Source of the DNA: Streptomyces virus StarPlatinum
Taxonomy: Duplodnaviria > Heunggongvirae > Uroviricota > Caudoviricetes
IMG/VR virus record: IMGVR_UViG_2974628900_000001
Span: 60,305-124,304 of that record
Length of the DNA stretch: 64,000 nucleotides
Reading direction: 5' to 3' (one strand)
Positions within the stretch are counted from its first letter, which is position 1, and the number at the start of each line of letters is the position of its first letter. The notes beneath the pieces are model-generated. The model saw only the letters and a list, made by a program, of their open reading frames with translations, searched no databases and was not told the origin of the DNA. Below, piece after piece: positions 1 through 64,000 of this stretch. The translations under genes were made by a program, and so were the position numbers.

Positions 1-1970
1 CAATCAACAAGTTCCAGGGTAAGGCTGCCGTAAAGGCTGCTGCTCGTGTATTCCGAGTCCCGGTGGGAGAGGTCAACTCTGCTACTAAGGACGTAGACGC
101 ACCTGCGGATAAGCCAGACCTATTCTTTGATCTGTTTAGCAAGTCAGATAAGGGTCGGAAGTTCACCGAGAAGTATCCAGAGGTTCTTGAGCTTGCTCAT
201 CACCTCAGTGGTCGCATTCAGTCAATGGGTAAGCACCCTGCTGGTATCGTAGTAGCGAAGGAAGAAATTGCTCGCTACGCTCCAATCGAGACGGCAAAGG
301 ACCCCAACGACGCAAATGCACCACGACTTCCTATCGTTGCGTATGACATGAATGAGGCGGCGGACATTGGGCTGATTAAGCTTGACGCCCTTGGTCTAAA
401 GACTCTGACTGTTATCGATGACACCCTTGCGATGATCAAGGATCGTACTGGTAAGGACATTGATCTGCATAAGATCAATCTGGAAGACCGAAGTGTATAT
501 CAGATGCTTGCAGATGGTTACACACTCGGTGTATTCCAGGCAGAAGGAAATACCTTTACCAAGTGGATTCTTGAGGCCGGTGCTAGTGAGTTCAACGATC
601 TAGTCATTGGTACATCAATCGCCCGTCCTGGTCCTCTCAACACCGTTGGTGTTAGCTACAAGGCTAGGAAGAAGGGTAAGGAAAAGGTTGAGTATGACCA
701 CTTCATCATGAAGAGACACACAGAGGAAACTCTTGGTCTCATCATTTATCAGGAGCAGGTCATGCTTGCGATGACTGAGCTTGCCGGAATGTCTATGACA
801 GAGGCAAACAAGGTCCGTAAGATCATCGGTAAGAAGCGTGACGCAAAGGAATTCGAACAGTACAAGGACAAGTTCATTGAGGGAGCCAGCACGAAGGTTC
901 ATCGAGCTGTAGCCGAAAAGCTGTGGCACGACTTCGAGCAGCACGCTGGTTACTCATTCAACAAGTCTCACGCGGTTGTATACTCTATGATCACGTACTG
1001 GACTGCTTGGTTGAAGAAGCATTATCCTCTGGAGTTCATGTGCGCTCTGCTCAAGAACGAAAAGGACACAAGCAAGAAGACTTCAAAGCTGACTGACTAT
1101 CTGATCGAGGCAAAGCGTTTGGGGATTAAGATCCTTCTTCCTCACGTGAACGCCTCCAAGGAGGAATTCAGCATTGAAGAAAACTCCATCAGGTTTGGTA
1201 TCACCAACGTAAAGTACATTCGTGGAAACACGGGTAAGAGGCTTCTGGAGCATGCTCCGTACGCCAACTACGCCGAGCTTGAGGCGAAGGTGATGGAGAA
1301 GGGCAGTGGAATGACTGTCCGAGTGCTTACAGCGCTTAATGCCGTTGGTGGTGCAGCCTTTGAGGACAATCCACGAAGGGGTAACGAGCGTGAGAACTTC
1401 TACGAGTATCTGATGATTCCTGCTTTCGGTACTCAGAGGGTTCCTCCGCGTGTTCAGAATCAGTTCAGGACTTTGGACGAATATTCTGGCACTGGAGCCT
1501 TCCCTGTCCTTGCAATGGTCAAGGATGTTCGTAGGGGTGAAGGATGGGCGCGGGTGGAAATGGTTGACGAAACAGGTACGGCTGGTGTGTTCACCGATAA
1601 GGAAACTCCTATCGAAGCAGGCCAGATGTATGCTATCCTGGTATCTGACAACCGAGTCCACAGGTATGCTACGATGGATGAGTTGATCGGAAAGATCGAC
1701 ACTCCGTTTGTCGAGTATCTGTATGCGAAGGACTACAGTGACATTCCTCCGGGCATGTACAAGGTCTTGAGCTTCATGCCATACAAGACAAAGGCAGGAA
1801 AGATGATGGCCTACACTATCCTTGCAGATTCTGAAAAGGCTCTGCTTCCTGTGATGGCCTTTCCGACTACATTCCACAAGGCTTATGGAAAGTGCAAGCC
1901 TGGTGCAGTGATCGATCCTGTATTGAAGCAGACCCAAGAGGGCTCATTCTTCTACGACAACATTCTCTAG
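1..1970 (+). CDS. dnaE: DNA polymerase III alpha subunit (DnaE), C-terminal part; 5' end lies outside window
   Basis: Reading frame open to window start; motifs HPAGIVV, GYSFNKSHAVVYSMITYW, YPLEFMCALL match DnaE palm/fingers-thumb region. Confidence 0.85.
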   Translation, partial: INKFQGKAAVKAAARVFRVPVGEVNSATKDVDAPADKPDLFFDLFSKSDKGRKFTEKYPEVLELAHHLSGRIQSMGKHPAGIVVAKEEIARYAPIETAKDPNDANAPRLPIVAYDMNEAADIGLIKLDALGLKTLTVIDDTLAMIKDRTGKDIDLHKINLEDRSVYQMLADGYTLGVFQAEGNTFTKWILEAGASEFNDLVIGTSIARPGPLNTVGVSYKARKKGKEKVEYDHFIMKRHTEETLGLIIYQEQVMLAMTELAGMSMTEANKVRKIIGKKRDAKEFEQYKDKFIEGASTKVHRAVAEKLWHDFEQHAGYSFNKSHAVVYSMITYWTAWLKKHYPLEFMCALLKNEKDTSKKTSKLTDYLIEAKRLGIKILLPHVNASKEEFSIEENSIRFGITNVKYIRGNTGKRLLEHAPYANYAELEAKVMEKGSGMTVRVLTALNAVGGAAFEDNPRRGNERENFYEYLMIPAFGTQRVPPRVQNQFRTLDEYSGTGAFPVLAMVKDVRRGEGWARVEMVDETGTAGVFTDKETPIEAGQMYAILVSDNRVHRYATMDELIGKIDTPFVEYLYAKDYSDIPPGMYKVLSFMPYKTKAGKMMAYTILADSEKALLPVMAFPTTFHKAYGKCKPGAVIDPVLKQTQEGSFFYDNIL

Positions 1971-1977
1971 GAGTACA

Positions 1978-2175
1978 ATGGAAGAGGCAGTAAAGGCGGA
2001 GGATCTTCTTCGCCTTCTGCTCCTCGCAAAGGGTGATATCGTAATCACCGCAGAGGAGCTAGAAAGAGCGGTCAATGATCGCACACGTTATTCAGTGGGT
2101 CTGAGTCATGATCCGCTTAAGAAGGAATTCACCTTTCACCTGATTGGAAACGATGAACGACCTGTCAATGACTGA
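1978..2175 (+). CDS. hypothetical protein
   Basis: 65-aa ORF directly after dnaE, co-oriented; no motif recognised. Confidence 0.4.
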   Translation: MEEAVKAEDLLRLLLLAKGDIVITAEELERAVNDRTRYSVGLSHDPLKKEFTFHLIGNDERPVND

Positions 2176-2503
2176 TTACCAGATGGCTGCCGCTGAGACT
2201 GGCATCTATCCTGGTCATGGCGAAGCTACCACCGAGGCAATTGGATACACTGTTCTTGGCCTTGTGGGAGAAGCTGGTGAAATCGCCAATGGATTCAAGA
2301 AGTCAATCCGAGATGAGGATGGCGTAGTAACTGCCGAAAAGGCACAGGCGCTGGCCGCTGAGCTAGGAGATGTGCTTTGGTATGTTGCCAATCTTGCCAG
2401 CGAGCTTGGATATCCGCTTGAGCTAATCGCCAAGCAGAATCTACAGAAGCTAAAGTCTCGGGCCGCCCGTGGAGTGATTTCAGGTAGCGGAGACAACCGA
2501 TAA
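2144..2503 (+). CDS. mazG: MazG-like nucleoside triphosphate pyrophosphohydrolase
   Basis: All-alpha NTP-PPase signature EAGEIAN...LGDVLWYVANLASELG typical of MazG/HisE family. Confidence 0.75.
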   Translation: METMNDLSMTDYQMAAAETGIYPGHGEATTEAIGYTVLGLVGEAGEIANGFKKSIRDEDGVVTAEKAQALAAELGDVLWYVANLASELGYPLELIAKQNLQKLKSRAARGVISGSGDNR

Positions 2504-2664
2504 CTGATATACTTGCTCCATGAGCACAGAAGCATATTTCCTCCGGGGAGTCGAAGAAGAACACCTATTGGTATTCCGAGGCGATGACCCGGAGGAAATT
2601 TTGTTTATCATTAAGCGGTTGGCCGCCTGCCGCGATAAGAAAATAAAGGCAATGGCAGAAAAAC

Positions 2665-3696
2665 TTGAAGAGGAATGGAACCAGAGAGAATATGGAAATC
2701 GAAGAGGAGATCCTAGCAAAGCTAAGTCCCAAGGTGCTGGCGCGGGCGAAGATGGGCTCAGAAGTAATTCTTCAAAAGCAGCCGACTCCAAGCACCGGAC
2801 TTAATGCTGCATTGCGTGGAGGCATCGGCTATGGCCGTCAGACACTAATCTGGGGTAGCAAGTCAGCCGGTAAGTCAACCTTCTGCCTAGGAACACTAGG
2901 TCTAGCGCAAGCAGCGGGCAAGAAGGTAGCGTTCATCGACTCAGAGCAGTCCTTTGATCCATCATGGGCTGAAAGACTGGGAGTCGATACAAGAAAGCTG
3001 ATCTATACAGACGTAAAGACGATTGAAGATATGGTTGGGGCCGGTGTCGAGTTTATGAAGGCTGGCATCGATGTTGTAACTGTAGACTCAATCTCAGCCC
3101 TACTGTCATCTGCATACTTTGAGAAGGACAAGAAGGGTGACGAACTAAAGGAACTTAGCGGAACTAAGCAGATTGGTTCAGAGGCCCGTGAGCTTGCAAA
3201 TGGTGTAAAGATGCTTAACTACGCAAACAAGAATACGGCACTTCTGCTAATCTCACAGGTGAGAAACAAGATCACAACTTATGGTGCAATGCACCAGGCT
3301 ACTGGTGGACATGCTGTAGACTTCTTTAGCAGCACGGTTATCAAGCTTTGGTCATCTGCACGTGAGGCCGATCAGATTCAGGGAGAAGTCTACAATGGAG
3401 ACATGATCCTTAAGGAGCCTATCGGACGTGAGGTAACCTGGAGCATTGACAAGAACAAGCTAGGTCCACCAAACAAGACAGGTAGTTACAACCTATTCTA
3501 CGATGGTTCATTCATCGGAATTGACAATCTTGGCGAAGCCATTGATCTGGCAATCGCTCTGGGAATTGTTGAAAAGAAGGGCAACTGGCTTTACTACCAA
3601 GACATTAAGGAAAACGGCAAGGCCGGATTCACTGCTGTTTTGAGGGCAAGCGAGGAGCTTTCTGCCAAGCTAATTGGGGAGGTGGAAAGTGCATAA
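2665..3696 (+). CDS. RecA/UvsX-family recombinase
   Basis: Walker A GSKSAGKST at about residue 66 (same position as RecA), IDSE Walker B-like, 343 aa. Confidence 0.8.
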   Translation: MKRNGTRENMEIEEEILAKLSPKVLARAKMGSEVILQKQPTPSTGLNAALRGGIGYGRQTLIWGSKSAGKSTFCLGTLGLAQAAGKKVAFIDSEQSFDPSWAERLGVDTRKLIYTDVKTIEDMVGAGVEFMKAGIDVVTVDSISALLSSAYFEKDKKGDELKELSGTKQIGSEARELANGVKMLNYANKNTALLLISQVRNKITTYGAMHQATGGHAVDFFSSTVIKLWSSAREADQIQGEVYNGDMILKEPIGREVTWSIDKNKLGPPNKTGSYNLFYDGSFIGIDNLGEAIDLAIALGIVEKKGNWLYYQDIKENGKAGFTAVLRASEELSAKLIGEVESA

Positions 3697-3886
3697 TCCT
3701 TTCGAAGAAGTCCCGGCGCAAGAGAAGCCAATTCAGCCAGGCATCCTGATTGATGGAAGCTTCTCTTGCATGACCTGCGGCGAAGTAGTTGACGAAGCGG
3801 AGTATTTGCCAGTCGATAAGATTCTCGGCTGGCTTTGCTCAGAAGGACACAAGTCCTTGATTGAAAACTTTAACCTGGGAGCGTAA
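3674..3886 (+). CDS. small Cys-containing protein (possible zinc ribbon)
   Basis: 70 aa, CxxC pair CMTCGE plus C/H. Confidence 0.4.
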   Translation: MGRWKVHNPFEEVPAQEKPIQPGILIDGSFSCMTCGEVVDEAEYLPVDKILGWLCSEGHKSLIENFNLGA

Positions 3887-4206
3887 TGACAGAACTAAAC
3901 GAGATTAAGAGAGACGGCGGAAAGGCTCAGAAGAATTCCGGCCGTGGAAAGATTCAAAAGGGCGATGCCAAGCTAGGTCCGTTCTGCTACGACATCAAGG
4001 AGTATGCTAATTCCTTTAGTGTCTCCAAGGATGTCTGGGGAAAGGTTTGCACAGATGCCTTCCGATCTGGTAGGATGGTACCGGCACTCAAGCTAGTTCT
4101 TGGAGCTGGCAATGAGAAGACCCGAGTATGGGTCATCGGAGACAATATGTTTCACGAGATGCTAGAAGCATGGGAGGAGAAGTATGGCGAAGCTAATGAG
4201 AGTTGA
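3886..4206 (+). CDS. hypothetical protein
   Basis: 106-aa ORF, start overlaps upstream stop (ATGA). Confidence 0.45.
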   Translation: MTELNEIKRDGGKAQKNSGRGKIQKGDAKLGPFCYDIKEYANSFSVSKDVWGKVCTDAFRSGRMVPALKLVLGAGNEKTRVWVIGDNMFHEMLEAWEEKYGEANES

Positions 4207-4396
4207 GTTTATCCGTCGTGACAATGGCGGATGGATGGTTTACGAGAAGTTTGAAGATGGAGCTGAGCAGGGCGGCCCGGTGGGATATGAAGAAGCCCGC
4301 CACGTCCTTGCAAACGCCTTCGGTGAAACCAATACCGAACCATTCAATATGGATCTAGTTAAGGAATCAGATGAAGCTAGTAATCACGGTTCCTGA
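4184..4396 (+). CDS. hypothetical protein
   Basis: 70-aa ORF in co-directional array. Confidence 0.4.
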   Translation: MAKLMRVEFIRRDNGGWMVYEKFEDGAEQGGPVGYEEARHVLANAFGETNTEPFNMDLVKESDEASNHGS

Positions 4397-4553
4397 GCAA
4401 GTATTCGAGTACGAGATTCCAGACTATGTTGCTGAGCGCTATCGTGAAATGATGGCCGAACCTCACGAAGAGTGGGAGGAGCAAGACTTCTGGGATACTT
4501 GGACATCTGATACATGGCCCGAAACATATTTGGAGGTAGTTGATGACGACTGA
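4371..4553 (+). CDS. hypothetical acidic protein
   Basis: 60-aa acidic, Trp-rich ORF. Confidence 0.35.
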   Translation: MKLVITVPEQVFEYEIPDYVAERYREMMAEPHEEWEEQDFWDTWTSDTWPETYLEVVDDD

Positions 4554-4884
4554 GGAAAACCCTCTCGTCCTCATTTCAAGGATTTCTGAGTTCCAGGAAG
4601 TTCATGAGTTCATGGAAGACGAAGATCTTGACAGGGCTCTGCACTATGTGATTAAGTTGATGATGAAGCCGGACGTAAAAAACCCGGTGGCAGCACAGCA
4701 GCTTATCATTCAGCTACAAGCATATGCAGCCAAGTTTGCCATGATGGCTACGATTTATTCTACAATCAAGAAGGATCGTGGTGGAACAGTAAATGGAATG
4801 AAGAAGAACATCTACTATACAGCCGCAGCCGAACTGGATAAGGTTGTTCAGTCCTTGAAGTATTCATTCAAGACTCAAGTATGA
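4540..4884 (+). CDS. hypothetical protein
   Basis: 114-aa ORF, overlaps upstream stop. Confidence 0.45.
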   Translation: MMTTEENPLVLISRISEFQEVHEFMEDEDLDRALHYVIKLMMKPDVKNPVAAQQLIIQLQAYAAKFAMMATIYSTIKKDRGGTVNGMKKNIYYTAAAELDKVVQSLKYSFKTQV

Positions 4885-4907
4885 TACAATGATATTCGTT
4901 AAGAGAA

Positions 4908-5690
4908 ATGGATACTATGTCTACAGGACTAATCAAAACAGTACGGCTAGGGAAGAAGCTGTCTTTCGACACTAAGAAGTTTCTTTCTATCGTTGAGCAG
5001 GCTTATGTCAACTCACGGCCGAAGAGTAAGTATTCCAAGAAGGTTTCCTTTTCTCCATCTTCTGTAGGCTATGGTGCTGGTACTTGTCCAAGGTACTGGT
5101 ACCTAGCCTTTACAGGTGGAGAATTCGAGAACACATTCGACGGACTAAGTGTCGCCAATATGGCTAATGGTACGGCAGCTCACGATAGAATCGAAAAGCT
5201 ATTTGCTGACGCGGGCGTACTTGAAGAAGCAGAGCGTGAAATCACACATCAGAATCCCCCAATCAGGGGGTTTGTTGATGTTATCGTGAATTTTGAGGGA
5301 AAGCGTGTAGTCGGAGAGTTTAAGACAACTCGACAGGAGTCCTACATTCATCGTGAGGCAACTGGAACGGCTATCGATTACCACAAGGTTCAGGTCCTTA
5401 TTTATATGCGTGTCCTCGGTCTAGACGAGGGCTTTGTTCTTTACGAGAACAAGAATACGCAGGAGCTTTTCCTTGTACCTGTAATCATGGACGAGGCAAA
5501 TGCTGAATATACGGACTACATCTTCAACTGGATGAATGAAGTTCGAAAGCTGTGGGAGGAAGAGAAGCTTCCTACGCGGCCATTCAGTCAGAAGAATAAG
5601 GCATGCAAGTCATGCGCGCTATTCAATCTGTGTTGGAACGAATCTCCAGAAGGCGACGTTACTAAAGCACCATTGGAGGTGAAGAAGTAA
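4908..5690 (+). CDS. PD-(D/E)XK nuclease, Cas4/RecB-like with C-terminal Cys cluster
   Basis: N-terminal Cys (CPRYWY), D...E.K nuclease core (DVIVNFEGKRVVGEFKT), C-terminal CKSCALFNLC: the Cas4-like Fe-S exonuclease pattern. Confidence 0.65.
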   Translation: MDTMSTGLIKTVRLGKKLSFDTKKFLSIVEQAYVNSRPKSKYSKKVSFSPSSVGYGAGTCPRYWYLAFTGGEFENTFDGLSVANMANGTAAHDRIEKLFADAGVLEEAEREITHQNPPIRGFVDVIVNFEGKRVVGEFKTTRQESYIHREATGTAIDYHKVQVLIYMRVLGLDEGFVLYENKNTQELFLVPVIMDEANAEYTDYIFNWMNEVRKLWEEEKLPTRPFSQKNKACKSCALFNLCWNESPEGDVTKAPLEVKK

Positions 5691-5972
5691 TTGATTTGCG
5701 CCTATGGAGAGTGCGGCAACATGTTCGAGCCCAAGACTCATAATCAGAAGTTTTGCAGCTCAGCATGTTGCCGTAAGGCGACCAACGCACGTATCATGGA
5801 AAAGTATTACGCCAGACGTGATCGCAAGAGAGGTAAAGTGCGAACATGTTCTGAGTGCCCGACTGTTCTTTCCCGATATAACAGCTCAGAAAAGTGCGAG
5901 GGTTGTCAGGGAAAGACGCGGCGGGACGAGAGAGCCGAACTTTTGGAGTTGATTGGTAGTGCCTCTTTCTGA
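5691..5972 (+). CDS. zinc-ribbon protein
   Basis: TTG start; two CxxC pairs (CAYGEC..CSSACC; CSEC..CEGC); basic. Confidence 0.45.
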   Translation: MICAYGECGNMFEPKTHNQKFCSSACCRKATNARIMEKYYARRDRKRGKVRTCSECPTVLSRYNSSEKCEGCQGKTRRDERAELLELIGSASF

Positions 5973-6528
5973 CCTTCACAAGACGAAGGCTCAGAAGGTA
6001 ATGGGTATCGACTGCTCAACTAAGTCTATTGCATTTACCATCTTCGATGGAGAGAACTTCTACAGATGTGGAGAGGTTAATTTCAACGGTGAAACAGTTT
6101 TTGACAGAACTTATGACGCTCACGTAAAGACTTTGGCACTATTCGAAGAGTTCACTCCTGACTTTGTAGCAATCGAAGCAGCAATTATGGTTCGAAGCAC
6201 ATCAGTAGCTATTAAGATGGCTTATGTGTTTGGCGCAGTAATTGCTGCATTGCTCAAGAATGGAGCGAAGGTAATTGAAGTACCTCCTATGAGCTGGCAG
6301 TCATTTATTGGAAACAAGATTTTGACTAAGGCTGAGAAGGATGCAATTAAGGCTGAGTTCCCTGGGAAGTCTGCAAGCTGGTATCAGAATAAGGGCAGAC
6401 AGATCAGGAAGCAGCGAACCATCACCTTTGCCAAGGAAAAATTTGGCATTGAGCTAGAAAGCGATAACGTGGCTGACTCACTGGGAATTGGCTGGTGGGC
6501 AGTACAGAACAAAACTAGAAGGAGCTAA
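5953..6528 (+). CDS. RuvC-like Holliday junction resolvase
   Basis: MGIDCSTKSIAF (RuvC motif I-like Asp), acidic residues, DSLGIGWW C-terminal motif; 191 aa. Confidence 0.7.
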   Translation: MVVPLSDLHKTKAQKVMGIDCSTKSIAFTIFDGENFYRCGEVNFNGETVFDRTYDAHVKTLALFEEFTPDFVAIEAAIMVRSTSVAIKMAYVFGAVIAALLKNGAKVIEVPPMSWQSFIGNKILTKAEKDAIKAEFPGKSASWYQNKGRQIRKQRTITFAKEKFGIELESDNVADSLGIGWWAVQNKTRRS

Positions 6529-6529
6529 C

Positions 6530-6994
6530 ATGATAGTAGCGGGAACTGGACATCGAGATCTGAGGGACCGTGACTGGATTGCTGGCCAAATCGAGAAGGC
6601 CCTCATTGATATGGGGGCCTCTCTTGTTTACGTCGGCATGGCCTCTGGAGCTGATCTCCTAATGGCGAAAATCTCTTGGGGTCTAGGTATTCCATTCATT
6701 GCTGCAAAGCCATGGAGGGGCCACAAGCCTCGCCAGGCCGATGAGTATGACTATGGCCGAGCGCTTCACTACGCAGAAGAGGTTGTCAACGTTACTAACT
6801 ATGACAGCTACCCTGGAGCATGGGTGTACGACGAGCGAAACCGGTTCATGGTTGACAACGCTGATGCCTATCTGGCAGTATTGGAAGCCGGTAGGACTGG
6901 CGGCACTTACAATTGCGTTAAGTACGCATCCCGCAAGGGCAAGTCAGGCATAATCATCGATCCTCTGATGAGGGAGGTGACAAAGCTTGGCTAA
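6530..6994 (+). CDS. SLOG/DprA-like Rossmann-fold protein (DUF1273/DUF2493-like)
   Basis: AGGAG RBS before ATG 6530; GTGHRD...GMASGADLL motifs; family assignment tentative. Confidence 0.45.
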   Translation: MIVAGTGHRDLRDRDWIAGQIEKALIDMGASLVYVGMASGADLLMAKISWGLGIPFIAAKPWRGHKPRQADEYDYGRALHYAEEVVNVTNYDSYPGAWVYDERNRFMVDNADAYLAVLEAGRTGGTYNCVKYASRKGKSGIIIDPLMREVTKLG

Positions 6995-7137
6995 GCTATA
7001 TGAGAGCAAGGCGTGGTTGCAGGAAAGATATCGCAGAAAGACTGCGGCTCAGATTGCTAAGATCTGTGGCGTCTCTGAAATGACGATCACTCGATGGCTC
7101 GCAAAACATAACATTCCAATCAGGAGGAGCCGATGAG
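6988..7137 (+). CDS. small helix-turn-helix protein
   Basis: 49-aa ORF (TTG start) with HTH-like AKICGVSEMTITRWLAKHNI; below 60-aa track cutoff. Confidence 0.35.
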
Positions 7138-7924
7138 ATACAATTCTCGTCAAGAAGTCGAGCGTGCTGGAGAGCGCGGCGCAAAGAGTGAAACGGATGA
7201 CTTCGGTACTAGATACTGGATGCTAGACAGCTTTTGGATGTATGCCGAAGACAATGACTATGCAATGACTCCGCATTTTGCAGCGGGCCGGTGCTATTGG
7301 GAATCATGGGTTACTGCCTACATTTCTCAAAGAGTAGAGCCAGGATCAGTATTTGTAGACGTTGGTGCTAATCTAGGCTACTACTCCTTGTGGGCGGCAA
7401 AGCATGGATGCAATGTCATGGCATATGAACCAAACAGAGATCTGTTTATGAAGCTATTCAATTCAAAGCTTCTGAATAATGTGAAGATTTATCAGGGGTC
7501 TGTAGCGCTTGGCGATAGCTGGGAGCCCACTGAAAGAGTTCTCTATATTCCAGAGGGTCATTCTGGCGGAGCAAATATGTACGGAGCTAGTGGATCTTAC
7601 ACAATGCAGCACATGTATGTGCAGAGCTTTGACAGCGGCGTTCCAATTCCACGAGACTACGATGGCACGATCTATGTAAAGATTGATGCAGAAGGCGCGG
7701 AGCCAGAGATCTTTTCTGGCATGAAGTGGTGCTGGAAGCAAAAGCCAATGGTTCTATTCATGGAGTGGGATATCAGCCGTTACGATTCTTCATTTGGTGA
7801 GAAGCTTCTTGACAGTGGCAAGGTAAGCCTGATAGAGTACGATGGTACAGCCAGGGAGCTGGATCTTGATGGCCTATTGAGCCTAAAGGAACTACGAATG
7901 ATTGTGGTGGAAAACGACAAGTGA
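7133..7924 (+). CDS. FkbM-family SAM-dependent methyltransferase
   Basis: VFVDVGANLGYYSLWAA glycine-rich SAM motif and FkbM-like architecture. Confidence 0.7.
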   Translation: MRYNSRQEVERAGERGAKSETDDFGTRYWMLDSFWMYAEDNDYAMTPHFAAGRCYWESWVTAYISQRVEPGSVFVDVGANLGYYSLWAAKHGCNVMAYEPNRDLFMKLFNSKLLNNVKIYQGSVALGDSWEPTERVLYIPEGHSGGANMYGASGSYTMQHMYVQSFDSGVPIPRDYDGTIYVKIDAEGAEPEIFSGMKWCWKQKPMVLFMEWDISRYDSSFGEKLLDSGKVSLIEYDGTARELDLDGLLSLKELRMIVVENDK

Positions 7925-8544
7925 TTAAGATCGGAATGACCGGTGCCCAAGGCACTGGAAAAACATCCATGGCTCAGGCCATGGCACAAAGCCCGGCGTT
8001 CAAGGATTTCGTCCTTGTTCCATCAACAGCTAGACAGATCAAGGATTACGGTTATCCTATCAACAGGGAAGCAACCGAGCTAAGTCAGATCCTTGTTCCA
8101 GTTCTTAGAATGGTGGACGAGTGGGAAACCATGACCAGTCCACAGAACACTCTGTATAAGCAGGGAATCATTTCTGACAGAACACTGATCGATTCACTAG
8201 CATACACCTATTACCAGAATGAATACGTCTGGGAGAACGGTGCGCTTATTGAGAATGTGACCAGGCGACTGACAGAAATGCACATGCAGTCATACCACTT
8301 CGTTCTATATTTCCCGGTGTACTGGGAGGCAGAAGAAGACGGTGTGAGAGACGCAGACGAATCATATAGAAATCGTATTGATGACTATGTCATTCAGTCT
8401 CTAGAAATGCTCAACGTTCCCTATCTGACAGTTCCAGATGTTTCACCAGAAGAACGAGTAGAATGGTTCATTGGTGAAGTGCAGGAGCTATACGCCGAAG
8501 CAGAGAAGCAGTACCTGCGCCGATACGGCAATGGTCTGCTATAA
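7921..8544 (+). CDS. P-loop NTPase (AAA_28/NadR-kinase-like)
   Basis: Walker A GAQGTGKTS at N-terminus, 207 aa. Confidence 0.55.
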   Translation: MIKIGMTGAQGTGKTSMAQAMAQSPAFKDFVLVPSTARQIKDYGYPINREATELSQILVPVLRMVDEWETMTSPQNTLYKQGIISDRTLIDSLAYTYYQNEYVWENGALIENVTRRLTEMHMQSYHFVLYFPVYWEAEEDGVRDADESYRNRIDDYVIQSLEMLNVPYLTVPDVSPEERVEWFIGEVQELYAEAEKQYLRRYGNGLL

Positions 8545-8565
8545 TAATCTTGAAAGCGAGGAGAT

Positions 8566-8886
8566 ATGGGAACACCTACTAGAAGACGTTCCAAGGTAAA
8601 GAACCCGGATGCGTGGTGGCAGCAAGCCTACCTTGGGATTGATTACATCGTTCCCGCGTTTGAATTCGAGCTTGATGGAGAAGTGATCTTGCCAAAGGCA
8701 CTCATCAAGTTTAAGAACACGCGAGGCACTTACAAGTTTCGATGCGTTGCTACGAATGTGAGGACTGGAAAGACCTGGATCGATTGCATTAATGCAGATA
8801 CAGGGGAATGGAAGTCTTTCTACGTAGAACGTCTAAAGGGACTGGTGAAGCCTAAGCGTTCACGTAGAAGGAGAAAGGTTGCCTAA
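8566..8886 (+). CDS. hypothetical basic protein
   Basis: 106-aa ORF, Arg/Lys-rich termini. Confidence 0.45.
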   Translation: MGTPTRRRSKVKNPDAWWQQAYLGIDYIVPAFEFELDGEVILPKALIKFKNTRGTYKFRCVATNVRTGKTWIDCINADTGEWKSFYVERLKGLVKPKRSRRRRKVA

Positions 8887-9403
8887 AGAACTAGCAGAAA
8901 TCGACAGAATTGAGCGAATGAATGAAGTCGTAACTGCATACCTTAAGGGCGACAATCCTACTCAGATTGCCAAGATCACTGGGCTTAAGCGCGCAGAGGT
9001 GCTTGAATATATTGAAGAGTGGCGCGTAGTCGCTCAGAACAACAAGACTATTCAGGCACGAGCCACTGAGGCATTGACCTCAATGGATGAGCATTACAAT
9101 ATGATCATCCGTGAACTGTGGGAAACCATGGAACAGGCTGACCTCAATAACGACTTCAAGCTAAAGGCAACTGTTCTAAAGTCTCTTGCAGATGTTGAAG
9201 GCAAGAGGGTCGATCTGCTACAGAAGGCAGGACTTCTCGATAACCAGCAAATTGGTGATGAAGTCATCGAGATGGAGAAGAAGCACGAAATCCTTATCGG
9301 AATTCTGCGAGAAGTAACCTCCGACTGTCCTCACTGCAAGGTCGAAGTTGCCAGAAGGCTTTCCAGCGTAACGGGCAAGACAGAAACCATTGTCGTCCCC
9401 TGA
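8879..9403 (+). CDS. putative terminase small subunit
   Basis: N-terminal HTH-like segment, coiled C-terminus, immediately upstream of terminase large subunit. Confidence 0.5.
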   Translation: MPKELAEIDRIERMNEVVTAYLKGDNPTQIAKITGLKRAEVLEYIEEWRVVAQNNKTIQARATEALTSMDEHYNMIIRELWETMEQADLNNDFKLKATVLKSLADVEGKRVDLLQKAGLLDNQQIGDEVIEMEKKHEILIGILREVTSDCPHCKVEVARRLSSVTGKTETIVVP

Positions 9404-9408
9404 TCAAT

Positions 9409-9464
9409 AATCCTATATCCTTTCATGATATACTATTCAATATGAAAGGATATAGGATTTTTTG
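9409..9464 (+). terminator. perfect 18-bp stem-loop plus T-run immediately before terL start
   Basis: AATCCTATATCCTTTCAT-15 nt loop-ATGAAAGGATATAGGATT followed by TTTTT; ends 1 nt before ATG 9465. Confidence 0.6.
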
Positions 9465-11285
9465 ATGTCAACAGACTTTACCGAGTTCTTTAATGCTCTC
9501 TCTGACGAGGACTTTGAAGAGATTCCAGTAGATATTGAAACATTCGTGCAGAGCCAAGACTACTTGGGAATGCCTCATCTGTCCGAATATCAGTATCAAC
9601 TTATTCGTGCTTCCAGTCAGATTTACAAGGAGAGCACTCTTTACAACATCTACGAGGTACAAAAGGCCCGGCAGAGATGGGCGGAGACATGTAACGAAGT
9701 CATTGCCTGTCTAGGTAAGGGTAGCGGTAAGGACTTCACATCCACCATCGCCTGTGCGTATATCGTATACCTCTTGCTATGTCTACGCAATCCAGCTAAG
9801 TATTTTGGTAAGCCTGCTGGAGACTCCATTGACATTCTGAACATTGCTATCAACGCAGCCCAGGCCAACAACGTCTTCTTCAAGGGCTTCAAGAGCCGCA
9901 TCGAGGGGTCACCATGGTTTGTAGGAAAGTTCACGACTAAGGCGGGCCACATCGCATTTGATAAAAACGTGAACGTGTACTCAGGCCACTCCGAACGTGA
10001 AGCCTGGGAGGGTTACAACCTGATCTACTGCGTGCTTGACGAGATCTCCGGTTTTGCACTAGACTCTACATCAGGTAACGAGCAGGCTAAGACGGCCGAT
10101 GCTGTCTATAAGATGTATCGAGCATCTGTAGACTCTCGATTCCCAGCAGAAGGAAAGGTAGTTCTTCTATCATTCCCTCGCTTCAAGAACGACTTTATCT
10201 CTCAGAGATACGAAGCTGTTGTTGCTGATAAGCAGGTAATCGAACGTACACATACGTTTAAGCTTGATCCAGATCTTCCCGATGAGATTGAAGAGAACAA
10301 GTTCACAATCAAGTGGGAAGAGGACCATATCATTTCCTACAACATTCCACGTGTATACGCATTGAAGCGTCCTACGTGGGAGGTTAATCCTACTCGTAAG
10401 ATTGAAGACTTTACCACTGCATTCTTCACTGATCCTGTTGATGCATTGTCTCGATTTGCATGTATGCCACCTGATGCAATTGACGCCTTCTTCAAGGATA
10501 AGGAGAAGGTAGAAGCGGCGTTCTGTCGTCAAAATCCAATTGACGAAGATGGAACATACAGCCCTGACTTTGTGCCAAAGGAAGGCGTGCGCTACTATGT
10601 TCACGTTGACCTTGCGCAGAAGCATGACCGTTGTGCCGTAGCGCTAGCACATGTGGAGAAGTTTGTCCAGAAGAAAATCGGTGGACAGCTAAACGAAGTC
10701 TTGCCTTTTGTTGTAGTTGATGCTGTAAGATGGTGGACGCCGAAGCCAGGTCAGGACATTGACTTTGCCGACGTTCGAGAGTATATTACAGGATTGAAGC
10801 GAAGAGGATTCGACCTCAGACTTGTGACCTTTGACCGATGGAACTCTAATGACCAAATGAAGTATTTGCGAGGAGTTGGAATCAATTCAGAGGTTTTGTC
10901 TGTGGCAAAGAAGCATTACGAAGATCTGAGCTGGGTCGTCTATGACCAGAGGCTTGTTGGTCCGGATGCTGGTGTTCTTCGCAGAGAGCTGCTACAGTTG
11001 AGAATCATGCCGAACGACAAGATTGATCACCCAAGAACGGGATCAAAGGACTTGGCGGACGCGGTGTGTGGAGCAGTTCACAATGCAATTACATACACTC
11101 CTCGTGAAGAGAGCGCTGTCATTGAAGTTCAGACTTATCAGACTCTTCGACGTGCTGAGATTCAGGCTCGTCAGGAAGAGGTTGACAGCCAGCGAGAACG
11201 TGATAATGTAATTATAGCTCCTCGTGAGAGGCGTGAGATGCCTGATGACATTCAGGAATATCTCACAAGGCTAGAAATTATCTAA
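9465..11285 (+). CDS. terL: terminase large subunit
   Basis: Walker A-like LGKGSGKD, Walker B YCVLDEISGF, C-terminal RNaseH-like nuclease region with acidic residues (VHVDLAQKHDR); 606 aa. Confidence 0.85.
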   Translation: MSTDFTEFFNALSDEDFEEIPVDIETFVQSQDYLGMPHLSEYQYQLIRASSQIYKESTLYNIYEVQKARQRWAETCNEVIACLGKGSGKDFTSTIACAYIVYLLLCLRNPAKYFGKPAGDSIDILNIAINAAQANNVFFKGFKSRIEGSPWFVGKFTTKAGHIAFDKNVNVYSGHSEREAWEGYNLIYCVLDEISGFALDSTSGNEQAKTADAVYKMYRASVDSRFPAEGKVVLLSFPRFKNDFISQRYEAVVADKQVIERTHTFKLDPDLPDEIEENKFTIKWEEDHIISYNIPRVYALKRPTWEVNPTRKIEDFTTAFFTDPVDALSRFACMPPDAIDAFFKDKEKVEAAFCRQNPIDEDGTYSPDFVPKEGVRYYVHVDLAQKHDRCAVALAHVEKFVQKKIGGQLNEVLPFVVVDAVRWWTPKPGQDIDFADVREYITGLKRRGFDLRLVTFDRWNSNDQMKYLRGVGINSEVLSVAKKHYEDLSWVVYDQRLVGPDAGVLRRELLQLRIMPNDKIDHPRTGSKDLADAVCGAVHNAITYTPREESAVIEVQTYQTLRRAEIQARQEEVDSQRERDNVIIAPRERREMPDDIQEYLTRLEII

Positions 11286-11298
11286 GGAAGGTCATGCC

Positions 11299-11826
11299 AT
11301 GCCTGCTTTAAAGCAGAACCGTAAGGAAATTGTCAAGACTCTCCTAGTGCGTGATGGTAACCTATGTCGTCACCCCGATTGTGGGTTGCCATTCACCAAG
11401 GAGAAGCCTGCTACTATCGACCACTGGATACCGTTGAGTGCTGGTGGAACTTGGGAACTAACTAACCTAGTTCTCATGCACCAGAAGTGTAATGCCGCTA
11501 AGGGCGACAAGATCCCTCTTGACGACGGCACACTTCCTGTGGTACAAAAGAAGCAGAGGGTTGATCGCGCTGTGAAGCGTGCGGCTCGTCCAGTAGTTTG
11601 TGAACGTTGTCAGTCTGGTAGGCTGCTCGGTCCAGACGAAGAGTGCGAGCAGTGTGGAAGCGGTCCTATGCCGCCAACATACCCTCAATGGTCTAAGATG
11701 AAGCCAAACGAGTGTACGCACGAAGGCATCTGGTGGTGCTGGTGCTGCATGTCTGGTATCATACAAAGACAACCAGCAAGTAAGTACGTCTTTAATGGCG
11801 GTGAGCCGGGCATAGATCCGGCGTGA
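11299..11826 (+). CDS. HNH endonuclease
   Basis: HNH core DHWIPLSAGGTWELTNLVLMHQKCNAAK plus extra Cys-rich C-terminus. Confidence 0.75.
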   Translation: MPALKQNRKEIVKTLLVRDGNLCRHPDCGLPFTKEKPATIDHWIPLSAGGTWELTNLVLMHQKCNAAKGDKIPLDDGTLPVVQKKQRVDRAVKRAARPVVCERCQSGRLLGPDEECEQCGSGPMPPTYPQWSKMKPNECTHEGIWWCWCCMSGIIQRQPASKYVFNGGEPGIDPA

Positions 11827-11835
11827 AAGGATTAA

Positions 11836-12456
11836 ATGTCTACTACTACAGCAATGTTGCTCATCCTCGACCGGTCTGGTAGCATGTCTAGTATCCAGAT
11901 GGAGGCAGAGCAAGCGCTGAATGACTTCCTGACTAAGCAGAAGGCCGTTGACGGTCGATGTGGAGTCAAGGTTGTTCAGTTCGACAGCGAAGTAGAAGAT
12001 CTATTTGGTCCAGTTTCTCTAGCTAACGCACCTGAGATCAAGATCGTCCCTCGTGGAATGACAGCACTACTTGACGCAATCGGCAAGTCTGTGACAGAAT
12101 TCAGAGAGACGATGGACCACATGCCTGTGGATAAGCGACTCGTCGTTATCATGACAGATGGTCTAGAGAATGTTTCTCAGGAGTGGAATCTAGAAGCAGT
12201 TAACAAGCTGATTAGCGAGTCAAGGGAGTTGGGCTATGAGTTCATCTTCCTTGCCGCTAACCAGGATGCAATTGCGACTGGCGCTCAAATGGGTATTCCA
12301 ACAGCTTCAAGTTTGACCTTTGCGGCTAGTCCGGCTGGTGTGCGTGGCATGGGAATGACCATGGACATGTACGTCACCAACTATCGTGAGGGTAAGTCAG
12401 CAGAATTCACTGATCAGGACAGGGCAACAGCTTCTGGCTTGACAGACGAAGACTAA
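11836..12456 (+). CDS. von Willebrand factor A (vWA) domain protein
   Basis: MIDAS motif LDRSGSM, later TDG; 206 aa. Confidence 0.7.
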   Translation: MSTTTAMLLILDRSGSMSSIQMEAEQALNDFLTKQKAVDGRCGVKVVQFDSEVEDLFGPVSLANAPEIKIVPRGMTALLDAIGKSVTEFRETMDHMPVDKRLVVIMTDGLENVSQEWNLEAVNKLISESRELGYEFIFLAANQDAIATGAQMGIPTASSLTFAASPAGVRGMGMTMDMYVTNYREGKSAEFTDQDRATASGLTDED

Positions 12457-12476
12457 GCTGCTAAAGTAGTAAATGT

Positions 12477-12560
12477 GGGTCGAAGGGCTCGGTCGGTTAT
12501 CTTACATTGGAAATAGAAAGCCATTAAATTGGCACCCGACTCCCAACACTTATCCACATT
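12477..12560 (+). ncRNA. Y-RNA-like element, copy d (GGGTCGAAGGG...CGGTTATCTTACA module)
   Basis: 5' sequence tGGGTCGAAGGGctcggtCGGTTATC resembles the conserved metazoan Y RNA 5' end (GGUCCGAAGG...GUUAUC); GGTCGG/CCGACT can pair; no T-loop. Confidence 0.4.
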
Positions 12561-12562
12561 AT

Positions 12563-12633
12563 GCGTCGGTAGTTTAATGGTAGAACGAGAGACTTCCAAT
12601 CTTTCAGCGCGGGTTCGATTCCCGCTCGGCGCT
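12563..12633 (+). tRNA. tRNA-Gly (anticodon TCC)
   Basis: Cloverleaf parsed by hand: acceptor gcgtcgg/tcggcgc, T-loop GGTTCGATTCC, anticodon loop cTTCCAa. Confidence 0.75.
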
Positions 12634-12641
12634 CTCACCAT

Positions 12642-12713
12642 TCCCCATTGGTGTAATCGGCAACACAACAGGCTCTGACCCTGTTATTCCTAGTTCGAAT
12701 CTAGGGTGGGGAG
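12642..12713 (+). tRNA. tRNA-Gln (anticodon CTG)
   Basis: Acceptor tccccat/gtgggga, T-arm cctagTTCGAATctagg, anticodon loop ctCTGac. Confidence 0.7.
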
Positions 12714-12943
12714 CTGGTCCGACTTTACGATATCGGCGGAAATAACGGAACCGGAACTCACATAATAACCATGGTAAAAGTGAGGAATGGCGAAGGGAAA
12801 TATGCGGGAAGCGATGGGTAAAACCTCCTCGGATCGACAATTTAAGGCCAGTTGCAGGCCAGCATAGAACAATAGATCTCCCTGGGTTAGGCGCTTACGC
12901 CGTCTATTGTTTGAATGCGAAGGGGTCACGCCCAAGCAACTAT

Positions 12944-13014
12944 ATGTCCTAAGTGTTACGGTAGCACGGTGGTCTCCAAAACCACAAGCGAGGGTTCAAC
13001 TCCTTCAGGACATG
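12944..13014 (+). tRNA. tRNA-Trp (anticodon CCA)
   Basis: Perfect acceptor atgtcct/aggacat, anticodon stem gtggt/accac, loop ctCCAaa. Confidence 0.8.
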
Positions 13015-13020
13015 CTCTAT

Positions 13021-13056
13021 AAGGGTTCCAAACTTGCAATAAGATTTGGAACCCTT
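13021..13056 (+). terminator. 12-bp stem hairpin after tRNA-Trp, followed by TATAAT
   Basis: AAGGGTTCCAAA-12 nt-TTTGGAACCCTT then TATAAT and the HNH start. Confidence 0.5.
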
Positions 13057-13068
13057 TATAATTGCCTC

Positions 13069-13422
13069 ATGGCATACGCAGATATTGAGAAGAGTCGGGC
13101 AGCGAAGCGCGCCCACTATCACAAGAACAAGGAACAGTACAAGCTTAGGAACACTCAGAGAAAGCTGGAGATGAGAAACTATCTCATTGAGCTTAAGAGG
13201 GTTCCGTGTATGGACTGTGGAAATTCATACCCATTCTATTGCATGGATTTCGATCACAGAGATCCTTCTGAAAAGGAAGGGAACATTGGTCAAATTGTAA
13301 ACAATGGATCATGGAATAAACTTTACGCAGAGGTCGCCAAGTGCGATGTTGTCTGCGCAAACTGTCACAGAATTCGAACGGCGAAGAAGTCTAACTGGAC
13401 TCCTGACCAGCTATATAAGTGA
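13069..13422 (+). CDS. HNH endonuclease (small, tRNA-cluster associated)
   Basis: CMDCGNSYPFYCMDFDHRDP...CANCHRIRT HNH/zinc motif; paralogue of 29307..29651; extended ORF from 12907 would overlap tRNA-Trp. Confidence 0.7.
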   Translation: MAYADIEKSRAAKRAHYHKNKEQYKLRNTQRKLEMRNYLIELKRVPCMDCGNSYPFYCMDFDHRDPSEKEGNIGQIVNNGSWNKLYAEVAKCDVVCANCHRIRTAKKSNWTPDQLYK

Positions 13423-13876
13423 GGCAACATGGGATACTACACTTCGATACCAAGTTGAGATTGTCAGAGACAGCGAGAGAGCTAAGGATCTCATTGACAA
13501 CGCTGATAGTGTCACCATTCCTGGAAGCTACGAACTGAATCTATCTAGACTGCTCAACGGCAACTATGATACGATGAAGTGGTACGACTGGGAAGACGAC
13601 ATGGCTAGCCTCTCTAGAGATTGGCCGAATGTCCTCTTTGCCCTGAGTGGTGAAGGAGAGGAGCCCGGTGATCTCTGGAAGGCTTGGGTAAGAAACGGCA
13701 AGGTTGTCAAGGTAGAAGGTAGAATCGTCTACGATGTGCCAGACCTTGACAAGGTGCTTCCGATCAACGATACTGTAGAAGAGAAGTACAAGGCACAGAA
13801 GAAGGCAGAGCTTCAAGCCACGATCAAGGATCTTGAGAACAGGCTACAGGAGCTTAAGGGTCTATCTAAGGATTGA
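13304..13876 (+). CDS. hypothetical protein (start uncertain)
   Basis: 190-aa ORF; first 119 nt overlap HNH gene in another frame, so true start may be internal. Confidence 0.4.
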   Translation: MDHGINFTQRSPSAMLSAQTVTEFERRRSLTGLLTSYISEATWDTTLRYQVEIVRDSERAKDLIDNADSVTIPGSYELNLSRLLNGNYDTMKWYDWEDDMASLSRDWPNVLFALSGEGEEPGDLWKAWVRNGKVVKVEGRIVYDVPDLDKVLPINDTVEEKYKAQKKAELQATIKDLENRLQELKGLSKD

Positions 13877-13877
13877 G

Positions 13878-14045
13878 ATGGCACTAGTTGGAAACGGCAA
13901 TACATGCTGGTTTCAGCGATGTGGCAACAAGCCAATCCATCGAATTAGGTACTACAACAAGACCGTAATGGTTTGCAACAAGCACAAGAATCTCGATGGA
14001 GCTGGTTGTGCGCCTAGTCGCAGAAGGCCAAAAGATTCAGCTTGA
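13878..14045 (+). CDS. small Cys-rich protein
   Basis: AAGGA RBS, 55 aa, CWFQRC...CNKHK...C. Confidence 0.4.
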   Translation: MALVGNGNTCWFQRCGNKPIHRIRYYNKTVMVCNKHKNLDGAGCAPSRRRPKDSA

Positions 14046-14077
14046 CAGACGCTAGCGGGTCTGTTAGTATTAAGTAC
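14042..14077 (+). promoter_or_regulatory. sigma-70-like promoter before tRNA cluster
   Basis: TTGACA-17 nt-TAGTAT. Confidence 0.5.
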
Positions 14078-14099
14078 AACGCAGCGACAACGCTGCTAT

Positions 14100-14171
14100 C
14101 TGGCACGGGGAAGATGGTAATCCATTCGCTTTGGAAGCGTAAGAAACCCGGTTCGATTCCGGGGTGCCAGA
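14100..14171 (+). tRNA. tRNA-Pro (anticodon TGG), copy 1
   Basis: Acceptor ctggcac/gtgccag, T-arm cccggTTCGATTccggg, anticodon loop ttTGGaa (one stem mismatch). Confidence 0.6.
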
Positions 14172-14194
14172 CTCGGACTGCAAAAGCAGTCTAT

Positions 14195-14269
14195 CGGGAT
14201 GTAGCTCAGCTTGGTCAGAGCGCGCCGTTTGGGGCGGTGAAGTCGCAGGTTCGAATCCTGTCATCCCGA
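14195..14269 (+). tRNA. tRNA-Pro (anticodon TGG), copy 2
   Basis: Acceptor cgggatg/catcccg, D-arm GCTCAGCTTGGTCAGAGC, anticodon loop ttTGGgg. Confidence 0.65.
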
Positions 14270-14275
14270 CAATTT

Positions 14276-14346
14276 GGGTCGAATGGGACACGGTTATCAC
14301 TCAATGGATAATAGGTTCGATTCCTATCGCTGGGTTCGCTCGGTAG
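14276..14346 (+). ncRNA. Y-RNA-like element, copy a (5' module plus canonical T-arm, no pairing acceptor)
   Basis: GGGTCGAATGGGacaCGGTTATCACTCAATGG then T-arm ataggTTCGATTcctat; 5' and 3' ends do not form a tRNA acceptor stem. Confidence 0.4.
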
Positions 14347-14432
14347 ATACAAGTCATCCGAGATTGTGTGTGGTAGGATGACGTTAAGGACTACACACTA
14401 TCCGTTCCCGCCATATACCTAAAGGACTTACT

Positions 14433-14954
14433 ATGACTGTACTATTGAGAACAATTCATGGTTCCCATCTGTATGGGCTCGCTCACAAGGGTTCTGACAA
14501 AGACATTTACGAAGTAATTGCAACCAGTCGAACCAAGCGTAAGCGAAACATCAAGCAAACCATTGTGAATGGTGTTGACAAGACGACGGTAGATATGTCA
14601 ACATTTATGAATATGGTTGACGAATGCGTACCTCAAGCACTTGAAGCGCTATGGACGCCGGTCGCTGAGATCGATAAGATCCACGAATTCCGGACTCAAT
14701 ATCGAGTGAATCGCGCCAAGATGAAGGAAGTATACATTCGAACCGCTCTGAACTTCGCTAAGAGTGATGGAGTAAAGCAGAGGCGTCACGCTATCCGCCT
14801 GCTTCTGAATCTCGGTGCAGCTTTGGAATACGGTAAGTTTAATCCCCAGCTTTCCAACATGGACAAGTTCATTCTTGAATCTTCCATGGGCGAGACTGGA
14901 GCATATGAGGATGTCTTTCTAGGCGTCCTTGACGAAGTACAAAAGTGGGTCTGA
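14433..14954 (+). CDS. Pol-beta-superfamily nucleotidyltransferase domain protein
   Basis: hGSxxYGL(x9)GSDxD motif (HGSHLYGLAHKGSDKD) near N-terminus; 173 aa. Confidence 0.55.
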   Translation: MTVLLRTIHGSHLYGLAHKGSDKDIYEVIATSRTKRKRNIKQTIVNGVDKTTVDMSTFMNMVDECVPQALEALWTPVAEIDKIHEFRTQYRVNRAKMKEVYIRTALNFAKSDGVKQRRHAIRLLLNLGAALEYGKFNPQLSNMDKFILESSMGETGAYEDVFLGVLDEVQKWV

Positions 14955-14971
14955 AAGATGGCTCACGCCAC

Positions 14972-15048
14972 TGGGGCGTATACCCTCTGTCTGATAAACA
15001 GTTGAAAGGTTAAGTGGTCACATGTGGGTTCAACTCCCACCGTCCCAA
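14972..15048 (+). tRNA. probable tRNA, identity unresolved
   Basis: Canonical T-arm gtgggTTCAACTcccac and pairing acceptor tggggcg/cgtccca, but D and anticodon arms could not be folded by eye. Confidence 0.35.
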
Positions 15049-15087
15049 CTGGTCTCCTTGGTGAGACAATAGCAGAAAAACTAAATC

Positions 15088-16899
15088 ATGGTAGATTTCG
15101 ACAAGAAGCATTCAAAAGAACTTGTGAAACTCCCTGACTCAGACCTAGAGCTTAGCTCTAGGTCTTTTAGGCTTTCCAGTCAGGGTGCGCTTAAGCATGT
15201 CTCAGGAGGGGCACGCCTAAGCATGAAGAATCTGATTGACTGGTTGACTGTCGCAGACTACAAGATTGAGATTGCTAAGGCTAGACACGAAGGCAATCAT
15301 GAGAAGGCTCGCAAGCTGCGAATGGAACAACAGAAGCACGCACAACCACGCAGGAAGAGATTCTACATTTGCGTGGCGGCGTCTCTGGCCATCACAGCAT
15401 GGCTTACAAGCGCCTTCGGTGCTGTCACATTTGGCGCGGTGGCAGTCAGCCTCTTGATCGCCTTTGCCATAGTAGGAGTGACTAACAAGACTTACATCTT
15501 TGGTGAGGAAGAAGAAGATCAAGAAGAGGATGCTATGGCACCTTTCCCAATTGCAGATGCTCGTAACAGAGAAGAAGCGATTGAGTGCCTACGCAGAGCA
15601 TTGCTTGCAGAAGGAATCACTCCTCGGAATATCCTTGAACCAACTCGATACAATTGGGGCTGGGAATTCCCAGTCATTCTACGTAAGGGAACACCTGATG
15701 ATGTAATGGCTAAGACCAAGGATATGGAAACTCTGATGAGACTTCCCGCTGATGGAATGCTTGTTGCAGCTACCAGATTCCGAGCCGAAGTGATTATTCG
15801 TCTTATGCAGTCCGACCCATTTGCTGATATGACTGGACAGGGCAGAGCAGAGCCTCTATCTCGTTCAATCAAAAACAAGTACAAGGTCGCCCAGCGTATG
15901 GACGGACAGTTCCTTGAGATGTCTCTTCTAAGGAATCACGCAGTCATCATCGCCGCGCCTGGTGGTGGTAAGTCTATGTTCATGCGAACACTAGCAGACA
16001 TTACGACTAGCTGTCGTGATTGTGTAACCTGGGACATTGACCCCGGTGGAAATGGTCTTGAAGTATTCGGAGATGCTATTGCACGTAGAGGTAGAACAGA
16101 AGCTGAAATTGAGGAAATGCTCACTGAGGCTCTTGAATACACCAAGATTCGTGCAAAGAAGCTGACAAAGCTTCGCATGGGAGATAACTGGCAGCCAACG
16201 AGGGAACACCCTGCATTGGTCATCTTCATTGATGAGTTTATCCAGCTCAACAAGAAGTGCAAGGATCTCGCTGTAGACATCATTCGTAATGGACGTAAGT
16301 CAGCAATCACAGTCATTCTAGCTGCACAGCAGGCAACCAAGGATCAGCTTGGAGCGGCCATTGCAGACGCTGTATCAATTAAGGTAATGTTCGCCTCACG
16401 TCACGCCGATGTTCCTTTGGTATTTGGAGAGGGAGCCATCAGTCAGGGCTGGAGGCCAGATAAGCTACATCCTGCATCTGGAGAAGATCCAGAGGACGCA
16501 GGTAAGTGCTACATTATGGGCGGTGGCTCAAGAGAGCCATATCTCTACAAGGCATTTCCAATTGATCCAGACGAAGCAATTGAGATTGGTGATGAACGAG
16601 CCGGTGAAGGAATTGTCCAGCTAGATAAGGATACTTATCTAGACGTAACAGTCACAGATGTAACAGACAGAAGACTGCTCGAAGACATCATGGACATCTT
16701 TGAGAACTTTGACGAGCATGACTGGCTACCTGCTAGCATCTTGACCAAGGAACTACGAGGCTACGGACACATCTTGACAGCTCGTCAGCTTCATGAGATT
16801 CTAGGTAACACCGGTCGGGAGAGCCGAGTATGGGAAGGCTCTAAGTACAAGGTTGCCGGTTACTTTAGAAAGAACATCGAGAAGCAACTGGAGCAGTAA
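15088..16899 (+). CDS. FtsK/SpoIIIE-family DNA translocase-like ATPase with N-terminal membrane anchor
   Basis: TM segment FYICVAASLAITAWLTSAFGAVTFGAVAVSLLIAFAIVG, acidic linker, Walker A IIAAPGGGKSMF, Walker B LVIFIDEF. Confidence 0.75.
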   Translation: MVDFDKKHSKELVKLPDSDLELSSRSFRLSSQGALKHVSGGARLSMKNLIDWLTVADYKIEIAKARHEGNHEKARKLRMEQQKHAQPRRKRFYICVAASLAITAWLTSAFGAVTFGAVAVSLLIAFAIVGVTNKTYIFGEEEEDQEEDAMAPFPIADARNREEAIECLRRALLAEGITPRNILEPTRYNWGWEFPVILRKGTPDDVMAKTKDMETLMRLPADGMLVAATRFRAEVIIRLMQSDPFADMTGQGRAEPLSRSIKNKYKVAQRMDGQFLEMSLLRNHAVIIAAPGGGKSMFMRTLADITTSCRDCVTWDIDPGGNGLEVFGDAIARRGRTEAEIEEMLTEALEYTKIRAKKLTKLRMGDNWQPTREHPALVIFIDEFIQLNKKCKDLAVDIIRNGRKSAITVILAAQQATKDQLGAAIADAVSIKVMFASRHADVPLVFGEGAISQGWRPDKLHPASGEDPEDAGKCYIMGGGSREPYLYKAFPIDPDEAIEIGDERAGEGIVQLDKDTYLDVTVTDVTDRRLLEDIMDIFENFDEHDWLPASILTKELRGYGHILTARQLHEILGNTGRESRVWEGSKYKVAGYFRKNIEKQLEQ

Positions 16900-17114
16900 T
16901 GGAAATGTTGATGGTTGGTCCGGTGTTCCTGTGGGGTCTGGTCAGTCTCTTTCTTGTAAAGAAGAAGGGTAGGCAGTGGCCAGACCTCATTTGGGGAATT
17001 CTCGGCGGACTCATTCTCGCCAAGCTATTTCCGCAAACCGTAGACAGCGTGTTCAACCTGTTTAGCGGTGCCTGGGACACTATCGTCAGCCTCTTCAACA
17101 GCGTCAGTGCTTGA
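16899..17114 (+). CDS. small membrane protein (2 predicted TM helices)
   Basis: 71 aa, hydrophobic segments GPVFLWGLVSLFLV and ILGGLILAKLF. Confidence 0.45.
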   Translation: MEMLMVGPVFLWGLVSLFLVKKKGRQWPDLIWGILGGLILAKLFPQTVDSVFNLFSGAWDTIVSLFNSVSA

Positions 17115-17162
17115 CAGACAAGCTGACACGTTGTAAGCTGTAGCTAAAGGTCTTCGGACCGA

Positions 17163-17236
17163 GCGCCTGTAGCATATGTGGTTGATGCGCCAGTCTTATA
17201 AACTGGAGAAAGCGGGTTCAAATCCCGCCAGGCGTA
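17163..17236 (+). tRNA. tRNA-Ile (anticodon TAT)
   Basis: Acceptor gcgcctg/caggcgt, D gcat/atgc, anticodon stem ccagt/actgg, loop cTTATAa; preceded by TTGACA-17-TAAGCT and a UUCG hairpin. Confidence 0.7.
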
Positions 17237-17262
17237 CTTTGTAATCAACCGAAGGGACAGAA

Positions 17263-17436
17263 ATGGCTCTGTCAAAGCTATTTCCGGTGGGAACTCGGGT
17301 GAAGGTTACTCGTGGTTCTTACAAGAACAAGTACGGCAAGGTTACACTTGTGGGCGGCGATCATAAGATCGTCATCCTTGAAAGGGAAGGCACTCCGCTG
17401 TATGGTGTGAGTGACGAGATGGTTCAGAAGGCATGA
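17263..17436 (+). CDS. small KOW/SH3-like protein (family member)
   Basis: 57 aa, VGTRVKVTRGSYKNKYGKVTLVG KOW-like; starts 27 nt after tRNA-Ile; below 60-aa cutoff. Confidence 0.5.
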   Translation: MALSKLFPVGTRVKVTRGSYKNKYGKVTLVGGDHKIVILEREGTPLYGVSDEMVQKA

Positions 17437-17747
17437 TGAATCTGAATGAGCTAATGAAGTGCAGGCGTTGCCATCGACATGAGCCTTTGTGGTCCCATGC
17501 TTTGGGAACATTTTGCACTGAATGCGCACATCTGGCAGACAAGATCATGGATGATGATTGCAAGATTCTTGCGTTTCTTGCTTATGAAGTTCATGAGTTT
17601 GTCGAAGGAGATCTTGTCTGGGATCTTGAAACTGGAGATCACGGATACTTCTTCACGGAAGGATTGCAGTGCCATCATGTGCTAGTCGATGGCGAAATCC
17701 GTCAGTACAACAAGATGAACGTCTATCTCTCAAACGTGGAGGTCTAA
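17433..17747 (+). CDS. Cys/His-rich hypothetical protein
   Basis: 104 aa, CRRCHRHE...CTEC...C..HH. Confidence 0.45.
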   Translation: MMNLNELMKCRRCHRHEPLWSHALGTFCTECAHLADKIMDDDCKILAFLAYEVHEFVEGDLVWDLETGDHGYFFTEGLQCHHVLVDGEIRQYNKMNVYLSNVEV

Positions 17748-17923
17748 TGGACAGCAAGAAGGGTCTTGAAGTCGGGACAAAGGTCATTGTTGGTTCAGAC
17801 AAGAAGAAGGGTGAGATCTGGGAGCTTGGAACCAATCCAACTCTCGTTAAAGTTCTCATGAAGGAAGGACCCTGGGAGGGACAGGTTATGCTTGTCGTTC
17901 TTAAGCAGGTGAAGATTGCCTGA
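17747..17923 (+). CDS. small KOW/SH3-like protein (family member)
   Basis: 58 aa from ATG 17747 (TAATG overlap), VGTKVIVGSDKKKGEIWELG. Confidence 0.5.
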   Translation: MDSKKGLEVGTKVIVGSDKKKGEIWELGTNPTLVKVLMKEGPWEGQVMLVVLKQVKIA

Positions 17924-18125
17924 GTTCAAGTCAGGTGATATAATCAGAGTGAAGCCAGACAATCCGAAGATGCCCAAGAAGTATTGGAGGTTGACTGGAG
18001 TCATCGCTTCAAGGGAGACCTTTCTTGTTCGGAAGATATTTCGGACAGACTATCTTGTGATCATGCATGGTAGTTTGGAAGCTGCGACTTTCAAAGAAAG
18101 TGACATAGAGCTTTACCGCCCCTAA
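17916..18125 (+). CDS. small KOW/SH3-like protein (family member)
   Basis: 69 aa, SGDIIRVKPDNPKMPKKYWRLTGVI. Confidence 0.5.
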   Translation: MPEFKSGDIIRVKPDNPKMPKKYWRLTGVIASRETFLVRKIFRTDYLVIMHGSLEAATFKESDIELYRP

Positions 18126-18135
18126 CAGGGCACAT

Positions 18136-18220
18136 GGAAGGTAAGCGATTGGTTAGCAGGCGTCTTGGAAAGGCGCTAAGGGTGTCAAAGCCCGGCAGGG
18201 TTCAATTCCCTGGCCTTCCG
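18136..18220 (+). tRNA. tRNA-Ser (anticodon GGA), type II
   Basis: Acceptor ggaaggt/gccttcc, anticodon stem gcgtc/ggcgc, loop ttGGAaa, long variable arm, T-arm cagggTTCAATTccctg. Confidence 0.75.
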
Positions 18221-18231
18221 CTGGAGGTGCT

Positions 18232-18459
18232 ATGATTATCTGTGGCGACATGGTTCAAGTAAAGCACAACCGTGAGAATGTTGATCCTGCTTATTACGGT
18301 AAGCGTGGTCGGGTTCACAAGCGTACTCGATTTCTCAAGAGGCTCGGTGCCGGTGAGTACGAAATTATGTTCTTCGAAAGGGATCTCAATCATCCTATCA
18401 TGGGTGTAATGGGAGGATTCCTTGAGGAAGATCTAGAAGTTGTTGGCGGTAAGTGCTGA
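18232..18459 (+). CDS. small KOW/SH3-like protein (family member)
   Basis: 75 aa, GDMVQVKHNRENVDPAYYGKRGRVHK. Confidence 0.5.
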   Translation: MIICGDMVQVKHNRENVDPAYYGKRGRVHKRTRFLKRLGAGEYEIMFFERDLNHPIMGVMGGFLEEDLEVVGGKC

Positions 18460-18468
18460 CAGCTTTAT

Positions 18469-18556
18469 GGAGGCGTTAACGTTGGCAGTGTGGAGGGCTC
18501 TTGAAAAGCCCACGGTATAGTGATATGCCGCGAGAGTTCGAATCTCTCCGCCTCCG
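18469..18556 (+). tRNA. tRNA-Ser (anticodon TGA), type II
   Basis: Acceptor ggaggcg/cgcctcc, anticodon stem gggct/agccc, loop ctTGAaa, 20-nt variable arm. Confidence 0.8.
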
Positions 18557-18559
18557 CTT

Positions 18560-18590
18560 AGTCCGGTACATTATTGTGCCGGACTTTTTC
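18560..18590 (+). terminator. rho-independent terminator after tRNA-Ser
   Basis: AGTCCGG-12 nt loop-CCGGACT followed by TTTTT. Confidence 0.65.
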
Positions 18591-18601
18591 ATAGGAGCAC
18601 T

Positions 18602-18754
18602 ATGCTAAGAAAAGGAAAGAAACAAAAGGACTGCTATCACGTCAACGTGAGAAAGATCTACGGAGACGAGATTATCGCAGCCGGATTCAACAGAGCCTAT
18701 TGCTATGATTGCAAGAGGTTTTTGCCAACACTTCCGCCCGAAAGGACTAAATAA
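18602..18754 (+). CDS. small Cys-containing protein
   Basis: AGGAG RBS, 50 aa (MLRKGKKQKDCYHVN...CYDCKRF). Confidence 0.4.
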   Translation: MLRKGKKQKDCYHVNVRKIYGDEIIAAGFNRAYCYDCKRFLPTLPPERTK

Positions 18755-18969
18755 TGGCAATGAGCGATCAGGAAGAAGTTCGCTTTTACTACAGGCTTGT
18801 GCGTGAACTTCCTGAAAAGGAAAGGGCCTACAAGGAGATGCTTAAGAACATCCGTGGTCTTAAGGGTGCAGAAAAGGATAAGGCTTCAAGGAAAGCCCTT
18901 CCTTATGGCATGGAGATTGGTGGAATGAAGGAAACCATCAAGGCTCTAAAGAAGAAGCACAAGCTGTGA
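18754..18969 (+). CDS. hypothetical protein
   Basis: 71-aa charged ORF. Confidence 0.4.
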   Translation: MAMSDQEEVRFYYRLVRELPEKERAYKEMLKNIRGLKGAEKDKASRKALPYGMEIGGMKETIKALKKKHKL

Positions 18970-19358
18970 ACGCTGTGCTCATTGGCGTTCTACTGCATTT
19001 CGTTGGTGACTATCTAATCCAGACGGATTGGATGGCCCAATTGAAGACAAAGAGATGGACACCGGCCATTCTTCACGGAGTGACCTATGGTGCTCCATTT
19101 CTTTTTGTCACGCAGTCATGGCTAGCTCTACTAGTCATCATTGGAACGCACATCATAATTGACCATTATCGCCTGGCTCGTCATGTAGTCTGGGCGAAAA
19201 ACCAATTGGCTCCGCGCGAGTTTAGATACTCCTGGGCCGAAGGTAGCAAGACGGGATACAGAGACGATGCACCTGTGTGGCTTACCACATGGCTTATGAT
19301 CATCGCTGACAACACTATTCATATTGCTATCAATACACTAGCCATCCTCTACCTATGA
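18966..19358 (+). CDS. integral membrane protein
   Basis: 130 aa with about 4 hydrophobic helices. Confidence 0.5.
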   Translation: MNAVLIGVLLHFVGDYLIQTDWMAQLKTKRWTPAILHGVTYGAPFLFVTQSWLALLVIIGTHIIIDHYRLARHVVWAKNQLAPREFRYSWAEGSKTGYRDDAPVWLTTWLMIIADNTIHIAINTLAILYL

Positions 19359-19370
19359 GGGTGGCTTTTG

Positions 19371-19510
19371 TCATGTCACAACTGTCATGACATCGGGGTG
19401 ACATGTCACGGTGACAGTGACACTTCTGTCACGGCCTCTGTCACGCTGTCACGCATTGAAGAATGTCACGGTGTCACTCTGTCACGTGACACTTTTCTGA
19501 TTTGTCACGG
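19371..19510. repeat. array of about 7 direct TGTCACG heptamers plus inverted GTGACA copies
   Basis: catGTCACGgtg, tcTGTCACGgcc, tcTGTCACGctg, gcTGTCACGcat, aaTGTCACGgtg, tcTGTCACGtga, ttTGTCACGggc within 140 bp of intergenic DNA. Confidence 0.7.
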
Positions 19511-19694
19511 GCGCGGCGGGCCGGTGCGGAGGGGTTACGTCTTTGCGGTTCTCCATATATCTAAAGGATACAAGGAAGGAGTTGACAGAACGACAGAGAC
19601 CTGTTAAGGTAAATTATACTGGGAAGAGAAAAGAAATAGAGTACAAGAAATCGATACGGGTATCGATACAAGATAGTATATTAGGATAATATAT

Positions 19695-19949
19695 ATGAGA
19701 CTGTTCGAGCTACATAGAGACATCGACTCATCAGGAGTCAGCGGCACGGGCATCGTTGCTCAGGGCGTAGAGTTTGACAACGGGCAGTGTGCTATGTCAT
19801 GGTTGTCTCAGTGGACCTCAGTCGCCTTGTATCCAGACATTGAGACTCTGGAGGCGATTCATGGACACAATGGCAACACTCGTGTAGTATGGCTAGAAGA
19901 TGATGACGATTACTGGGCAGGCTATCAGTCAGCACCAGTTGGATCTTAA
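19695..19949 (+). CDS. hypothetical protein
   Basis: 84-aa ORF downstream of TTGACA promoter-like site and palindrome ATCGATACGGGTATCGAT. Confidence 0.45.
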   Translation: MRLFELHRDIDSSGVSGTGIVAQGVEFDNGQCAMSWLSQWTSVALYPDIETLEAIHGHNGNTRVVWLEDDDDYWAGYQSAPVGS

Positions 19950-19957
19950 GGACTCAG

Positions 19958-20122
19958 ATGTTCAACGGCTTCGGTGACTTCCTTGACATGGTAGACAGGA
20001 ATATGACACAGTGGGAAGCAGAACAAGAAAAGATCCGAGAAGCATTTGCTGAGGGTGTTACTGTTGAGTTTGATGACGGTGAAGTACGAGAGTACGGCCC
20101 GTTTGACAAGCCCTCACCTTGA
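19958..20122 (+). CDS. small hypothetical protein
   Basis: AAGGA RBS, 54 aa (MFNGFGDFLDMVDRNMTQWEAEQEK...). Confidence 0.35.
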   Translation: MFNGFGDFLDMVDRNMTQWEAEQEKIREAFAEGVTVEFDDGEVREYGPFDKPSP

Positions 20123-20188
20123 TGCTACTGTAGTTAGTAGGTGGTCAGTCGTAAGGGTTACAAAATCCGAATCGGCCCGCCACCCTTT

Positions 20189-20265
20189 GGCCTCTGGGAC
20201 TGCTAGGTTGTGGTCACTGCCCTGTCAAGGCAGACATCAGGCGGGTTCGATTCCCGTAGGGGTCG
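20189..20265 (+). tRNA. tRNA-Asp (anticodon GTC), copy 1
   Basis: Acceptor ggcctct/aggggtc (two G-U pairs), anticodon stem ctgcc/ggcag, loop ctGTCaa; variable region slightly long. Confidence 0.55.
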
Positions 20266-20295
20266 CTTCAATAAGAAAACAACAAGCGAGGTTCA

Positions 20296-20487
20296 ATGAC
20301 CAAGCGAGAAGCTGCCGTTGTGGCAGTATTTACTGGAATACTCATCGGTGACTTTGCCGATATGCACGAGTACATTGAAGAACTGGCTGGCCGTCCTGTA
20401 TGGACACATGAGCTAGCGTCAGAAGAGTTTGCTGCTGAGCTTAAGGAACTAGCCCGGCCAGACTTTATGGAAATCGTTGTAGAGTAA
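20296..20487 (+). CDS. hypothetical protein
   Basis: 63-aa ORF. Confidence 0.4.
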   Translation: MTKREAAVVAVFTGILIGDFADMHEYIEELAGRPVWTHELASEEFAAELKELARPDFMEIVVE

Positions 20488-20502
20488 CCAACAAGGGATA
20501 TT

Positions 20503-20745
20503 ATGGCTGATAAGCTGTGGGAAGTCAGCGGCACATTCGTTCGAAATGGTGCCAAGCGAGAGTTCAACAACGTTTACTCTGGCAAGAACGCTGATGCTGC
20601 AAAGAGCGCGGCGATGAAGGACTACAACACTCATGTTCGAGCTGGTTACGAGAAGAAGGTAAGCTACGGCAAGCTTTCTATTACCAAGGTCGAAGAGTGG
20701 ACCAAGGAGAGGGCTCGCGCCTTTGCCAAGAGTAAGGGCTTCTGA
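20503..20745 (+). CDS. small Lys-rich protein (tandem paralogue 1)
   Basis: 80 aa; pattern WEVSG...SGKNADAAKSAAMKDY echoes next ORF. Confidence 0.45.
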   Translation: MADKLWEVSGTFVRNGAKREFNNVYSGKNADAAKSAAMKDYNTHVRAGYEKKVSYGKLSITKVEEWTKERARAFAKSKGF

Positions 20746-20957
20746 TGGGTAGGGCTAACTGGGATGTCAAAGGAAAGTATGACGTAAAGTACCCTGACGC
20801 AAAGAAGCCGGTGACAGAAGCATACCATCTGTCATTCGAGGCAAAGAGCAAGTCCGATGCTTTGAGTCAGGCGAAGAACGATTTCAGGGCAAACTCCAAG
20901 GTTAATGGATTAGTTTACTCCAATCTCCGCGACCTTGTGGCAACGCCAATCAAGTAA
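20745..20957 (+). CDS. small Lys-rich protein (tandem paralogue 2)
   Basis: 70 aa; WDVKG...KSKSDALSQAKNDF. Confidence 0.45.
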   Translation: MGRANWDVKGKYDVKYPDAKKPVTEAYHLSFEAKSKSDALSQAKNDFRANSKVNGLVYSNLRDLVATPIK

Positions 20958-20977
20958 GACTTGCCCTTCGGGGCTAA

Positions 20978-21048
20978 CCCGGCGTAGTGTAATGGAAACA
21001 CGATACGTTGTCAGCGTATTATCGAGGGTTCGATTCCCTTCGTCGGGA
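20978..21048 (+). tRNA. tRNA-Asp (anticodon GTC), copy 2
   Basis: Acceptor cccggcg/cgtcggg, D gtgt/acac, anticodon stem atacg/cgtat, loop ttGTCag; preceded by GCCC-UUCG-GGGC hairpin. Confidence 0.65.
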
Positions 21049-21053
21049 CTTTT

Positions 21054-21128
21054 GGGTCGAATGACTATCGGTTATCTGTCTATGAAACAGACTGAAACAC
21101 GGTTCGAATCCGTGGATTGCTTTGGATG
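21054..21128 (+). ncRNA. Y-RNA-like element, copy b (5' module + GAA-loop hairpin + canonical T-arm)
   Basis: GGGTCGAATGActatCGGTTATCTGTCTatgaaacAGAC then cacggTTCGAATccgtg; no complementary 3' acceptor; 0.5 kb upstream of Ro60 gene. Confidence 0.45.
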
Positions 21129-21171
21129 CTAGGTTTACGGTCGATGTCAACAACTTACCCATACAACTTAA

Positions 21172-21246
21172 TTCGGGCCGAATGGAATCGGTTATCTTAC
21201 ACTGCAAATATAAGGTCGATTCCTACCAACTTGCCCGATCTTTTCA
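21172..21246 (+). ncRNA. Y-RNA-like element, copy c (closing stem TCGGGC/GCCCGA + U-tail)
   Basis: tcGGGCCGAATGGaatCGGTTATCTTACA...aaggTCGATTCct...GCCCGAtcttttc; 5' and 3' ends pair, T-rich tail; 0.4 kb upstream of Ro60 gene. Confidence 0.45.
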
Positions 21247-21267
21247 TTTCTACGGAAGGATCAAAGG

Positions 21268-21603
21268 TTGGACACCGAAGCACGCATTGCGCGTTTCAAG
21301 GAGCTATGGTCATCAGGCCAGAGCTATTGGGCAGAAGATATCGTTGACGAAATCAACGAAGAACTCGGTGAAGATGAGTTCAAGCTAAAGCATGTAGAGA
21401 CAGTCGAAGAGGCTACTTCTCGCTGGATGGATCACATGCTAGATATCGTTGAGATTGATGAAGGTGTCTTTGTCGGAGTACGCTGGGAAAGCGGTAAGAC
21501 AGAGATGCAAGAAAACATGTATGAAGACGATGATGTCTATCTGCTTGAACGAGTAGAGAAGGTCGTCACCACTGTTGAGTGGAATGACGTAAAGACTCTC
21601 TAA
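21268..21603 (+). CDS. hypothetical acidic protein
   Basis: 111 aa, TTG start with GGAAGGA RBS. Confidence 0.45.
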   Translation: MDTEARIARFKELWSSGQSYWAEDIVDEINEELGEDEFKLKHVETVEEATSRWMDHMLDIVEIDEGVFVGVRWESGKTEMQENMYEDDDVYLLERVEKVVTTVEWNDVKTL

Positions 21604-21638
21604 AACTAAATGCCCTACAAGGGCCGGAAAGGAAAGAA

Positions 21639-23267
21639 ATGTCCAACGCACTAACTAATGCCGCAAAGGCAACCAACAAGACTTCTCAGAATCTGCCAGC
21701 AAAGGCAGGACAGGTCAAGAACAACGCTGGTGGATTCGTCTTCCAGGTTTCTGATCAGTCTCGCCTTGAGCGATTTCTGATTCTTGGAACTGATGGAGGA
21801 ACGTATTACGTTTCTGAGGTTAACCACACTCAGTCAAACGTGACCTTCCTCAACGAGATGATTGCCCGAGACGAAGCCTCTGTACTGAACACAATCGTTG
21901 ATGTATCTGTCAATGGTCGTGCGTACAAGCAGTCTCCTGCCCTGTTCGCTCTAGCCTCTGTCATTGTCAACGGCAAGGATAAGCAGGCGGTCAAGGCGGT
22001 ATTCAACAAGGTCGTAAGGACTGCTACTCACCTCTACGAGGTAGTTAACTATCTTAACGAGCTTGGTGGATGGGGTCGCGCAAAGCGAGAAATCGTAGCT
22101 GGCTGGTTCGACAAGGACGCTGATAAGCTTGCTTATCAGGCTGTCAAGTATCGTTCCCGCACGTTCGGTGGAAACACCTGGACGCTACGAGACGTAATGC
22201 GAAAGGCTCACCCACAGAACGTTAACACGTCTGTTGCTGATTTCGTCCTAGGCAAGGAGCACGCGGCTGTAGATGACCTTCGGGTTATCGAGGGCTTCAA
22301 GCTTATGCAGAAGGCGGAGTCTGTAGAGGCTGTGCACGCAGTTCTGCGGGATTACGAGATGCTTAGCTGGGAGACCATTCCAACGCAGTTCCTCACGGAT
22401 GCTAGCGTTTGGAAGCGACTCTTTGCTAATGGTCAGCTTCGTGGTCAGGCTGCTGTTCGAAACATTACTCGCCTCGCGCGTATTGGTGCTTTCAAGGACA
22501 TGCGGTTCGCTGCGAACTTTGCTAGCCAGCTAGCGAATGAGGAAATGATTCGTCAATCTCGACTGCACCCAATTAACTTCCTTAACGCTGCCGTTGTTTA
22601 TGCCGATGGCCAGGTGGATCGAAAGAACATCTGGGGTGGACGTGTAAAGAACTGGGAGACTGAGGGTGTTATTGTCGATGCAATCGATGAGGCGTTCCAC
22701 AAGTCATTCAAGACCATTGAGCCAGCCGGTAAGAGGACGATGCTAGCCATCGACTGTTCCGGTTCAATGAGCACACAGGCTATGGGTCTCGACCTAAGCT
22801 GTGCGCAGGTTGCTGGCGCTATGGCAATGACCATTGCTCGTACTGAGCCAGCTCACATCATCCGTGGTTTCTCTTCCAAGGGATACAACTGGCGTGATAG
22901 CGGTATGGCCGAACTAAAGATCACCAGCCGTAGCTCTCTTGCTCAGGCAATGAGTGCAATGCGTGCGGTGAACTGGGGAGGCACAGACTGCTCACTTCCA
23001 ATGACGTGGGCGCTTGAGAATGGCGTAGAGGTTGACACCTTCGTCGTTATCACTGATAACGAGACGTGGGCTGGAAAGATTCACCCATTCCAGGCTCTTA
23101 AGAAGTACCGCAAGGAAATGGGAATTGACGCAAGGCTCGCTGTTCTAGGAGTCGCTTCAACTCCATTTACTATCGCTGATCCTAGCGATAGCGGCATGAT
23201 GGACTTCGTTGGCTTTGATAGCAACGCTCCACGTGTTCTTGCTGACTTCTCCGCAGGTCGCATCTGA
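21639..23267 (+). CDS. rsr: Ro60/Rsr-like ribonucleoprotein (TROVE domain + vWA domain)
   Basis: RLERFLILGTDGGTYY matches Ro60 signature RLHRFLCFGSEGGTYY; PALFALASV matches PMLFALAIC; C-terminal vWA MIDAS AIDCSGSM; 542 aa. Confidence 0.9.
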   Translation: MSNALTNAAKATNKTSQNLPAKAGQVKNNAGGFVFQVSDQSRLERFLILGTDGGTYYVSEVNHTQSNVTFLNEMIARDEASVLNTIVDVSVNGRAYKQSPALFALASVIVNGKDKQAVKAVFNKVVRTATHLYEVVNYLNELGGWGRAKREIVAGWFDKDADKLAYQAVKYRSRTFGGNTWTLRDVMRKAHPQNVNTSVADFVLGKEHAAVDDLRVIEGFKLMQKAESVEAVHAVLRDYEMLSWETIPTQFLTDASVWKRLFANGQLRGQAAVRNITRLARIGAFKDMRFAANFASQLANEEMIRQSRLHPINFLNAAVVYADGQVDRKNIWGGRVKNWETEGVIVDAIDEAFHKSFKTIEPAGKRTMLAIDCSGSMSTQAMGLDLSCAQVAGAMAMTIARTEPAHIIRGFSSKGYNWRDSGMAELKITSRSSLAQAMSAMRAVNWGGTDCSLPMTWALENGVEVDTFVVITDNETWAGKIHPFQALKKYRKEMGIDARLAVLGVASTPFTIADPSDSGMMDFVGFDSNAPRVLADFSAGRI

Positions 23268-23272
23268 GCAAA

Positions 23273-23298
23273 ACCCCTTCTTCGGAAGGGGTTTTTGC
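23273..23298 (+). terminator. rho-independent terminator after rsr
   Basis: CCCCTTC-TTCG-GAAGGGG followed by TTTTT. Confidence 0.75.
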
Positions 23299-23482
23299 TA
23301 TACTAGATAGATGATAAGTAAAGAAGAACGAAAAGAACTCAAGCTTGCAAGATCAAAGGCAGAACTTGTAAGAACTGTGACAAGCATCTTTCAGATGATT
23401 ATTGCTTCTGCCACTCTCATCATCCTGGTGTACGTCAACTTCCTACGTTGACAAGCTGATCGAGATGCGATAGCTTAGAGAC

Positions 23483-23668
23483 ATGAAAGAGGACGAGCCA
23501 GGAGTAACACTCTCCAGTCTGTTCCATATGATCTTTCGCAGGTCTGCCAAGGAACGCCCGGCGATAGAAGAGTCTACTTGTGGTCATTGTAAGACTAAGT
23601 ACAATGTCAACGTAGGACACATGTGTCCCTACATCAGAGAACTCTACTCCAAACTGGGGGAGCAATGA
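23483..23668 (+). CDS. small Cys/His protein
   Basis: 61 aa, CGHC...HMCPY. Confidence 0.4.
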   Translation: MKEDEPGVTLSSLFHMIFRRSAKERPAIEESTCGHCKTKYNVNVGHMCPYIRELYSKLGEQ

Positions 23669-23877
23669 ATTACGAGACTCGAACGTATCGATTCTCTGGA
23701 TCAATGAAGCTTGCCGACGAGATTGCTATGCTTGCAATTAAGTATCAGCTTCGAGTGAGCACCCGCACGAACACAGGCATCATCAAGAAGTCTCACTTCT
23801 TTGAGATCTTCGGTGACACCCCTGCCTTTGCCCGATTTGAGTCAGCAATGGAAAGCACTAAGCGGAGGCTTAAGTGA
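23665..23877 (+). CDS. hypothetical protein
   Basis: 70 aa from internal ATG (ATGA overlap). Confidence 0.4.
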   Translation: MNYETRTYRFSGSMKLADEIAMLAIKYQLRVSTRTNTGIIKKSHFFEIFGDTPAFARFESAMESTKRRLK

Positions 23878-24245
23878 CATTTGAACAGAAGTTCAAGCAG
23901 GCTTTCAAGAATACTCGCAAGGCGAACGTTACTGCTAAGATGCAGGTTCAGGAGTGTTGTCGAGGCTGCATCAATAAGGAAAAGCTTGGCATGGATTCTG
24001 ACTCCGATCCGTATGTTTACACATATGCTGGTCAGGGTTCAAGGCTTCGGTTCGCGGGTGATTCAGTTGTGTATGCTGACACCCGTAACCCTGTTCCTCA
24101 CATCTACGTCTATCACGGAAACGGCGGCGGCGAGAAGTTCGCAGAGGTTGCCAAGTCTCTTGGTCTTGATGTAGAGTGGGACGGAAGTCAGTGGTCAGCA
24201 ATCGTGGTAAAGGTGCCCAATGAAGGAATGCCCGGTCTGCGGTAA
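23874..24245 (+). CDS. hypothetical protein
   Basis: 123-aa ORF. Confidence 0.45.
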   Translation: MTFEQKFKQAFKNTRKANVTAKMQVQECCRGCINKEKLGMDSDSDPYVYTYAGQGSRLRFAGDSVVYADTRNPVPHIYVYHGNGGGEKFAEVAKSLGLDVEWDGSQWSAIVVKVPNEGMPGLR

Positions 24246-24537
24246 CGAAAAGGAACTTGATGAGTTTGGCAGGCAGATCACTAATCCTGCCAAGTTTTAC
24301 AAGTGGTGTCGTGACTGCCGCCTCGCCCTGAATCGCAAGAAGCGAAACAATTTCGATGAAGGCCGAGAGCTTCGGTCAAAGACCATTCAGCTTCGTAAGC
24401 TGACCGATTCACAAGTGACAGAGGTCAAGCTTCTTGCCGAGTGGGATACTCCTTATTCAGAGATCGCTAGTCAATATGGTGTGTCTGTAACTACAATTTC
24501 AAAGGTCGTAAACAGAGGCTATGCAAACGTTTACTGA
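24220..24537 (+). CDS. zinc-ribbon + HTH putative transcription regulator
   Basis: CPVCG...CRDC then HTH-like YSEIASQYGVSVTTISKVVNRG. Confidence 0.5.
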   Translation: MKECPVCGNEKELDEFGRQITNPAKFYKWCRDCRLALNRKKRNNFDEGRELRSKTIQLRKLTDSQVTEVKLLAEWDTPYSEIASQYGVSVTTISKVVNRGYANVY

Positions 24538-24763
24538 CATGACTGGTCGCCTGCTGAATGTGGGCGATAAAGTCATTTTCGCTAGGCCACGAGGTGGCAA
24601 TTCAAATGGTGGAATACTGGACGCTGGCACTATTGTCAAGATCAATAGTGATTCAGGCGTGATTTCCATCCGTGTTGACAACGGTCCTAAGTCCAAGTAT
24701 GGTAAAAGGACAGTAGCCACTCCGTGGCACGAAAGAAAGTTCTATAAGCTGGAGGACCAGTGA
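24521..24763 (+). CDS. small KOW/SH3-like protein (family member)
   Basis: 80 aa, VGDKVIFARPRGGNSNGGILDAGTIVKI. Confidence 0.45.
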   Translation: MQTFTDMTGRLLNVGDKVIFARPRGGNSNGGILDAGTIVKINSDSGVISIRVDNGPKSKYGKRTVATPWHERKFYKLEDQ

Positions 24764-24963
24764 GAAAGATCGCAGAAGCATATGTTGATGATGAAAACGG
24801 CCTGGTGCTGGTAAAGACCAAGAGCGGAACATACACAACATATCTTTCAACCGATACAGTAGAAGACGAACTCAGGCGCTATAGAATTCGTAGCGATATT
24901 CCAAAGCTCGTGGCGGCTTCTCTCAAGCGTCTCATTGGCTTCCTTGGGAGGACCAATGTCTAA
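24760..24963 (+). CDS. hypothetical protein
   Basis: 67-aa ORF. Confidence 0.4.
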   Translation: MRKIAEAYVDDENGLVLVKTKSGTYTTYLSTDTVEDELRRYRIRSDIPKLVAASLKRLIGFLGRTNV

Positions 24964-25348
24964 TAGCTGGTTTCATGCTGTAAGCAGCTCTCGTAAGTGG
25001 GGCGGAAAGCCAGAAGACTACCTAGCTATCCATGAATGGATTGATGGATCAAAGGCACATTTTGGTGACGCTCGTCACCGTGCTCTGCGCCACCACACCG
25101 AAGGGTGTTGGGAGGCTGAGAGAGTCTTTGGACCAACTATCACGGTAATGAAGAAAAACGGTATGGGCTCCCATCAGGTTCCTGTTAGGGAAATTGCAGA
25201 GCAGCACGTTTTCGAGGATCTAGGGCGCATTCCTAGTCTCGCTGACTGGCTGGAGTGCATGACCTTGAAGACCTGGATGGGTGGAAAGATCAAGAAGTTC
25301 TTGGGACGCGAGGACGTTCTAAACAACATTGTTAAGGATGCAAAGTGA
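24935..25348 (+). CDS. hypothetical protein
   Basis: 137-aa ORF. Confidence 0.45.
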   Translation: MASLGGPMSNSWFHAVSSSRKWGGKPEDYLAIHEWIDGSKAHFGDARHRALRHHTEGCWEAERVFGPTITVMKKNGMGSHQVPVREIAEQHVFEDLGRIPSLADWLECMTLKTWMGGKIKKFLGREDVLNNIVKDAK

Positions 25349-25890
25349 GTGAACTAGAAGAAGTAACCGGACGCCCAATTACGGGTGATCGTCAGTACGC
25401 CTCAAGCCATATGGTTGAGCAGCGTGATCCAAGAGAGTTCGTAGAGGCTATGGATGCTGTACTTGCGCATCCTAATGTAGTTGCTGTAAAGTGGACTCAG
25501 TACACACCGGGATTTAACGACGGAGAGCCATGTACCTTTGATGGTCATTCTCCAGAGGTCAAGGTTGTAGGCTTCCCAAATCCAGAAGAGGATGTTGAGC
25601 TGGAGTCCGGAGACTACCTCAATGACTCAGAAGATGGAGTTTGGCTATCTGAGTACGATCTCTATGAGTATCGTAACGAGGCCGGTGAGAGAGATTACCG
25701 TAATGGTAAGAGAGTCTATGAAGTAGGTGGACTCGACACTACTGAAATCTCTAAGCTACTTGGAGACTTCGAAGGCTGTGTAACTTCTGGTGCACACGAC
25801 GTATGGATGAATACCAACTTTGGTGATCCTGCGGAAGTTGTTGCTACACCAGAGGGCTTCGAGGTAGAATACTACGAGTGCGGTTACTGA
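25345..25890 (+). CDS. hypothetical acidic protein
   Basis: 181-aa ORF. Confidence 0.45.
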   Translation: MSELEEVTGRPITGDRQYASSHMVEQRDPREFVEAMDAVLAHPNVVAVKWTQYTPGFNDGEPCTFDGHSPEVKVVGFPNPEEDVELESGDYLNDSEDGVWLSEYDLYEYRNEAGERDYRNGKRVYEVGGLDTTEISKLLGDFEGCVTSGAHDVWMNTNFGDPAEVVATPEGFEVEYYECGY

Positions 25891-25898
25891 GGAGTTAA

Positions 25899-26084
25899 AT
25901 GTCTATTGACAAGATCGATGCTGAGCGCATCCTAGACGTTCTGACCAGTCATGTTGACGGAGACTGGAACGATGGTCTAGAGTGTTATGTATCAGCAAGT
26001 CACGACGGCGAGACCTTGAAGGTTACCGTTACTGACGATGATGAGAAGAAGAAGGTTTTCTATCTCACACTCGAAAGTGACTGA
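25899..26084 (+). CDS. hypothetical acidic protein
   Basis: 61-aa ORF. Confidence 0.35.
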   Translation: MSIDKIDAERILDVLTSHVDGDWNDGLECYVSASHDGETLKVTVTDDDEKKKVFYLTLESD

Positions 26085-26138
26085 TCCTCTTTCATAATCA
26101 TTAGTCATATATAATGGCTAATGAAAGAGAGGTGAAGC

Positions 26139-26411
26139 ATGGCTTACTACCAGATTTCTCAGTTCTACTACAACTCAGAGACGAACAACATCGTTGTTCA
26201 GTTCTCCCTAGTTGGTGAGCCACCAGAGTATGAAACAAACGCTGGTGACCTACCTTACGACGTTTACGAAGCTGAAATCTTCCTAGACGCAGGGCAGAAC
26301 AAGGTGGGACAGTACATTCCTGGATCTGCTGATGGAACAATTCTTCCGCAGACTCTTGGGCGTGACATCGGTCAATCTCCTGCGGAGATTCCTGAGAACC
26401 CACTACCTTGA
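26139..26411 (+). CDS. hypothetical protein
   Basis: 90-aa ORF with RBS GAGAGGTG. Confidence 0.45.
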   Translation: MAYYQISQFYYNSETNNIVVQFSLVGEPPEYETNAGDLPYDVYEAEIFLDAGQNKVGQYIPGSADGTILPQTLGRDIGQSPAEIPENPLP

Positions 26412-26480
26412 GTTGACAGAGCTTGAGGACTACGATAGACTAGCTATACAGCGCAGGACGGAGCGCTTTAATCCGTTCAT

Positions 26481-26556
26481 GCCCCGGTAGGATAGTCCGG
26501 TCCAATCCGCCAGACTCTCAATCTGGAGAACACGGGTTCAAATCCCGTTCGGGGTA
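26481..26556 (+). tRNA. tRNA-Glu (anticodon CTC)
   Basis: TTGACA-17-TAGACT promoter and AGCGC hairpin upstream; acceptor gccccgg/tcggggt, anticodon stem ccaga/tctgg, loop ctCTCaa. Confidence 0.7.
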
Positions 26557-26557
26557 C

Positions 26558-26806
26558 GTGCCAGCAAAGATACCAACCCAAATAGAAGCAAGAATAGTAG
26601 TGGCCATTTTAAGTGGAATCATCGGCGCACTACTACTAAGCTTCCTCTTAATGGGATGTATCGCTGAAAGCAATGAAACAAGCAAGATGAAAGCTTGTGT
26701 TTCTAAGAACATGGAGTGGGTAAACGCGCCCGGTGGCCCGGAGTGCAGGAAGCCACTTGACAGACTACCAGAACCAAGCTACAGTAGTACAAGTAAGCCA
26801 GAGTAA
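26558..26806 (+). CDS. putative lipoprotein
   Basis: GTG start; hydrophobic N-terminus ending in lipobox-like LLMGC. Confidence 0.4.
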   Translation: MPAKIPTQIEARIVVAILSGIIGALLLSFLLMGCIAESNETSKMKACVSKNMEWVNAPGGPECRKPLDRLPEPSYSSTSKPE

Positions 26807-26848
26807 ATCCTCACGAAGTCACATAAGAAGTTGACAAGAGGAGGCACA

Positions 26849-27088
26849 ATGGATACGATGGAATACATCGAGTACATCAAGCAGTTCCCGAAGTGCGAGC
26901 GGTGTGAGAAGTATGCTTGTCCACCACACGTATATAAGGATCGCTCAATTACTCGATATGATTACAGCATGGTCTGTGATGGGATTCCTACCTGGGGTCC
27001 TGATCCATTCGCAGAAGAGATTCACGGCGATCACTCTGATTACTTCATGTGTGATGGTGAACGTTATGAATCTGGTCAGGATATCTGA
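26849..27088 (+). CDS. Cys/His-rich small protein
   Basis: AGGAGG RBS, 79 aa, CERCEKYACPPH...C...H.DH...C. Confidence 0.5.
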   Translation: MDTMEYIEYIKQFPKCERCEKYACPPHVYKDRSITRYDYSMVCDGIPTWGPDPFAEEIHGDHSDYFMCDGERYESGQDI

Positions 27089-27105
27089 CAGCCCGGAAGG
27101 GCAAT

Positions 27106-27179
27106 GCCCCGTTGGTCTAGTGGTTTAGGATACCGGACTTTCAATCCGTGTGAACGTCGGTTCGAATCCGACACGGGGT
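27106..27179 (+). tRNA. tRNA-Glu (anticodon TTC)
   Basis: Glu-type D-arm GTCTAGTGGTTTAGGATAC, anticodon loop cTTTCaa; GCCC-GGAA-GGGC hairpin upstream. Confidence 0.75.
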
Positions 27180-27248
27180 ACGTGGGCCGTGACGCAACAA
27201 ACTCTTTAAGAGAAAATCCTGTAGTGTACATGCAGGAACACGGCTTAT

Positions 27249-27321
27249 GCGGGTGTCGTCTAGCGGCAAAGGCTCCTGCCTTACAAGCAGGTAATCGGAG
27301 GTTCGAGTCCTCTCACCCGTA
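27249..27321 (+). tRNA. tRNA-Val (anticodon TAC)
   Basis: Acceptor gcgggtg/cacccgt, anticodon stem cctgc/gcagg, loop ctTACaa. Confidence 0.8.
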
Positions 27322-27464
27322 CACTGAGGTAGCAGGGCTTGTCAGAGCCAAGTTAACGTGCTACAGTCATTGGAGAGCTGACACTCTCGTGAATGATGTC
27401 CTCTAGCTAGCAGCTAGTAGAGTGGGGGCGAAGTGACCTTAGTCGTCACACAAAACCACTCAAT

Positions 27465-27542
27465 GGGTCTGACAGGTGTGACGTTACTGAAAGCCGACAA
27501 TGGACCGGTAACGGATAGTGGGTTCGACTCCCACCAGATCCA
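27465..27542 (+). ncRNA. tRNA-like element (acceptor + T-arm, non-canonical middle)
   Basis: gggtctg/cagatcc acceptor pairing and gtgggTTCGACTcccac T-arm, but no standard D/anticodon arms could be folded. Confidence 0.3.
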
Positions 27543-27562
27543 CTTGGTGATAATTCACCTAT

Positions 27563-27637
27563 GCTCCCATAGCCCAACTGGTAGGAGGCACAAGGCTTAG
27601 ACCCTTGGTAGTGTCAGTTCGAATCTGACTGGGAGTA
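27563..27637 (+). tRNA. tRNA, class I body with anticodon TAG (Leu-like anticodon)
   Basis: Acceptor gctccca/tgggagt, anticodon stem caagg/ccttg, loop ctTAGac, 5-nt variable loop (unusual for Leu). Confidence 0.55.
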
Positions 27638-27650
27638 CGCAAGAATTGAT

Positions 27651-27731
27651 GGGCTCGTGGTGGAATGGTATACACGCTAGTCTTAGGAACTAGTGCCGAA
27701 AGGATTGTGAGTTCGAGTCTCACCGGGCCTA
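27651..27731 (+). tRNA. tRNA-Leu (anticodon TAG), type II
   Basis: Acceptor gggctcg/cgggcct, anticodon stem ctagt/actag, loop ctTAGga, 13-nt variable arm. Confidence 0.7.
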
Positions 27732-27785
27732 CTTTGATATGTAACGTACGGCATATCAAATGCATATCAGGTCGCTCCTGATATG

Positions 27786-27901
27786 AGGAGTGTAGTTTAA
27801 TTGGCAAAACCGCGAAATGCAATGTCGAAAGCGTCTGTGGCGTGAGCCCACGGTTAGTAGATATCAAAGTAGCAGTTGCGGGTTCGAGTCCCGTCACTCC
27901 G
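27786..27901 (+). ncRNA. tRNA-like element with about 40-nt internal insertion
   Basis: Acceptor aggagtg/cactcc (1:72 mismatch), D-arm GTTTAATTGGCAAAAC, canonical T-arm gcgggTTCGAGTcccgt, but 65 nt between D- and T-arms. Confidence 0.3.
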
Positions 27902-28041
27902 CTAGCCTGAGATGACGATCCGATGTAGGTCCCCTAGGGCTTGCGCAGGCCCGAAGGGCATTCGGGAAAGGTGCCTAGCTAGGTCCGTCTACCAACAAGG
28001 TGAGAGTTTTTCACGGTTTTCCTCATAATTAAACCGTGTTT

Positions 28042-28113
28042 GGTCCTTTGGCAGAGATGGTAATGCACTCGGTTGAAGCCCGAGATATCTCAGTTCGATT
28101 CTGAGGGGGACCA
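28042..28113 (+). tRNA. tRNA-Phe (anticodon GAA)
   Basis: Acceptor ggtcctt/ggggacc, anticodon stem ctcgg/ccgag, loop ttGAAgc. Confidence 0.75.
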
Positions 28114-28117
28114 CAAT

Positions 28118-28181
28118 GAATAAGCCAGGAACGGTTCGATTCCGTGTTACCTAGGTTGGTGTATGGCGCATAGGCTTATTC
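28118..28181 (+). ncRNA. T-arm-containing stem-loop (tRNA fragment-like)
   Basis: 9-bp closing stem GAATAAGCC/GGCTTATTC enclosing aacggTTCGATTccgtt T-arm hairpin; too short for a tRNA. Confidence 0.35.
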
Positions 28182-28186
28182 AGCAA

Positions 28187-28257
28187 TCCGCAGTGGTGAA
28201 ATGGTATCATGCGACCTTGCCAAGGTTGTGGCGCGAGTTCGATTCTCGTCTGCGGGA
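28187..28257 (+). tRNA. tRNA-Gly (anticodon GCC)
   Basis: Acceptor tccgcag/ctgcggg, anticodon stem cgacc/ggttg, loop ttGCCaa. Confidence 0.7.
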
Positions 28258-28334
28258 CTTTGCCGGAAGATGATAGACTCTGGGGAAGGCCAGATAAATA
28301 ACGAAAGCGCGGTGCGAGTCCGTCAACGGTTTAT

Positions 28335-28407
28335 GCCTCGGTAGCGTAGTGGATAACGCGACTGTCTTCTAAACAGTTATAGGCAGGTTCGATTCCTGTC
28401 CGGGGTA
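28335..28407 (+). tRNA. tRNA-Arg (anticodon TCT)
   Basis: D gcgt/acgc, anticodon stem actgt/acagt, loop ctTCTaa. Confidence 0.8.
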
Positions 28408-28427
28408 CTTTCTACAATGGAGGCATC

Positions 28428-28613
28428 ATGCCTGTAACGATGACAGAGCTTTTTCTGGCCGGTGTGATCGAGCATCACGGAGTAGAAGATAACGGCGAAG
28501 CTCTCATAAAGATCAATTGGGACATCCTTCGTGAATACAACTATGATCTCTATGTTCACATGAAGGCGGCGGAGATTGACGCCGACCTAGATGGTGATAC
28601 AATGGAGCCATGA
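28428..28613 (+). CDS. hypothetical acidic protein
   Basis: 61-aa ORF with GGAGG RBS. Confidence 0.4.
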   Translation: MPVTMTELFLAGVIEHHGVEDNGEALIKINWDILREYNYDLYVHMKAAEIDADLDGDTMEP

Positions 28614-28937
28614 ATACATACGAAGTAGCTGTAAGCCTATTGGTTACAGTGGAAGCACCCGATGAGTCAGATGCAAGAGAAGCGGTCCGCGATGCATTTG
28701 ATGTTGGCGAGTTTTGCGGACTAGATGTTAAAGACGTAGAGGTCGAGATCCTTGAGTCTTGATTTCAATACGATCTCTAACATGGTTCAAGATGTAGAGT
28801 TCCTACTTAAGTGTACATTCTGTCCAGAACCAGCAACTACAGAGTTGACAGTAGAGGTTGGACCTGATACAGTAGTACCAATGCCAAGCTGCGAATCATG
28901 CAAGATTGCAGAGGCACAATGAGGCCGGAAGGCCAAT

Positions 28938-29009
28938 GGGCGATTAGTGTTAATGGTAGCACGTCTGTTTTGCAAGCAGATAGAGGGGGTTCGAGTCCCC
29001 CATTGTCCA
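28938..29009 (+). tRNA. tRNA-Ala (anticodon TGC)
   Basis: Acceptor gggcgat/attgtcc with G3:T70 wobble, anticodon loop ttTGCaa; GGCC-GGAA-GGCC hairpin upstream. Confidence 0.7.
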
Positions 29010-29174
29010 CAACTTCCTGCGCAGGAGGTGGTAACATGAGTCTAGAACGTGTGCTAGTGATTGTAATCCTAGTGATTCTAGTTGTGTGGCTAGCTGTCAC
29101 ACTGCTCTAAAAGAATTGGCTGGCCGATACGAACCCCATCGTATCCTTTGCCCGAGGGTTAGGGACCAGCATCT

Positions 29175-29247
29175 GATCCGGTAGCTCAGTCTGGCCGAGC
29201 GGAGGGCTCTTAACCCTTGGACGTGAGTTCGAATCTCACTCGGATCA
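29175..29247 (+). tRNA. tRNA-Lys (anticodon CTT)
   Basis: Acceptor gatccgg/tcggatc, anticodon stem gaggg/ccctt, loop ctCTTaa. Confidence 0.75.
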
Positions 29248-29256
29248 CATAAAACA

Positions 29257-29283
29257 CCCAGTCCCTTGTGGACTGGGTTTCTT
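29257..29283 (+). terminator. rho-independent terminator after tRNA-Lys
   Basis: CCCAGTCC-cttgt-GGACTGGG then TTTCTT. Confidence 0.7.
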
Positions 29284-29306
29284 AATTTCTGTGATACAAT
29301 TAAGAT

Positions 29307-29651
29307 ATGACAGAAGAAGAGAAGAAGCTTGCAAAGGCTGCCGCTCAAAAGCGGTGGTATGAAAAGAACAAAGAGAAGCATGCTGCGAACACTGCTAAAC
29401 GAGCTAAGCTTCACAGGGAGATAGCGAGAGCACATGTACAGAAGCTTAAGGAAGCTTCACCATGTACTGATTGCGGAAATCATTTCCCTCACTATGTAAT
29501 GCAATGGGATCATCTTGGAGACAAGAAGATGGACGTTAGCAGAATGGTTCAAAGCGGCAACTCTATTCAAACTATTGAGAAGGAGATTGCGAAGTGCGAG
29601 CCAGTATGTGCTAACTGTCATTGCATTAGAACGCACAATCGTAGACAATGA
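29307..29651 (+). CDS. HNH endonuclease (small, tRNA-cluster associated)
   Basis: CTDCGNHFPHYVMQWDH...CANCHCIRT; paralogue of 13069..13422. Confidence 0.7.
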   Translation: MTEEEKKLAKAAAQKRWYEKNKEKHAANTAKRAKLHREIARAHVQKLKEASPCTDCGNHFPHYVMQWDHLGDKKMDVSRMVQSGNSIQTIEKEIAKCEPVCANCHCIRTHNRRQ

Positions 29652-29655
29652 AATT

Positions 29656-30210
29656 ATGACTACACCAAAGAAGTACACACCAAAGCCCGGTGACATTGGG
29701 CTCACTCGTATTGGTGGTCTCACAGGCGTCCTAGTAGGTCTAGGGCAATTCATCATTAGAGACGCAAGCCGATACACCCACGTGTTTGTCGTATTGGACA
29801 ACAACGAAGTCATCGAAGCTATGCCTGGCGGAGCGATCATCAGTCCTCTGTCTAAGTATGAAGGAACTACCAAGTATGGTAGCCCTCTAGCTGCCTACCT
29901 CGACATCAAGTTGACAGCAGAGCAGCGAGCACGTATCGTAGAAGAAGCTAGACAGCTCGTAGGAACGCCGTACAGCTTCCTTGACTACATTGCTCTAGCC
30001 CTGGAACGATTTGGTTTCAATTGGAAGTGGCTAGAGAACTATGTCACATCTACCAAGCATATGATCTGCTCTCAGCTAGCTGATGAAGTATACAAGCGTG
30101 CTGGCGTTCATCTGTTCGAAGATGGTAGACTACCTCAGAAGGTCACGCCTGGTGATCTTACCTACGTTGGAATGGACCAGCGATATGAAGAAGAACTGCC
30201 TGGGCTGTAA
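29656..30210 (+). CDS. putative permuted papain-fold (NlpC/P60, YiiX/DUF830-like) peptidase
   Basis: His before Cys order (HVFVVLD ... MICSQLADEVY ... GVHLFEDG); start taken at ATG 29656 after HNH stop. Confidence 0.4.
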   Translation: MTTPKKYTPKPGDIGLTRIGGLTGVLVGLGQFIIRDASRYTHVFVVLDNNEVIEAMPGGAIISPLSKYEGTTKYGSPLAAYLDIKLTAEQRARIVEEARQLVGTPYSFLDYIALALERFGFNWKWLENYVTSTKHMICSQLADEVYKRAGVHLFEDGRLPQKVTPGDLTYVGMDQRYEEELPGL

Positions 30211-30376
30211 GAAGGACAAGCCTGTCAGTGATTTTGGAACGTCTGGCATGCAGAAGGCGTTGTGCAAGAGCTGCCGATCTGGTAGAGTAGTTTCCAGTGG
30301 GAAGAAGTCCGGTGGCAAGGGCCTTGTTGATGCCATTGGTGACTTGTTCGACGGGATCGGTGATCTGTTCTCTTGA
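30185..30376 (+). CDS. small Cys4 protein
   Basis: 63 aa, CLGC...CKSC, Gly/Asp repeat GDLFDGIGDLF. Confidence 0.4.
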   Translation: MKKNCLGCKKDKPVSDFGTSGMQKALCKSCRSGRVVSSGKKSGGKGLVDAIGDLFDGIGDLFS

Positions 30377-30553
30377 CAAGAACCAAGTTGCTTGCTATCT
30401 TGGACAGGAAGGCCAAGCTTGCTAAGCGAAAGATGTCAGAAGCCAATCAGCGTGATGACCGAATTGAAACTCGTGCATATGCTGTTGAGCTTACAGAAAC
30501 AAATGCCTTTATTCAGGCACTCAAAGGACTGACAAGTCTTAACTAGGAGAAAA

Positions 30554-30826
30554 ATGTACCTACGTGATAAGATTGTTGAAGTTCAAGGTGACGTGCTTGC
30601 TACCATCACTCGATGGCGTTATGATTACAAGGGGGCGCGCAGGGCGACAAAGCATCTTGCCAGCCTTCTTCTAATAAAAATGCTTGTTCTTGTTGCGGCC
30701 TTTGTGTTCAATGCAGCAGGAATGAGTCTGGCAGTCACAATCTGTCTTGCAACATCACTTGCTATAAGTGTTGTTATGTATAGCGTTTACGCTGTAGATG
30801 TCAAGCTTGAAAAGTCCAGAGCTTGA
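30554..30826 (+). CDS. membrane protein
   Basis: 90 aa, two hydrophobic helices. Confidence 0.45.
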   Translation: MYLRDKIVEVQGDVLATITRWRYDYKGARRATKHLASLLLIKMLVLVAAFVFNAAGMSLAVTICLATSLAISVVMYSVYAVDVKLEKSRA

Positions 30827-30859
30827 TGCTAGACTAAGTACAATGCCCGAAAGGGTTAT

Positions 30860-30935
30860 TCCGGTGGGGCTACTATTGGCAGTAGCGACGAGCTGTTAAC
30901 TCGTTTCCCTGTAGGTTCGATTCCTGCCTCCGGAG
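30860..30935 (+). tRNA. tRNA-Asn (anticodon GTT), copy 1
   Basis: Anticodon stem acgag/ctcgt, loop ctGTTaa, D gcta/tagc; acceptor has one T:T mismatch; GCCC-GAAA-GGG hairpin upstream. Confidence 0.6.
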
Positions 30936-31102
30936 CTGGCCGCCAAAGCTTGAGGAGATAGCTACCTCGGGCAAGGATAAACCGGATGGTAGGTCATAGT
31001 TTTCTAGATAAGCTATGACTGAGGACAAGGTGGAAACCCGGAGGCAAACCGGGGCACGGCCAACCACTTGACACAGTAGCTATCAACTACTAGGATGGAC
31101 AC

Positions 31103-31270
31103 ATGACAGAAAACGAAGGATACCTGGTTACCTCACGCGGGCTCTTTAAGGGTCTCTATAAGGATGAGGTAGTAATGAAGCAGGGTCGTCTGTGGGTCTG
31201 GTTCAAGCATGAAAATGGCAAGGAATGGGCTCTCCAGTGCCCTAACCAAATTGTAGTTGACACTGACTGA
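31103..31270 (+). CDS. small hypothetical protein
   Basis: TTGACA-17-TAGGAT promoter, AGGATGG RBS, 55 aa. Confidence 0.35.
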   Translation: MTENEGYLVTSRGLFKGLYKDEVVMKQGRLWVWFKHENGKEWALQCPNQIVVDTD

Positions 31271-31473
31271 CAAGCTTGACTCACAGCACGTAGATTCTAA
31301 GATCGAAGGGGTTTTACGTCTTTTCAAATTCCGGCGTCGAAGATGAAGAACAGTTTAGCGGCTGTACTTGTACAAGAGGAAGACGTTGAGTACAATCGTG
31401 CTAGAGTGAAAGAAGCTGACGGACAGCTTAGAGCAAGAGACCCGGCTCAAACGGGGAGTGCTGCATCCGACTA

Positions 31474-31546
31474 TGGCCTATAGCTTAATTGGCAGAGCGG
31501 TTGGTTGTTACCCAATCTGGTGCAGGTTCGAGTCCTGCTAGGTCAG
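31474..31546 (+). tRNA. tRNA-Asn (anticodon GTT), copy 2 (tentative)
   Basis: Acceptor tggccta/taggtca, D-arm GCTTAATTGGCAGAGC, anticodon stem gttgg/ccaat, loop ttGTTac. Confidence 0.55.
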
Positions 31547-31574
31547 CTCCAACAATGGCTAACAAAGGAATCAA

Positions 31575-32441
31575 ATGGCATATCTGGTATTCGCCATCAT
31601 CATGGTGGTAATTATCCTTGGCGGCGCAGCAGGTTATCTGTTCACTAAGGATAAGCTGGGTGTACTAGTAGCTGTTGGTGGCGTAGCGGTGCTAGGTGCT
31701 GTATCACTAATCTGGTCCATCACTAGCGTCGATAGTCGTAGCGTCGGTATCCAGACCTCATTTAACCGATACCAGGGAACACTTGACAGTGGCTTCCAGC
31801 TTACGGCTCCTTGGACAGAGCACGAAGACTTTACTACCCGCATTCAGTACCTCGACCTTGACGGTGAGAAGTGGTCCGATGGAGCACCTGTTACTTTTAA
31901 GGGCGGCGGTCGTGGTGTAGTCTTCGCAACCCCTCGTTGGAAGATCGATGAGGCTTCCGCTGGTAAGCTTTGGAACAAGTACAAGACTTTTGACAATGTT
32001 CAGGAGCAGCTTGTGCGTTCCTCAGTGAAGGATTCATTCCGAGCTGTGCTTACCGACTACACTCCGAATGAGGCTCGTGAGAATGTTCGTGAGATCACCG
32101 GAGCTGTTGAGAGGGATCTAGCCAAGACCCTTACTGATGATGGTATTAAGATCGACTCCATTAGCATTAAGGACATCAAGCTTGACGACCGTACTCAGGC
32201 TTCTCTAGACAAGATCGTTCAGGCCAACAACGATATTGAGCGTGCTCGTGCTGAGCAGGAGCGTGCAAAGATCGATGCTGAGACCTTGAAGATCAAGGAG
32301 AAGGCTGGTAACCTGACTGAGGGTGGTCTTCGTGACAAGTGCCTGACTGTCATGGACAAGTGGGATGTCAAGAAGAACGGTAACCTGCCTGCTGGCTTTA
32401 GCTGCAATGGTAGCGTTCCGTTCACCGTCACTAACAAGTAA
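31575..32441 (+). CDS. SPFH/band-7 (prohibitin/HflK-like) domain membrane protein
   Basis: N-terminal TM helix, SPFH-like core, C-terminal coiled coil ERARAEQERAKIDAETLKIKEKAG. Confidence 0.65.
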   Translation: MAYLVFAIIMVVIILGGAAGYLFTKDKLGVLVAVGGVAVLGAVSLIWSITSVDSRSVGIQTSFNRYQGTLDSGFQLTAPWTEHEDFTTRIQYLDLDGEKWSDGAPVTFKGGGRGVVFATPRWKIDEASAGKLWNKYKTFDNVQEQLVRSSVKDSFRAVLTDYTPNEARENVREITGAVERDLAKTLTDDGIKIDSISIKDIKLDDRTQASLDKIVQANNDIERARAEQERAKIDAETLKIKEKAGNLTEGGLRDKCLTVMDKWDVKKNGNLPAGFSCNGSVPFTVTNK

Positions 32442-32481
32442 CAATTCTCGCAGTGAGATGACTTCAATCTGCTCTCGTCAT

Positions 32482-32507
32482 GCCGGTCCTTCGGGACCGG
32501 CTTTTGG
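32482..32507 (+). terminator. rho-independent terminator
   Basis: GCCGGTCC-TTCG-GGACCGGC then TTTTGG. Confidence 0.75.
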
Positions 32508-32624
32508 CGGTTAGAGGCCCGGTGCAGAAGATGTTGACAGCACTCCTTGCCTCTAGTAGAGTAGTAACTAAGCGAGCAAGGCAAAAGTGTGGTATCCTTT
32601 AATACACAATTAAAGGAGCCGCAT

Positions 32625-32792
32625 ATGTATAAGTTCGCTAAGAGTCTACAGCCTGGAGACGTAACACCGTATGGACGGATCGTTGCGAATCAGCTACTAT
32701 GGACTAACAAGACTGTTCAGCTAACAATTGCCGAACAGAGCGAGAACGTTTACCTAAAAAAGTATAAGATCGTTCGGACTAACAAAGGATAA
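32625..32792 (+). CDS. small hypothetical protein
   Basis: TTGACA-17-TAGAGTAGT promoter, AAGGAG RBS, 55 aa. Confidence 0.45.
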   Translation: MYKFAKSLQPGDVTPYGRIVANQLLWTNKTVQLTIAEQSENVYLKKYKIVRTNKG

Positions 32793-32795
32793 AAA

Positions 32796-33182
32796 TTGAG
32801 CATCGAAGACGACATTGCCAAGGAAATTGCGGGCGAGGCTGAGGCTGAGGTCGCTGCTGGTAAGTCTTGGAAGCGCGTTGCCGCTGAGGCAGCATGGAAG
32901 TTTTCTAAGGAAAAGGGCTACCCTGCTTTCCGCGCTGGTGTAAAGTATCTTTACGCACAGGGCAAGGATCTCAAGAACAAGCCCATGAAGCCCGGTGAGA
33001 AGAAGGCATCAGCCCTTCGCCCTGGTGACATGACTGTTCTTGGTCAGGTCTCAGAGGCTAAGCGAGACCCGATTCAGAAGAATAACTACCAGATCTCATT
33101 CATTTCCTCAACTGGGGTTAAGGTTGAGAGCGTGCCTGGCAACAAGAAGTTCGGCGTATTCGAGCGTCGAAGCATTCGTTGA
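32796..33182 (+). CDS. hypothetical protein
   Basis: 128-aa ORF (non-ATG start likely). Confidence 0.4.
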   Translation: MSIEDDIAKEIAGEAEAEVAAGKSWKRVAAEAAWKFSKEKGYPAFRAGVKYLYAQGKDLKNKPMKPGEKKASALRPGDMTVLGQVSEAKRDPIQKNNYQISFISSTGVKVESVPGNKKFGVFERRSIR

Positions 33183-33201
33183 TCGTCGGCCTTCGGGCCT
33201 A

Positions 33202-33273
33202 GTCTCCATAGTTTAATGGACAGAACGGTTGCCTCCTAAGCAACAGATTCCGGTTCGAATCCGGGTGGGGACA
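33202..33273 (+). tRNA. tRNA-Arg (anticodon CCT)
   Basis: Acceptor gtctcca/tggggac, anticodon stem gttgc/gcaac, loop ctCCTaa; GGCC-UUCG-GGCC hairpin upstream. Confidence 0.8.
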
Positions 33274-33354
33274 CGTTGACAGATCGGCCCGGTGAGGGTA
33301 GAGTAGTTAACAGATCGACAGTGAGCGTCTGGAGTACACTACACTGGAGGTCAA

Positions 33355-33501
33355 ATGAAGGTATACATCGTAACGACGGACATCTGCTGCTGCGGCGAAG
33401 AAATCTTGGAAGTCTTTTCAACAGAAGAGAAGGCCAAGGAGTTTGTTGACAGCGGAGAGAAGTTCAAGTACGCTGATATCAACGAGTGGGAAGTGAAGTA
33501 A
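33355..33501 (+). CDS. small Cys-cluster protein
   Basis: TTGACA-17-TAGAGTAGT promoter, GGAGG RBS, 48 aa with CCCGEE. Confidence 0.45.
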   Translation: MKVYIVTTDICCCGEEILEVFSTEEKAKEFVDSGEKFKYADINEWEVK

Positions 33502-33515
33502 GGCCGAAAGGCCCT

Positions 33516-33588
33516 GGGGTTGTAGCTCAATTGGAAGAGCATCTGCATGGCATGCAGAAGGTTGTGGGTTCGAGTCCCATCTTCTCCA
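33516..33588 (+). tRNA. tRNA-like (Ala GGC anticodon?) with mismatched acceptor stem
   Basis: D-arm GCTCAATTGGAAGAGC, anticodon stem tctgc/gcaga, loop atGGCat, T-arm gtgggTTCGAGTcccat; acceptor has two T:T mismatches (possible pseudogene). Confidence 0.35.
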
Positions 33589-33823
33589 CTCTTTTAATGG
33601 TTCTTCACAGAGGTGATAGTAACCATGCGGGTCAGCTCTAGCAGGCTGATATTGGGTGCAAGGTAATAGCCCGTATACACCCCTTGCAGCAGACGCACCA
33701 CATGTGCTAGCATGGTCTGTAGATGGCAACGAGCTGGTAACTTGAAGCCATCGATTATTTCCCGAGGAACTGACGCGCTATGCGCTAAGCCTCTATTCGC
33801 TGTAAGGTACCTTGCAGCGACCA

Positions 33824-33896
33824 GCTCCGGTAGCTCAGTTGGTAGAGCAGTTGACTCTTAATCATCAGGTCCACGGTTCGAGTCCGTGTCGGAGTA
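33824..33896 (+). tRNA. tRNA-Lys (anticodon CTT), copy 2 (tentative)
   Basis: D-arm GCTCAGTTGGTAGAGC, anticodon loop ctCTTaa (one stem mismatch), T-arm cacggTTCGAGTccgtg. Confidence 0.55.
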
Positions 33897-33923
33897 CAAA
33901 GCAAGGTTGCAAACTTGCTCAAT

Positions 33924-33960
33924 CATGTTGGGGTTCGATTCCCTCTGGTGAAACAACATG
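33924..33960 (+). ncRNA. T-arm-containing stem-loop (tRNA fragment-like)
   Basis: 7-bp closing stem CATGTTG/CAACATG enclosing gggTTCGATTccc. Confidence 0.3.
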
Positions 33961-34021
33961 GTGTAATTGAGTAGGAAAAGGCGACGGCGGAATGAGCCGT
34001 GCTGTCTAGCCTCTCTCTTAT

Positions 34022-34095
34022 GATCCAGTCGCACAATTGGCCGTGCAATGGGCTCTTAACCCTTGTGAATGTGAGTTCGAGTCTCACCTGGATCA
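34022..34095 (+). tRNA. tRNA-Lys (anticodon CTT) paralogue
   Basis: Shares gggCTCTTAAcccttg anticodon arm and gtgagTTCGA(A/G)Tctcac T-arm with tRNA at 29175 but has a different D-arm; acceptor gatccag/ctggatc. Confidence 0.6.
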
Positions 34096-34096
34096 C

Positions 34097-34267
34097 GTGG
34101 CTAATAACAAGGTATGGAAGGTCGGGGACAAGGTAAAGTCCAACGACAACAAGTATAGTGGAACTGTCAACAAGATCATCGACGAAGGACATGTCAATGT
34201 CAACGTCACTGGTCATGGAGATATGCAATTTCGTAACAGGGAGCTAAAGCGCCAATTCAGGGGCTGA
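34097..34267 (+). CDS. small KOW/SH3-like protein (family member, GTG start abutting tRNA)
   Basis: GTG 2 nt after tRNA 3' end (caCGTGGCT); 56 aa, VWKVGDKVKSNDNKYSGTVNKIIDEG. Confidence 0.45.
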   Translation: MANNKVWKVGDKVKSNDNKYSGTVNKIIDEGHVNVNVTGHGDMQFRNRELKRQFRG

Positions 34268-34275
34268 GGCTCTAT

Positions 34276-34350
34276 GATTCCTTAGCTCAGTTGGTAGAGC
34301 ACCAGACTTTTAATCTGTTGTGGTCCTCGGTTCGAGTCCGAGAGGAATCA
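34276..34350 (+). tRNA. tRNA-Lys (anticodon TTT)
   Basis: Perfect acceptor gattcct/aggaatc, anticodon loop ctTTTaa. Confidence 0.75.
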
Positions 34351-34351
34351 C

Positions 34352-34504
34352 GTGGCTTACAAAACGAATGATATAGTGAAGATAATAGAAGGTCCGCACA
34401 AGGGGAAGTCGGGTATAGTTCAAGGCAAGGCTGGCAAGACTTACATTGTGAGAACCAACTCAGGGACGTTCTACGTGCACGAGAATCATTTGAAAGAGGC
34501 ATAA
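34352..34504 (+). CDS. small KOW/SH3-like protein (family member, GTG start abutting tRNA)
   Basis: GTG 2 nt after tRNA (caCGTGGCT again); 50 aa, NDIVKIIEGPHKGKSGIVQGKAGKTYIV KOW motif. Confidence 0.45.
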   Translation: MAYKTNDIVKIIEGPHKGKSGIVQGKAGKTYIVRTNSGTFYVHENHLKEA

Positions 34505-34511
34505 GCCTCAT

Positions 34512-34584
34512 CCCTCTGTGGCGCAACGGATAGCGCAGCGGTCTTCGAAGTCGTTGGTTGGGGGTTCGAATCCCTCCAGAGGGG
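34512..34584 (+). tRNA. tRNA, anticodon uncertain (TCG, Arg?)
   Basis: Perfect acceptor ccctctg/cagaggg, D gcgc/gcgc, T-arm gggggTTCGAATccctc; anticodon stem needs 3 G-U pairs (loop cTTCGAa). Confidence 0.5.
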
Positions 34585-34789
34585 CTTTGACATAGCCAGA
34601 CTGGCATGTCATACTGTCAACAGGACACAGCGGACAAGGCTTAGGCGGATGAAATAAGCCGGTGGGATGCGAGTGGCTGACCAGTCCTGTTGACACAAGC
34701 GGGGAACGTTGAGTATGCTAACCTCATAGAGGAACGACGACTAACAAGTTCCCCGCTTTTATAATATCAATTCCTATTCAAGGAGCAAC

Positions 34790-35584
34790 ATGGGATTCCT
34801 TTCCCGCAAGATTAAGCCGACCTTCGTTCCGGCTCAGAACCTTTCAGCGAAGAAGACTGTGACGCTTACTCCAATTGTGTCCGGTCAGCCTGCTGCGAAT
34901 GTCAGCCTGATTAAGCAGAATGGTGTCAGCTTCGAGAAGAAGGTTGAAAGCGCTGTCAAGCTACAAAAGGACGCTGGCGTTACAAACCGATTCGATGTAA
35001 TTGGCATGGTGGATGAATCCTACTCAATGGATTACATGTTCGCCGATGGCACGGTTCAGACGATCACTGAGCGAGTGCTTGCATGGACTGCTGGTGTAGA
35101 TGCTGACGGCATGGCACCGGTTGGTGGCTTTGCTAGCGGATTCCAGTGGCATGGTGAAATTGACCTGACTAACGTCATGGGTTGTGCATCAAGCTGGGGT
35201 TGCTGGGGAGGCACTGACCTTGCGGCTGGTCTTCGAGAGGCTTTCGAGGTTGCCAAGGATGCCGACAACCCTGTCTATCTGTTCATTGTCACCGATGGTG
35301 CTCCGAACGATCAAAAGGCTGTGATTGATCTAGTTTCTCAGATGAGCGAGTACCCGATCTTCATCAAGATTGTTCTTGTTGGTAATGACCCGATGGGTAA
35401 GCGTTTCGTTGAGTACCTGGATGACCTTGAGAAGCACGAGCCTGGTCGTCGTCTCTTCGACAATGTAGACACTCAGCACATCCGTGACGCCTCTCGTGTG
35501 AGCGATGACGATTTCAACAAGGCGATGACGGAGGAAGTTCCGTCTGCGATTGACGCAATGCGTCAGGTCGGTCTAGTCGCCTGA
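34790..35584 (+). CDS. vWA domain protein (second)
   Basis: MIDAS VDESYSM, later TDGAPND; upstream inverted repeats and GCGGGGAAC/GTTCCCCGC hairpin. Confidence 0.65.
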   Translation: MGFLSRKIKPTFVPAQNLSAKKTVTLTPIVSGQPAANVSLIKQNGVSFEKKVESAVKLQKDAGVTNRFDVIGMVDESYSMDYMFADGTVQTITERVLAWTAGVDADGMAPVGGFASGFQWHGEIDLTNVMGCASSWGCWGGTDLAAGLREAFEVAKDADNPVYLFIVTDGAPNDQKAVIDLVSQMSEYPIFIKIVLVGNDPMGKRFVEYLDDLEKHEPGRRLFDNVDTQHIRDASRVSDDDFNKAMTEEVPSAIDAMRQVGLVA

Positions 35585-35705
35585 TTTGACAAGGTCTGCT
35601 TGATCCTGTAGAGTAGTTACTACAAACCAGCTCATGCTTGGCCGAAAGGCCCGGTGGCGTTCAGGGAAGCTGGGTAGTGTGGTAGAGTGAACGTACCCAC
35701 ACAAT

Positions 35706-35777
35706 GGCTCGGTAGTGAAACGGCTATCACGCTTCGCTCATAACGAAGTATTTCGGGTTCGAGTCCCGGCTGAGCTA
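35706..35777 (+). tRNA. tRNA-Met (anticodon CAT)
   Basis: TTGACA-17-TAGAGTAGT promoter upstream; acceptor ggctcgg/ctgagct, anticodon stem cttcg/cgaag, loop ctCATaa. Confidence 0.75.
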
Positions 35778-35780
35778 CAA

Positions 35781-35849
35781 AGCGGATTAGTGAAACGGTA
35801 TCACGCGAGGCTCATAATCTCGTATTCCTGTTCGAATCAGGGTCCGCCC
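35781..35849 (+). tRNA. tRNA with CAT anticodon and 1:72 mismatch (initiator-like or Ile2)
   Basis: Same D-arm as previous (GTGAAACGGTATCAC), anticodon stem cgagg/tctcg, loop ctCATaa; terminal acceptor pair unpaired. Confidence 0.55.
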
Positions 35850-35930
35850 CCACGTGATAGTGAAAGGAAGCATCATACCGATGCGATACGATTAAACTCC
35901 TTCTACCGTAAAAAGTAGAAGGAGGTGCAA

Positions 35931-36050
35931 ATGCCAGGACCAATGAGTCGCCCTGATGGTGTTCGAGAGAATGCCGAACAGCGCAAGGAGCGCGGGCGAA
36001 AGATTATTGCCGGTAAGCCTGTTAAGACAGGCAAGACTGCGAAGAAGTGA
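35931..36050 (+). CDS. small basic protein
   Basis: 39 aa; its GAAGGAGG RBS lies inside hairpin CTCCTTCTAC/GTAGAAGGAG. Confidence 0.3.
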   Translation: MPGPMSRPDGVRENAEQRKERGRKIIAGKPVKTGKTAKK

Positions 36051-36057
36051 GGTGTTC

Positions 36058-36243
36058 ATGGCTGAACGCTTCGTCAAGGATCTTGGCGAGGCCGATAGTG
36101 AAGAACATGCTTGGGCAATCTGTGTAGAACTTCGGCAGAAGATGTCAAAGGGCGCAGTTGCAGAATTCAAGCGTAAGAATTACGTCTTCAAGGCTCACAA
36201 GATTAAGAGCAGATGGCATGCCTGTCTGTTCCAGAAAACATGA
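36058..36243 (+). CDS. hypothetical protein
   Basis: 61 aa from internal ATG of track ORF 35956..36243. Confidence 0.4.
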   Translation: MAERFVKDLGEADSEEHAWAICVELRQKMSKGAVAEFKRKNYVFKAHKIKSRWHACLFQKT

Positions 36244-36263
36244 CAAACGGCCTTCGGGCCTAT

Positions 36264-36345
36264 GCGTAAGCGACGAAGTTGGAGAGTCGTGGCGGTCTGT
36301 AAAACCGTTCCTTCGGGTGAGTCAGTTCGAATCTGACCTTACGCA
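36264..36345 (+). tRNA. tRNA-Tyr (anticodon GTA), type II
   Basis: Perfect acceptor gcgtaag/cttacgc, anticodon stem gcggt/accgt, loop ctGTAaa, 12-nt variable arm; GGCC-UUCG-GGCC hairpin upstream. Confidence 0.8.
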
Positions 36346-36420
36346 CGCGAGGTTTGTAGTTCGCCCTCTGTACGGCAAGAGCGCAGCATCCATTAAGTTG
36401 GGGTACAGGAAAACTACACT

Positions 36421-36492
36421 GGTTGCAAGCCAGGGATAAGCTAGGCGGGCCTGTAAAGCCCTACCTCGTTGGTTCGAATCCAACTGCAACCA
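36421..36492 (+). tRNA. tRNA, class I body with anticodon GTA (tentative)
   Basis: Perfect acceptor ggttgca/tgcaacc, T-arm gttggTTCGAATccaac, anticodon loop ctGTAaa with 4-bp stem. Confidence 0.45.
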
Positions 36493-36494
36493 CT

Positions 36495-36567
36495 GTGACG
36501 TAAGCCGAGCGGTTAAGGCACTTGGTTGTGACCCAAGGTTTGGCGGGTTCGACTCCCGTACGTCACC
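36495..36567 (+). tRNA. tRNA-His (anticodon GTG)
   Basis: Perfect acceptor gtgacgt/acgtcac, anticodon stem cttgg/ccaag, loop ttGTGac. Confidence 0.8.
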
Positions 36568-36598
36568 CTCTACAAGTCCCTCTAACATTGGAACAAAC

Positions 36599-36976
36599 AT
36601 GGAAGACAAGTGGGGCAAGCAGGGTTTTCTCAATCCCGTAGACAGTCGTGATGACGGCTGGTACAAGTTCGCTACTGAGTTCACCAAGGATGATCGTAAG
36701 ATCTGTGTGAACACTCAGTTCACAATTTCAGACTGTTCAAACAAGGCTTATCTTGAGTTTGATGTCCGATATCTTTACTTCGGTACAACTTCTCTGGACG
36801 AGATCTCTGAGCGCCAGAAGGAAATAAACGCCCGGCGCAAGAAGGTCAAGGAACTTCGTGATGCTGTAGCAGAATGGGCAGAAGAAACCCTCGCTATTTA
36901 CGACAAATACGAGGATGCCCTAAAGAGCATCAAGAAGGAAGCCAAGAAGAATGGGAAGAAGAAGGGTAGCAAGTAG
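36599..36976 (+). CDS. hypothetical Lys-rich protein
   Basis: 125-aa ORF. Confidence 0.45.
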   Translation: MEDKWGKQGFLNPVDSRDDGWYKFATEFTKDDRKICVNTQFTISDCSNKAYLEFDVRYLYFGTTSLDEISERQKEINARRKKVKELRDAVAEWAEETLAIYDKYEDALKSIKKEAKKNGKKKGSK

Positions 36977-37283
36977 TCTTGCGATCATGCTACTGAGTGT
37001 AGTAGCATGTAGTCGTGGGGAGTCAGACTTCTCTACTAAGGACAAAGCATTTGTCAAGACTGTGAGACAAGAGATCACAGCAAGTAGAGACATGTCTGAT
37101 GGTCAATTGATTGAGTCTGCAAAGGCTGTCTGCAACATCGCAGAAGAGGAAGACAACTTCCTTGACGTTGTTGACAGAACACGCCCGGCGCTAGGATTCA
37201 CCCCAAGTGATACTAGCTATTACGTAGGCGCATCAATTGCTGCTTACTGCCCTGAAAACAAAAACATCATTCCTGGAGCATAA
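36951..37283 (+). CDS. putative lipoprotein
   Basis: Signal-like SLAIMLLSVVAC with lipobox Cys. Confidence 0.45.
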   Translation: MGRRRVASSLAIMLLSVVACSRGESDFSTKDKAFVKTVRQEITASRDMSDGQLIESAKAVCNIAEEEDNFLDVVDRTRPALGFTPSDTSYYVGASIAAYCPENKNIIPGA

Positions 37284-37284
37284 G

Positions 37285-37539
37285 ATGCAGATTGGTTTTG
37301 AATACATTGAGGGCAACGGTCCATTCACTGTAGTTGGATATATCGGAGACAGCTTCAATCCCTTGAAACAGCCTTTCGAGCTTCACTATCATGATGGATT
37401 CGCAGAACTGATTGTCATCACCGATGACTATGTAGTTCGTGCCACTGGAGAATACAACAGAGGCATTGGCGTTCTCAATGCTGGAGAAACTGGTCAGCTT
37501 ATCTTTAACCTAGTCCATCAACTTGACAATGGGGACTAA
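37285..37539 (+). CDS. hypothetical protein
   Basis: 84 aa from internal ATG (TAAGATG junction). Confidence 0.4.
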   Translation: MQIGFEYIEGNGPFTVVGYIGDSFNPLKQPFELHYHDGFAELIVITDDYVVRATGEYNRGIGVLNAGETGQLIFNLVHQLDNGD

Positions 37540-37558
37540 CTCCTGTAATGTAGTTAAT

Positions 37559-37633
37559 GGCGGCGTCGTAGAGAGTTTCTACCGGTAGTCTGCAAAACTA
37601 CTCGATTAGAGGGTGCGACTCCCTCCGTTGCCT
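37559..37633 (+). tRNA. tRNA (Cys GCA?) with non-canonical T-loop
   Basis: Acceptor ggcggcg/cgttgcc, D gtag/ctac, anticodon stem gtagt/actac, loop ctGCAaa; T-loop TGCGACT rather than TTCGAxT. Confidence 0.45.
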
Positions 37634-37635
37634 CT

Positions 37636-37710
37636 GCCGGATTAGCTCATTTGGTGTAGAGCGGCTGTCTTGTAAACAGCAGGTGATCGGTTCGAAACCG
37701 ATATCCGGCT
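37636..37710 (+). tRNA. tRNA-Thr (anticodon TGT)
   Basis: Perfect acceptor gccggat/atccggc, anticodon stem gctgt/acagc, loop ctTGTaa. Confidence 0.8.
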
Positions 37711-37802
37711 CAATGGAGGACCAACCCAGGGAGAATGCAACCGAACTGGGCAATGGGAATTCAGGACGGTCTAGTACCTAGTTGCAGGGGAACGGCCTTT
37801 AT

Positions 37803-37874
37803 GCCCCCATAGTGCTAGTGGTAACACGGTATCTTGGTAAGATACTATCGTCAGTTCGATTCTGACTGGGGGAT
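37803..37874 (+). tRNA. tRNA-Thr (anticodon GGT)
   Basis: Anticodon stem gtatc/gatac, loop ttGGTaa, T-arm gtcagTTCGATTctgac. Confidence 0.7.
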
Positions 37875-37997
37875 CTGGAAGGATGTGATTTCATGTACAG
37901 GCTAAAGTCTCTAGTGGCAAAGCTTAAGCCATATCTACCAGCAGCCCTTGCTTGGTGGAGTGCACGAAAGCGTAAGACCAGGGTGTAACAGCCCTTT

Positions 37998-38069
37998 CTC
38001 TCCGTAGGCTAATGGATAAACCGAGAGGCTACGAACCTCTAATTCTCAGTTCGAGTCTGGGCGGAGAGG
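37998..38069 (+). tRNA. tRNA-Arg (anticodon ACG)
   Basis: Perfect acceptor ctctccg/cggagag, anticodon stem agagg/cctct, loop ctACGaa. Confidence 0.8.
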
Positions 38070-38071
38070 CT

Positions 38072-38096
38072 GGCCCCGATCATTTGATCGGGGCCT
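38072..38096 (+). terminator. rho-independent terminator after tRNA cluster
   Basis: GGCCCCGATC-attt-GATCGGGGCC then T-rich. Confidence 0.7.
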
Positions 38097-38121
38097 TACT
38101 TCATGTTTAAGGTGATTTAAC

Positions 38122-38268
38122 ATGTGTGAAATGAACCGGTGGGAGAACGAGGGAGGTAAGACAACTAAGCTTCCTTGCATCTTTCATGGAAAAGAATATA
38201 AAGAACATGACTTCTACTATGGTGATCAATGCCGTAGGTGTGGAGTCTGGAAGGATGAGCAAGATTGA
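38122..38268 (+). CDS. small Cys-containing protein
   Basis: 48 aa, C...CIFH...CRRC. Confidence 0.35.
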   Translation: MCEMNRWENEGGKTTKLPCIFHGKEYKEHDFYYGDQCRRCGVWKDEQD

Positions 38269-38822
38269 AGATTTTTTACGACACCGAATTTTATGAGACT
38301 GGACCGGAGGAGCCTGTTAGGTTCATCAGTCTAGGCGCGGTGCGCGAGGATGGCGAACGACTGTACCTGATCACCAACAACCTCTACGTGCTCAACAGAG
38401 CAAATGAGAATGAGTGGATGAGGGAGAACGTCATCGCCCATTTGCCAGTAAAGCAGACGGACACTGGAAGCCTCGCATGGGACACTCAGCATCCCGACTA
38501 CGCAAGGGTTCTGCCCAACGAGGCGATTGCTGGATTGTGGAGAGATTTCGTCCTGGACTACGACGAGGCACATGAGTTTGACAAGCCCGAGCTGTGGGCC
38601 TACTATGGAGCCTATGACCATGTGGTTGTCAGCCAGCTCTTTGGGCGTATGATTGACTTGCCAGATGGCATGCCGATGTATACAATGGATCTAAAGCAGC
38701 GTTGGCACAACGAGGGAAGACCTCCGCTACCAAAGCAAGACGGTGGAGAGCACAACGCCCTTGACGATGCCTTGTGGAACAAGATAGTATCAGACTATCT
38801 AGACGCTTACGGCGAAAGGTAA
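38265..38822 (+). CDS. DEDDh 3'-5' exonuclease (DnaQ/RNase T-like)
   Basis: Exo I FYDTEF, Exo II YGAYDHVV, Exo III HNALDDA. Confidence 0.75.
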   Translation: MKIFYDTEFYETGPEEPVRFISLGAVREDGERLYLITNNLYVLNRANENEWMRENVIAHLPVKQTDTGSLAWDTQHPDYARVLPNEAIAGLWRDFVLDYDEAHEFDKPELWAYYGAYDHVVVSQLFGRMIDLPDGMPMYTMDLKQRWHNEGRPPLPKQDGGEHNALDDALWNKIVSDYLDAYGER

Positions 38823-38826
38823 TTAA

Positions 38827-39222
38827 ATGGGTGATCGCACCAATGTTGGCGTAGTCATGCGTGGCAGCAATGGACAAGAGAAGCTTGGTATCCTGTGGGT
38901 TTATTCACACTGGGGTCTACCTGGCATTACGGCTTCCATTGCGAAGGCTCTTGACAACGCCAAGGGTCGATGGGATGATGATATGTATGGACAGCGAATC
39001 TTCGTTCAGTCCATCATGGAGGCCGGTGGCATGGAAGGTAGCTCTGAGCTAGGCGGTGGACTAAGCTTTAACTTCATCGCTGACAATGAGCACAAGCTTT
39101 GGGTGGCTGACTTCTACGACCAAACGATGTATCTCTTCCCTGAGTACAGCGGTGGTCTTGACACACCCGAGCCTCTTGTGGCAACATCATTTCAGAACTT
39201 CGTCACTAAGTATCTTAAGTGA
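38827..39222 (+). CDS. hypothetical protein
   Basis: 131-aa ORF. Confidence 0.45.
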   Translation: MGDRTNVGVVMRGSNGQEKLGILWVYSHWGLPGITASIAKALDNAKGRWDDDMYGQRIFVQSIMEAGGMEGSSELGGGLSFNFIADNEHKLWVADFYDQTMYLFPEYSGGLDTPEPLVATSFQNFVTKYLK

Positions 39223-39243
39223 CGTAGGCCCTTCGGGGCTCTA

Positions 39244-39522
39244 GGGGATGCCTTGGTTTCGACTGGGGTGGATGACTTTAGTTTGCAGCCTGACATTGAG
39301 GAGATGTCATTAAAAAGCCTCAAACCTATAAATGCCAACTCTAACGTTGCATCTGCCTACGCCCTAGCGGCGTGATGGCCGGGCGGCGACTGCCTAGGAA
39401 CAGAAAGTTGCGAATGTTTGGCCCGGTGGGGATAAACACATCGTAGTATCTGCTTGACACATGGCTGTGTATAGACTACTGTTTGAAGCATCAGGACGCG
39501 GGTTCGACTCCCGCCATCTCCA
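39244..39522 (+). ncRNA. ssrA: tmRNA (SsrA), tag peptide (A)NSNVASAYALAA
   Basis: 5' GGGGATGCCTTGGTTTCGACTGGGG and 3' GGACGCGGGTTCGACTCCCGCCATCTCCA parallel E. coli tmRNA ends; G3:U70 in acceptor; internal ORF GCC AAC TCT AAC GTT GCA TCT GCC TAC GCC CTA GCG GCG TGA. Confidence 0.85.
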
Positions 39523-39535
39523 CTTAAGGATCATC

Positions 39536-39850
39536 ATGAACTTGACAGGTCGCTCCACTATGGTAGACTTCGATCTGAGCGAGCAAGACGCTCGAACGAT
39601 TCAGAAGAGCATGCGAACTGGTCCTGTGACTCTCAAGGTTACTAGGATTCAGATCAGCTACACATACGGCGCGGTGCTTGTTGGCCTTGATCGTAACCCT
39701 GGCCCTCACTACAAGGTGAGAGTATCAGGATATCGAATGAAGGCTGGCATGAAGCAACGTGATACTGTTGTTCAGCACAGCTATCTTAACCCTGACCTGC
39801 CAGACTGGCTTGAGCAGATGGTTGTTGACAACGCTCCCAACTGGTACTAG
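39536..39850 (+). CDS. hypothetical protein
   Basis: AAGGA RBS; 104 aa; start placed after tmRNA 3' end. Confidence 0.45.
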   Translation: MNLTGRSTMVDFDLSEQDARTIQKSMRTGPVTLKVTRIQISYTYGAVLVGLDRNPGPHYKVRVSGYRMKAGMKQRDTVVQHSYLNPDLPDWLEQMVVDNAPNWY

Positions 39851-39859
39851 GATGTAAAC

Positions 39860-40084
39860 ATGCCGAAATGGATGCGACTTCCGGGAACGGATAAGGAAGC
39901 CAGCCTTAGTGATAGGGTTGGCTCTGCCTTCGAAAATGGTTATGGCGATGAAGGCCCTTTGGCCAAGGGAATCGTCATTGGAGGATGTGTTTTCCTCCCT
40001 CTCATAGTTACTCTTGGCATCTTTGGTGGTGCTGCGTATGGACTCTGGAGGCTTGCCGAATGGCTCTGGACTATGATAGCCTGA
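39860..40084 (+). CDS. membrane protein
   Basis: 74 aa with C-terminal hydrophobic helices. Confidence 0.45.
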   Translation: MPKWMRLPGTDKEASLSDRVGSAFENGYGDEGPLAKGIVIGGCVFLPLIVTLGIFGGAAYGLWRLAEWLWTMIA

Positions 40085-40132
40085 TGAAGAAGTGGATGGA
40101 CACCATCCGAAAGATGAATCAGAAAGGCTGAC

Positions 40133-40537
40133 ATGCGTACCAAAACAGTTACTAAACTGGTGCGTAATCTCACGCAAAAAGAATACAGTCAGTGCAAGTC
40201 TCTGAACTTCCGCTATGACGGCTGTATGATGTATGATCTCCCCTGGTCAAAGAAGGCTTTTCCAAAGCAGGCCAGAGTGGTTATGATCAAAGACGCTGAG
40301 ACTGATATGCTTATCGCTTGGTGTCTCGCATATCCGAACAATGCGGGTGACAACTTCATCACTCAGTATTACACTAGAGTGAAGTTCCGCAACATGGGTT
40401 ATGGAAGCCGTCTGATTTACCATGTCAGAAAGTTCGCTCCAAGCCCTGTAGTAATGCCGCACGATCCAAATAGTCGTGCGTTTTTCCGTAAGCACGAAGA
40501 CAAGATCACTGTCCGTGCTTCTCACTCTCTCTACTGA
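40133..40537 (+). CDS. putative GNAT-family acetyltransferase
   Basis: RNMGYGSRLIYHVRKF resembles GNAT motif A; weak. Confidence 0.35.
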   Translation: MRTKTVTKLVRNLTQKEYSQCKSLNFRYDGCMMYDLPWSKKAFPKQARVVMIKDAETDMLIAWCLAYPNNAGDNFITQYYTRVKFRNMGYGSRLIYHVRKFAPSPVVMPHDPNSRAFFRKHEDKITVRASHSLY

Positions 40538-40547
40538 AAGGCCCAAA

Positions 40548-40763
40548 ATGGCTAAGCGTGTCAAGGCTCTTGAGCTTCGTTCCACCGACCGTGACAACTT
40601 CTTCAACCTGTACGTTTCTGGTTCTTGGAAGGGTCTCGTTGAGACCAGCAAGGTCGGCCGTAAGACCAACTTCCGTATCCACGGTGCAAAGCGTAACTTC
40701 GAGGACTTCACTGGCACCAAGAAGGACTTTGAGGCTTTCGCCAAGGAGCGCTTCTCCAAGTGA
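40548..40763 (+). CDS. hypothetical basic protein
   Basis: 71 aa from internal ATG; overlapping minus-strand ORFs judged spurious. Confidence 0.4.
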   Translation: MAKRVKALELRSTDRDNFFNLYVSGSWKGLVETSKVGRKTNFRIHGAKRNFEDFTGTKKDFEAFAKERFSK

Positions 40764-40767
40764 GGTA

Positions 40768-41016
40768 ATGATGTTTGACAGGGTTGTCAAGAGTTACGAC
40801 TACTCCTGCTACGCTTGTCCGGTAATTGTAGATGGCTTCCTTAAGTCTGGGGAGCCATTCTATTTCCGACTTCGTCACGGTGTCGCCAGGCTCGTTCTGG
40901 AGGACACAAAACGCGCGGCGGTGATGGAAGCAATTGACGGTCTAGACGGCACATGTAGCAATGAGCAGTTCAAGCAAATGTTCAATCGCCTGTACCTTGA
41001 AATCGTAATGGGCTGA
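40768..41016 (+). CDS. hypothetical Cys-containing protein
   Basis: GAGGTAA RBS; 82 aa (MMFDRVVKSYDYSCYACPV...). Confidence 0.4.
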   Translation: MMFDRVVKSYDYSCYACPVIVDGFLKSGEPFYFRLRHGVARLVLEDTKRAAVMEAIDGLDGTCSNEQFKQMFNRLYLEIVMG

Positions 41017-41027
41017 AAGGCCCTAAT

Positions 41028-41086
41028 GCTACGTAGCTTAATATGGCAAAGCAACTCTTGGCCAGAGTGTCATGTGGTTCGAACCC
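41028..41086 (+). ncRNA. degenerate tRNA-like element
   Basis: Acceptor gctacgt/tcgtagc and D-arm GCTTAATATGGCAAAGC present, but weak T-stem and 4-bp anticodon stem. Confidence 0.3.
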
Positions 41087-41176
41087 CATCGTAGCAGCAA
41101 TATCAATTAGACTTCATAATCACTCTCCTGTTATACTATAGATGCCTAATTCATCAGAGGCAGGAGGATTGATTAT

Positions 41177-41617
41177 ATGGATTTTGTAGAACATTTGGGC
41201 TACCAATACCTCACTGACCTTCTGACGGAAATCCGCGTAGGCCAGCAGGGATTGGAGGAACGAATGGCAGACCTAACAACTGAGGTTGCAAACCTCCGTG
41301 AGGCAGTAAGCGGTGTTAGCGCACGTGTAGATGCTCTTGTTGGTCCACTAACGGACGCCGTTAGAGAGGCCCAGGATGCACTAGCAGCCGAGCGTCAGGC
41401 AGCAGCAGATCTTGCAGCAGCCGAAGACGCAGAGGACGTAGCGCAGAACCAGGCTCTTGCAGATGCGCAGGCTGCAACAGATGCCGCACTTGCAAACGCT
41501 CAGACAGCAGCCGACGAGATCAGTGCAGAAACTGCACGTCTTAACGAGGTTGCAAAGCCAGCCGAGGAGCCTACTCCAGAGCCAGAGCAGCCATCTGGTC
41601 CAGTAGTAGAAGGTTGA
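41177..41617 (+). CDS. Ala/Glu-rich coiled-coil protein
   Basis: 146 aa, low complexity AAADLAAAEDAEDVAQNQALADAQAA; RBS partly sequestered by CTCCTG/CAGGAG inverted repeat. Confidence 0.5.
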   Translation: MDFVEHLGYQYLTDLLTEIRVGQQGLEERMADLTTEVANLREAVSGVSARVDALVGPLTDAVREAQDALAAERQAAADLAAAEDAEDVAQNQALADAQAATDAALANAQTAADEISAETARLNEVAKPAEEPTPEPEQPSGPVVEG

Positions 41618-41673
41618 TAAAAAAGGAGTTGACAGCCCCTATAGGTCTCTAGTAGACTAGCTGTCATAAGCAT

Positions 41674-41801
41674 GGCCCCAAAGAGCCACTAGCGGTCTAC
41701 GGTAGCGCTGCCGCCCGTTAGACTCCATGCGGCACCAGGCTTGTGCAACCGACGGGTTGAGAACATAAGCAAAGGGGAGGGTTCGAATCCCTCTGGGGTC
41801 C
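41674..41801 (+). ncRNA. long tRNA-like element (about 128 nt)
   Basis: TTGACA-18-TAGACT promoter upstream; ggcccca/tggggtc acceptor pairing and canonical T-arm gagggTTCGAATccctc separated by about 95 nt. Confidence 0.3.
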
Positions 41802-41872
41802 ACTATGATTATAAACTATGACCCTGGTTAAGTAGCTTGACAAGCTACACTACAACAACTAGGATGTGATGT

Positions 41873-42169
41873 ATGGCTACCATCAAGGAACGCGGAACCG
41901 ACAAGTGGAACATGAGCAAGGCGACTCGTCGCAGTGCCCGCAACTTTGTCGAGCGTGAGAAGGTTGGCAAGGCTAAGAAGAAGAACACTCGCAAGTGGTG
42001 CAAGGGTAAGGAAGGGCGTAAGCACACTCTCGCTCTTTACAACAAGTACACCTGGCGTCACGGATACAAGTGCTTCAAGTGCAGCAAGGAATTCTACTTC
42101 CCCATCAACCGCGAGGACTTTGACTTCGTTGAGCGCAAGTGGGAAGATGACTACAACTGGGGCAACTGA
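41873..42169 (+). CDS. basic Cys-containing protein
   Basis: TTGACA-17-TAGGAT promoter; 98 aa, Lys/Arg-rich, CKGK...CFKC. Confidence 0.45.
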   Translation: MATIKERGTDKWNMSKATRRSARNFVEREKVGKAKKKNTRKWCKGKEGRKHTLALYNKYTWRHGYKCFKCSKEFYFPINREDFDFVERKWEDDYNWGN

Positions 42170-42354
42170 TGCAGCTTAAGATGTACGCTATTGCCTGTGA
42201 CCAAGCAGAAGCTATCAAAAACTGCTACACAGGCAAGTACACAAATCAACCATTCTGGCCAGAGCATAAGACTCTGGTACCATATCTGCAAAGGGCCAGG
42301 GAGGAAAACCCTGACCTTCCACTAAAGATCTTTGTCATTAAGGTGAGTGGATAA
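42169..42354 (+). CDS. hypothetical protein
   Basis: 61-aa ORF (ATGA overlap). Confidence 0.4.
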   Translation: MQLKMYAIACDQAEAIKNCYTGKYTNQPFWPEHKTLVPYLQRAREENPDLPLKIFVIKVSG

Positions 42355-42356
42355 AA

Positions 42357-42617
42357 TTGGCCGGTAACAAGAACAGCCGTAAGAAGTGGCTTTGTCTTGA
42401 CTGTGGTGTTGACACTGGCAAGATTGGCGAACACTTCTTTCTGATCAACGATGTCTGGTCCTTGACAGGACTTGGACACAAGGGTATGCTCTGTGTAGAG
42501 CACGTTGAGAAGCGCATCGGCAGGCGTCTTGTTCCGGCCGATTTTGCTTCTGTATGGATTAACGGACCGCGAGGCGGCGTCAAGAGCCAGCGCCTTGCTA
42601 ATCGATTGGGATTGTAA
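42357..42617 (+). CDS. zinc-finger protein
   Basis: 86 aa, CLDCG...CVEH. Confidence 0.45.
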   Translation: MAGNKNSRKKWLCLDCGVDTGKIGEHFFLINDVWSLTGLGHKGMLCVEHVEKRIGRRLVPADFASVWINGPRGGVKSQRLANRLGL

Positions 42618-42829
42618 TGGTGTGGAATTGGGTTGAGGCAGCGCCAGAAGCTGTCGAATACTACAAAAAGAAGAAGGCTGCACATGTTGCCGACGTTGGT
42701 GACATTGAGGTCTGGCGAGACGCCTACGGTTATTCTCGTCTGATCAAGGAGTCTGACGGCAAGATCTACATCAGCGGCCGAGACTTCTTCACGATCAAGG
42801 ACGCCAAAGATGCAGCCGCTGCGTGTTAA
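42617..42829 (+). CDS. hypothetical protein
   Basis: 70-aa ORF. Confidence 0.4.
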   Translation: MVWNWVEAAPEAVEYYKKKKAAHVADVGDIEVWRDAYGYSRLIKESDGKIYISGRDFFTIKDAKDAAAAC

Positions 42830-43001
42830 TGTTGGCGATATAGTCTGTGACTGTCGCTACCTTCACCTAAAGGTCTTGAAGATCTGGCCCGATGGTGATA
42901 CAGTATCTCTAGAAGATGGATCAAGTTGCTCCATCAGACATTGCTTGGATGCTGCTGATCATGAATGGCAGCATCCGGAAAACTACTAATCTGGAGGACC
43001 G

Positions 43002-44078
43002 ATGAAGTTCACCAAGATCTTCTCACAGGAGCTGCTTGACGAGATGATCTCAGAGGGCTATGTCCGGGCGCAATTTCATCCGGTTCTGCCTCTCAAGATT
43101 CTCAACTACTCCGAGAAGACTCAGTTCGCTGGAAAGTGGAATGACTGCACGCTTAACTGTCGTGGATTGATCGTTGACCTTGACGGCAACTTGATTGCTC
43201 GTCCTTTCATGAAGTTCTTCAACTTGGGTGACTCTCAGTCTGCACAACTTGACTGGGATGCTCCGGTTGAGGTTACGGACAAGAAGGACGGCTCAATGGG
43301 GGTTCTGTACTCATACGGCGGTGATTGGGCAATTGCGACTCGCGGCTCATTCATGTCAGACCAGGCGATTCACGGAACTCGTGTGCTAAATGAGCGTTAC
43401 AGCCACATCCAGTTTGTCTCAGACTACACTTTCATCTTCGAGATCGTTTACCCTGAGAACAGGATTGTTCTGGACTACGGTTCAATGGACGACCTGATTC
43501 TTCTGGGTGCGGTTCACAAGGAGTACGGTTACGTCTGCGGCCCTCTGGAGGCTCAGGCAATTGTTAATTGGGACGGGCCGGTGACGGAGGTCTTCAATTA
43601 CAACTCATTGCGTGAGGCGGCTGGAGCGCAGTACAGGAAGAACGCAGAGGGTTTCGTAGTCCGCTCTGGCAACAAGATGGTCAAGATCAAGCAGGCAGAT
43701 TACGTTGAGCTGCACCGCATGATCTCCATGCTTTCAGAGCGTTCTGTATGGAGCCAGCTCACCGAGGGCAAGACGATTCTTGAGATTTGTGAGGCACTGC
43801 CTGACGAGTTTCACGGGTTTGTCAAGGACGTTGGTGGCAAGCTTCTCACTGACTACGAGCGCATCGAGGTCGAGGTTTACGGTATCTACCAGAACCTTCT
43901 GACTTCTTTGGGCGAGGGTTTCACGCGACGTGACTTCGCAATGGCCGCAAACCGAATCGATCTCTACAGGTCTCACATGTTCAACCTGCTTGACGGGAAG
44001 AGCATCAATGAGCTAATCTGGAAGCAGATCAGGCCGGAGGCCAAGCGAGAGGACGTACACCCTACCAATGCAGGCTAA
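43002..44078 (+). CDS. rnlA: RNA ligase 1 (T4 RnlA-like) tRNA repair ligase
   Basis: NCRGLIVDLDGNLIARPFMKFFNLGD matches T4 Rnl1 ECRGIMFEMDGE..RPMEKFFNLNE; motif I KxDGS (TDKKDGSMG); FEIVYPENRIVLDY; motif V KMVKIKQADY. Confidence 0.85.
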   Translation: MKFTKIFSQELLDEMISEGYVRAQFHPVLPLKILNYSEKTQFAGKWNDCTLNCRGLIVDLDGNLIARPFMKFFNLGDSQSAQLDWDAPVEVTDKKDGSMGVLYSYGGDWAIATRGSFMSDQAIHGTRVLNERYSHIQFVSDYTFIFEIVYPENRIVLDYGSMDDLILLGAVHKEYGYVCGPLEAQAIVNWDGPVTEVFNYNSLREAAGAQYRKNAEGFVVRSGNKMVKIKQADYVELHRMISMLSERSVWSQLTEGKTILEICEALPDEFHGFVKDVGGKLLTDYERIEVEVYGIYQNLLTSLGEGFTRRDFAMAANRIDLYRSHMFNLLDGKSINELIWKQIRPEAKREDVHPTNAG

Positions 44079-44358
44079 CGAGGAGTGGCGCAAAGATCCT
44101 CACCGTAGGTATTTGGCCGAGCACCTTTGTAAGAAGCGTGCTCGGCTGTACCTAATGCTGATCGAGGATCTTGAGCGCGCCGACAGATGTCTCCAAATGA
44201 TTCGAGAGACAAAAGAAGAAATACCAAACGCCAATAATGGATATCGTGCAATGAGCTTCTATGCCGATATCGAAGAGGCCCGGCGTAAGTATAACCACTA
44301 CAACAATCCTACAGAAACCCTAATCGGCAACATGGCTGCCTTTGGGGAAGGAGCATAA
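44068..44358 (+). CDS. hypothetical protein
   Basis: 96-aa ORF. Confidence 0.4.
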   Translation: MQANEEWRKDPHRRYLAEHLCKKRARLYLMLIEDLERADRCLQMIRETKEEIPNANNGYRAMSFYADIEEARRKYNHYNNPTETLIGNMAAFGEGA

Positions 44359-44416
44359 TGAACGAGTTTATTGCCAAGCATCCTGTAGCATTCGCTGCCG
44401 CGTTCTTCGTGATGGG

Positions 44417-44623
44417 ATGGATTATCGGGTGAACGAGGCTCGTAGGAAGGCTCAAGCAGCAGTTGCCAAGGGTAAGTGTGTAAGTCTTGCTGGTCTTCCA
44501 ATAGGTTGCGGAGCGATAGTCTCAGAAAACGATTTCCGAGACGATCTTTCCAGGAGAGAATACAAGATTTCTGGTCTCTGCCAGTCTTGTCAAGACAGAT
44601 TTGAGGCGATGTTTGATGAGTGA
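44417..44623 (+). CDS. zinc-ribbon protein
   Basis: 68 aa from internal ATG; CVSLAGLPIGCG...CQSC. Confidence 0.35.
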   Translation: MDYRVNEARRKAQAAVAKGKCVSLAGLPIGCGAIVSENDFRDDLSRREYKISGLCQSCQDRFEAMFDE

Positions 44624-44826
44624 GAAGGACTTTGTCTGCATGGATTGCGGAACTCCGTTTCCGAATCATGCGCCGACGTGCCCTTGGCACCCTGACAACA
44701 TAGGCAAGCGTTGATTGCACTGACAGCAGGTCTCGTTATCGGGACCTGCGTCTTTGTTTACGGACTCATAGATGGGTTGACAGACCGAGGCAGACGCGAT
44801 ACTGTAGTTACAGATCGAACGAAGGA

Positions 44827-45723
44827 GTGAAGATGCAGCTTCTCATCCTCCGGGGCGTTCCCGGTTGTGGTAAGAGCACCTGGGCACATGACGTGTGGCT
44901 GAGGGAAAACCCGAATGGTGTTCGAGTCAATCGTGATGACATTCGTATGCAGCTCTTTGGCCGGGAGACCGGAGTAGACGAGGAGCTTGTCACTCGAATT
45001 GAGCACGGAATGGTTGATGGGGCTCTGGCAAAGGGCTACTCAGTCATTGTCGATGACACGAACATCCGACACAAGTACATCAAGGAATTCGTAAAGATCG
45101 GTCAGCGTCACGGCGCTAGCGTTGCTGTAAAGCAGTTCGACGTTCCTCTTGAGACGGCAATTGCTCGAAACAAGGCTCGTGCCGAGTCCGGTGGTCGAGA
45201 TGTTCCTGAGTCTGTGATTCGTAGAATGCATCAGTCCCTTAAGTCTAGTGGAGTCTTCACTGATTTCCACACAGACGTTACGGCCGTTCGTCCTTACGAG
45301 CGTCCCGAAGGTGCAGAGAAGGTTTACCTCTTTGACATCGACGGAACTCTTGCTGAGATGAACAATCGTGATCCCTTCAATTGGAGGGAAGTTGGGACGG
45401 ATGATCCACGACGACAGGTGATCCTTACTGCTCAGGCTCACGCCAAGGCGGGATACAAGATCATCGTTATGAGTGGACGAGACGGCTCATGTCGCAATGG
45501 AACAATCGCTTGGCTGGATCTGTACGACATTCCTTTCTCAGAATTGCACATGCGTGCTGAGGGGGATATGCGTAAGGACTCCATCGTCAAGCAAGAGTTG
45601 TTCGATGAGCACATTCGAGACATCTACGATGTTGTGGCTGTCTACGATGATCGTCAGCAGGTTGTTGACATGTGGCGTGCGATGGGCATAGACTGTTTCC
45701 AGGTAGCACCCGGAAACTTCTGA
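44827..45723 (+). CDS. pnk: polynucleotide kinase / 3'-phosphatase (T4 Pnk-like)
   Basis: P-loop GVPGCGKSTWA, RVNRDDIR, HAD phosphatase motif LFDIDGTLAEMN, C-terminal QVVDMWRAMGIDCFQVAPGNF matches T4 [21 protein letters not shown]. Confidence 0.9.
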   Translation: MKMQLLILRGVPGCGKSTWAHDVWLRENPNGVRVNRDDIRMQLFGRETGVDEELVTRIEHGMVDGALAKGYSVIVDDTNIRHKYIKEFVKIGQRHGASVAVKQFDVPLETAIARNKARAESGGRDVPESVIRRMHQSLKSSGVFTDFHTDVTAVRPYERPEGAEKVYLFDIDGTLAEMNNRDPFNWREVGTDDPRRQVILTAQAHAKAGYKIIVMSGRDGSCRNGTIAWLDLYDIPFSELHMRAEGDMRKDSIVKQELFDEHIRDIYDVVAVYDDRQQVVDMWRAMGIDCFQVAPGNF

Positions 45724-45726
45724 CAA

Positions 45727-45750
45727 AAGGGAGCTTCGGCTCCCTTTTGT
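45727..45750 (+). terminator. rho-independent terminator after pnk
   Basis: GGGAGC-TTCG-GCTCCC then TTTTG. Confidence 0.75.
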
Positions 45751-45764
45751 TGTTGGGAGAACAA

Positions 45765-45953
45765 ATGGAAATCATAGGAATAATCACAGTCACTATTCTT
45801 TTTGGATGGCTGGCAGTGATGGGAATCGCCATCAACATGATTCCAGCAGAAATGAAGATGTATCAAAGGCTGCTAGCATTGGCATGGAGTCTCGGATGGA
45901 TCTATCTCTGGTGGATATTTGTTGGTCTTAGAATTGAGGTGAGCTTCAACTGA
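45765..45953 (+). CDS. small membrane protein
   Basis: 62 aa, two hydrophobic helices. Confidence 0.45.
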   Translation: MEIIGIITVTILFGWLAVMGIAINMIPAEMKMYQRLLALAWSLGWIYLWWIFVGLRIEVSFN

Positions 45954-46159
45954 TGTTGCCAAACCCTGAGAAGTACGTTAAGGTCTATACATATCAGACC
46001 AGAAGTTGGTCTGTCCTTGGGACAGATGGTTATCGTCCCGAGATTATTAAGTCTGGCTTCAAGAGTCAAGAGCTTGCAGAAGCTTGGAAGACAGTGTATC
46101 TTGAGAACTACGTCAGGCAAAACATGTTGCGCGGCGACGAAGAGTACGAACTGTCTTGA
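45953..46159 (+). CDS. hypothetical protein
   Basis: 68-aa ORF. Confidence 0.4.
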   Translation: MLPNPEKYVKVYTYQTRSWSVLGTDGYRPEIIKSGFKSQELAEAWKTVYLENYVRQNMLRGDEEYELS

Positions 46160-46213
46160 CAGCAACACTCCAGCACGATAGAGTAGTACCAACAACAACG
46201 ACGAAGGGTCGAA

Positions 46214-46636
46214 ATGAACACTAAGCTTATCCCGTCAGTCATCGCTGGTGCGGTTGTCAGTGCTGTGATTCTGACTGGCTGCAAGGAAGCCAGCAATGAG
46301 TTTAAGCAGGACTGCAAGCAGCGCGGTGGCAAGGTTGTCCGTGAGGATGACTTTGAAGGCGAATACCTCGGTATGGCTCCAATGGCTGTGAGCGTTCCCA
46401 AGCCTCCGCCTGCTACAAAGCCTGCTGCGCCGAAGGCACCGAAGGTTGACAAGCTTCCGAAGAATAGCGCCCCGAAGCCTGCTAAGCCTGCGGCTCCTAA
46501 GACACAGGCTCCGAACGGAAACGACCTGGCCTTTGGTGGCACCACAAAGCCGAAGAAGAACAAGAAGTCCAAGAAGGACGACAACGACTTCCTCTGTGTG
46601 AAGAACGGCGAAGTGCTGTTCGAAGAGGACGAGTAA
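46214..46636 (+). CDS. lipoprotein with Pro/Ala/Lys-rich repeats
   Basis: TTGACA-17-TAGAGTAGT promoter; signal + lipobox LTGC; PKPPPATKPAAPKAPKVDKLPKNSAPKPAKPAAPK. Confidence 0.55.
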   Translation: MNTKLIPSVIAGAVVSAVILTGCKEASNEFKQDCKQRGGKVVREDDFEGEYLGMAPMAVSVPKPPPATKPAAPKAPKVDKLPKNSAPKPAKPAAPKTQAPNGNDLAFGGTTKPKKNKKSKKDDNDFLCVKNGEVLFEEDE

Positions 46637-46662
46637 GATCAACTACTAACGAAAGCTGATCA

Positions 46663-47061
46663 ATGGGACTAATGGATTTCCTCACCGGAGTTGGCAATCC
46701 TCTAAGTGCGACTTCACGCGCTGGACGGAAGCTAGAGAATGAAGCGCTTCGGTGGGCGTGTAATCGATGCAAGCTAAATACTCCGTATTACGTCCGAGCT
46801 GAGATTGCTGATAAGCATAAGGCTACTTATGCTGGCACCAATCCTGACGGATATGTTTACATGGAGTATGTCTTCACCAAGAAGAGTCTGGTTCACAAGA
46901 TTCCAATGACTGATTATGGAACTCGTGCAAATCAGATTTACTACTACTACAATGGTGAAATCACCGATAGGCGTCCGAAGAACTATCTGACAAAGAAGCA
47001 GCTCCGGGAGCTTGAGGCTCGCATCATGAAGGAGTGTCAGGAAGGTTTCACCTTCGACTGA
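46663..47061 (+). CDS. hypothetical protein
   Basis: 132-aa ORF. Confidence 0.45.
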   Translation: MGLMDFLTGVGNPLSATSRAGRKLENEALRWACNRCKLNTPYYVRAEIADKHKATYAGTNPDGYVYMEYVFTKKSLVHKIPMTDYGTRANQIYYYYNGEITDRRPKNYLTKKQLRELEARIMKECQEGFTFD

Positions 47062-47222
47062 TGGCAGAGTACACAAAGGGCGATAAGGTTGAATTTATCC
47101 GAGGTCGCCTAGATGGTAAAAGGGGTAAGGTCAAGTTCGTCACCGCTCATGGCAAGTTGCTTGTTGACTTGAATGAGGGCGGAGATGTATACTGTAACCC
47201 AGAAGATGTTAAGCCTGCGTAA
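47061..47222 (+). CDS. small KOW/SH3-like protein (family member)
   Basis: 53 aa, KGDKVEFIRGRLDGKRGKVKFVTAHG. Confidence 0.45.
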   Translation: MAEYTKGDKVEFIRGRLDGKRGKVKFVTAHGKLLVDLNEGGDVYCNPEDVKPA

Positions 47223-47231
47223 GCAGGCCCC

Positions 47232-47313
47232 GCGCCCATGGTGGAATGGCAGACACACTAGGCTGAGACCCTAGGCTCGAATGAGCGTCCGAGTTCGATT
47301 CTCGGTGGGCGTA
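47232..47313 (+). tRNA. tRNA-Leu (anticodon GAG), type II
   Basis: Acceptor gcgccca/tgggcgt, anticodon stem ctagg/cctag, loop ctGAGac, 14-nt variable arm; GCCTGC-gtaa-GCAGGC hairpin upstream. Confidence 0.75.
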
Positions 47314-47314
47314 C

Positions 47315-47518
47315 ATGGCAAAATACAGAGTAGGCCAGCAAATTGTTGTAACACAATTTGTTCAGAAGGGCGTTGAGTATGCCGGACGCCGAGGCTTTGT
47401 TGAGATTGTAGAGAGCCGAGGACGATATACGGTCCTCCTTTATGAAACAGAGTACAATGGGATCAAAGTCCCTGAATGCACTATCGATGTCAGGGAAAAC
47501 AACATCCGAAAAGCTTAA
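47315..47518 (+). CDS. small KOW/SH3-like protein (family member)
   Basis: ATG 2 nt after tRNA-Leu; 67 aa, VGQQIVVTQFVQKGVEYAGRRGFV. Confidence 0.45.
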   Translation: MAKYRVGQQIVVTQFVQKGVEYAGRRGFVEIVESRGRYTVLLYETEYNGIKVPECTIDVRENNIRKA

Positions 47519-47652
47519 GGAATCAAATGAGCTGGTGGGCAATCGTTCTCATTACTCTTGGCTGTGTAGCATCAGTCGGGTTTGGTTTGTTTGTATGGGC
47601 AATGATCCGTGTGGCTAAGTCTCCTGGTAACTGGGGACTCTGAAAGGATAAA

Positions 47653-47874
47653 ATGAGCACTGATTTCAAGAAGTTCGTAGAGGCTGGAAAGATTCTCGGC
47701 ACGATGGTTCTTGATGTTGCCGAGCTTGTTCTTCTTGCTCGAAAGGCTGACACCGCGCAGCGTAAGGCGGCTGAGGCGTACATGAGCGCTTACGAAGAGC
47801 AAAAGGGTAAGGTCAAGAGCAAGGAAGACTGGACCGTCTTCTACAACGGCGTAAAGAAGCGTCTGACGGTTTGA
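47653..47874 (+). CDS. hypothetical protein
   Basis: 73-aa ORF. Confidence 0.4.
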   Translation: MSTDFKKFVEAGKILGTMVLDVAELVLLARKADTAQRKAAEAYMSAYEEQKGKVKSKEDWTVFYNGVKKRLTV

Positions 47875-47900
47875 ACAATGGGAGTGGCAACACTCCACCA

Positions 47901-47971
47901 ACCCGCTTAGTTCAATGGTAGAGCGCCTGCTCGACACGCAGGGGACGGGAGTTCGATTCTCCCAGTGGGTA
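47901..47971 (+). tRNA. tRNA-Val (anticodon GAC)
   Basis: Acceptor acccgct/agtgggt, anticodon stem cctgc/gcagg, loop tcGACac (C33 unusual); GGAGTG-gcaa-CACTCC hairpin upstream. Confidence 0.6.
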
Positions 47972-47993
47972 CTCCATCGACCGAAGGGTTTCA

Positions 47994-48431
47994 ATGAATC
48001 TCATTCGAGCCGAGCGCCTTGCGCGCGATCTTATGTGGGAATTCGACCTTTTCACTAGAGGTTGGGATTTCGGTTGGAATCGTATGGTAAAGACATACGG
48101 AACAACTTATCACATGCAGAAGATGATTAAGCTGTCAAAGACCTGCACTCCGAATCTTACAGAAGATCAGGTTGACAACGTCATTCGACATGAAATTGCA
48201 CACGCTCTGGTTGGGCCGGGGCATGGTCACAATGCAATTTGGCGGGCAAAGGCAATCGAGATTGGTTGTACAGGAAATACCTGTGAAAACTACACTCCTG
48301 CTACGCCAAAGTGGAAGGCTGTTTGTCCTGATGGACATACCGCTGGAACACGTTACCGACGACCGGCACGAGGTAGAATCCTTGTTTGTGCCGTTCACCG
48401 CAAGCAAGTCGATTGGGTAGCCAATGGATAA
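47994..48431 (+). CDS. SprT-like zinc metalloprotease domain protein
   Basis: HExxH in VIRHEIAHALV, SprT-like YGTTYHMQKMIKLS, C-terminal Cys/His cluster. Confidence 0.65.
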   Translation: MNLIRAERLARDLMWEFDLFTRGWDFGWNRMVKTYGTTYHMQKMIKLSKTCTPNLTEDQVDNVIRHEIAHALVGPGHGHNAIWRAKAIEIGCTGNTCENYTPATPKWKAVCPDGHTAGTRYRRPARGRILVCAVHRKQVDWVANG

Positions 48432-48624
48432 ACATGAAGTAAGAGTTGCCATGATTGTTGCGTCTGTGTTCATCGCACTGTTTGCGACAATTGGAATTGC
48501 TGTCAACTACAATGATTACCTAAAGAATCAGACCATCCAGAAGTGTATTGCTTCTGACAAGGTCTGGGGCGAGGGCTCCTGTGTTGACAACGTAGAAGAT
48601 CTCAAGTATATTGATAATGACTGA
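48424..48624 (+). CDS. small membrane protein
   Basis: 66 aa, N-terminal TM helix, Cys pair. Confidence 0.4.
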   Translation: MDKHEVRVAMIVASVFIALFATIGIAVNYNDYLKNQTIQKCIASDKVWGEGSCVDNVEDLKYIDND

Positions 48625-48644
48625 TCAAAGGCCGCAAGGCCGAT

Positions 48645-48718
48645 GGCCCTGTAGCAGAATGGCATATGCGGCGGTCTCAAACACCGCGTCAATGTGGGTT
48701 CGAGTCCCATCAGGGCTA
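48645..48718 (+). tRNA. tRNA, class I body with anticodon CAA (Leu-like anticodon)
   Basis: Acceptor ggccctg/cagggct, perfect anticodon stem gcggt/accgc, loop ctCAAac, 6-nt variable loop; GGCC-gcaa-GGCC hairpin upstream. Confidence 0.55.
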
Positions 48719-48719
48719 C

Positions 48720-48947
48720 ATGGAATATACACTAGGTAAGGCACCGAAGGGTTACGAGTGGTCTCTTGAGCATGCAGATGGAGATCCGCTATTCACTGGT
48801 CGCAAAGGAACAACTTACGGAATCATTGTGACCAAGAATGGCAAGTTTGTAGAACGTCGAGGGGTATTTGTTCCAGCGGAGAGCGAGAAGGACACACAGT
48901 CCTTTATCACCGCAATGGAAGAAAGCCTTCGTCAGTCTCTTAAGTGA
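48720..48947 (+). CDS. small KOW/SH3-like protein (family member)
   Basis: ATG 2 nt after tRNA; 75 aa, GRKGTTYGIIVTKNGKFVERRGV. Confidence 0.45.
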   Translation: MEYTLGKAPKGYEWSLEHADGDPLFTGRKGTTYGIIVTKNGKFVERRGVFVPAESEKDTQSFITAMEESLRQSLK

Positions 48948-48953
48948 GACATT

Positions 48954-49044
48954 GGAAGTGTGGCTGAGTCCGGTTTAAGGCGCATCACTGCTAATGATGT
49001 GAGTGAATTAAGTAGCTCCGCAGGTTCGAATCCTGTCACTTCCG
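48954..49044 (+). tRNA. tRNA-Ser (anticodon GCT), type II
   Basis: Perfect acceptor ggaagtg/cacttcc, anticodon stem catca/tgatg, loop ctGCTaa, long variable arm. Confidence 0.8.
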
Positions 49045-49062
49045 CAATGATATAATCTTCAC

Positions 49063-49356
49063 ATGGAGATTAATCGTCATAGAAAAGAGGGGAGCTTTGT
49101 TAGGCGTCACAGTCTTTCACTAGCTCTCCTCTTTGTTTTCGTTTTGCAGTCTATTATCGTATGGTTCTCAGGTTATGAAGACTGGGCCGGTGATCAGATG
49201 GTTCACAACCAACCTGTTGACATCTGGCCCGGTTACCTGATACATTGGATCTATGAAATGGCAGTCAGCCTAGTAGCTGACACATATGGCGCACTCGTGC
49301 TGGTTCTCTTTGCTAAATGGTTTTATGAACAGGGTAGCCCAGAGAGCGAGGATTAA
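49063..49356 (+). CDS. membrane protein
   Basis: 97 aa, hydrophobic helices. Confidence 0.45.
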   Translation: MEINRHRKEGSFVRRHSLSLALLFVFVLQSIIVWFSGYEDWAGDQMVHNQPVDIWPGYLIHWIYEMAVSLVADTYGALVLVLFAKWFYEQGSPESED

Positions 49357-49470
49357 TGTTTTATTTGAACTGTAGTCGCTGTGGTCCCCACTATAGCGAC
49401 GACGACTACATGGAAGACGGAGTATGCGCCCCGTGCATCCTTGTAGAGATTACTGAGGAGTTGGGACTAT

Positions 49471-49677
49471 ATGAGAAAGACGAAGTGGATTAAGCCTGGC
49501 AATCGTGTGATGGACCGGGCTTACATGTATGACAAGAGTGGCAATGTCCACACTGGTGAAGCTCTATTGCTAGCGCTACTCCTGCATGCCAAGGGAAAGA
49601 CTCGGCGCGGCGAGAAGGAGCTTCTAGAAGTAAGCAAGATTATGAAGGACCCGAATCTACCAAAGGACAAGAAGTGA
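49471..49677 (+). CDS. hypothetical protein
   Basis: 68-aa ORF. Confidence 0.4.
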   Translation: MRKTKWIKPGNRVMDRAYMYDKSGNVHTGEALLLALLLHAKGKTRRGEKELLEVSKIMKDPNLPKDKK

Positions 49678-50057
49678 TTCAGAGCGAACTTCCCGTAGAG
49701 GTTACCCGTCTTGAGTGGCATTACATCGACATGGAAGAGTTCATTCAGAAGCTTTACGGTCAGAAGTGGGAAGGCGGGGCCGCTCTAGGCTTCCCTGCTC
49801 AGGACACCTATCATGACTTTGACGTCGATGGTGGAAGTGTGTATGATGGAATCAATGACGAAGGCAACGAGGTCAATGCTCTTTGGATGGATGAGGGGCA
49901 TACCTACGATCAGGCCAAGGCTGTGATTGAACAGTTTAAGGTTGAGGGAATGCCCAGGGAAGAATATGCTAATCCTGGTGCTGAACTGATGCTCAATTGG
50001 CTTTGCCATGAAGGTCACATTCCTGCGGGCAAGTACCGCATTATTGTTTGGTGGTGA
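49674..50057 (+). CDS. hypothetical protein (tandem paralogue 1, C-terminus IPAGKYRIIVWW)
   Basis: 127 aa; C-terminal motif shared with next ORF. Confidence 0.45.
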   Translation: MIQSELPVEVTRLEWHYIDMEEFIQKLYGQKWEGGAALGFPAQDTYHDFDVDGGSVYDGINDEGNEVNALWMDEGHTYDQAKAVIEQFKVEGMPREEYANPGAELMLNWLCHEGHIPAGKYRIIVWW

Positions 50058-50323
50058 CAATGTTTCATCCGAAGCGCGAAGTGTATTACACCATTGACGC
50101 ATTCGATCTGAATGAGCTTGTCGAAGGTGAGTTCGGATTTGCTTGGGATTTCGTTGCTGCGGAAGAGTGCAGCAATGACAGTGCCCATGTGATTCATCCT
50201 GATTCAAGTGGTCTTAGTGAAGACGACGAGATTCAGTACGTTCCGGCTCGAACCATCATTGGTGAACTTGTGAAGCGAGAGATTCTTCCTTCTGGTAAGT
50301 ATCTCGTGGAGGTGTGCTGGTAA
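50048..50323 (+). CDS. hypothetical protein (tandem paralogue 2, C-terminus LPSGKYLVEVCW)
   Basis: 91 aa. Confidence 0.45.
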   Translation: MVVTMFHPKREVYYTIDAFDLNELVEGEFGFAWDFVAAEECSNDSAHVIHPDSSGLSEDDEIQYVPARTIIGELVKREILPSGKYLVEVCW

Positions 50324-50790
50324 TGGGTTGGGGATCAGGAACAAGCTACTTTGACGTGCCTCTAGATCTCATGCTAGAGTATGTCCCAGAAGACAAGCGC
50401 AAGGAAGTGGTTGAGGCTCTTTACAACCACGTGCGTGACGGAGACTGGGATACAGTTGACGAATCCGCATACTGGGATTTGCTTGTCGAATACGACATTG
50501 ACGGCTACGGAAAGTATAAAATGACCTACGTTCAGCGTGCCATTGAGACTCTTAGTGAAAGGCTGAGTCTTCCCAATGAGCTGATGGATCTGTATACCCT
50601 GCTTGTTCTTGTGAAGGGTGAAGAGACTACCCTCAAGGACGTGCACGATGCTTGGGCAATTTGGAAGAATCGGATTCGTCCAGATCATCACTCAATTATT
50701 CCATTCGAGGAGCTGACCGAAGAGGTTCAGCAGCTTGACAAGAAGTATGCAGATGCTATCATTGAGACTGCATATGAACTTGAGGACTAA
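50314..50790 (+). CDS. hypothetical acidic protein
   Basis: 158-aa ORF. Confidence 0.45.
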   Translation: MLVMGWGSGTSYFDVPLDLMLEYVPEDKRKEVVEALYNHVRDGDWDTVDESAYWDLLVEYDIDGYGKYKMTYVQRAIETLSERLSLPNELMDLYTLLVLVKGEETTLKDVHDAWAIWKNRIRPDHHSIIPFEELTEEVQQLDKKYADAIIETAYELED

Positions 50791-50992
50791 GCAAAGAAAT
50801 GTGGGCAAGTGTAAGTGTGGTCGGGATAAGCTAACTGGCCACCTTCGCACTTACAATGGATACGACAAGAATCTCTGTCCGCAGTGCAATGCTGAAAGAA
50901 TCATTTATGAAATCACGGGTCGCACTCCTGCTGACCATCTTGATAGCAATCGGAGCGCTGGGAAATCTGGCGCTGATGATAGCACTAAATGA
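50774..50992 (+). CDS. zinc-ribbon protein
   Basis: 72 aa from internal ATG; CKCGRD...CPQC. Confidence 0.35.
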   Translation: MNLRTKQRNVGKCKCGRDKLTGHLRTYNGYDKNLCPQCNAERIIYEITGRTPADHLDSNRSAGKSGADDSTK

Positions 50993-51023
50993 GGCAGAGC
51001 AGCAATTCGTAAAGGAAATAAAT

Positions 51024-51191
51024 GAGATACAGTGATATGCGCGAAGATATGCCGATCAAGCACAGGGAGACCGGCAGAACAGCAGTAATTGCTAAGGTCA
51101 AGAACGGTAAGTTCCAGATCGTAGACAGCAAGGGTCACACTGAAACGCTTGACAGATATTACGCTGGTGAGTGGGAGCGCAATGGCTAACG
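51024..51191 (+). CDS. small hypothetical protein
   Basis: RBS GTAAAGGAAA; 55 aa. Confidence 0.35.
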
Positions 51192-51550
51192 GAGAATCGA
51201 CCGGTCTTTCTAAGAAGGACCGGTCATTCCTGTCTCTTGCGATGGAGTTGTCTGCCAACTCTAACATGAAGCAGAAGCACGGAGCTGTCATTGTTAGGTC
51301 TGGTAGGGTTCTGTCCCGAGGCTGGAACACGTTGAAGAACGATCCTAGCAATGTCAGTGATGAGCACATTGAGCGCTTCTGCTCTGTGCATGCCGAAGCA
51401 ATGGCCATTGCCCGGTGCAAGAAGGCCGCTGGAGCAATTATTTATATCGCCCGGAGCAAGGATGGGCAGCCTGTTTTCTCAAAGCCCTGCGACGCCTGTG
51501 ACAAGGCGATCAGGCTTGCTGGCATCAAGCGCGTTGTGTATACGTCTTGA
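51182..51550 (+). CDS. CMP/dCMP-type zinc deaminase
   Basis: HAE zinc ligand (CSVHAEAMAI) and PCDACDKAI motif. Confidence 0.75.
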   Translation: MANGESTGLSKKDRSFLSLAMELSANSNMKQKHGAVIVRSGRVLSRGWNTLKNDPSNVSDEHIERFCSVHAEAMAIARCKKAAGAIIYIARSKDGQPVFSKPCDACDKAIRLAGIKRVVYTS

Positions 51551-51604
51551 CGAAGTGATCAGCACTGTGTTAATGTTGTACTAACAACGAACGAAAGGAA
51601 CGAC

Positions 51605-52375
51605 ATGGCAAAGATCATGATCGCTGGTGACTGGCATGGCGATACAGTTCATGCCCGTAAGACTGTCCGACGTGCGGATGCCATGGGTGTTCGTAAGATC
51701 ATGCAGGTTGGTGACTTCGGTTACTGGGAGCATGATGAGGATGGCGTTACGTACCTTGACGCTCTGAATGAGGAGTGCCGGAAGTACGGAATCAAGGTCT
51801 ATTTCGTTGCTGGTAACCATGAGAATTGGGATCGACTCGACTGGCTTGAGAAGAACAACCCCAAGACTTACAATGGTTTGACAATCATCCGAAGCCATAT
51901 CCGTTACACTGGACGAGTGAACCGGTGGCGTTTCGATGATCGTTGGTTCCAGGCTGTAGGCGGCGCGGTGTCAATTGACAAGAATCATCGTAAGCTTGGT
52001 AAGACTTGGTGGGCGCAGGAGGCTGTTCCGGAGAGGGTCGTCAAGACTCTTGAGATCCAGGGCAACCAGTCTGACATTCTTCTTACTCATGACTGTCCGA
52101 CTCATGCACCATTTGGTTTCCGGTTGAAGGATGATCCTGATTCAACGGCTCATCGTCAGCTCATGGACAGGGTGGGTCGAGTTGTTCGGCCTACATTGTG
52201 GTTTCACGGTCACTATCACACGTGGATGGAGAATTATCCATTCGCTCATCAGCTTGGTGAGGCCAGCGTTTACGGCCTTGAGATGAACGGGATGTTCTAC
52301 AACTACTGTGTTCTTGACACGAACAACCTGTCTGTCCAGACTGCTACTGGAAAGGTCAACCATCTGCTTGCTTGA
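51605..52375 (+). CDS. calcineurin-like metallophosphoesterase (Ser/Thr phosphatase-like)
   Basis: GDWHGD, GDFGYW, GNHE motifs in order. Confidence 0.8.
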   Translation: MAKIMIAGDWHGDTVHARKTVRRADAMGVRKIMQVGDFGYWEHDEDGVTYLDALNEECRKYGIKVYFVAGNHENWDRLDWLEKNNPKTYNGLTIIRSHIRYTGRVNRWRFDDRWFQAVGGAVSIDKNHRKLGKTWWAQEAVPERVVKTLEIQGNQSDILLTHDCPTHAPFGFRLKDDPDSTAHRQLMDRVGRVVRPTLWFHGHYHTWMENYPFAHQLGEASVYGLEMNGMFYNYCVLDTNNLSVQTATGKVNHLLA

Positions 52376-52461
52376 TCCGCCTCATAAACAAGTCTGTGTT
52401 ATTCTTTTAGAGAATTCTTCAAGAATGCGCAGACTTGAAGACAAGGAGGTGAAAGTAAAAG

Positions 52462-52827
52462 ATGGCAGATAACAAGGATTACCAGTACAAGTCTTCACAG
52501 GACGTTGTTGCACCACATCTTGACCCGCTAGCGGGCGAGGATGCAAAGCGTGCTGAGGAGGCCGGTGTAAAGGATTCCGCATACGTTGACTACGAGGTAG
52601 CTCTAGACAATTACCAGTCTCGTCCAGACGTTGAGACCCTAGCGGCTCGTCGTGCACGTGAGGCAGGTTGGAAGTTTGAAGATGCTGCATTCCGTCGTTC
52701 TGTAGAGGATGACGAGCTAACCGGTGGTGGTGTAGTAACCACTGACAATGCAACCGGAAAGACAGCTACTAAGGAAGACGCTAAGACTGATGCGAATTCC
52801 TCACCAGCTCGTAAGTCAAGCAAGTAA
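52462..52827 (+). CDS. hypothetical acidic protein
   Basis: 121-aa ORF. Confidence 0.45.
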   Translation: MADNKDYQYKSSQDVVAPHLDPLAGEDAKRAEEAGVKDSAYVDYEVALDNYQSRPDVETLAARRAREAGWKFEDAAFRRSVEDDELTGGGVVTTDNATGKTATKEDAKTDANSSPARKSSK

Positions 52828-52917
52828 TCAGACTTTGTAGTACAATTGAACAGGGAGGATCTTTCCTCTCTGTTCTTTTGTATCTTACAAACAAATAAGC
52901 ACTATCTAAGGAAAAAC

Positions 52918-53157
52918 ATGTCTGTTGTTCTGGATTACAATTCAGCCGATAAGTTCGTCACTGAGCAGCGCAAGCTAAACAATGATGTTCGATGGGAAGG
53001 CTGGACACTAGTATTCTTCCGCAAGAGTCGCAAGAATCTCGGTTGGAACAAGCGTGAAGGCGCTTACCGAAATGGCAACTGGGGCTTTGAGACTCGCGTA
53101 GCGGTGGACAATGATGGGAAGTGGAGGGTACCTTCTCGCAATGTCCGGAATTCTTGA
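52918..53157 (+). CDS. hypothetical basic protein
   Basis: RBS AAGGAAAAAC; 79 aa. Confidence 0.4.
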   Translation: MSVVLDYNSADKFVTEQRKLNNDVRWEGWTLVFFRKSRKNLGWNKREGAYRNGNWGFETRVAVDNDGKWRVPSRNVRNS

Positions 53158-53452
53158 ACAGAGGGGCATAAGTCCGGATGAAGTACAGTGGGAAGACTTG
53201 GCTCTGTGTCGTGGTCTTCCCACTTCCTTCTTCTTCGAGACTTACGAAGAGGATAAAATCTCTGCCCGATACGTAGATGAAATGTGCCTTCGCTGTCCAG
53301 TCATGAAGCAATGTGCAATGGCAGCCAAGGAGAACTCAGGCTTCGGAGTCTGGGGCGGCGTTTACTGGAACGCTGCTAGAGTAGACAAGTATCGCAATGC
53401 TCATAAGACTCCGGAAACATGGGAGAGAATCAAGGAAAGGCTGAGTGAATGA
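53141..53452 (+). CDS. whiB: WhiB-like (Wbl) Fe-S transcription factor
   Basis: Four Cys arranged LCRGLP...FFFE...CLRCPVMKQCAMAA, matching the WhiB C-x(n)-C-x2-C-x5-C pattern; family largely restricted to Actinobacteria and their phages. Confidence 0.6.
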   Translation: MSGILEQRGISPDEVQWEDLALCRGLPTSFFFETYEEDKISARYVDEMCLRCPVMKQCAMAAKENSGFGVWGGVYWNAARVDKYRNAHKTPETWERIKERLSE

Positions 53453-53757
53453 GCGTAGAGAATGCTTTTGCGCTCATGGCCGTAGATAACGCTAGGAAGG
53501 CGTTCAGGGAATTCAGGTTTGAGCCGGGTACAGGATTCACATGTGACCTTGTTCAATACCCTGCAACGCAGCACGACGTTCCTAACTTCGCTCTGCGAGC
53601 CTACAGCAGCACCTTTGATCACCTCTCTGAACACAACAGGATGTTGATCACCGAGCAGATCAGCGACCTGATTAAAAAGATCCGTTCTCTTGGTGTAAAC
53701 TGTATTTTGGAGGTCCATGATGCACCGGGAAAGCCAAGTGGTTCTGGTAGTCAGTGA
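53449..53757 (+). CDS. hypothetical protein
   Basis: 102-aa ORF. Confidence 0.45.
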   Translation: MSVENAFALMAVDNARKAFREFRFEPGTGFTCDLVQYPATQHDVPNFALRAYSSTFDHLSEHNRMLITEQISDLIKKIRSLGVNCILEVHDAPGKPSGSGSQ

Positions 53758-53892
53758 AGGTGTCTACGGAATTATCACCGAAGTTCATAGCTATATGTGC
53801 AAGGTGCAGTATTCCGTAGGAGGAATCGAATTCAACGAGTATTTCGATAACGATGACCTTGAGGTCATTGGAGAGATTGGATATGAAGAGGA

Positions 53893-54123
53893 GTGAGCGA
53901 ACTGGTTTGTCAGATTTGTGACAAGCAAAGAAATTCACTGGTGAATTACAAGTCACGGCTCAATCCATCCATGGATTTCGTGGTTTGCTCCGAATGCGCG
54001 GCAAACGAACGTGAGCCTAGATGGCTTATAATTCTGATGGCTCGTTCAGGCACCAACGTAGACAGATGGCGAAACGATAGACTCTACGTTGGTGGAGACA
54101 TCACCGATGAACATTTGAATTAA
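53893..54123 (+). CDS. zinc-ribbon protein
   Basis: 76 aa, CQICD...CSEC. Confidence 0.45.
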   Translation: MSELVCQICDKQRNSLVNYKSRLNPSMDFVVCSECAANEREPRWLIILMARSGTNVDRWRNDRLYVGGDITDEHLN

Positions 54124-54129
54124 GCCATC

Positions 54130-54187
54130 AGGCCGGGTATACTAGCCAAGACTAGGGAACTATGGGGTTCGAATCCCTACCGGCCGC
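54130..54187 (+). ncRNA. mini tRNA-like element lacking D-arm
   Basis: 6-bp acceptor aggccgg/ccggccg, CTAG-ccaaga-CTAG hairpin, canonical T-arm tggggTTCGAATcccta; only 58 nt. Confidence 0.3.
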
Positions 54188-54213
54188 AATAAAATCCCCT
54201 TGACGGGAGGATA

Positions 54214-54462
54214 ATGTACTTTGATGACGAGTATTCAACAGCAGAATGCATAAAGGATCTCACAAAGAGCATCTGGATTACCATCAAGCTTGTGTTGAGA
54301 TCAGAAGCAACTCCGGAAGAAATTTCCGGTGCTGCTGAAAGGGCCAAATTTCTGCGGCTCTATATAACGAGGTATCACAATAAGAGAATGACAGCATTGA
54401 CTGATACCGAGATCTGGCTTGCACAGGAAGTGGCCGAAGCTGTTGAAGATCTGATTGATTGA
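54214..54462 (+). CDS. hypothetical protein
   Basis: 82-aa ORF after TTGAC..RBS GGGAGGA. Confidence 0.45.
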   Translation: MYFDDEYSTAECIKDLTKSIWITIKLVLRSEATPEEISGAAERAKFLRLYITRYHNKRMTALTDTEIWLAQEVAEAVEDLID

Positions 54463-54487
54463 CTTTTAACTCATCAGTGATTACAAT

Positions 54488-54895
54488 TTGCATATGTCCA
54501 AGATATCAGCAGTTCTAGTCAAGGCTTACGCGCATCCCCTCGTGATTATCGAGGTGATCATAGCTGTTGGTCTTTTGGTCTCCGGATTGTATACGATGAG
54601 TTGGTTGTATCAGCCTAGTTCCACTACACCTTTGGGCGTGGCAATTGATTCAACTTACGTGAGAATGACCATTGGTGCTTTCTATGCTTCCTCCGCACTA
54701 GCGATTATGGCCGGTGCTAAAAGAGACAAGCGAACACTAGAGGCAACAGGTCTATTTATGGCATCACTGAGCTATGGGTTCATGACATTGCTCAGATGGC
54801 TAACAATTGGGTTCGTACCTTTGACATGGGTATTCAGCCTTACTCTTATGCTCATCGTGGCATTCCTATACTTTAGGATAAGGTTGCTGAGATGA
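54488..54895 (+). CDS. membrane protein (about 4 TM helices)
   Basis: 135 aa strongly hydrophobic. Confidence 0.5.
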   Translation: MHMSKISAVLVKAYAHPLVIIEVIIAVGLLVSGLYTMSWLYQPSSTTPLGVAIDSTYVRMTIGAFYASSALAIMAGAKRDKRTLEATGLFMASLSYGFMTLLRWLTIGFVPLTWVFSLTLMLIVAFLYFRIRLLR

Positions 54896-55194
54896 TGCCC
54901 GAGATGACTACGGCTTGGATTGCCCTTTTGGGAACAGTGCTGGGTGGGGTTGGACTAAAGTTTGTCGAACACTGGCTCAGTCGTAGCAAGGTTCGGGATG
55001 ATACTGCCGCTCAGCTTAGAAATGAGCTAAGGACTGAAATTCAGGGCCTCAAGCAAGAGCTGAACAATGTTGAAGCCGACCTAGACAAGTGGCGCGGAAA
55101 GTATTACGAATTGATGGACAACTTCATCAAGGTAAAGAGTGAGCTAGAAGCAGCCATGAGGCAGCTACAAAACAATCAACCCCCTGGCCCTTAA
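54892..55194 (+). CDS. membrane-anchored coiled-coil protein
   Basis: N-terminal TM helix then coiled coil; adjacent to 4-TM protein (possible lysis or membrane module, speculative). Confidence 0.45.
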   Translation: MMPEMTTAWIALLGTVLGGVGLKFVEHWLSRSKVRDDTAAQLRNELRTEIQGLKQELNNVEADLDKWRGKYYELMDNFIKVKSELEAAMRQLQNNQPPGP

Positions 55195-55225
55195 GCTAGG
55201 GGTGTTGTGCTAAGTAAGGAGCACT

Positions 55226-55417
55226 ATGCAAACAGTTGCGGAACGTCCGCTAAAGAAGACAGAAGATCGTTGCGACAAGTGCAACGCTCAGGCATTCGTA
55301 ATTGCAGAAAAGGGAGATCTGGCCCTTCTCTTCTGCGGGCATCATGGCAAGCAATACAAGCAATCACTTGAAGTAAAGGGATGGAGTCTACTAGACTTCA
55401 CAGACGAGATCGGATGA
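55226..55417 (+). CDS. small Cys/His protein
   Basis: 63 aa, CDKC...CGHH. Confidence 0.4.
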   Translation: MQTVAERPLKKTEDRCDKCNAQAFVIAEKGDLALLFCGHHGKQYKQSLEVKGWSLLDFTDEIG

Positions 55418-55420
55418 TCA

Positions 55421-55636
55421 ATGGGTTACATCGAAGTATGGGTAGATGAAGAGGAATTCGAAGAAGGGTTCCTTGACGCACTGCGTGACGGCGAGTATGA
55501 TGAACATGTAAGGCAGAGGGCAGAGGCAATCGGCCTCGACTTCTCCATAGCTCAAAAGTTCCATGAGATGCTTCACCCGCAGGGCACCTTGACAATCGAA
55601 CGTTGTCGTGAGTATCCTTGTAACGAAGCCACTTGA
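55421..55636 (+). CDS. hypothetical acidic protein
   Basis: 71-aa ORF. Confidence 0.4.
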   Translation: MGYIEVWVDEEEFEEGFLDALRDGEYDEHVRQRAEAIGLDFSIAQKFHEMLHPQGTLTIERCREYPCNEAT

Positions 55637-55649
55637 TGAAGGGCAAAAC

Positions 55650-55925
55650 ATGAAGGTCACACGAACGCAAAGTAAGCGGCCCAATGGCAGTGTTGGACCG
55701 GTCAGGTTCTCATTTGAGATCAAGGTAGAGGGCGAGTCTGGTCAGAACACCAGAGCGCGAGCAATCGCACAAGCTGATGCGGAAGCCTGGTGTAGGGAAA
55801 TGCGCGCCAGCGGCCTGGTCTTTCAGTTTGAGCAGATAGATGACGGTTGGACTAAGCCAGGTCAGATGATTTACATTGCCTACTTTGGCACAGACCTTTG
55901 GCTGGAGAAGGGACCCGGCGAATGA
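55650..55925 (+). CDS. hypothetical protein
   Basis: 91 aa from internal ATG. Confidence 0.4.
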   Translation: MKVTRTQSKRPNGSVGPVRFSFEIKVEGESGQNTRARAIAQADAEAWCREMRASGLVFQFEQIDDGWTKPGQMIYIAYFGTDLWLEKGPGE

Positions 55926-56365
55926 GTAAGTTTGAGATCGGAACCATTGTTGTTCTCAAGAATGACCCCGAAGCGGGCGTAGGCTGGGAAGACTTGCGCT
56001 GTGAGGTAATCGAGAATGACGCGAAGCCTGGATACATGTGGGTTCAGCCTCTGTCTGATCGCCCTGATGGATTCGGAAACTCTCGATTCTTCTGGAAGAC
56101 ACGATTCATGAAGATTGATTCTGACACTCTTCCCCAAGAGGGTAATGAATCAATGCCAATCGGTACTCGCGTGATGATCGTGAACTCTTACGAGGAGATT
56201 CACGCAAAGCCGTTCCTTGAGAAGTGGCAAGGTCTTGTTGGCCGAACAACAGCAAGGCCGTTCAATGGTAAGGTCCGAATGAAGCTTGATGGTCCTCGAC
56301 CTGACGGAATCAACATCGATTCAAATGATTTCTTCTGGAATCTCAGTGGTCTGATGACTGACTGA
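55922..56365 (+). CDS. tandem-repeat small beta-barrel (KOW/SH3-like, RPDG motif) protein
   Basis: Two internal repeats IGTIVVLKNDPEAG...RPDGFGNSRFFW and IGTRVMIVNSYEE...RPDGINIDSNDFFW. Confidence 0.5.
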   Translation: MSKFEIGTIVVLKNDPEAGVGWEDLRCEVIENDAKPGYMWVQPLSDRPDGFGNSRFFWKTRFMKIDSDTLPQEGNESMPIGTRVMIVNSYEEIHAKPFLEKWQGLVGRTTARPFNGKVRMKLDGPRPDGINIDSNDFFWNLSGLMTD

Positions 56366-56386
56366 TCCAGTGCCCTTCGGGGCTAT

Positions 56387-56466
56387 TCCCCAGTTGCTCT
56401 GTTTGGCAGGGGCCGCCTGACTTTGAATCAGGATTAGCGACGTAGGTTCGAATCCTACCTGGGGAG
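56387..56466 (+). tRNA. tRNA with anticodon TTG (Gln?) and long variable region
   Basis: Perfect acceptor tccccag/ctgggga, anticodon stem cctga/tcagg, loop ctTTGaa, 9-nt variable; GCCC-UUCG-GGGC hairpin upstream. Confidence 0.55.
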
Positions 56467-56485
56467 CTTTCTATTTGGAGGGCAA

Positions 56486-56659
56486 ATGAGGTGGGATAGG
56501 TACAGATTTTCCTGGGGCAACGAAGGCCACGTTACCGTAGAACTTCTTGCCAGTGGAAAGGTAATCAATCAGTTCACAATTGACGATGTTGATTGTGACA
56601 ATTTCATTTCCGATCTAGTAAAGTCTCGCAAGCAGGCCAAGCGAGCAAAGAGGAACTGA
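56486..56659 (+). CDS. small hypothetical protein
   Basis: GGAGGG RBS; 57 aa; TGATG overlap with next gene. Confidence 0.4.
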   Translation: MRWDRYRFSWGNEGHVTVELLASGKVINQFTIDDVDCDNFISDLVKSRKQAKRAKRN

Positions 56660-56904
56660 TGGTTGCTGTATTCAGCTTTAATGATCCAAAGGGTAAGCCT
56701 GTCAACAAGGTTGACTTCGTAAAGATTAAGGGTGCACCCATTCGACTGCGTAAGTGGAATGGTGTGGTGGGAATGGTCATGAGCGTTCCGCTTCCTGACG
56801 GCACAGTCCTTCTCTCCATTGAGAAGAATAAGCCGAGGGACTACGATCAGCGGATTGTTTACATTCCGACTCAGTACCTACATCTTGACCAGAAGAGGAC
56901 TTGA
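56659..56904 (+). CDS. small beta-barrel-like protein (RPDG-family relative)
   Basis: 81 aa, VDFVKIKGAPIRLRKWNGVVGMVMSVPLPDGTVLL. Confidence 0.45.
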   Translation: MVAVFSFNDPKGKPVNKVDFVKIKGAPIRLRKWNGVVGMVMSVPLPDGTVLLSIEKNKPRDYDQRIVYIPTQYLHLDQKRT

Positions 56905-56914
56905 TTTGAAAGAC

Positions 56915-57109
56915 ATGGCTGGCAACACACTGTATGGCAACAGCACAGTAGAGCTGTACCATGATGGGCCATGGCATGGCTTCCAGGCAAAAGTATTAAA
57001 TAGGCGCGGGGAAAACCTCGTCTGGCTTTCTCCATTAGCTCCTAGGCCCGATGGAAACGGCATGAACAAGTTCGTATGGCCACTGGACAGGTTGACGGTG
57101 GTCGGATAA
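56915..57109 (+). CDS. small beta-barrel-like protein (RPDG motif)
   Basis: 64 aa from internal ATG; LSPLAPRPDGNGMNKFVWPL parallels repeats in 55922..56365. Confidence 0.4.
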   Translation: MAGNTLYGNSTVELYHDGPWHGFQAKVLNRRGENLVWLSPLAPRPDGNGMNKFVWPLDRLTVVG

Positions 57110-57141
57110 TCAACTACTATAGAGGTAGTTGAAAGGAAGAC

Positions 57142-57351
57142 ATGGACGAATACAGATTGACTGTGGAAGGAGCGGTTCTAGACTCAGACAAGGCTGCAAT
57201 TGCAAGTCTTAATAAGGGTTTCGGACTGCTTCTTTCCATTTTGACAGAGCAGATCGAAGATCCAGACCATTACACTCAACAAGCATTGATTGTGTCAGCT
57301 CAATTGCATGACGCCGTCGCTATGTACCTTGAGAGACATGGTGAATGGTGA
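57142..57351 (+). CDS. hypothetical protein
   Basis: 69-aa ORF. Confidence 0.4.
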   Translation: MDEYRLTVEGAVLDSDKAAIASLNKGFGLLLSILTEQIEDPDHYTQQALIVSAQLHDAVAMYLERHGEW

Positions 57352-57608
57352 CAGAACTAGCTCAGGAAATCAAGAAGCTTTTCGATGAGAAGCAATATCG
57401 TTGGAGAGTAAACGGAAGGCTTAAGAAGCCGACACTCCGCGACTTGACAGACGCTCTTGAAAAGATCAAGGATAGACTCAAGGATGAACCGCTCGGTTCT
57501 TGGGTTTATGTTGGTCGTCTGATTGTCGTGAAAGATGTGGAGGGCAAGCTAGACGTTTATGTTCACCACGGGACAATTGAAGAAGAAGATGCGAACGCTG
57601 ATCAATAA
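57345..57608 (+). CDS. hypothetical protein
   Basis: 87-aa ORF. Confidence 0.4.
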   Translation: MVTELAQEIKKLFDEKQYRWRVNGRLKKPTLRDLTDALEKIKDRLKDEPLGSWVYVGRLIVVKDVEGKLDVYVHHGTIEEEDANADQ

Positions 57609-57638
57609 GCTTCGCAAAGTCATCTACGAAGGAATCAA

Positions 57639-58058
57639 ATGAATCAGTACGAGTTCCCTTACACCGATCACTTCACCGCAAACAGCAGCGTTATTGATGG
57701 AGTCTACTTCAATAAGGATGAGCAGAAGCTTGCTGTCCTTTTCAATCGTGGTGATGTTCAGGTCTACAGTGGAGTAAGCGAGGATGAATTCAGTCGTCTT
57801 CACTCTGCTCTCAGTGTTGGTGTTTATTACAATCGATACATCAAGGGTCAGTACAGCTCACAGGGTTGGGGCGACAGGGTAAAGTTCTACAAGCTGGCAG
57901 AGAAGAAGCCTCTTGAGATGCATCCTGAGTTCAACACTGTCGAAGAGAAGTCCGGCGATGTGAATGTGACTGTTAACATTTACGTCAATGGTAATCCGGA
58001 AGACATTGCAAAGGCCGTTGAGCGCCTTGCTCCGTCATTCCGAGCTATGAGGAGGTAA
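57639..58058 (+). CDS. hypothetical protein
   Basis: 139-aa ORF. Confidence 0.45.
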   Translation: MNQYEFPYTDHFTANSSVIDGVYFNKDEQKLAVLFNRGDVQVYSGVSEDEFSRLHSALSVGVYYNRYIKGQYSSQGWGDRVKFYKLAEKKPLEMHPEFNTVEEKSGDVNVTVNIYVNGNPEDIAKAVERLAPSFRAMRR

Positions 58059-58067
58059 GACATTATA

Positions 58068-58364
58068 GTGAATGTTGCCTCTCCTTCTGCATTGGAGGAG
58101 CAGGTAAAGGAAAGAGCACTGGTTGTCTTTTCTGCCCCGGCGTGGTGTGCGCCTTGTCGTGCACTTGCGCCACATGTCATTGCCCTAAGCGAAGAGGTTG
58201 ATTATCCCATCGTTTATGTGGACATTGACGAGGCTGAGGCAATTAGAGTAATGTACGATGTCATGTCAGTACCGCGTATTTATGAATTCGTCAACGGCGA
58301 ACCTACACGCGAACTAAAGGGCCGTACGATTCTAGCTCTACGAACGGAACTGGCCGCTGAGTAA
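58068..58364 (+). CDS. thioredoxin-like protein
   Basis: Active-site-like WCAPC in FSAPAWCAPCRALAP. Confidence 0.65.
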   Translation: MNVASPSALEEQVKERALVVFSAPAWCAPCRALAPHVIALSEEVDYPIVYVDIDEAEAIRVMYDVMSVPRIYEFVNGEPTRELKGRTILALRTELAAE

Positions 58365-58742
58365 TCAGCGGCCTTTGCCGTACCTTGACAGATAATCGGC
58401 ACAAGAGTATGGTTTAACCATGAACGTTTACATAGCACAGGCAATTGGTTTGATTCTGGGCGTTGTCGGAGTGATCATAGGTCACTACTCATATGAGTTG
58501 GCAAGCCGTATAACTGATTCGAAGGGGATGATCATATGACGTGTGCTGCGTGTGGTGGTGAATGCGACGAAACTATTTGTTTCGAAACATTTGGCGACAA
58601 GATCAGAAGACTATTCTTCTGTAGCATTTCACATCGTGCCGCCTGGTTCTTCGGATGGATGGTATGAGAATTATTGTAATAGGAGGGGTCGTAGTATGGC
58701 TCCTTCTAATTCTTTTTATTTGCAGGTGGTTCTACGTAATCA

Positions 58743-59240
58743 GTGAGAGGCGAGAGCGTGAGGGTAAGTCCGATCGTGAAGTTCGTTGGTGAGGATTACT
58801 ACCTCTCCAATTTCTATTCAGCTCCAGTAAAGCTAGGCAATCTCACATTCAAGACTAATGAGGCTGCCTTTCAGGCGTCTAAGTATCGGGCGATGACTGG
58901 CACACAGCAAGAGCAGTACGCATATATTGCTGCAATTCTTGATTGTGAAAAGCCTGGTGAGACTAAGAAGCTTGGCAAGCAAGTAGCAATAGACCTTGAC
59001 AAGTGGGAGCAAATCAAGGTACGTTGTATGAGAGACATTGTACGAGCGAAGTTCGATCAGAACCAAGATCTAAAGACTAAGCTCATGGCAACAGGTGCAG
59101 CTCTACTGGTTGAAGGTAATGACTGGGGAGATACATTCTGGGGCCGGTGCAATGGTAAGGGTGGTAATGTCCTTGGCTCCATACTAATGGAACTAAGAGG
59201 CTTCTACTACTGGTCAGAGATGGATTCAGTTAACTTCTGA
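58743..59240 (+). CDS. NADAR (YbiA/DUF1768) family protein
   Basis: YLSNFYSAPV..FKTNEAAFQASKY...LGSILMELRG matches NADAR pattern FSNFY..F.T.E..FQA.K ... LG..LM..R. Confidence 0.7.
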   Translation: MRGESVRVSPIVKFVGEDYYLSNFYSAPVKLGNLTFKTNEAAFQASKYRAMTGTQQEQYAYIAAILDCEKPGETKKLGKQVAIDLDKWEQIKVRCMRDIVRAKFDQNQDLKTKLMATGAALLVEGNDWGDTFWGRCNGKGGNVLGSILMELRGFYYWSEMDSVNF

Positions 59241-59243
59241 GAG

Positions 59244-59741
59244 GTGCTAATGGCACTGATGAATGATCTCGCTCGAATGAGCGAGGCTGAGATGTCAAGA
59301 AAGTTCAAGGGCCTTGTCGAGGGCTATGCCAAGGATCTTGCTAAGAGCAACAAGAGTAAGGGTGATCCTGGGACAGCTTCTATCGCCTCTGTGCGAGTCG
59401 GTAAGGTAAAGAGAAAGAAGGGGCAGCTAATCCCCTCACAGATCCTTCTTGCAATGCGTGCAGCCATCTGGAAGATGGGATGGGCACAAGGTGTTCTTCA
59501 AGATGAAGAGGGAAGGCTGTGCCTTCGGGGCGCAATGGTATGGCTCTATCGTAAGGGCTATTTCCACCAGGAAGACGGCGACATTGCTGCACAGTGGCTT
59601 CACGATGAAGTTCGCAGGAAGAATGGCGATGCGCAGAAGTACAATTTCATTTACTGGAACAACGATCCTCGCCGTACACTTGCAGAGATCCTAAAGATTC
59701 TGGAGGATGCAGGTAATCGTGCCAAACTGGCGGGAGAATGA
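59244..59741 (+). CDS. hypothetical protein
   Basis: 165-aa ORF. Confidence 0.45.
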   Translation: MLMALMNDLARMSEAEMSRKFKGLVEGYAKDLAKSNKSKGDPGTASIASVRVGKVKRKKGQLIPSQILLAMRAAIWKMGWAQGVLQDEEGRLCLRGAMVWLYRKGYFHQEDGDIAAQWLHDEVRRKNGDAQKYNFIYWNNDPRRTLAEILKILEDAGNRAKLAGE

Positions 59742-60153
59742 TTGGGAGCTAGCTGGATATCTGTCTGCTGAGGATTTTCAGCTAGCTCAGGCACAATGGG
59801 AAAGGGTAGCGGAGGAGTTCGTAACGCTACGAGATCGAATGCGAGAAATAGGCCCGGTGGCAGAGGCCGCCTCTATTTCTCTCAATGCATTCAGAGAGGC
59901 ACAGGACATGGCAGTGGACATTCGACACAGTGAATACCCCATGCGTGATGGTTACGGAACTTATTGGTATGACCCAAGTGGTTTCCATGGTGACCACGAA
60001 GAGAATTGTTTCATGTGTGGAGAATTCACCAATAGAGTAGACATTGATTATCATGGCTACTTCTGCAATTCAGACGAGTGCAACGAGGCCATTCGTAAGG
60101 ATCTTGAACGTCTGAATGGTGGTCCGGAGGAAACAAATGAAGATCGGGATTGA
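59707..60153 (+). CDS. hypothetical Cys/His protein
   Basis: 148 aa, C-terminal CFMCGEF...YHGYFCNSDEC. Confidence 0.45.
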   Translation: MQVIVPNWRENDWELAGYLSAEDFQLAQAQWERVAEEFVTLRDRMREIGPVAEAASISLNAFREAQDMAVDIRHSEYPMRDGYGTYWYDPSGFHGDHEENCFMCGEFTNRVDIDYHGYFCNSDECNEAIRKDLERLNGGPEETNEDRD

Positions 60154-60364
60154 GGTCAAGACGCTCAACAAGAACACGTTCTTCTCAGACTTGCTAGACT
60201 TGTCTGGCAAGACGGATGATGAGCGAGAAAAGGTTGTCAACATTATCGAAGATGTTCTAGATGGTGTTGCTTCTGGTTCAGGAATCGGCATCAAGGTAGG
60301 GGGAAAGCAGATTGCCATTCCTTCTAGCGCAATCGAATACGCAACGACCTACGAAGCCGATTGA
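60137..60364 (+). CDS. hypothetical protein
   Basis: 75 aa from internal ATG. Confidence 0.4.
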   Translation: MKIGIEVKTLNKNTFFSDLLDLSGKTDDEREKVVNIIEDVLDGVASGSGIGIKVGGKQIAIPSSAIEYATTYEAD

Positions 60365-60399
60365 CAAACTCATAGGTTCTCGTCTAGCATAAGAACATT

Positions 60400-60636
60400 A
60401 TGAGATATACAATTGTAAAGGAGTCTCTTAAAAGAGGCAGAGTGGTGGAGGGCTACAATTACTGTATCCTTGATACCAAGGTAGACAAGGTAGTCTTCCG
60501 CCATTCATCCGAATTCAAAGCTGAGTTCATCAAGGACTCTTTCAATGAGGCAAACGTCAGTAGCCGGTTCGAATACGAATTGCCAGGCAACGAGAGCATT
60601 GAAGATCTAGATGATTCAGCATTTCAAGGGGAATAA
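60400..60636 (+). CDS. hypothetical protein
   Basis: TTGACA-17-CTAGCAT promoter upstream; 78 aa. Confidence 0.45.
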   Translation: MRYTIVKESLKRGRVVEGYNYCILDTKVDKVVFRHSSEFKAEFIKDSFNEANVSSRFEYELPGNESIEDLDDSAFQGE

Positions 60637-60915
60637 ATGCTGGAGAAAATGGCCTGGCGATATCTGGCCCGGCGCATGGAGGCCCATCGTAAAGCAGGTA
60701 GACATCATGATGCAGACCACATCAGAGCAGCCCTTGCTACTAGACCACAGAAGCAATGCGCCCTCTGCTGCATAATGGAGAATACAGACTGGCTTGCATG
60801 GGCATCACGGTTTGATCCGTCCTTTAATATGGACGAAGACAAGGAACTGTATGGAAGTGCTACTAGTAATGCCGCCCGGTTTAGAGATGTGGTTCGGAGA
60901 AGTGGACTGGACTGA
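60637..60915 (+). CDS. hypothetical protein
   Basis: 92 aa; last confident + strand gene before repeat region. Confidence 0.45.
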   Translation: MLEKMAWRYLARRMEAHRKAGRHHDADHIRAALATRPQKQCALCCIMENTDWLAWASRFDPSFNMDEDKELYGSATSNAARFRDVVRRSGLD

Positions 60916-60974
60916 CGAATACTGGGATGAGGATGAGGACTACCGTTTTGGTAGTCCTTTCCCATTTTCCTGGA

Positions 60975-61031
60975 TTTTTAGTCAGCGGCCGATTTTTTAG
61001 TCACGAACTGATTGACCAGATTTTTAGTCAC
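60975..61031. repeat. three direct repeats GATTTTTAGTCA(C)
   Basis: ggATTTTTAGTCAgcgg / cgATTTTTTAGTCAcgaa / caGATTTTTAGTCAcaaa spaced 18-27 bp. Confidence 0.7.
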
Positions 61032-61594
61032 AAAAAGCCCGGTGGCTAGAGTCCCTTCCACACATATAAGACTCATAAGACATCGTATAAGACAGACTAG
61101 TCAATAAAGACTAGACAGAAAGCTTCATACGCCTTTGTAATAAAGAAGGCGTAGTCAGACACGTCAGTTGATTAAAGCATTGTGAGAAGCCAATGCAGCT
61201 ATGCTGCTGGTCTTGTTGAGAGTGCTGGTTGGAGTGGTGAATCAGCAGGATATCTTGATGTCGAGACAATAGTTATTGTCGGCAAGCCGACTATCCACAG
61301 GTAGGTGCACAGGTTGTGGATAACTTTCTCAGATTGTTGATTATCTTGATATAGAGATACTTGTTGAAATGTAGTGTGTAATGGTGCAGGAAATCGAAGG
61401 CGAATCGTAAGCCACACATTAGATTCTAAAGTCAGAAGGGGGTTCCGGCCTTAGAATCACAGCCAACATAGCCAGCCAGCCTAATAAAGTATCGATTCAA
61501 GGGCTCAGACGGCCTCTAAAAACCAGCAAAAATAGCCCCAAAACCTGCAAAATCTGCCAATAATTGGCCCAAATCCTTTGAAAACACAGTATTT

Positions 61595-62069
61595 CCGGGA
61601 GTTTTTGCACTCATTCGTAAAGGGCATGCCAGATAGACCTTAGAATCATAGGTCAGACTGACTATTTAGCCTTAGATTCCCAGGAATTTAGCAGCCATTC
61701 GTAAAGCAGCCTACTATGACAGCCAAAGTATGCAGCCATGGCTATGCAGCCTGGATACTCAGCCAAGACAGATTGATTGTGCTGTGTCTTATATGTAGAA
61801 TTGACCCGGTGGAGTATTGGTTGTTGTTCTATGTCTTATATAGTACAAGGACACCCAATGCCACCGGCCAACAATCTCTCCTTGTCCTATGTCTTATATC
61901 GGAAAACAGAAGAAGCCTGCCAATAAAGACGGCAGGCTTTGTTGCATGTCTTATATAAGACAGACCGAACTAACAATCAGAATCTTCCGCAGATTTTAGA
62001 GCCATTCATAAATGCGCTCCGATGATCTTTGTCAGATCTTCCGGGAATTTTAGGCCCATTCGTAAAGGG
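61595..62069. repeat. four direct copies of about 30-bp repeat ccGGgAATTTTAG..CCATTCGTAAAGgg
   Basis: Copies at about 61595, 61679, 61985, 62037 (ccgggagtttttgcactcattcgtaaaggg / ccaggaatttagcagccattcgtaaagcag / cagattttagagccattcataaatgcg / ccgggaattttaggcccattcgtaaaggg). Confidence 0.7.
61785..61956. repeat. four direct repeats (C)TATGTCTTATAT spaced about 50-60 bp
   Basis: gctgTGTCTTATATgta, ttctaTGTCTTATATagt, tcctaTGTCTTATATcgg, ttgcaTGTCTTATATaag. Confidence 0.7.
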
Positions 62070-62422
62070 CGAAAACTCGGACATGTGGGACAAATCAAAA
62101 TCTAGATGTATAGTCATCGTGTTAGTTAGGCTAAGCAATGAACCGGGGCGGCTCACGCCTTTTCGGGCTTCATGCAGACAGAAGAAGCCGTGTTCTCTCC
62201 GTCGAGAACGTGCACCCAGAATCCCAGCCAAATAACGGTGGTGCCACAGTGCTTGCAGTATCCGGTGTATTCCACAATTCCTCCAGATTGAATTGAAAGG
62301 TCCCTGGGTTGCAGCCGACCATCTGCTATTTAACCCCTCGCCCGAATGGACTGATAGGGGACCCAGGAACACACCTTATGACCTCACTACAATAGTGTAA
62401 CAAGGTCATCGCTCAGTGTCAA

Positions 62423-62665
62423 TCACCACTGCAATTCGTCAGTGACGTTGTAGTGCGAGACGAACGGCACGACCCAGCGAGAATTGAGAAGCTTTCCCTT
62501 CTCCTCCCACAGAGTGAGAGTGCCAGTCTTGGGATTGAACTCAACCCCATTGGACATGATGCCTGTGAACTCCAGCTCCCTTCGGACACCTTCTTCGAGA
62601 ACGATCACGGTTACAGTCACAGTCATGTTCTGTCCCTTCGTTGATACTAGTCTAACAGAGTACAA
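62423..62665 (-). CDS. hypothetical protein (minus strand)
   Basis: 80-aa ORF; AGTCTAACAGAGT motif just upstream (plus coordinates 62645..62657). Confidence 0.45.
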   Translation of the reverse strand: MYSVRLVSTKGQNMTVTVTVIVLEEGVRRELEFTGIMSNGVEFNPKTGTLTLWEEKGKLLNSRWVVPFVSHYNVTDELQW

Positions 62666-62702
62666 GGGACATGTCTACCACCGGGCCAAAATAACCGGGG
62701 CG

Positions 62703-62729
62703 GCCAAAAGCCCCCGCCGAAGCGGGGGC
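62703..62729 (-). terminator. rho-independent terminator (minus strand) after capsid-like gene
   Basis: On minus strand GCCCCCGC-TTCG-GCGGGGGC followed by TTTTGG. Confidence 0.7.
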
Positions 62730-62736
62730 CGTTGAC

Positions 62737-63738
62737 TCAGGCAGCCAGGGAGTAACCCAGGACAACCTTACGGATCTTGTTCTTCTCGGTGTTGGTGACC
62801 GGGTCGAATCCGGAAGCGGCGGCGAACAGGTTGTCCACCTCACCCTTACGCGGCATACGGTACCAGTCCTTGAACTCGGTGAAGGCATTCAGCGCACCGG
62901 CCATGGTACCGGCCAGAGACTGAGTGGTCTTGGGACCGTCGCCCGTGTCAGTGAAGATGCCCATGTGAAGATCGCGCTTGTTGTCCCACTTGACCTGGGA
63001 CCCCTTGACGTTCTCCTTCGGACGCTCACCGTAGATCGCAGCGAACATCTCATCGAACTTGTCCTTCGTGCACTGCACGCGGAACAGCTCGTTCATCTCA
63101 CGCTCGAACTCGTCGGCGTAAGCGAAGGTGATGTTCAGTGCCTCACGCGCGGCAGCCATGCGACCCTCGATGGTCTGAGTGTGGCGCATCTTGAAACTCT
63201 GCTTCACACCGTTACGGAGTGCGAAGTTCAGGGTGTTCTGACACACGACACGGACCGGAGTGACGCTCGCCTGCACCGCGAGAGAACCGTCATGGGAGGT
63301 GTTCACGAGCAGATACATGTTCGTGACATCGTCGTCGCCCACCAGCACCTCACGACCGATGCGCAGAGATCCGAAGACCTGCGTACCGTCCTTGATAGAA
63401 CCGGCAGTCTCCCACGTTCCACCACCCGCGAGGATGCCGTCACCGAAGGCGAACAGTTCCTCATTCTGGACGACCTTATACCGCTCCGCGACGATACCAA
63501 GGCTGTCAGCCTCACCATCGAACGGGTTGGTACGGATCACCTCGAAGGCACTCTTCTTGGTGCGACCCTTACGCTCCAGCAGCTCCAGCCGAACGTTCCA
63601 GTCGGAGAGGTGGGCGAGTCGCAGCATCTCAGAGGTGGTGAGTTCCCCGTCAAAGACGGTGCCAAGCTGGTGCCACGCGGGCTCCAGACGAGAGGCGAAC
63701 GCGACCTGACCACGGGAACCGATTTCGAGACCGTGCAT
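62737..63738 (-). CDS. putative major capsid/structural protein (minus strand)
   Basis: 333 aa from ATG with AGGAG RBS (track ORF extends to 63882); strongly expressed-gene features: terminator and conserved upstream motif; product assignment tentative. Confidence 0.45.
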   Translation of the reverse strand: MHGLEIGSRGQVAFASRLEPAWHQLGTVFDGELTTSEMLRLAHLSDWNVRLELLERKGRTKKSAFEVIRTNPFDGEADSLGIVAERYKVVQNEELFAFGDGILAGGGTWETAGSIKDGTQVFGSLRIGREVLVGDDDVTNMYLLVNTSHDGSLAVQASVTPVRVVCQNTLNFALRNGVKQSFKMRHTQTIEGRMAAAREALNITFAYADEFEREMNELFRVQCTKDKFDEMFAAIYGERPKENVKGSQVKWDNKRDLHMGIFTDTGDGPKTTQSLAGTMAGALNAFTEFKDWYRMPRKGEVDNLFAAASGFDPVTNTEKNKIRKVVLGYSLAA

Positions 63739-64000
63739 TTTTGCTCCTAGTGTAGGTGTTTCTTCTAGCTTACTTGCACGGGGACTACTTGTCAAAGTAG
63801 TCAGAGAGCACACTGTTGAGTTGATCAAGAACAGATCATCCAAGGCTTCGGGCTTTCGCCTTCCCCCTTGCTGATAGCTCAAGTCTAACAGAGTCTAGGC
63901 GGATGTGTCCACATGATTCAAGGGAGATCATTTCGCCGGGGCGGCTTGTGGCCCCCGAAGGGGCCACCGCCAATTAGGGAATCATCCCCAGAGGCTCAAA

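Follow-up and report, generated by a model that had tools for sequence, protein, structure and literature searches.

Results

The window analysed here is a 64,000-nt stretch of Streptomyces phage StarPlatinum (cluster BE) that holds a large tRNA gene block. The T-loop word GTTCRANYC occurs 59 times in the window against 9.1 expected, and 9 of the 59 lie on the plus strand within gaps that carry no annotated feature. C74 without an encoded CCA characterizes 41 of the 42 tRNA genes, and the same signature is common to the elements designated E1, E2, E6, E7, and E9 and to the phage tmRNA. The same island encodes Ro60, an Rnl1-type ligase, a PNKP, and an RlaP-like nucleotidyltransferase. Judging from sequence comparison, the block also houses roughly six conserved tRNA look-alike RNAs that are unannotated here. 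A first-pass annotation, folded by eye, had listed tRNA-like loci with GGTTCGAnTCC-type T-arms and pairing ends, which we find at every one of them. The flagged set is of three kinds: decoding tRNAs, non-cloverleaf tRNA-like genes, and structured spacers with T-loop hairpins. All features given below with both start and end coordinates are on the plus strand.

When checked with ARAGORN and Rfam, two loci said to resist cloverleaf folding proved to be tRNAs, while those beginning at 27465, 27786, 41674, and 54130 were indeed non-cloverleaf. The hand fold was wrong at 33516–33588, where E8 (33516..33589; Rfam 60.5 bits) is an ordinary tRNA-Ala(GGC) with G3:U70 and A73. Only the acceptor stem is flawed, with two U.U mismatches; Pepperwood keeps all seven acceptor pairs intact, and Bmoc keeps one U.U. 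The fold was largely wrong at 41028–41086, where both programs call E7 (41027..41098; Rfam 37.4 bits), an annotated but non-canonical tRNA-Ala(GGC) whose T-stem is bulged or mismatched in StarPlatinum. In its relatives, the anticodon stem has 4 bp and the loop 6 nt (AGGCCA); its acceptor and anticodon stems covary, and in Bmoc and Enygma it is annotated as tRNA-OTHER or tRNA-?(gc).

The class-I (short variable loop) bodies with Leu anticodons are real. The UAG gene (27563..27638; Rfam 56.4 bits) and the CAA gene (48645..48719; Rfam 54.7 bits) measure 75–76 nt vs. 82–83 nt for the type II Leu genes. The former is kept in both genera, with both UAG genes short in Samistivirus, and the latter is kept in LukeCage and Enygma. 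A class-I body of 72 nt with Tyr anticodon GUA and an unusual D-arm (36421..36493) likewise exists. It is annotated in GenBank though called by neither ARAGORN nor Rfam; its interior is almost invariant, and its acceptor and T stems covary. ARAGORN also reproduced the reported duplicates (Asp, Pro, and Asn twice each, Lys CTT three times). Yet the accompanying claim that duplicates share anticodon arms and differ in D-arms holds only for two Lys(CTT) genes (81% identical overall), as the other pairs differ throughout. All of these genes were annotated already, and they are ordinary or merely odd decoding tRNAs.

By its alignment to the Rfam tmRNA model and its covariation, E1 (27465..27543) is a tmRNA reduced to the tRNA-like domain (TLD), with no tag reading frame. 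The first-pass annotation had marked it as non-cloverleaf, ending 1 nt earlier; ARAGORN makes no call here, and the best Rfam match is tmRNA. E1 comprises an acceptor stem with G3:U70, a D-loop analogue, an 8-bp helix 2a capped by an invariant loop of 16 nt (AAAGCCGACAAUGGAC), a T-arm, A73, and C74. It aligns with the tmRNA model from end to end (model positions 1–374) at 33.0–41.6 bits (E ~1e-12), which is below the gathering score, and the 306-nt mRNA and pseudoknot part of that model is replaced by 14 nt. In the alignment, 98.3% of cells are paired and six pairs are changed on both sides, for a covariation score of 0.265 vs. 0.110 when shuffled (0/500). Compensatory changes fall in all three helices, G3:U70 is invariant, and conservation ends sharply at G1 and at A73–C74, beyond which the flanks diverge. 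E1 also carries the AlaRS identity set (G1:C72, G2:C71, G3:U70, and A73). It occurs in 82 phage records and is annotated in none, and an unrelated viral contig from a metagenome has a homologue next to tRNA genes.

E1 falls into the same class as the TLD-only RNA published for mycobacteriophage DS6A. That tag-less tmRNA is described in Hudson, Lau and Williams 2014 (PMC4131195) and in PMC11915505, which cites Mao et al. 2009. With a model of the E1 family, the DS6A RNA was the best outside match, at 36.9 bits vs. at most 26.9 for any tRNA. It has the same architecture, with G3:U70, A73, C74, a tmRNA-type D-loop analogue, a short-looped helix 2a, a T-arm, and no tag frame. Like E1, it can be aligned over the full Rfam tmRNA model at a score below gathering (43.2 bits) and is missed by ARAGORN, and the distal loops of the two share GAAA(A/G)CCG..AC..GG.AC. 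The host genus differs, however, and there is no blastn-level similarity. E1 is also embedded in a tRNA array of 43 genes, and the phage has a full-length tmRNA as well (39244..39523; ARAGORN; Rfam 92.5 bits; tag ANSNVASAYALAA) whose 3′ end is the same (...UCC-A-C), whereas a scan of DS6A with the Rfam tmRNA model gave no other tmRNA match. The earlier suggestion of a tmRNA-system mimic is thus borne out at this locus by the tmRNA alignment, the covariation, and the DS6A match.

E2 (27763–27902) consists of a leader hairpin directly 5′ of a tRNA-shaped body. The hairpin (27763..27785) has 9 bp, four of them with compensatory changes, and an invariant UCGCU loop, and it is kept as far as Coruscant. 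The body (27787..27902) combines a D-arm and a T-arm with a 6-bp acceptor stem, whose seventh pair is mismatched, and with G73 and C74. A long arm stands where the anticodon arm would be; it carries GUCGAAAG (27824–27831) and a hypervariable terminal hairpin. The report of a non-cloverleaf element with an insert at 27786–27901 was accurate apart from its end, as Rfam scores the body as tRNA (33.6 bits) only if 58 nt of the anticodon arm are spliced out. Ten of the 32 predicted pairs in leader and body show compensatory changes, and E2 is present in 83 phage records. In Coruscant, the homologue is a compact 74-nt tRNA-like RNA with a 7-nt loop, GUCGAAG.

The long arm of E2 contains the Ro60 motif GNCGAAN0-1G as defined by Chen et al. 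2014 (PMC4201824). E2 resembles the Y RNAs YrlA and YrlB (PMC4201824; Rfam RF02553, RF00019) in joining a tRNA-like domain, with D- and T-arms and an acceptor-like stem, to a helix bearing this motif, and it lies on the same strand as the phage Ro60 gene. As in Mycobacterium smegmatis YrlA, only the first C of CCA is encoded. Unlike YrlA, where the order is permuted (T, acceptor-like stem-loop, D) and the motif precedes the T-arm, E2 has normal tRNA topology and the motif follows the D-arm, on the opposite side of the tRNA-like domain. E2 matched no Y-RNA covariance model and is 4.5 kb away from the Ro60 gene. The proposed Ro60 link was only partly upheld: E2 has the published motif, but the genes that resemble true Y RNAs, Y1–Y4 at 12472, 14273, 21053, and 21171, are outside the flagged loci. 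From their sequences, these four appear likelier Ro60 partners than E2.

E5 and E6 are orphans. E5 (41674..41803) is a 130-nt tRNA-like RNA, confirming the non-cloverleaf element first placed at 41674–41801 (about 128 nt). Its acceptor/T-arm minihelix carries three hairpins, A, M, and B, which occupy the places of the D, anticodon, and variable arms. The consensus folds and hairpins A and B covary; M is weak in StarPlatinum, and an alternative 5′ acceptor strand exists at 41721–41727. E5 is found in 58 phage records, with one annotation (tRNA-OTHER), and is precisely absent from Bmoc and therefore dispensable. A promoter-like site, TTGACA-18-TAGACT (41629..41658; 10/12 consensus matches), lies 16 nt upstream and is kept in Daubenski; three such sites were found in the region vs. 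0.2 expected.

E6 (54130..54187), correctly noted as a 58-nt D-armless element, is built from a 6-bp acceptor, a 4-bp hairpin closed by a free 6-nt loop, and a T-arm, with G73 and C74. When StarPlatinum is compared with Samistivirus phages, all 52 non-loop positions match vs. 2 of 6 in the loop and 43–67% identity in the flanking coding sequence, and 86 records hold E6 at 90% identity or above. Because E6 shows no covariation at all and overlaps both a weak promoter-like match (TTGAAT-17-TATACT) and the end of a coding region, it may have a DNA-level or cis role. E6 and the 3′ part of E5 recall mascRNA and similar small tRNA-like RNAs that RNase P releases in size and outline, as an acceptor/T-arm minihelix without decoding function, and E6 shares the position at a coding region's 3′ end. 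mascRNA is eukaryotic, and the likeness is therefore one of form, not homology. Rfam gave E5 only weak matches (mascRNA, RF01684, 21.5 bits vs. a gathering score of 42.5).

The two closed T-arm hairpins reported at 28118–28181 and 33924–33960 are likewise present, each as part of a spacer. In E3 (28117..28182), which lies between the tRNA-Phe and tRNA-Gly genes, nine predicted pairs form a terminal stem around two hairpins, one with a T-loop (GGAACGG UUCGAUU CCGU..CC) and a small one containing GG. Three terminal-stem pairs show compensatory changes among four sequences, and the site in Enygma and L013 is occupied by another tRNA-like gene, whose anticodon loop has 6 nt. E4 (33900..34015) separates two tRNA-Lys(CTT) genes and forms three hairpins, the middle of which (33922–33962) encloses GGG UUCGAUU CCC and UCUGGUGAAA. 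Of its 29 predicted pairs, 14 have compensatory changes across Karimacvirus, Samistivirus, and Coruscantvirus.

Discussion

The non-cloverleaf tRNA-like genes recur in 58–86 records of related phages and show sharp conservation or compensatory base changes. We think it probable, from these comparative patterns, that they are selected tRNA mimics that are matured like tRNAs and act on tRNA-binding factors, rather than decayed genes. They appear to be conserved small-RNA genes that retain the upper part of a tRNA, where the acceptor stem stacks on the T-arm, and swap the decoding half for another module.

The elements could instead work only in cis, as tRNA-like punctuation for RNase P or nuclease cuts of long tRNA and mRNA transcripts, as transcript stabilizers, or as promoters, with the released RNAs functionless. 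Such a role would suit E3 and E4, as spacers between tRNA genes, E5, as it is flanked by two strong promoter-like sites, and E6, which lies between two coding genes and whose conservation extends into the upstream stop codon in addition to the promoter-like overlap. Still, the full AlaRS identity set, tmRNA D-loop analogue, and helix 2a of E1 are all unneeded by a cleavage signal, the invariant E1 loop and E2 motif are not required for RNase P recognition, and most other array spacers have no such element. This explanation is unlikely.

It is rather improbable that the elements serve, as decoys or sponges, to absorb anti-phage nucleases or toxins that the host directs at tRNA, with the phage Rnl1 ligase and PNKP repairing the real tRNAs. 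The anticodon loop is the usual target of such nucleases, and no element keeps a canonical one; moreover, we know of no host nuclease for the StarPlatinum system. The idea draws on context alone: the repair enzymes, Ro60, and RlaP-like enzyme sharing the island and the duplicated isoacceptors with divergent bodies. Phage tRNAs have been shown to counteract defences that cleave tRNA, and variant ones to evade them (van den Berg et al. 2023, PMC10264068; Azam et al. 2024, PMC11555353). StarPlatinum is similar: its tRNA set is large, isoacceptors are duplicated, RNA repair enzymes adjoin, and some bodies are unusual (class-I Leu and Tyr here, 6-nt anticodon loops in relatives). The molecules in those papers, however, are decoding tRNAs with altered anticodon loops, whereas the core elements here cannot decode.

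Decay of tRNA or tmRNA genes during array turnover, also raised in the first-pass annotation, is very improbable. The array is in flux, as seen in the replacement of E3 in Enygma and the absence of E5 from Bmoc, and the stem mismatches of E7 and E8 in StarPlatinum are absent from relatives. Nevertheless, retention in so many records, compensatory changes in E1, E2, E4, and E5, exact boundaries with unconserved flanks, and the invariance of E6 across genera while its coding flanks are ~50% identical largely refute this reading.

Equally hard to credit are unusually shaped decoding tRNAs (with introns, without a D-arm, or with an enlarged or shortened anticodon loop) for recoding or suppression: this holds for the genes at 33516, 41027, 27563, 48645, and 36421, with 7-nt loops and sensible anticodons, and would fit the Coruscant E2 homologue (U33, A37, anticodon CGA), but the E1 loop is 16 nt, the putative anticodon bases of E2 are paired within a covarying stem, its insert is far below bacterial group I intron length and its excision leaves no anticodon stem-loop, the E6 loop is 6 nt and unconserved, and E5 has no 7-nt anticodon-like loop at the right position.

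For selected tRNA mimics, the retained top half would let RNase P and 3′ processing release them from transcripts of the tRNA array, after which CCA would be added, as for the adjacent tRNAs. E3, E4, E5, and E6 are probably selected structured RNAs that, as a guess, bind factors recognizing a tRNA minihelix or elbow, or mark processing sites. Some elements may also be decoys for other factors, in keeping with the tRNA-decoy idea of the first-pass annotation. E2, by displaying a Ro60-contact motif on its long arm, may tentatively be an additional RNA bound by the phage Ro60 protein. For the DS6A-type RNA, inhibition of tmRNA has been reported in E. coli, in PMC11915505 for the DS6A RNA itself and in PMC4131195 for “a similar molecule”; for E1, this is a candidate role only, and the full tmRNA in the same phage fits awkwardly with simply blocking trans-translation. 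E1 would be charged with alanine and bind host SmpB and EF-Tu. As it has no tag reading frame, it would then either titrate SmpB, blocking host trans-translation, or rescue ribosomes without tagging.

Results

The window lies in record MH576965.1 (StarPlatinum, cluster BE, genus Karimacvirus), where window position equals record position minus 60304. Using ARAGORN, we detected 42 tRNA genes and one tmRNA in the window, all on the plus strand, and the GenBank annotation equals this set plus a second tRNA-Tyr at 36421. The T-loop word GTTCRANYC occurred 59 times in the window vs. 9.1 expected, which supports the core observation of the first-pass annotation that this DNA holds tRNA-like elements without a cloverleaf. 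After excluding tRNAs, the tmRNA, and scattered minus-strand or in-gene matches, nine T-loop words were left, all on the plus strand in annotation-free gaps (14315, 15028, 21102, 27522, 27882, 28134, 33933, 41781, and 54167), and elements already listed in that annotation account for six of them. Five elements, E1 (27465-27543), E3 (28117-28182), E4 (33900-34015), E5 (41674-41803), and E6 (54130-54187), received neither an ARAGORN call nor a match to the Rfam tRNA model (RF00005) at its gathering score, and E2 (27763-27902) reached that score only with 58 nt skipped. Two other entries of the by-eye list fared worse. The element at 33516-33589, said to be unfoldable, is called as tRNA-Ala(GGC) by ARAGORN and scores 60.5 bits against Rfam, and the same claim for E7 (41027-41098) mostly fails, given 37.4 bits and a marginal cloverleaf. 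A cloverleaf with a D-arm, 5-bp anticodon stem, and 7-nt loop was found at 33516, 27563, and 48645, and marginally at 41027. The finding is real but heterogeneous: part of the list is ordinary, E1 is a clear member of a rare known class, and several elements are well-supported orphans.

The ordinary genes nevertheless include some odd decoding tRNAs. The sole defect of the tRNA-Ala(GGC) is a pair of U.U mismatches in its acceptor stem; the Pepperwood homologue forms 7/7 acceptor pairs, and that of Bmoc keeps one U.U. The class-I genes with Leu anticodons (UAG at 27563, CAA at 48645) score 55-56 bits and are conserved, and both UAG genes are short in Samistivirus. Because bacterial LeuRS can do without a long variable arm, leucylation of these bodies is plausible. 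The class-I Tyr gene at 36421 has an almost invariant interior with covarying acceptor and T stems, and its identity as Tyr is uncertain. In homologues of E7, the anticodon stem has 4 bp and covaries, and the loop is the 6-nt AGGCCA. We also note tRNA-like genes with 6-nt anticodon loops in related phages (Enygma locus L003 at 16458-16531, locus L013 at 8672-8745, and Bmoc locus L015 at 15003-15073), which are labelled tRNA-?(gt), tRNA-?(gc), or tRNA-OTHER; in one case the gene occupies StarPlatinum's E3 site. Duplicated isoacceptors are mostly unrelated in sequence (at most about 70% identity), with the exception of two Lys(CTT) genes at 81%. As context, published studies connect variant tRNAs of phages with evasion of defences that cleave tRNA (PMC10264068, PMC11555353).

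The fold of E1 opens with an acceptor stem of 7 bp; a linker of 10 nt then leads to a helix of 8 bp capped by a 16-nt loop, and a T-arm completes the structure. It aligned to the Rfam tmRNA model (RF00023) over model positions 1-374, both ends included, at 33.0 bits (E 2.7e-12) and at 41.6 bits in a wider scan. The match takes in the acceptor and T-arm, the D-loop analogue (GG..U.GAC), helix 2a, the GGA junction, and the ...UCCAC terminus, with 14 nt in place of the 306-nt mRNA-like and pseudoknot part; because E1 lacks the larger share of the model, it stays under the gathering score of 47. With only 14-16 nt between the helix 2a strands, there is no tag reading frame and there are no pseudoknots. 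E1 carries G1:C72, G2:C71, G3:U70, and A73, an invariant combination that makes up the AlaRS identity set, and G3:U70 was invariant in 9/9 distinct homologues. Across ten homologues the flanks are unrelated, and conservation begins exactly at G1 and stops at A73-C74. The structure was paired in 98.3% of cells, with six pairs altered on both sides and four covarying pairs in helix 2a, and its covariation score of 0.265 compared to 0.110 in shuffles (0/500 as high) and at most 0.056 in slid controls. The 16-nt loop is invariant in nine BE-phage homologues and differs only in a metagenomic one, which lies on an unrelated viral contig and adjoins tRNA-Ser, Ala, and Thr. We found no sites complementary to this loop in the window. 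E1 was present in 82 phage records and annotated in none of 40 among the matches listed.

A relative of E1 has been described before. Hudson, Lau and Williams included an entry for "Mycobacterium phage DS6A (TLD only)", a tRNA-like domain without the rest of tmRNA, and stated that a similar molecule strongly inhibits tmRNA, perhaps through SmpB titration (PMC4131195); a 2025 update grouped the DS6A RNA with the tag-less tmRNAs of some organelles (PMC11915505). We placed the DS6A RNA at DS6A 28478-28560, where it gave an Rfam tmRNA alignment of the same kind at 43.2 bits. Conversely, a model of the E1 family found DS6A 28478-28558 as its best outside match (36.9 bits, E 7e-7), and no tRNA scored above 26.9 bits. 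Judged by sequence, E1 is a new member of the TLD-only kind, and the suggestion that one element mimics the tmRNA system is borne out by its G3:U70 and A73, D-loop analogue, helix 2a, lack of a tag frame, and relatedness to DS6A. It differs from the described case in that its phage encodes, in addition, a complete tmRNA whose 3′ end is the same as that of E1. We infer that E1 may be alanylated, bind SmpB, and affect trans-translation. No SmpB-like Pfam domain was detected in the scanned ORFs neighbouring the phage tmRNA. The 25.5 kb of Coruscant (76000-101500; loci L016 and L027) syntenic with the StarPlatinum tRNA island yielded no tmRNA and no homologue of E1. Because both were missing from this stretch, phages may acquire or lose the two kinds of tmRNA, tag-less and full, jointly.

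E2 begins with a leader hairpin of 9 bp whose UCGCU loop is invariant. The tRNA-shaped body that comes next has a 6-bp acceptor stem (the seventh pair is mismatched), normal D- and T-arms, G73, and C74. A long arm replaces the anticodon arm and consists of two closing pairs, an internal loop, the stem UGUC/GAUA, GAAAG, a hairpin whose length and sequence vary even among close relatives, and UUAGUA. RNAalifold predicted 32 pairs, 10 of which showed compensatory changes spread over every helix class. E2 was found in 83 records, unannotated save for occasional tRNA-Tyr, tRNA-Thr, or small-ORF calls. Group I introns of bacterial tRNAs are roughly 200 nt or more and lie in the anticodon loop. The first-pass annotation had offered intron-containing genes as one explanation, but the E2 insert is short (about 45-60 nt, differing in length between close relatives), its putative anticodon bases pair in a covarying stem, and excision leaves no 5-bp stem with a 7-nt loop. 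We therefore rejected an intron as the nature of this insert.

The E2 arm also carries GUCGAAAG, with GCCGAAAG or GUCGAACG as the only variants. These fit GNCGAAN0-1G, proposed by Chen et al. as the Ro60 contact in bacterial Y RNAs (PMC4201824), and homologues vary at the N positions only; the motif was absent from E1, E3, E4, E5, and E6. In Coruscant, the E2 homologue is a compact 74-nt tRNA-like RNA with the 7-nt loop GUCGAAG. The Ro60 link raised initially is partly supported. E2 matched neither Y-RNA model (RF02553 or RF00019), and its arm order is normal (acceptor, D, long arm, T, acceptor) with the motif 3′ of the D-arm, unlike YrlA, which has a permuted T-arm, closed acceptor-like stem, and D-arm, with the motif near the 5′ end. 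It lies on the strand of Ro60 but 4.5 kb downstream, beyond the distance of about 4 kb used as a criterion for Y RNAs. For these reasons of model match, motif placement, and distance, the idea that E2 is a Ro60 ligand is suggestive but thin, and we regard it as a tentative possibility.

Four Y-RNA-like genes in the same window, none of them among the initially listed elements, would be likelier Ro60 ligands than E2. All are on the plus strand and were found through the motif and the sbRNA and Y_RNA models; the Rfam YrlA model RF02553 gave only an artefact across two tRNAs. Two carry a Y-RNA-like motif copy, GGGUCGAA(G/U)G...CGGUUAUC: a long bulged hairpin upstream of tRNA-Gly (12472-12560) and a gene with a T-loop 3′ of tRNA-Pro (14273 to about 14340). 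The other two sit between tRNA-Asp and the Ro60 operon and are unannotated in StarPlatinum. The gene at 21053-21160 is YrlA-like, combining GGGUCGAAUG and a CAACUUACCCA strand on the 3′ side with a hairpin and a T-arm, and that at 21171-21244 is a bulged hairpin matching the sbRNA and Y_RNA models (nematode Y-type sbRNA 32.1 bits and Y_RNA 16.5 bits at 21169-21241). The same pair lies ahead of Ro60 in Samisti12, NootNoot, Coruscant, Jada, and Sham, which represent other Streptomyces phage genera or species, and in Sham one of the two is annotated as a 62-nt tRNA-Ser(cga).

In the 130-nt E5, the acceptor GGCCCCA/UGGGGUC and a T-arm close a junction of hairpins A, M, and B. Covariation from genus to genus was seen for hairpins A and B, and StarPlatinum has only a weak M. 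The 3′ acceptor strand could instead pair with an alternative 5′ strand, GACUCCA at 41721, to give a nested 80-nt form (41721-41800) as a candidate alternative to the 130-nt one; this pairing is kept in relatives solely by one-sided C/U changes opposite G. E5 looks like its own transcription unit because a promoter-like site (TTGACA-18-TAGACT) lies 16 nt upstream and a second strong site lies 3′ of it. It was found in 58 records, annotated once (as tRNA-OTHER), and is cleanly missing from Bmoc. All variants hold an in-frame GCA...UAA/UAG reading frame. We rejected a small tmRNA, as the codon changes are those that preserve pairing in two covarying stems, E5 lacks G3:U70, and it matched none of the tmRNA models. 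Separately, Pepperwood (L014, about 14250-14330) and Bmoc (L015, about 15690-15770) carry another T-loop element, GGAGGTTCGATTCCTCC, that is missing from StarPlatinum. It lies upstream of the E5 site and has a promoter-like sequence, TTGACA-N17-TAGGAT, in front of it.

E6 (58 nt) is built from a 6-bp acceptor, a hairpin with the stem CUAG/CUAG, and a T-arm, with G73 and C74, and identity reaches 90% or more in 86 records. When StarPlatinum is compared with Samistivirus phages, 52/52 non-loop positions are identical, the hairpin loop retains 2/6, and flanking coding sequence is 43-67% identical. Because the stem is kept and the loop is free, this pattern argues for an RNA structure. The main rival for E6, and for E3 and E4, is a purely cis role as punctuation or promoter: E6 shows no covariation because there is no variation, and a weak promoter-like match overlaps it, which leaves room for a role at the DNA level. 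E3 has a terminal stem of nine predicted pairs, three of them compensatory, around two hairpins, one with a T-loop and a small one with a GG loop. In outline it resembles a tRNA elbow that lacks both the acceptor and the anticodon arm. E4 has three hairpins with 14 compensatory pairs, the middle one holding GGG UUCGAUU CCC beside UCUGGUGAAA. Both are selected structures, with weaker support for E3. As a common signal, the shared spacer motifs CTAGCC, TAGCCT, TTGCAA, and AAATGCA were rejected, showing no enrichment and no strand bias.

The tRNA genes share a further feature, as 41/42 have C at position 74 but no encoded CCA, and position -1 is mostly U. Across the phage, these flanks look like a signature of tRNA processing. 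N73-C74 is common to E1, E2, E6, E7, E9, and the tmRNA, which would fit a single 3′ maturation pathway that later adds CA, a route reported for YrlA of M. smegmatis, and we infer that the elements mature like tRNAs. The same island encodes a Ro60-like protein (21639-23267), a T4-like tRNA repair set made up of an Rnl1-type RNA ligase (43002-44078; PF09511, 63 bits) and a polynucleotide kinase-phosphatase (44833-45723; PF25109, 175.8 bits), a small nucleotidyltransferase that marginally matches the RlaP family of RNA-repair proteins (14433-14954; 22.2 bits, cut-off 23), and a vWA protein (34790-35584). Immediately 3′ of the nucleotidyltransferase gene is an unannotated tRNA-like element (14972-15049, plus strand; Rfam tRNA 30.3 bits) with a full 7-bp acceptor, T-arm, A73-C74, and CUGAUAA loop, and without a proper D-arm.

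Discussion

E1 belongs to a defined sequence family, the structures of E1, E2, E4, and E5 are under selection, as is that of E3 more weakly, and E6 is extremely conserved. For E3, E4, and E6, a purely cis role competes most seriously with a function in trans. For the elements in general, a role as decoys would be compatible with the context. Degenerate genes had also been suggested, but compensatory changes and conservation above that of the flanks largely exclude pseudogene decay. Decoding is excluded for E1, E2, E5, and E6.

These genes point to an annotation gap, as the tRNA finders used on phage tRNA islands skip genes that do not form a cloverleaf. Of the conserved RNA genes described here, at least six go almost entirely without annotation, although 58-86 related GenBank records contain them. 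The literature consulted on these phages consisted of genome announcements counting tRNAs plus one tmRNA, and we found no analysis of tRNA-like RNAs in it.

E1 extends the tag-less tmRNA from one mycobacteriophage and a few organelles to a large, genetically tractable phage cluster, and its presence alongside a full tmRNA makes phage inhibition or re-routing of ribosome rescue testable. E2 and the neighbouring Y-RNA-like genes offer a phage system for Ro60 biology, and E5 and E6, as clearly delimited orphans on which selection is strong, are promising places to look for new functions of tRNA mimics. A broader proposal, which we consider unlikely, is that BE-cluster phages carry a panel of tRNA mimics. 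Besides the tag-less tmRNA and the four Y RNAs, it would include the tRNA-shaped E2, whose anticodon gives way to a Ro60 motif, the mini-tRNA of 58 nt, the five-helix tRNA-like RNA of 130 nt, and the two T-loop "elbow" hairpins. If this were true, E5, E6, E3, and E4 would define new families of trans-acting RNAs, each element would address a different host tRNA-binding factor (e.g., tRNA-directed immune nucleases, processing enzymes, or ribosome-rescue factors), and the tag-less tmRNA and the phage's own tmRNA would jointly take over trans-translation.

What the first reader, a model, noticed from the sequence alone, without database searches (positions are those of the whole stretch)
39244..39522. 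Phage-encoded tmRNA with tag ANSNVASAYALAA
Both ends match tmRNA architecture: 5' GGGGAUGCCUUGGUUUCGACUGGGG and 3' GGACGCGGGUUCGACUCCCGCCAUCUCCA, with G3:U70 for alanylation. The internal reading frame ends ...YALAA-stop like bacterial SsrA tags. A downstream protein gene starts 14 nt after the 3' end.
Basis: partly seen in the sequence, partly recalled or inferred. Interest (0 to 1): 0.6.

Follow-up and report, generated by a model that had tools for sequence, protein, structure and literature searches.

The report
Known tmRNA gene of Streptomyces phage

Summary
ARAGORN calls a tmRNA at 39244-39523 with tag ANSNVASAYALAA*. Rfam RF00023 scores 92.5 bits against a gathering score of 47, E 1e-34. 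The window is 100% identical to Streptomyces phage StarPlatinum (MH576965), whose GenBank record already annotates this tmRNA. One tmRNA plus more than 40 tRNAs is a published hallmark of cluster BE phages (PMC5764925, PMC13191466).

New here is the anatomy. On 22 distinct relatives, 71 proposed pairs are 88.8% paired, against 38-48% when the partners are slid, and 32 pairs change on both sides. The RNA keeps the alanine-tRNA-like domain (G3:U70, discriminator A), helix P2, pseudoknot PK1, the U(-5)A(-4) frame-setting bases, the tag frame with its stop codon inside helix 5, and a compact PK2. PK3 and PK4 are replaced by a 51-nt variable linker, giving 280 nt against 367-403 nt in Streptomyces hosts. 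Tag codons vary synonymously, so the peptide is under selection. No Streptomyces phage record shows an SmpB match, so the RNA must use host SmpB.

The likely role, inferred and not shown, is rescue of stalled ribosomes during lytic infection. Novelty: already known. Interest is low.

The parts
39244..39522 (+). tmRNA gene (ssrA-like), first G to discriminator A. The CCA tail is not encoded (followed by CTT).
   Evidence: ARAGORN 39244-39523; Rfam RF00023 92.5 bits; GenBank tmRNA feature 198 of MH576965 at 99548-99827, which is window 39244-39523.
39244..39250 (+). Acceptor stem P1, 5' strand GGGGAUG. It pairs with 39515-39521 (CAUCUCC). G3 (39246) pairs with U70 (39519).
   Evidence: Sequence. 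In 68 of 69 distinct phage tmRNAs the stem is fully paired, G3:U70 is kept, and positions 4-6 covary.
39263..39290 (+). Helix P2, 5' strand (gene positions 20-47). It pairs in four segments with 39463-39494.
   Evidence: helices 2-5: 74-100% of cells paired, and 7 pairs change on both sides.
39291..39323 (+). Pseudoknot PK1. P3 is gene 48-52 with 62-66; P4 is gene 53-58 with 75-80.
   Evidence: helices 6 and 7 (87.5% and 96.2% paired; 2 and 3 pairs with compensatory change). P4 was also found independently by RNAalifold.
39324..39333 (+). Single-stranded spacer before the resume codon. The frame-setting bases U(-5) and A(-4) are at 39329-39330, within the motif AUAAAUG.
   Evidence: AUAAAUG is invariant in the 22-sequence alignment. 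The roles of U85 and A86 in E. coli come from PMC2481249.
39334..39375 (+). Tag reading frame: resume codon GCC, 13 sense codons reading ANSNVASAYALAA, stop UGA at 39373-39375.
   Evidence: Synonymous-only variation within tag classes across the family.
39355..39379 (+). Helix 5 (gene 112-114 with 134-136, and 116-120 with 126-130). It encloses the stop codon.
   Evidence: helices 8-10: 91-98% paired, and 4 pairs change on both sides.
39380..39411 (+). Compact H-type pseudoknot PK2. S1 is gene 137 with 155 plus 138-141 with 149-152. S2 is gene 143-148 with 163-168. The loop AACAGAA (gene 156-162) is invariant.
   Evidence: Helix 11 is 100% paired with 2 covarying pairs (7 sequences each). Helix 12 has 5 of 6 pairs with compensatory change.
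39412..39462 (+). Variable 51-nt linker where canonical tmRNAs have PK3 and PK4. It holds only a weakly supported, lineage-specific hairpin (gene 172-176 with 191-195, and 179-181 with 186-188).
   Evidence: In the Rfam alignment, model blocks of 32 and 55 positions are matched by 8+10 nt here, 7+5 nt in Peebs and 10+14 nt in Faust, while a host tmRNA fills them. Helices 13-14 are only 69-71% paired.
39463..39494 (+). Helix P2, 3' strand (gene positions 220-251).
   Evidence: helices 2-5.
39498..39514 (+). T-arm: stem GCGGG/CCCGC with T-loop UUCGACU.
   Evidence: helix 15: 100% paired, 2 covarying pairs. The 3' 30 nt are 96.7% identical to Streptomyces tmRNA.
39515..39522 (+). Acceptor stem 3' strand CAUCUCC plus discriminator A73.
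39227..39240 (+). GC-rich UUCG hairpin abutting the tmRNA 5' end. Probably the stable 3' end of the upstream mRNA after RNase P cleavage, or a processing signal (inferred).
   Evidence: Sequence. The structure is kept with different sequences in relatives: ACCC/GGGU in Jay2Jay, AGGUGA/UCACCU in Peebs, Daubenski and Riptide.
39536..39850 (+). Downstream protein gene (104 aa, no Pfam match) with its ribosome-binding site AAGGA at 39526-39530. It shows the tmRNA is embedded in a + strand polycistronic array.

Best explanation
It is the one-piece tmRNA (ssrA-type) gene of the lytic Streptomyces siphovirus StarPlatinum (subcluster BE2, genus Karimacvirus).

Shown here: the RNA has every element that a tmRNA needs to act.
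- An alanine-tRNA-like domain with G3:U70, discriminator A and a T-arm almost identical to the host's.
- The long helix P2 and pseudoknot PK1.
- The U(-5)A(-4) frame-setting bases.
- A 13-codon tag frame ending in YALAA, with its stop codon inside helix 5.
- A compact second pseudoknot, PK2.
- PK3 and PK4 are deleted, so the RNA is 280 nt instead of about 370-400 nt.

Inferred:
- It is transcribed as part of the + strand array of tRNA genes and small ORFs.
- It is cut out by host RNase P at the 5' end and by a 3' nuclease, and it receives CCA from the host CCA-adding enzyme.
- It is charged by host AlaRS, bound by host SmpB (the phage has none) and delivered by EF-Tu to ribosomes stalled on broken or hard-to-read mRNAs during infection.
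- The ribosome switches to the tag frame, adds A-ANSNVASAYALAA, terminates and is recycled. The tagged fragment goes to host ClpXP-type proteases through the C-terminal LAA.
- For a 49% GC phage in a host of more than 70% GC (PMC12509530) that also brings about 43 tRNAs, this would keep ribosomes available for the phage.
For: - ARAGORN and Rfam hits.
- 100% identity to an annotated tmRNA in MH576965/NC_048721.
- Homologues in 97 Streptomyces phage records and in most of the 87 IMG/VR viral loci returned by one pattern scan.
- Structure test on 22 distinct sequences: 88.8% of cells paired against 38-48% for slid partners, 32 pairs with change on both sides, 0 of 500 shuffles reaching the observed values.
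- G3:U70 and discriminator A in 68 of 69 distinct phage tmRNAs, with covarying acceptor and T stems.
- AUAAAUG before the resume codon is invariant, which places U and A at -5 and -4 as in E. coli U85/A86 (PMC2481249).
- Tag peptides are conserved through synonymous changes. One peptide is encoded by 16 different ORFs, and the (F/Y)ALAA positions each use 2-4 synonymous codons.
- Host Streptomyces tags end in FALAA and start with AN(S/T)K.
- The 3' 30 nt are 96.7% identical to host tmRNA.
- tblastn finds SmpB in 68 phage records, none of them a Streptomyces phage, while host smpB sits next to host ssrA.
- Literature: one tmRNA in every BE1 and BE2 phage (PMC5764925, PMC13191466); BE2 phages lack an integrase and a repressor (PMC13191466).
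Against: - There are no expression, processing, charging or tagging data for this or any BE phage tmRNA, so function in trans-translation rests on conservation alone.
- PK3 and PK4 are missing. Per PMC2481249 (background, citing its ref. [quoted passage not shown]
- Apart from the tRNA-like 3' end, the sequence shows no detectable nucleotide similarity to host tmRNA, so compatibility with host SmpB is assumed.
- No promoter-like site lies directly upstream; the nearest is at 38951-38979, so the transcription unit is inferred.
Confidence: 0.85

Rival explanations
1. It acts mainly as a decoy. The phage RNA titrates host SmpB (and AlaRS or EF-Tu) to shut down the host's own trans-translation, as proposed for the tRNA-like-domain-only molecule of mycobacteriophage DS6A, rather than rescuing ribosomes productively.
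For: The phage has no SmpB of its own, and its tRNA-like 3' end is almost identical to the host's, so it must compete for the same partners. A TLD-only phage form is known, and a similar molecule strongly inhibits tmRNA in E. coli (PMC4131195; PMC11915505).
Against: A pure decoy needs no message part. Yet the tag frame, its stop codon inside helix 5, the U(-5)A(-4) bases, PK1 and PK2 are all conserved with compensatory and synonymous changes.
Confidence: 0.06
2. It is a working tmRNA whose purpose is to change the fate of tagged proteins. By out-competing host tmRNA it replaces the host tag (12-18 aa, with a charged KRDS-type middle) with a shorter, uncharged tag. This would alter adaptor or protease recognition, for instance to speed up or evade degradation of particular stalled products.
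For: Phage tags (11-13 aa: ANSNVASAYALAA, ANSKFAFALAA, DNSNVAFALAA) consistently lack the charged K-R-D-S middle found in all the Streptomyces tags collected.
Against: The C-terminal (F/Y)ALAA degron is strictly kept, which suggests the same protease route. No adaptor that reads the middle of the tag is known to me in Streptomyces. Shortening may simply reflect genome economy.
Confidence: 0.07
3. It is a leftover of an integration site: a partial host ssrA copy carried as attP by an element that integrates into the host tmRNA gene.
For: tmRNA genes are frequent integration sites for genomic islands (PMC11915505), and the 3' 30 nt match host ssrA at 96.7%.
Against: The gene is full length with its own divergent 5' half, PK1, tag and PK2. 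BE2 phages have no integrase or repressor (PMC13191466). The acceptor and T stems covary among the phages, so they are not frozen copies of a host site.
Confidence: 0.01

Closest known systems
The annotated tmRNA genes of cluster BE / Stanwilliamsviridae Streptomyces phages (StarPlatinum gene 198; Hughes et al. 2018, PMC5764925; BE2 phages CeilingFan and Mugiwara, PMC13191466)
   Same: It is the same gene: 100% identity to MH576965 99548-99827, and 93-99% to other BE2 phages with the identical tag ANSNVASAYALAA.
   Different: Nothing differs. The published notes only count the gene. The secondary structure, the PK3/PK4 loss, the host comparison and the absence of SmpB described here were not found in the papers searched.
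Host Streptomyces tmRNA (SsrA; standard one-piece tmRNA, Rfam RF00023)
   Same: - Same acceptor stem GGGGAUG/CAUCUCC with G3:U70 and discriminator A, and a T-arm differing at one base.
- CCA is usually not encoded in either.
- Same order of P2, PK1, tag with helix 5, then PK2.
- Tags start with AN(S/T) and end with ALAA.
   Different: - The phage RNA is 280 nt against 367-403 nt in the host.
- PK3 and PK4 are absent, and PK2 is compact.
- The tag lacks the charged KRDS middle and ends YALAA rather than FALAA.
- Outside the 3' 30 nt there is no detectable nucleotide similarity.
- No adjacent smpB.
tmRNAs of cluster C mycobacteriophages (Bxz1, Cali, Catera and others) and Bacillus phage G
   Same: Full tmRNA genes carried by large lytic phages that also carry many tRNA genes (PMC4131195; PMC1475703).
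   Different: Different phage families and hosts. No sequence comparison was made here.
Mycobacteriophage DS6A tRNA-like-domain-only tmRNA
   Same: A phage-borne derivative of tmRNA that must use host SmpB (PMC4131195; PMC11915505).
   Different: DS6A lacks the tag frame and is thought to inhibit trans-translation. The element here keeps a conserved tag frame and both flanking pseudoknots.

Membership tests
tmRNA, standard one-piece form (Rfam RF00023) | Covariance-model score at or above the curated gathering score | tested here: met
   92.5 bits against 47, E 1e-34, model positions 1-374. ARAGORN also calls it.
tmRNA, standard one-piece form (Rfam RF00023) | tRNA-Ala-like acceptor stem with G3:U70 and discriminator A73 | tested here: met
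   39244-39250 pairs with 39515-39521; G39246:U39519; A39522. Kept in 68 of 69 distinct phage relatives, with covariation at stem positions 4-6.
tmRNA, standard one-piece form (Rfam RF00023) | T-arm with a T-loop, no anticodon arm, and a long helix P2 joining the tRNA-like domain to the rest | tested here: met
   T stem 100% paired with 2 covarying pairs. P2 segments 74-100% paired with 7 pairs changed on both sides.
tmRNA, standard one-piece form (Rfam RF00023) | Pseudoknot PK1 about 10-12 nt upstream of the resume codon | tested here: met
   P3 and P4 at 39291-39323, ending 10 nt before GCC at 39334. Five pairs show compensatory change.
tmRNA, standard one-piece form (Rfam RF00023) | Internal tag frame without a start codon, set by upstream U(-5)A(-4), ending in a hydrophobic ...ALAA degron and a stop codon in helix 5 | tested here: met
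   Tag frame at 39334-39375 reading ANSNVASAYALAA*. U39329 and A39330 lie within the invariant AUAAAUG. Helix 5 encloses the UGA. Synonymous variation across the family.
tmRNA, standard one-piece form (Rfam RF00023) | Three further pseudoknots (PK2, PK3, PK4) downstream of the tag. [quoted passage not shown] | tested here: not met
   Only a compact PK2 is present. The model blocks for PK3 and PK4 (32 + 55 positions) are matched by 8+10 nt, while a host tmRNA fills them.
tmRNA, standard one-piece form (Rfam RF00023) | Works with SmpB, AlaRS and EF-Tu in trans-translation | not testable with these tools
   No SmpB match in any Streptomyces phage record. Host smpB lies next to host ssrA. Binding, charging and tagging need experiments.
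Cluster BE (Stanwilliamsviridae) phage tmRNA | Sequence identity and the same genomic position as the annotated tmRNA of BE phages, within the tRNA array and next to the DnaQ-like exonuclease gene | tested here: met
   100% identity to StarPlatinum feature 198. Homologues in 97 records. Same neighbours in Wofford, Jay2Jay, Daubenski, Peebs, Riptide and Tomas.
TLD-only phage tmRNA (DS6A type) | [quoted passage not shown] | tested here: not met
   A full message domain with a conserved tag frame is present.
Two-piece (permuted) tmRNA | Circularly permuted gene, with the acceptor 3' half upstream of the 5' half | tested here: not met
   ARAGORN and Rfam both report the standard collinear form.

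The most novel reading that the evidence does not exclude
The most novel reading not excluded is that the tmRNA belongs to an anti-defence translation kit. Together with the ~43 tRNAs and a neighbouring 3'-5' exoribonuclease-like gene, this naturally minimised two-pseudoknot tmRNA would specifically rescue ribosomes stalled when host defence nucleases (anticodon nucleases, mRNA-cleaving toxins) cut tRNAs or mRNAs during infection. It would mark the products with a phage-specific tag that lacks the charged middle of the host tag. This extends the suggestion in PMC5764925 that the tRNA set may counter tRNA-degrading defences.
Probability: 0.12. Interest if true: 0.55.

Novelty: already known. 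Interest (0 to 1): 0.15.

Why it matters
It matters little as a discovery. The gene is annotated in the source record, counted in published genome announcements, and lies in RefSeq viruses, which the 2025 tmRNA database processed.

What the analysis adds is modest:
- A covariation-backed structure showing a natural tmRNA that retains only PK1 and a compact PK2.
- Evidence that the tag peptide is under selection.
- Evidence that these phages lack SmpB and so depend on the host protein.
- The observation that related tmRNAs are common in uncultivated low-GC viral contigs.

Together these make this phage family a convenient natural test case for the minimal requirements of trans-translation, and for why large lytic phages bring their own ribosome-rescue RNA.

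Tried and rejected
- **All-against-all column-pair scan.** On a plain MAFFT alignment it recovered only P1, the T-arm and parts of P2 and PK2, because gap placement broke the other helices. I replaced it with an explicit structure test.
- **Outer helix 136-141/178-183.** I first read CCGGGC/GCCCGG (gene coordinates) as the outer stem of a nested PK2. I rejected it because BE1 and the Faust/Annadreamy group lack the 3' strand, and covariation instead supports pairing of 137-141 with 149-155.
- **Kissing interaction.** A CCUAG (helix 5 loop) to CUAGG (PK2) interaction was considered. It is not conserved in BE1 and was dropped.
- **Full-length covariance model.** Not built, because a 280-position model would probably have exceeded the calibration time limit.
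- **Origin of the phage tmRNA.** BLAST against 112 actinobacterial tmRNAs matched only the 3' 30 nt, equally well in Streptomyces and other genera, so the donor lineage cannot be told.
- **S. coelicolor SmpB-tmRNA paper (PMC2635970).** It gave oligos but not the written tag. Host tags were taken from genomes instead.
- **Promoter scan.** No site lies directly upstream of the gene.
- **First version of the acceptor-stem script.** It failed on a regular-expression error and was rerun.

Full report
**1. Observation**

- The 5' end is GGGGATGCCTTGGTTTCGACTGGGG.
- The 3' end is GGACGCGGGTTCGACTCCCGCCATCTCCA.
- G39246 lies opposite T39519, which is the G3:U70 pair.
- The internal frame at 39334-39375 encodes ANSNVASAYALAA followed by TGA.
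- The next gene starts with ATG at 39536, after AAGGA at 39526-39530.

ARAGORN reports a tmRNA at 39244-39523 with exactly this tag. The Rfam tmRNA model RF00023 matches 39244-39525 over its full length at 92.5 bits, against a gathering score of 47, with E 1e-34. The one refinement is that the CCA tail is not encoded, because the discriminator A39522 is followed by CTT.

**2. What genome this is**

Window 36000-44000 is 100% identical to Streptomyces phage StarPlatinum (MH576965 / NC_048721, 133,886 bp; host S. griseus; Stanwilliamsviridae, Karimacvirus). That record already carries a tmRNA feature (gene 198) at 99548-99827, which is window 39244-39523.

Homologues occur in 97 Streptomyces phage records. 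Hughes et al. 2018 state that each cluster BE1 phage has one tmRNA and 43-48 tRNAs (PMC5764925). The same is reported for BE2 phages, which lack an integrase and a repressor (PMC13191466). RefSeq viruses were processed for the 2025 tmRNA database (PMC11915505). Phage-borne ssrA has been known since the cluster C mycobacteriophages, Bacillus phage G and DS6A (PMC4131195). The finding is correct but already known.

**3. Anatomy**

I collected 22 distinct tmRNAs of the short family (267-298 nt; BE1, BE2, Tomasvirus, the Faust/Annadreamy group and IMG/VR contigs) and aligned them (A1). RNAalifold independently found P2d, PK1 helix P4, helix 5, part of PK2 and the T-arm.

I then tested a full structure, including pseudoknots, drawn on the StarPlatinum sequence.
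- 71 pairs, with 88.8% of cells paired, against 38.5-48.5% when the 3' partners are slid by 1-3 columns.
- 32 pairs change on both sides.
- 0 of 500 shuffles reach the observed pairing, covariation score or number of pairs changed on both sides (the count of further pair types was not above the shuffles, 302 of 500).

The elements, in gene coordinates (window coordinate = gene coordinate + 39243):

| Element | Gene coordinates |
|---|---|
| P1 | 1-7 with 272-278 |
| P2 (four segments) | 20-47 with 220-251 |
| PK1, helix P3 | 48-52 with 62-66 |
| PK1, helix P4 | 53-58 with 75-80 |
| Single-stranded spacer | 81-90 |
| Resume codon GCC | 91-93 |
| Stop UGA | 130-132 |
| Helix 5 (encloses the stop) | 112-136 |
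| PK2, S1 | 137-141 with 149-155 |
| PK2, S2 | 143-148 with 163-168 |
| PK2 invariant loop AACAGAA | 156-162 |
| Variable linker | 169-219 |
| T-arm | 255-271 |

PK2 S1 is 100% paired with two covarying pairs. Five of the six S2 pairs show compensatory change.

Some apparent mismatches in P1, P3 and S2 come from MAFFT gap placement. With end-anchored coordinates, 68 of 69 distinct phage tmRNAs have a fully paired acceptor stem, G3:U70 and discriminator A.

The motif AUAAAUG before the resume codon is invariant. It puts U at -5 and A at -4, which correspond to E. coli U85 and A86. A86 is the main frame determinant in E. coli (PMC2481249).

**4. Comparison with the host**

A pattern scan of bacterial genomes returned 120 loci, and ARAGORN extracted 112 usable tmRNAs from them, including about 30 from Streptomyces. 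Streptomyces tmRNAs are 367-403 nt, with tags such as ANTKRDSFALAA, ANSKRDSSAFALAA and ANTKRDSSQQAFALAA.

- The phage RNA is about 100 nt shorter.
- In the Rfam alignments a host tmRNA fills the model blocks for PK3 and PK4. StarPlatinum, Peebs and Faust cover those 32+55 positions with only 8+10, 7+5 and 10+14 nt.
- The 3' 30 nt of the tRNA-like domain are 96.7% identical to Streptomyces tmRNA, but equally so to other Actinobacteria. Nothing else aligns by BLAST, so the donor lineage is undetermined.
- Most Streptomyces ssrA genes also lack an encoded CCA.
- Phage tags keep the AN(S) start and the (F/Y)ALAA end but lack the charged KRDS-type middle.

**5. Is the tag translated?**

Among 85 phage and viral-contig tmRNAs there are 39 distinct tag ORFs encoding 13 peptides. 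AESRSAFALAA alone is encoded by 16 different ORFs. The last five sense positions each use 2-4 synonymous codons, and all three stop codons occur. Pairwise codon differences are 1951 synonymous against 914 non-synonymous. This is the pattern expected for a translated peptide. It argues against a pure decoy such as the DS6A TLD-only molecule.

**6. Partners and expression**

A Streptomyces SmpB (Pfam PF01668, E 1e-61; it lies just upstream of host ssrA) finds matches in 68 phage records by tblastn, none of them a Streptomyces phage. The phage tmRNA must therefore rely on host SmpB, and by inference on host AlaRS, EF-Tu and the CCA-adding enzyme.

The gene sits in a + strand array of tRNAs and small ORFs. 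No promoter-like site lies directly upstream. A GC-rich hairpin at 39227-39240 abuts the 5' end, and its structure is conserved with different sequences in relatives. A ribosome-binding site and start codon follow within 10-20 nt in all relatives. Co-transcription followed by excision with tRNA-processing enzymes is the most economical reading, but it is inferred.

**7. Mechanism and rivals**

The best explanation (confidence about 0.85) is a functional, minimised tmRNA. It would use host factors to release ribosomes stalled during lytic infection of a host of more than 70% GC (as stated in PMC12509530) by a phage of about 49% GC, and it would tag the products for ClpXP-type degradation.

The rivals are:
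- an SmpB-titrating decoy (0.06; contradicted by the conserved message domain);
- a tag-swapping role that alters protein fate (0.07; the degron end is conserved, and the missing charged middle is unexplained);
- an attP remnant (0.01; the gene is full length, the stems covary, and there is no integrase).

None of these changes the identity of the element.

**8. Verdict**

This is a real feature, correctly interpreted, and already annotated and published. The additions here are a tested secondary structure with PK1 and a compact PK2 only, selection on the tag peptide, dependence on host SmpB, and a wide distribution of related tmRNAs in uncultivated viral contigs. These are incremental. Novelty: already known. 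Interest: about 0.15.

Noticed in passing
window 27786-27902 (+): A 117-nt tRNA-like element that GenBank does not annotate. Rfam tRNA scores 33.6 bits (gathering score 29), and GenBank has nothing between tRNA-Leu 150 and tRNA-Phe 151. It has a good acceptor stem and T-arm but about 45 extra nt in the middle. Intron-aware ARAGORN at a lowered threshold calls it tRNA-Cys(gca) with a 30-nt intron and a long extra arm.
   Followed up: partly
window 14972-15048 (+): A weak Rfam tRNA hit (30.3 bits, gathering score 29) that ARAGORN does not call.
   Followed up: no
window 38265-38822 (+): This gene is annotated as 'DnaQ-like DNA polymerase III subunit' or 'RNase H'. It matches Pfam PF16473, the Rv2179c-like 3'-5' exoribonuclease domain (29.2 bits, gathering score 27, E 9e-7). 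It lies next to, or within two genes upstream of, the tmRNA in Jay2Jay, Daubenski, Peebs, Riptide, Tomas and StarPlatinum. It may be an RNA 3'-end trimming enzyme for the CCA-less tRNAs and tmRNA rather than a replication protein.
   Followed up: partly
window 12563-56467, all tRNA genes, and 39523: The base right after the discriminator is C in 41 of 42 ARAGORN tRNAs and in the tmRNA. A full CCA is encoded only in tRNA-Met at 35781-35852. Most Streptomyces ssrA genes likewise end ...CTCCA-C-N.
   Followed up: partly
window 39227-39240 (+): The hairpin GGCCC-UUCG-GGGCU sits 3 nt before the tmRNA 5' end. Jay2Jay has a compensatory variant (ACCC/GGGU). Peebs, Daubenski and Riptide have a different hairpin (AGGUGA/UCACCU) in the same place. 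This suggests a conserved role in processing or in stabilising the upstream mRNA.
   Followed up: partly
window 36000-42000: Sigma-70-like sites of the form TTGACA-N16-18-TAGGAT/TAGACT are enriched: 19 found against 5.4 +/- 2.2 in shuffles, mostly on the + strand. One lies at 39542-39569, just inside the gene after the tmRNA.
   Followed up: no
IMG/VR loci L132-L218: A large uncultivated group of viral contigs (locus GC 40-49%) carries tmRNAs of 298-353 nt with tags AESRSAFALAA or ANSRSAFALAA. Four contigs (L142, L159, L172, L205) carry permuted two-piece tmRNAs with long tags of 23 aa.
   Followed up: partly
GenBank records of relatives (TomSawyer, Bordeaux, Tribute, EGole, Evy, Bmoc, Limpid, SaltySpitoon, TunaTartare): In several deposited genomes the homologous tmRNA locus is labelled 'Hypothetical Protein' or carries no feature, so the annotation is inconsistent across the cluster.
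   Followed up: no
window 36421-36492 (+): GenBank annotates a second tRNA-Tyr(gta) here (record 96725-96796).
   Followed up: no
window 40133-40537 (+): This ORF is annotated as hypothetical in StarPlatinum but matches the Pfam GNAT acetyltransferase family (PF00583, 29.8 bits). Relatives annotate it as an acetyltransferase.
   Followed up: no
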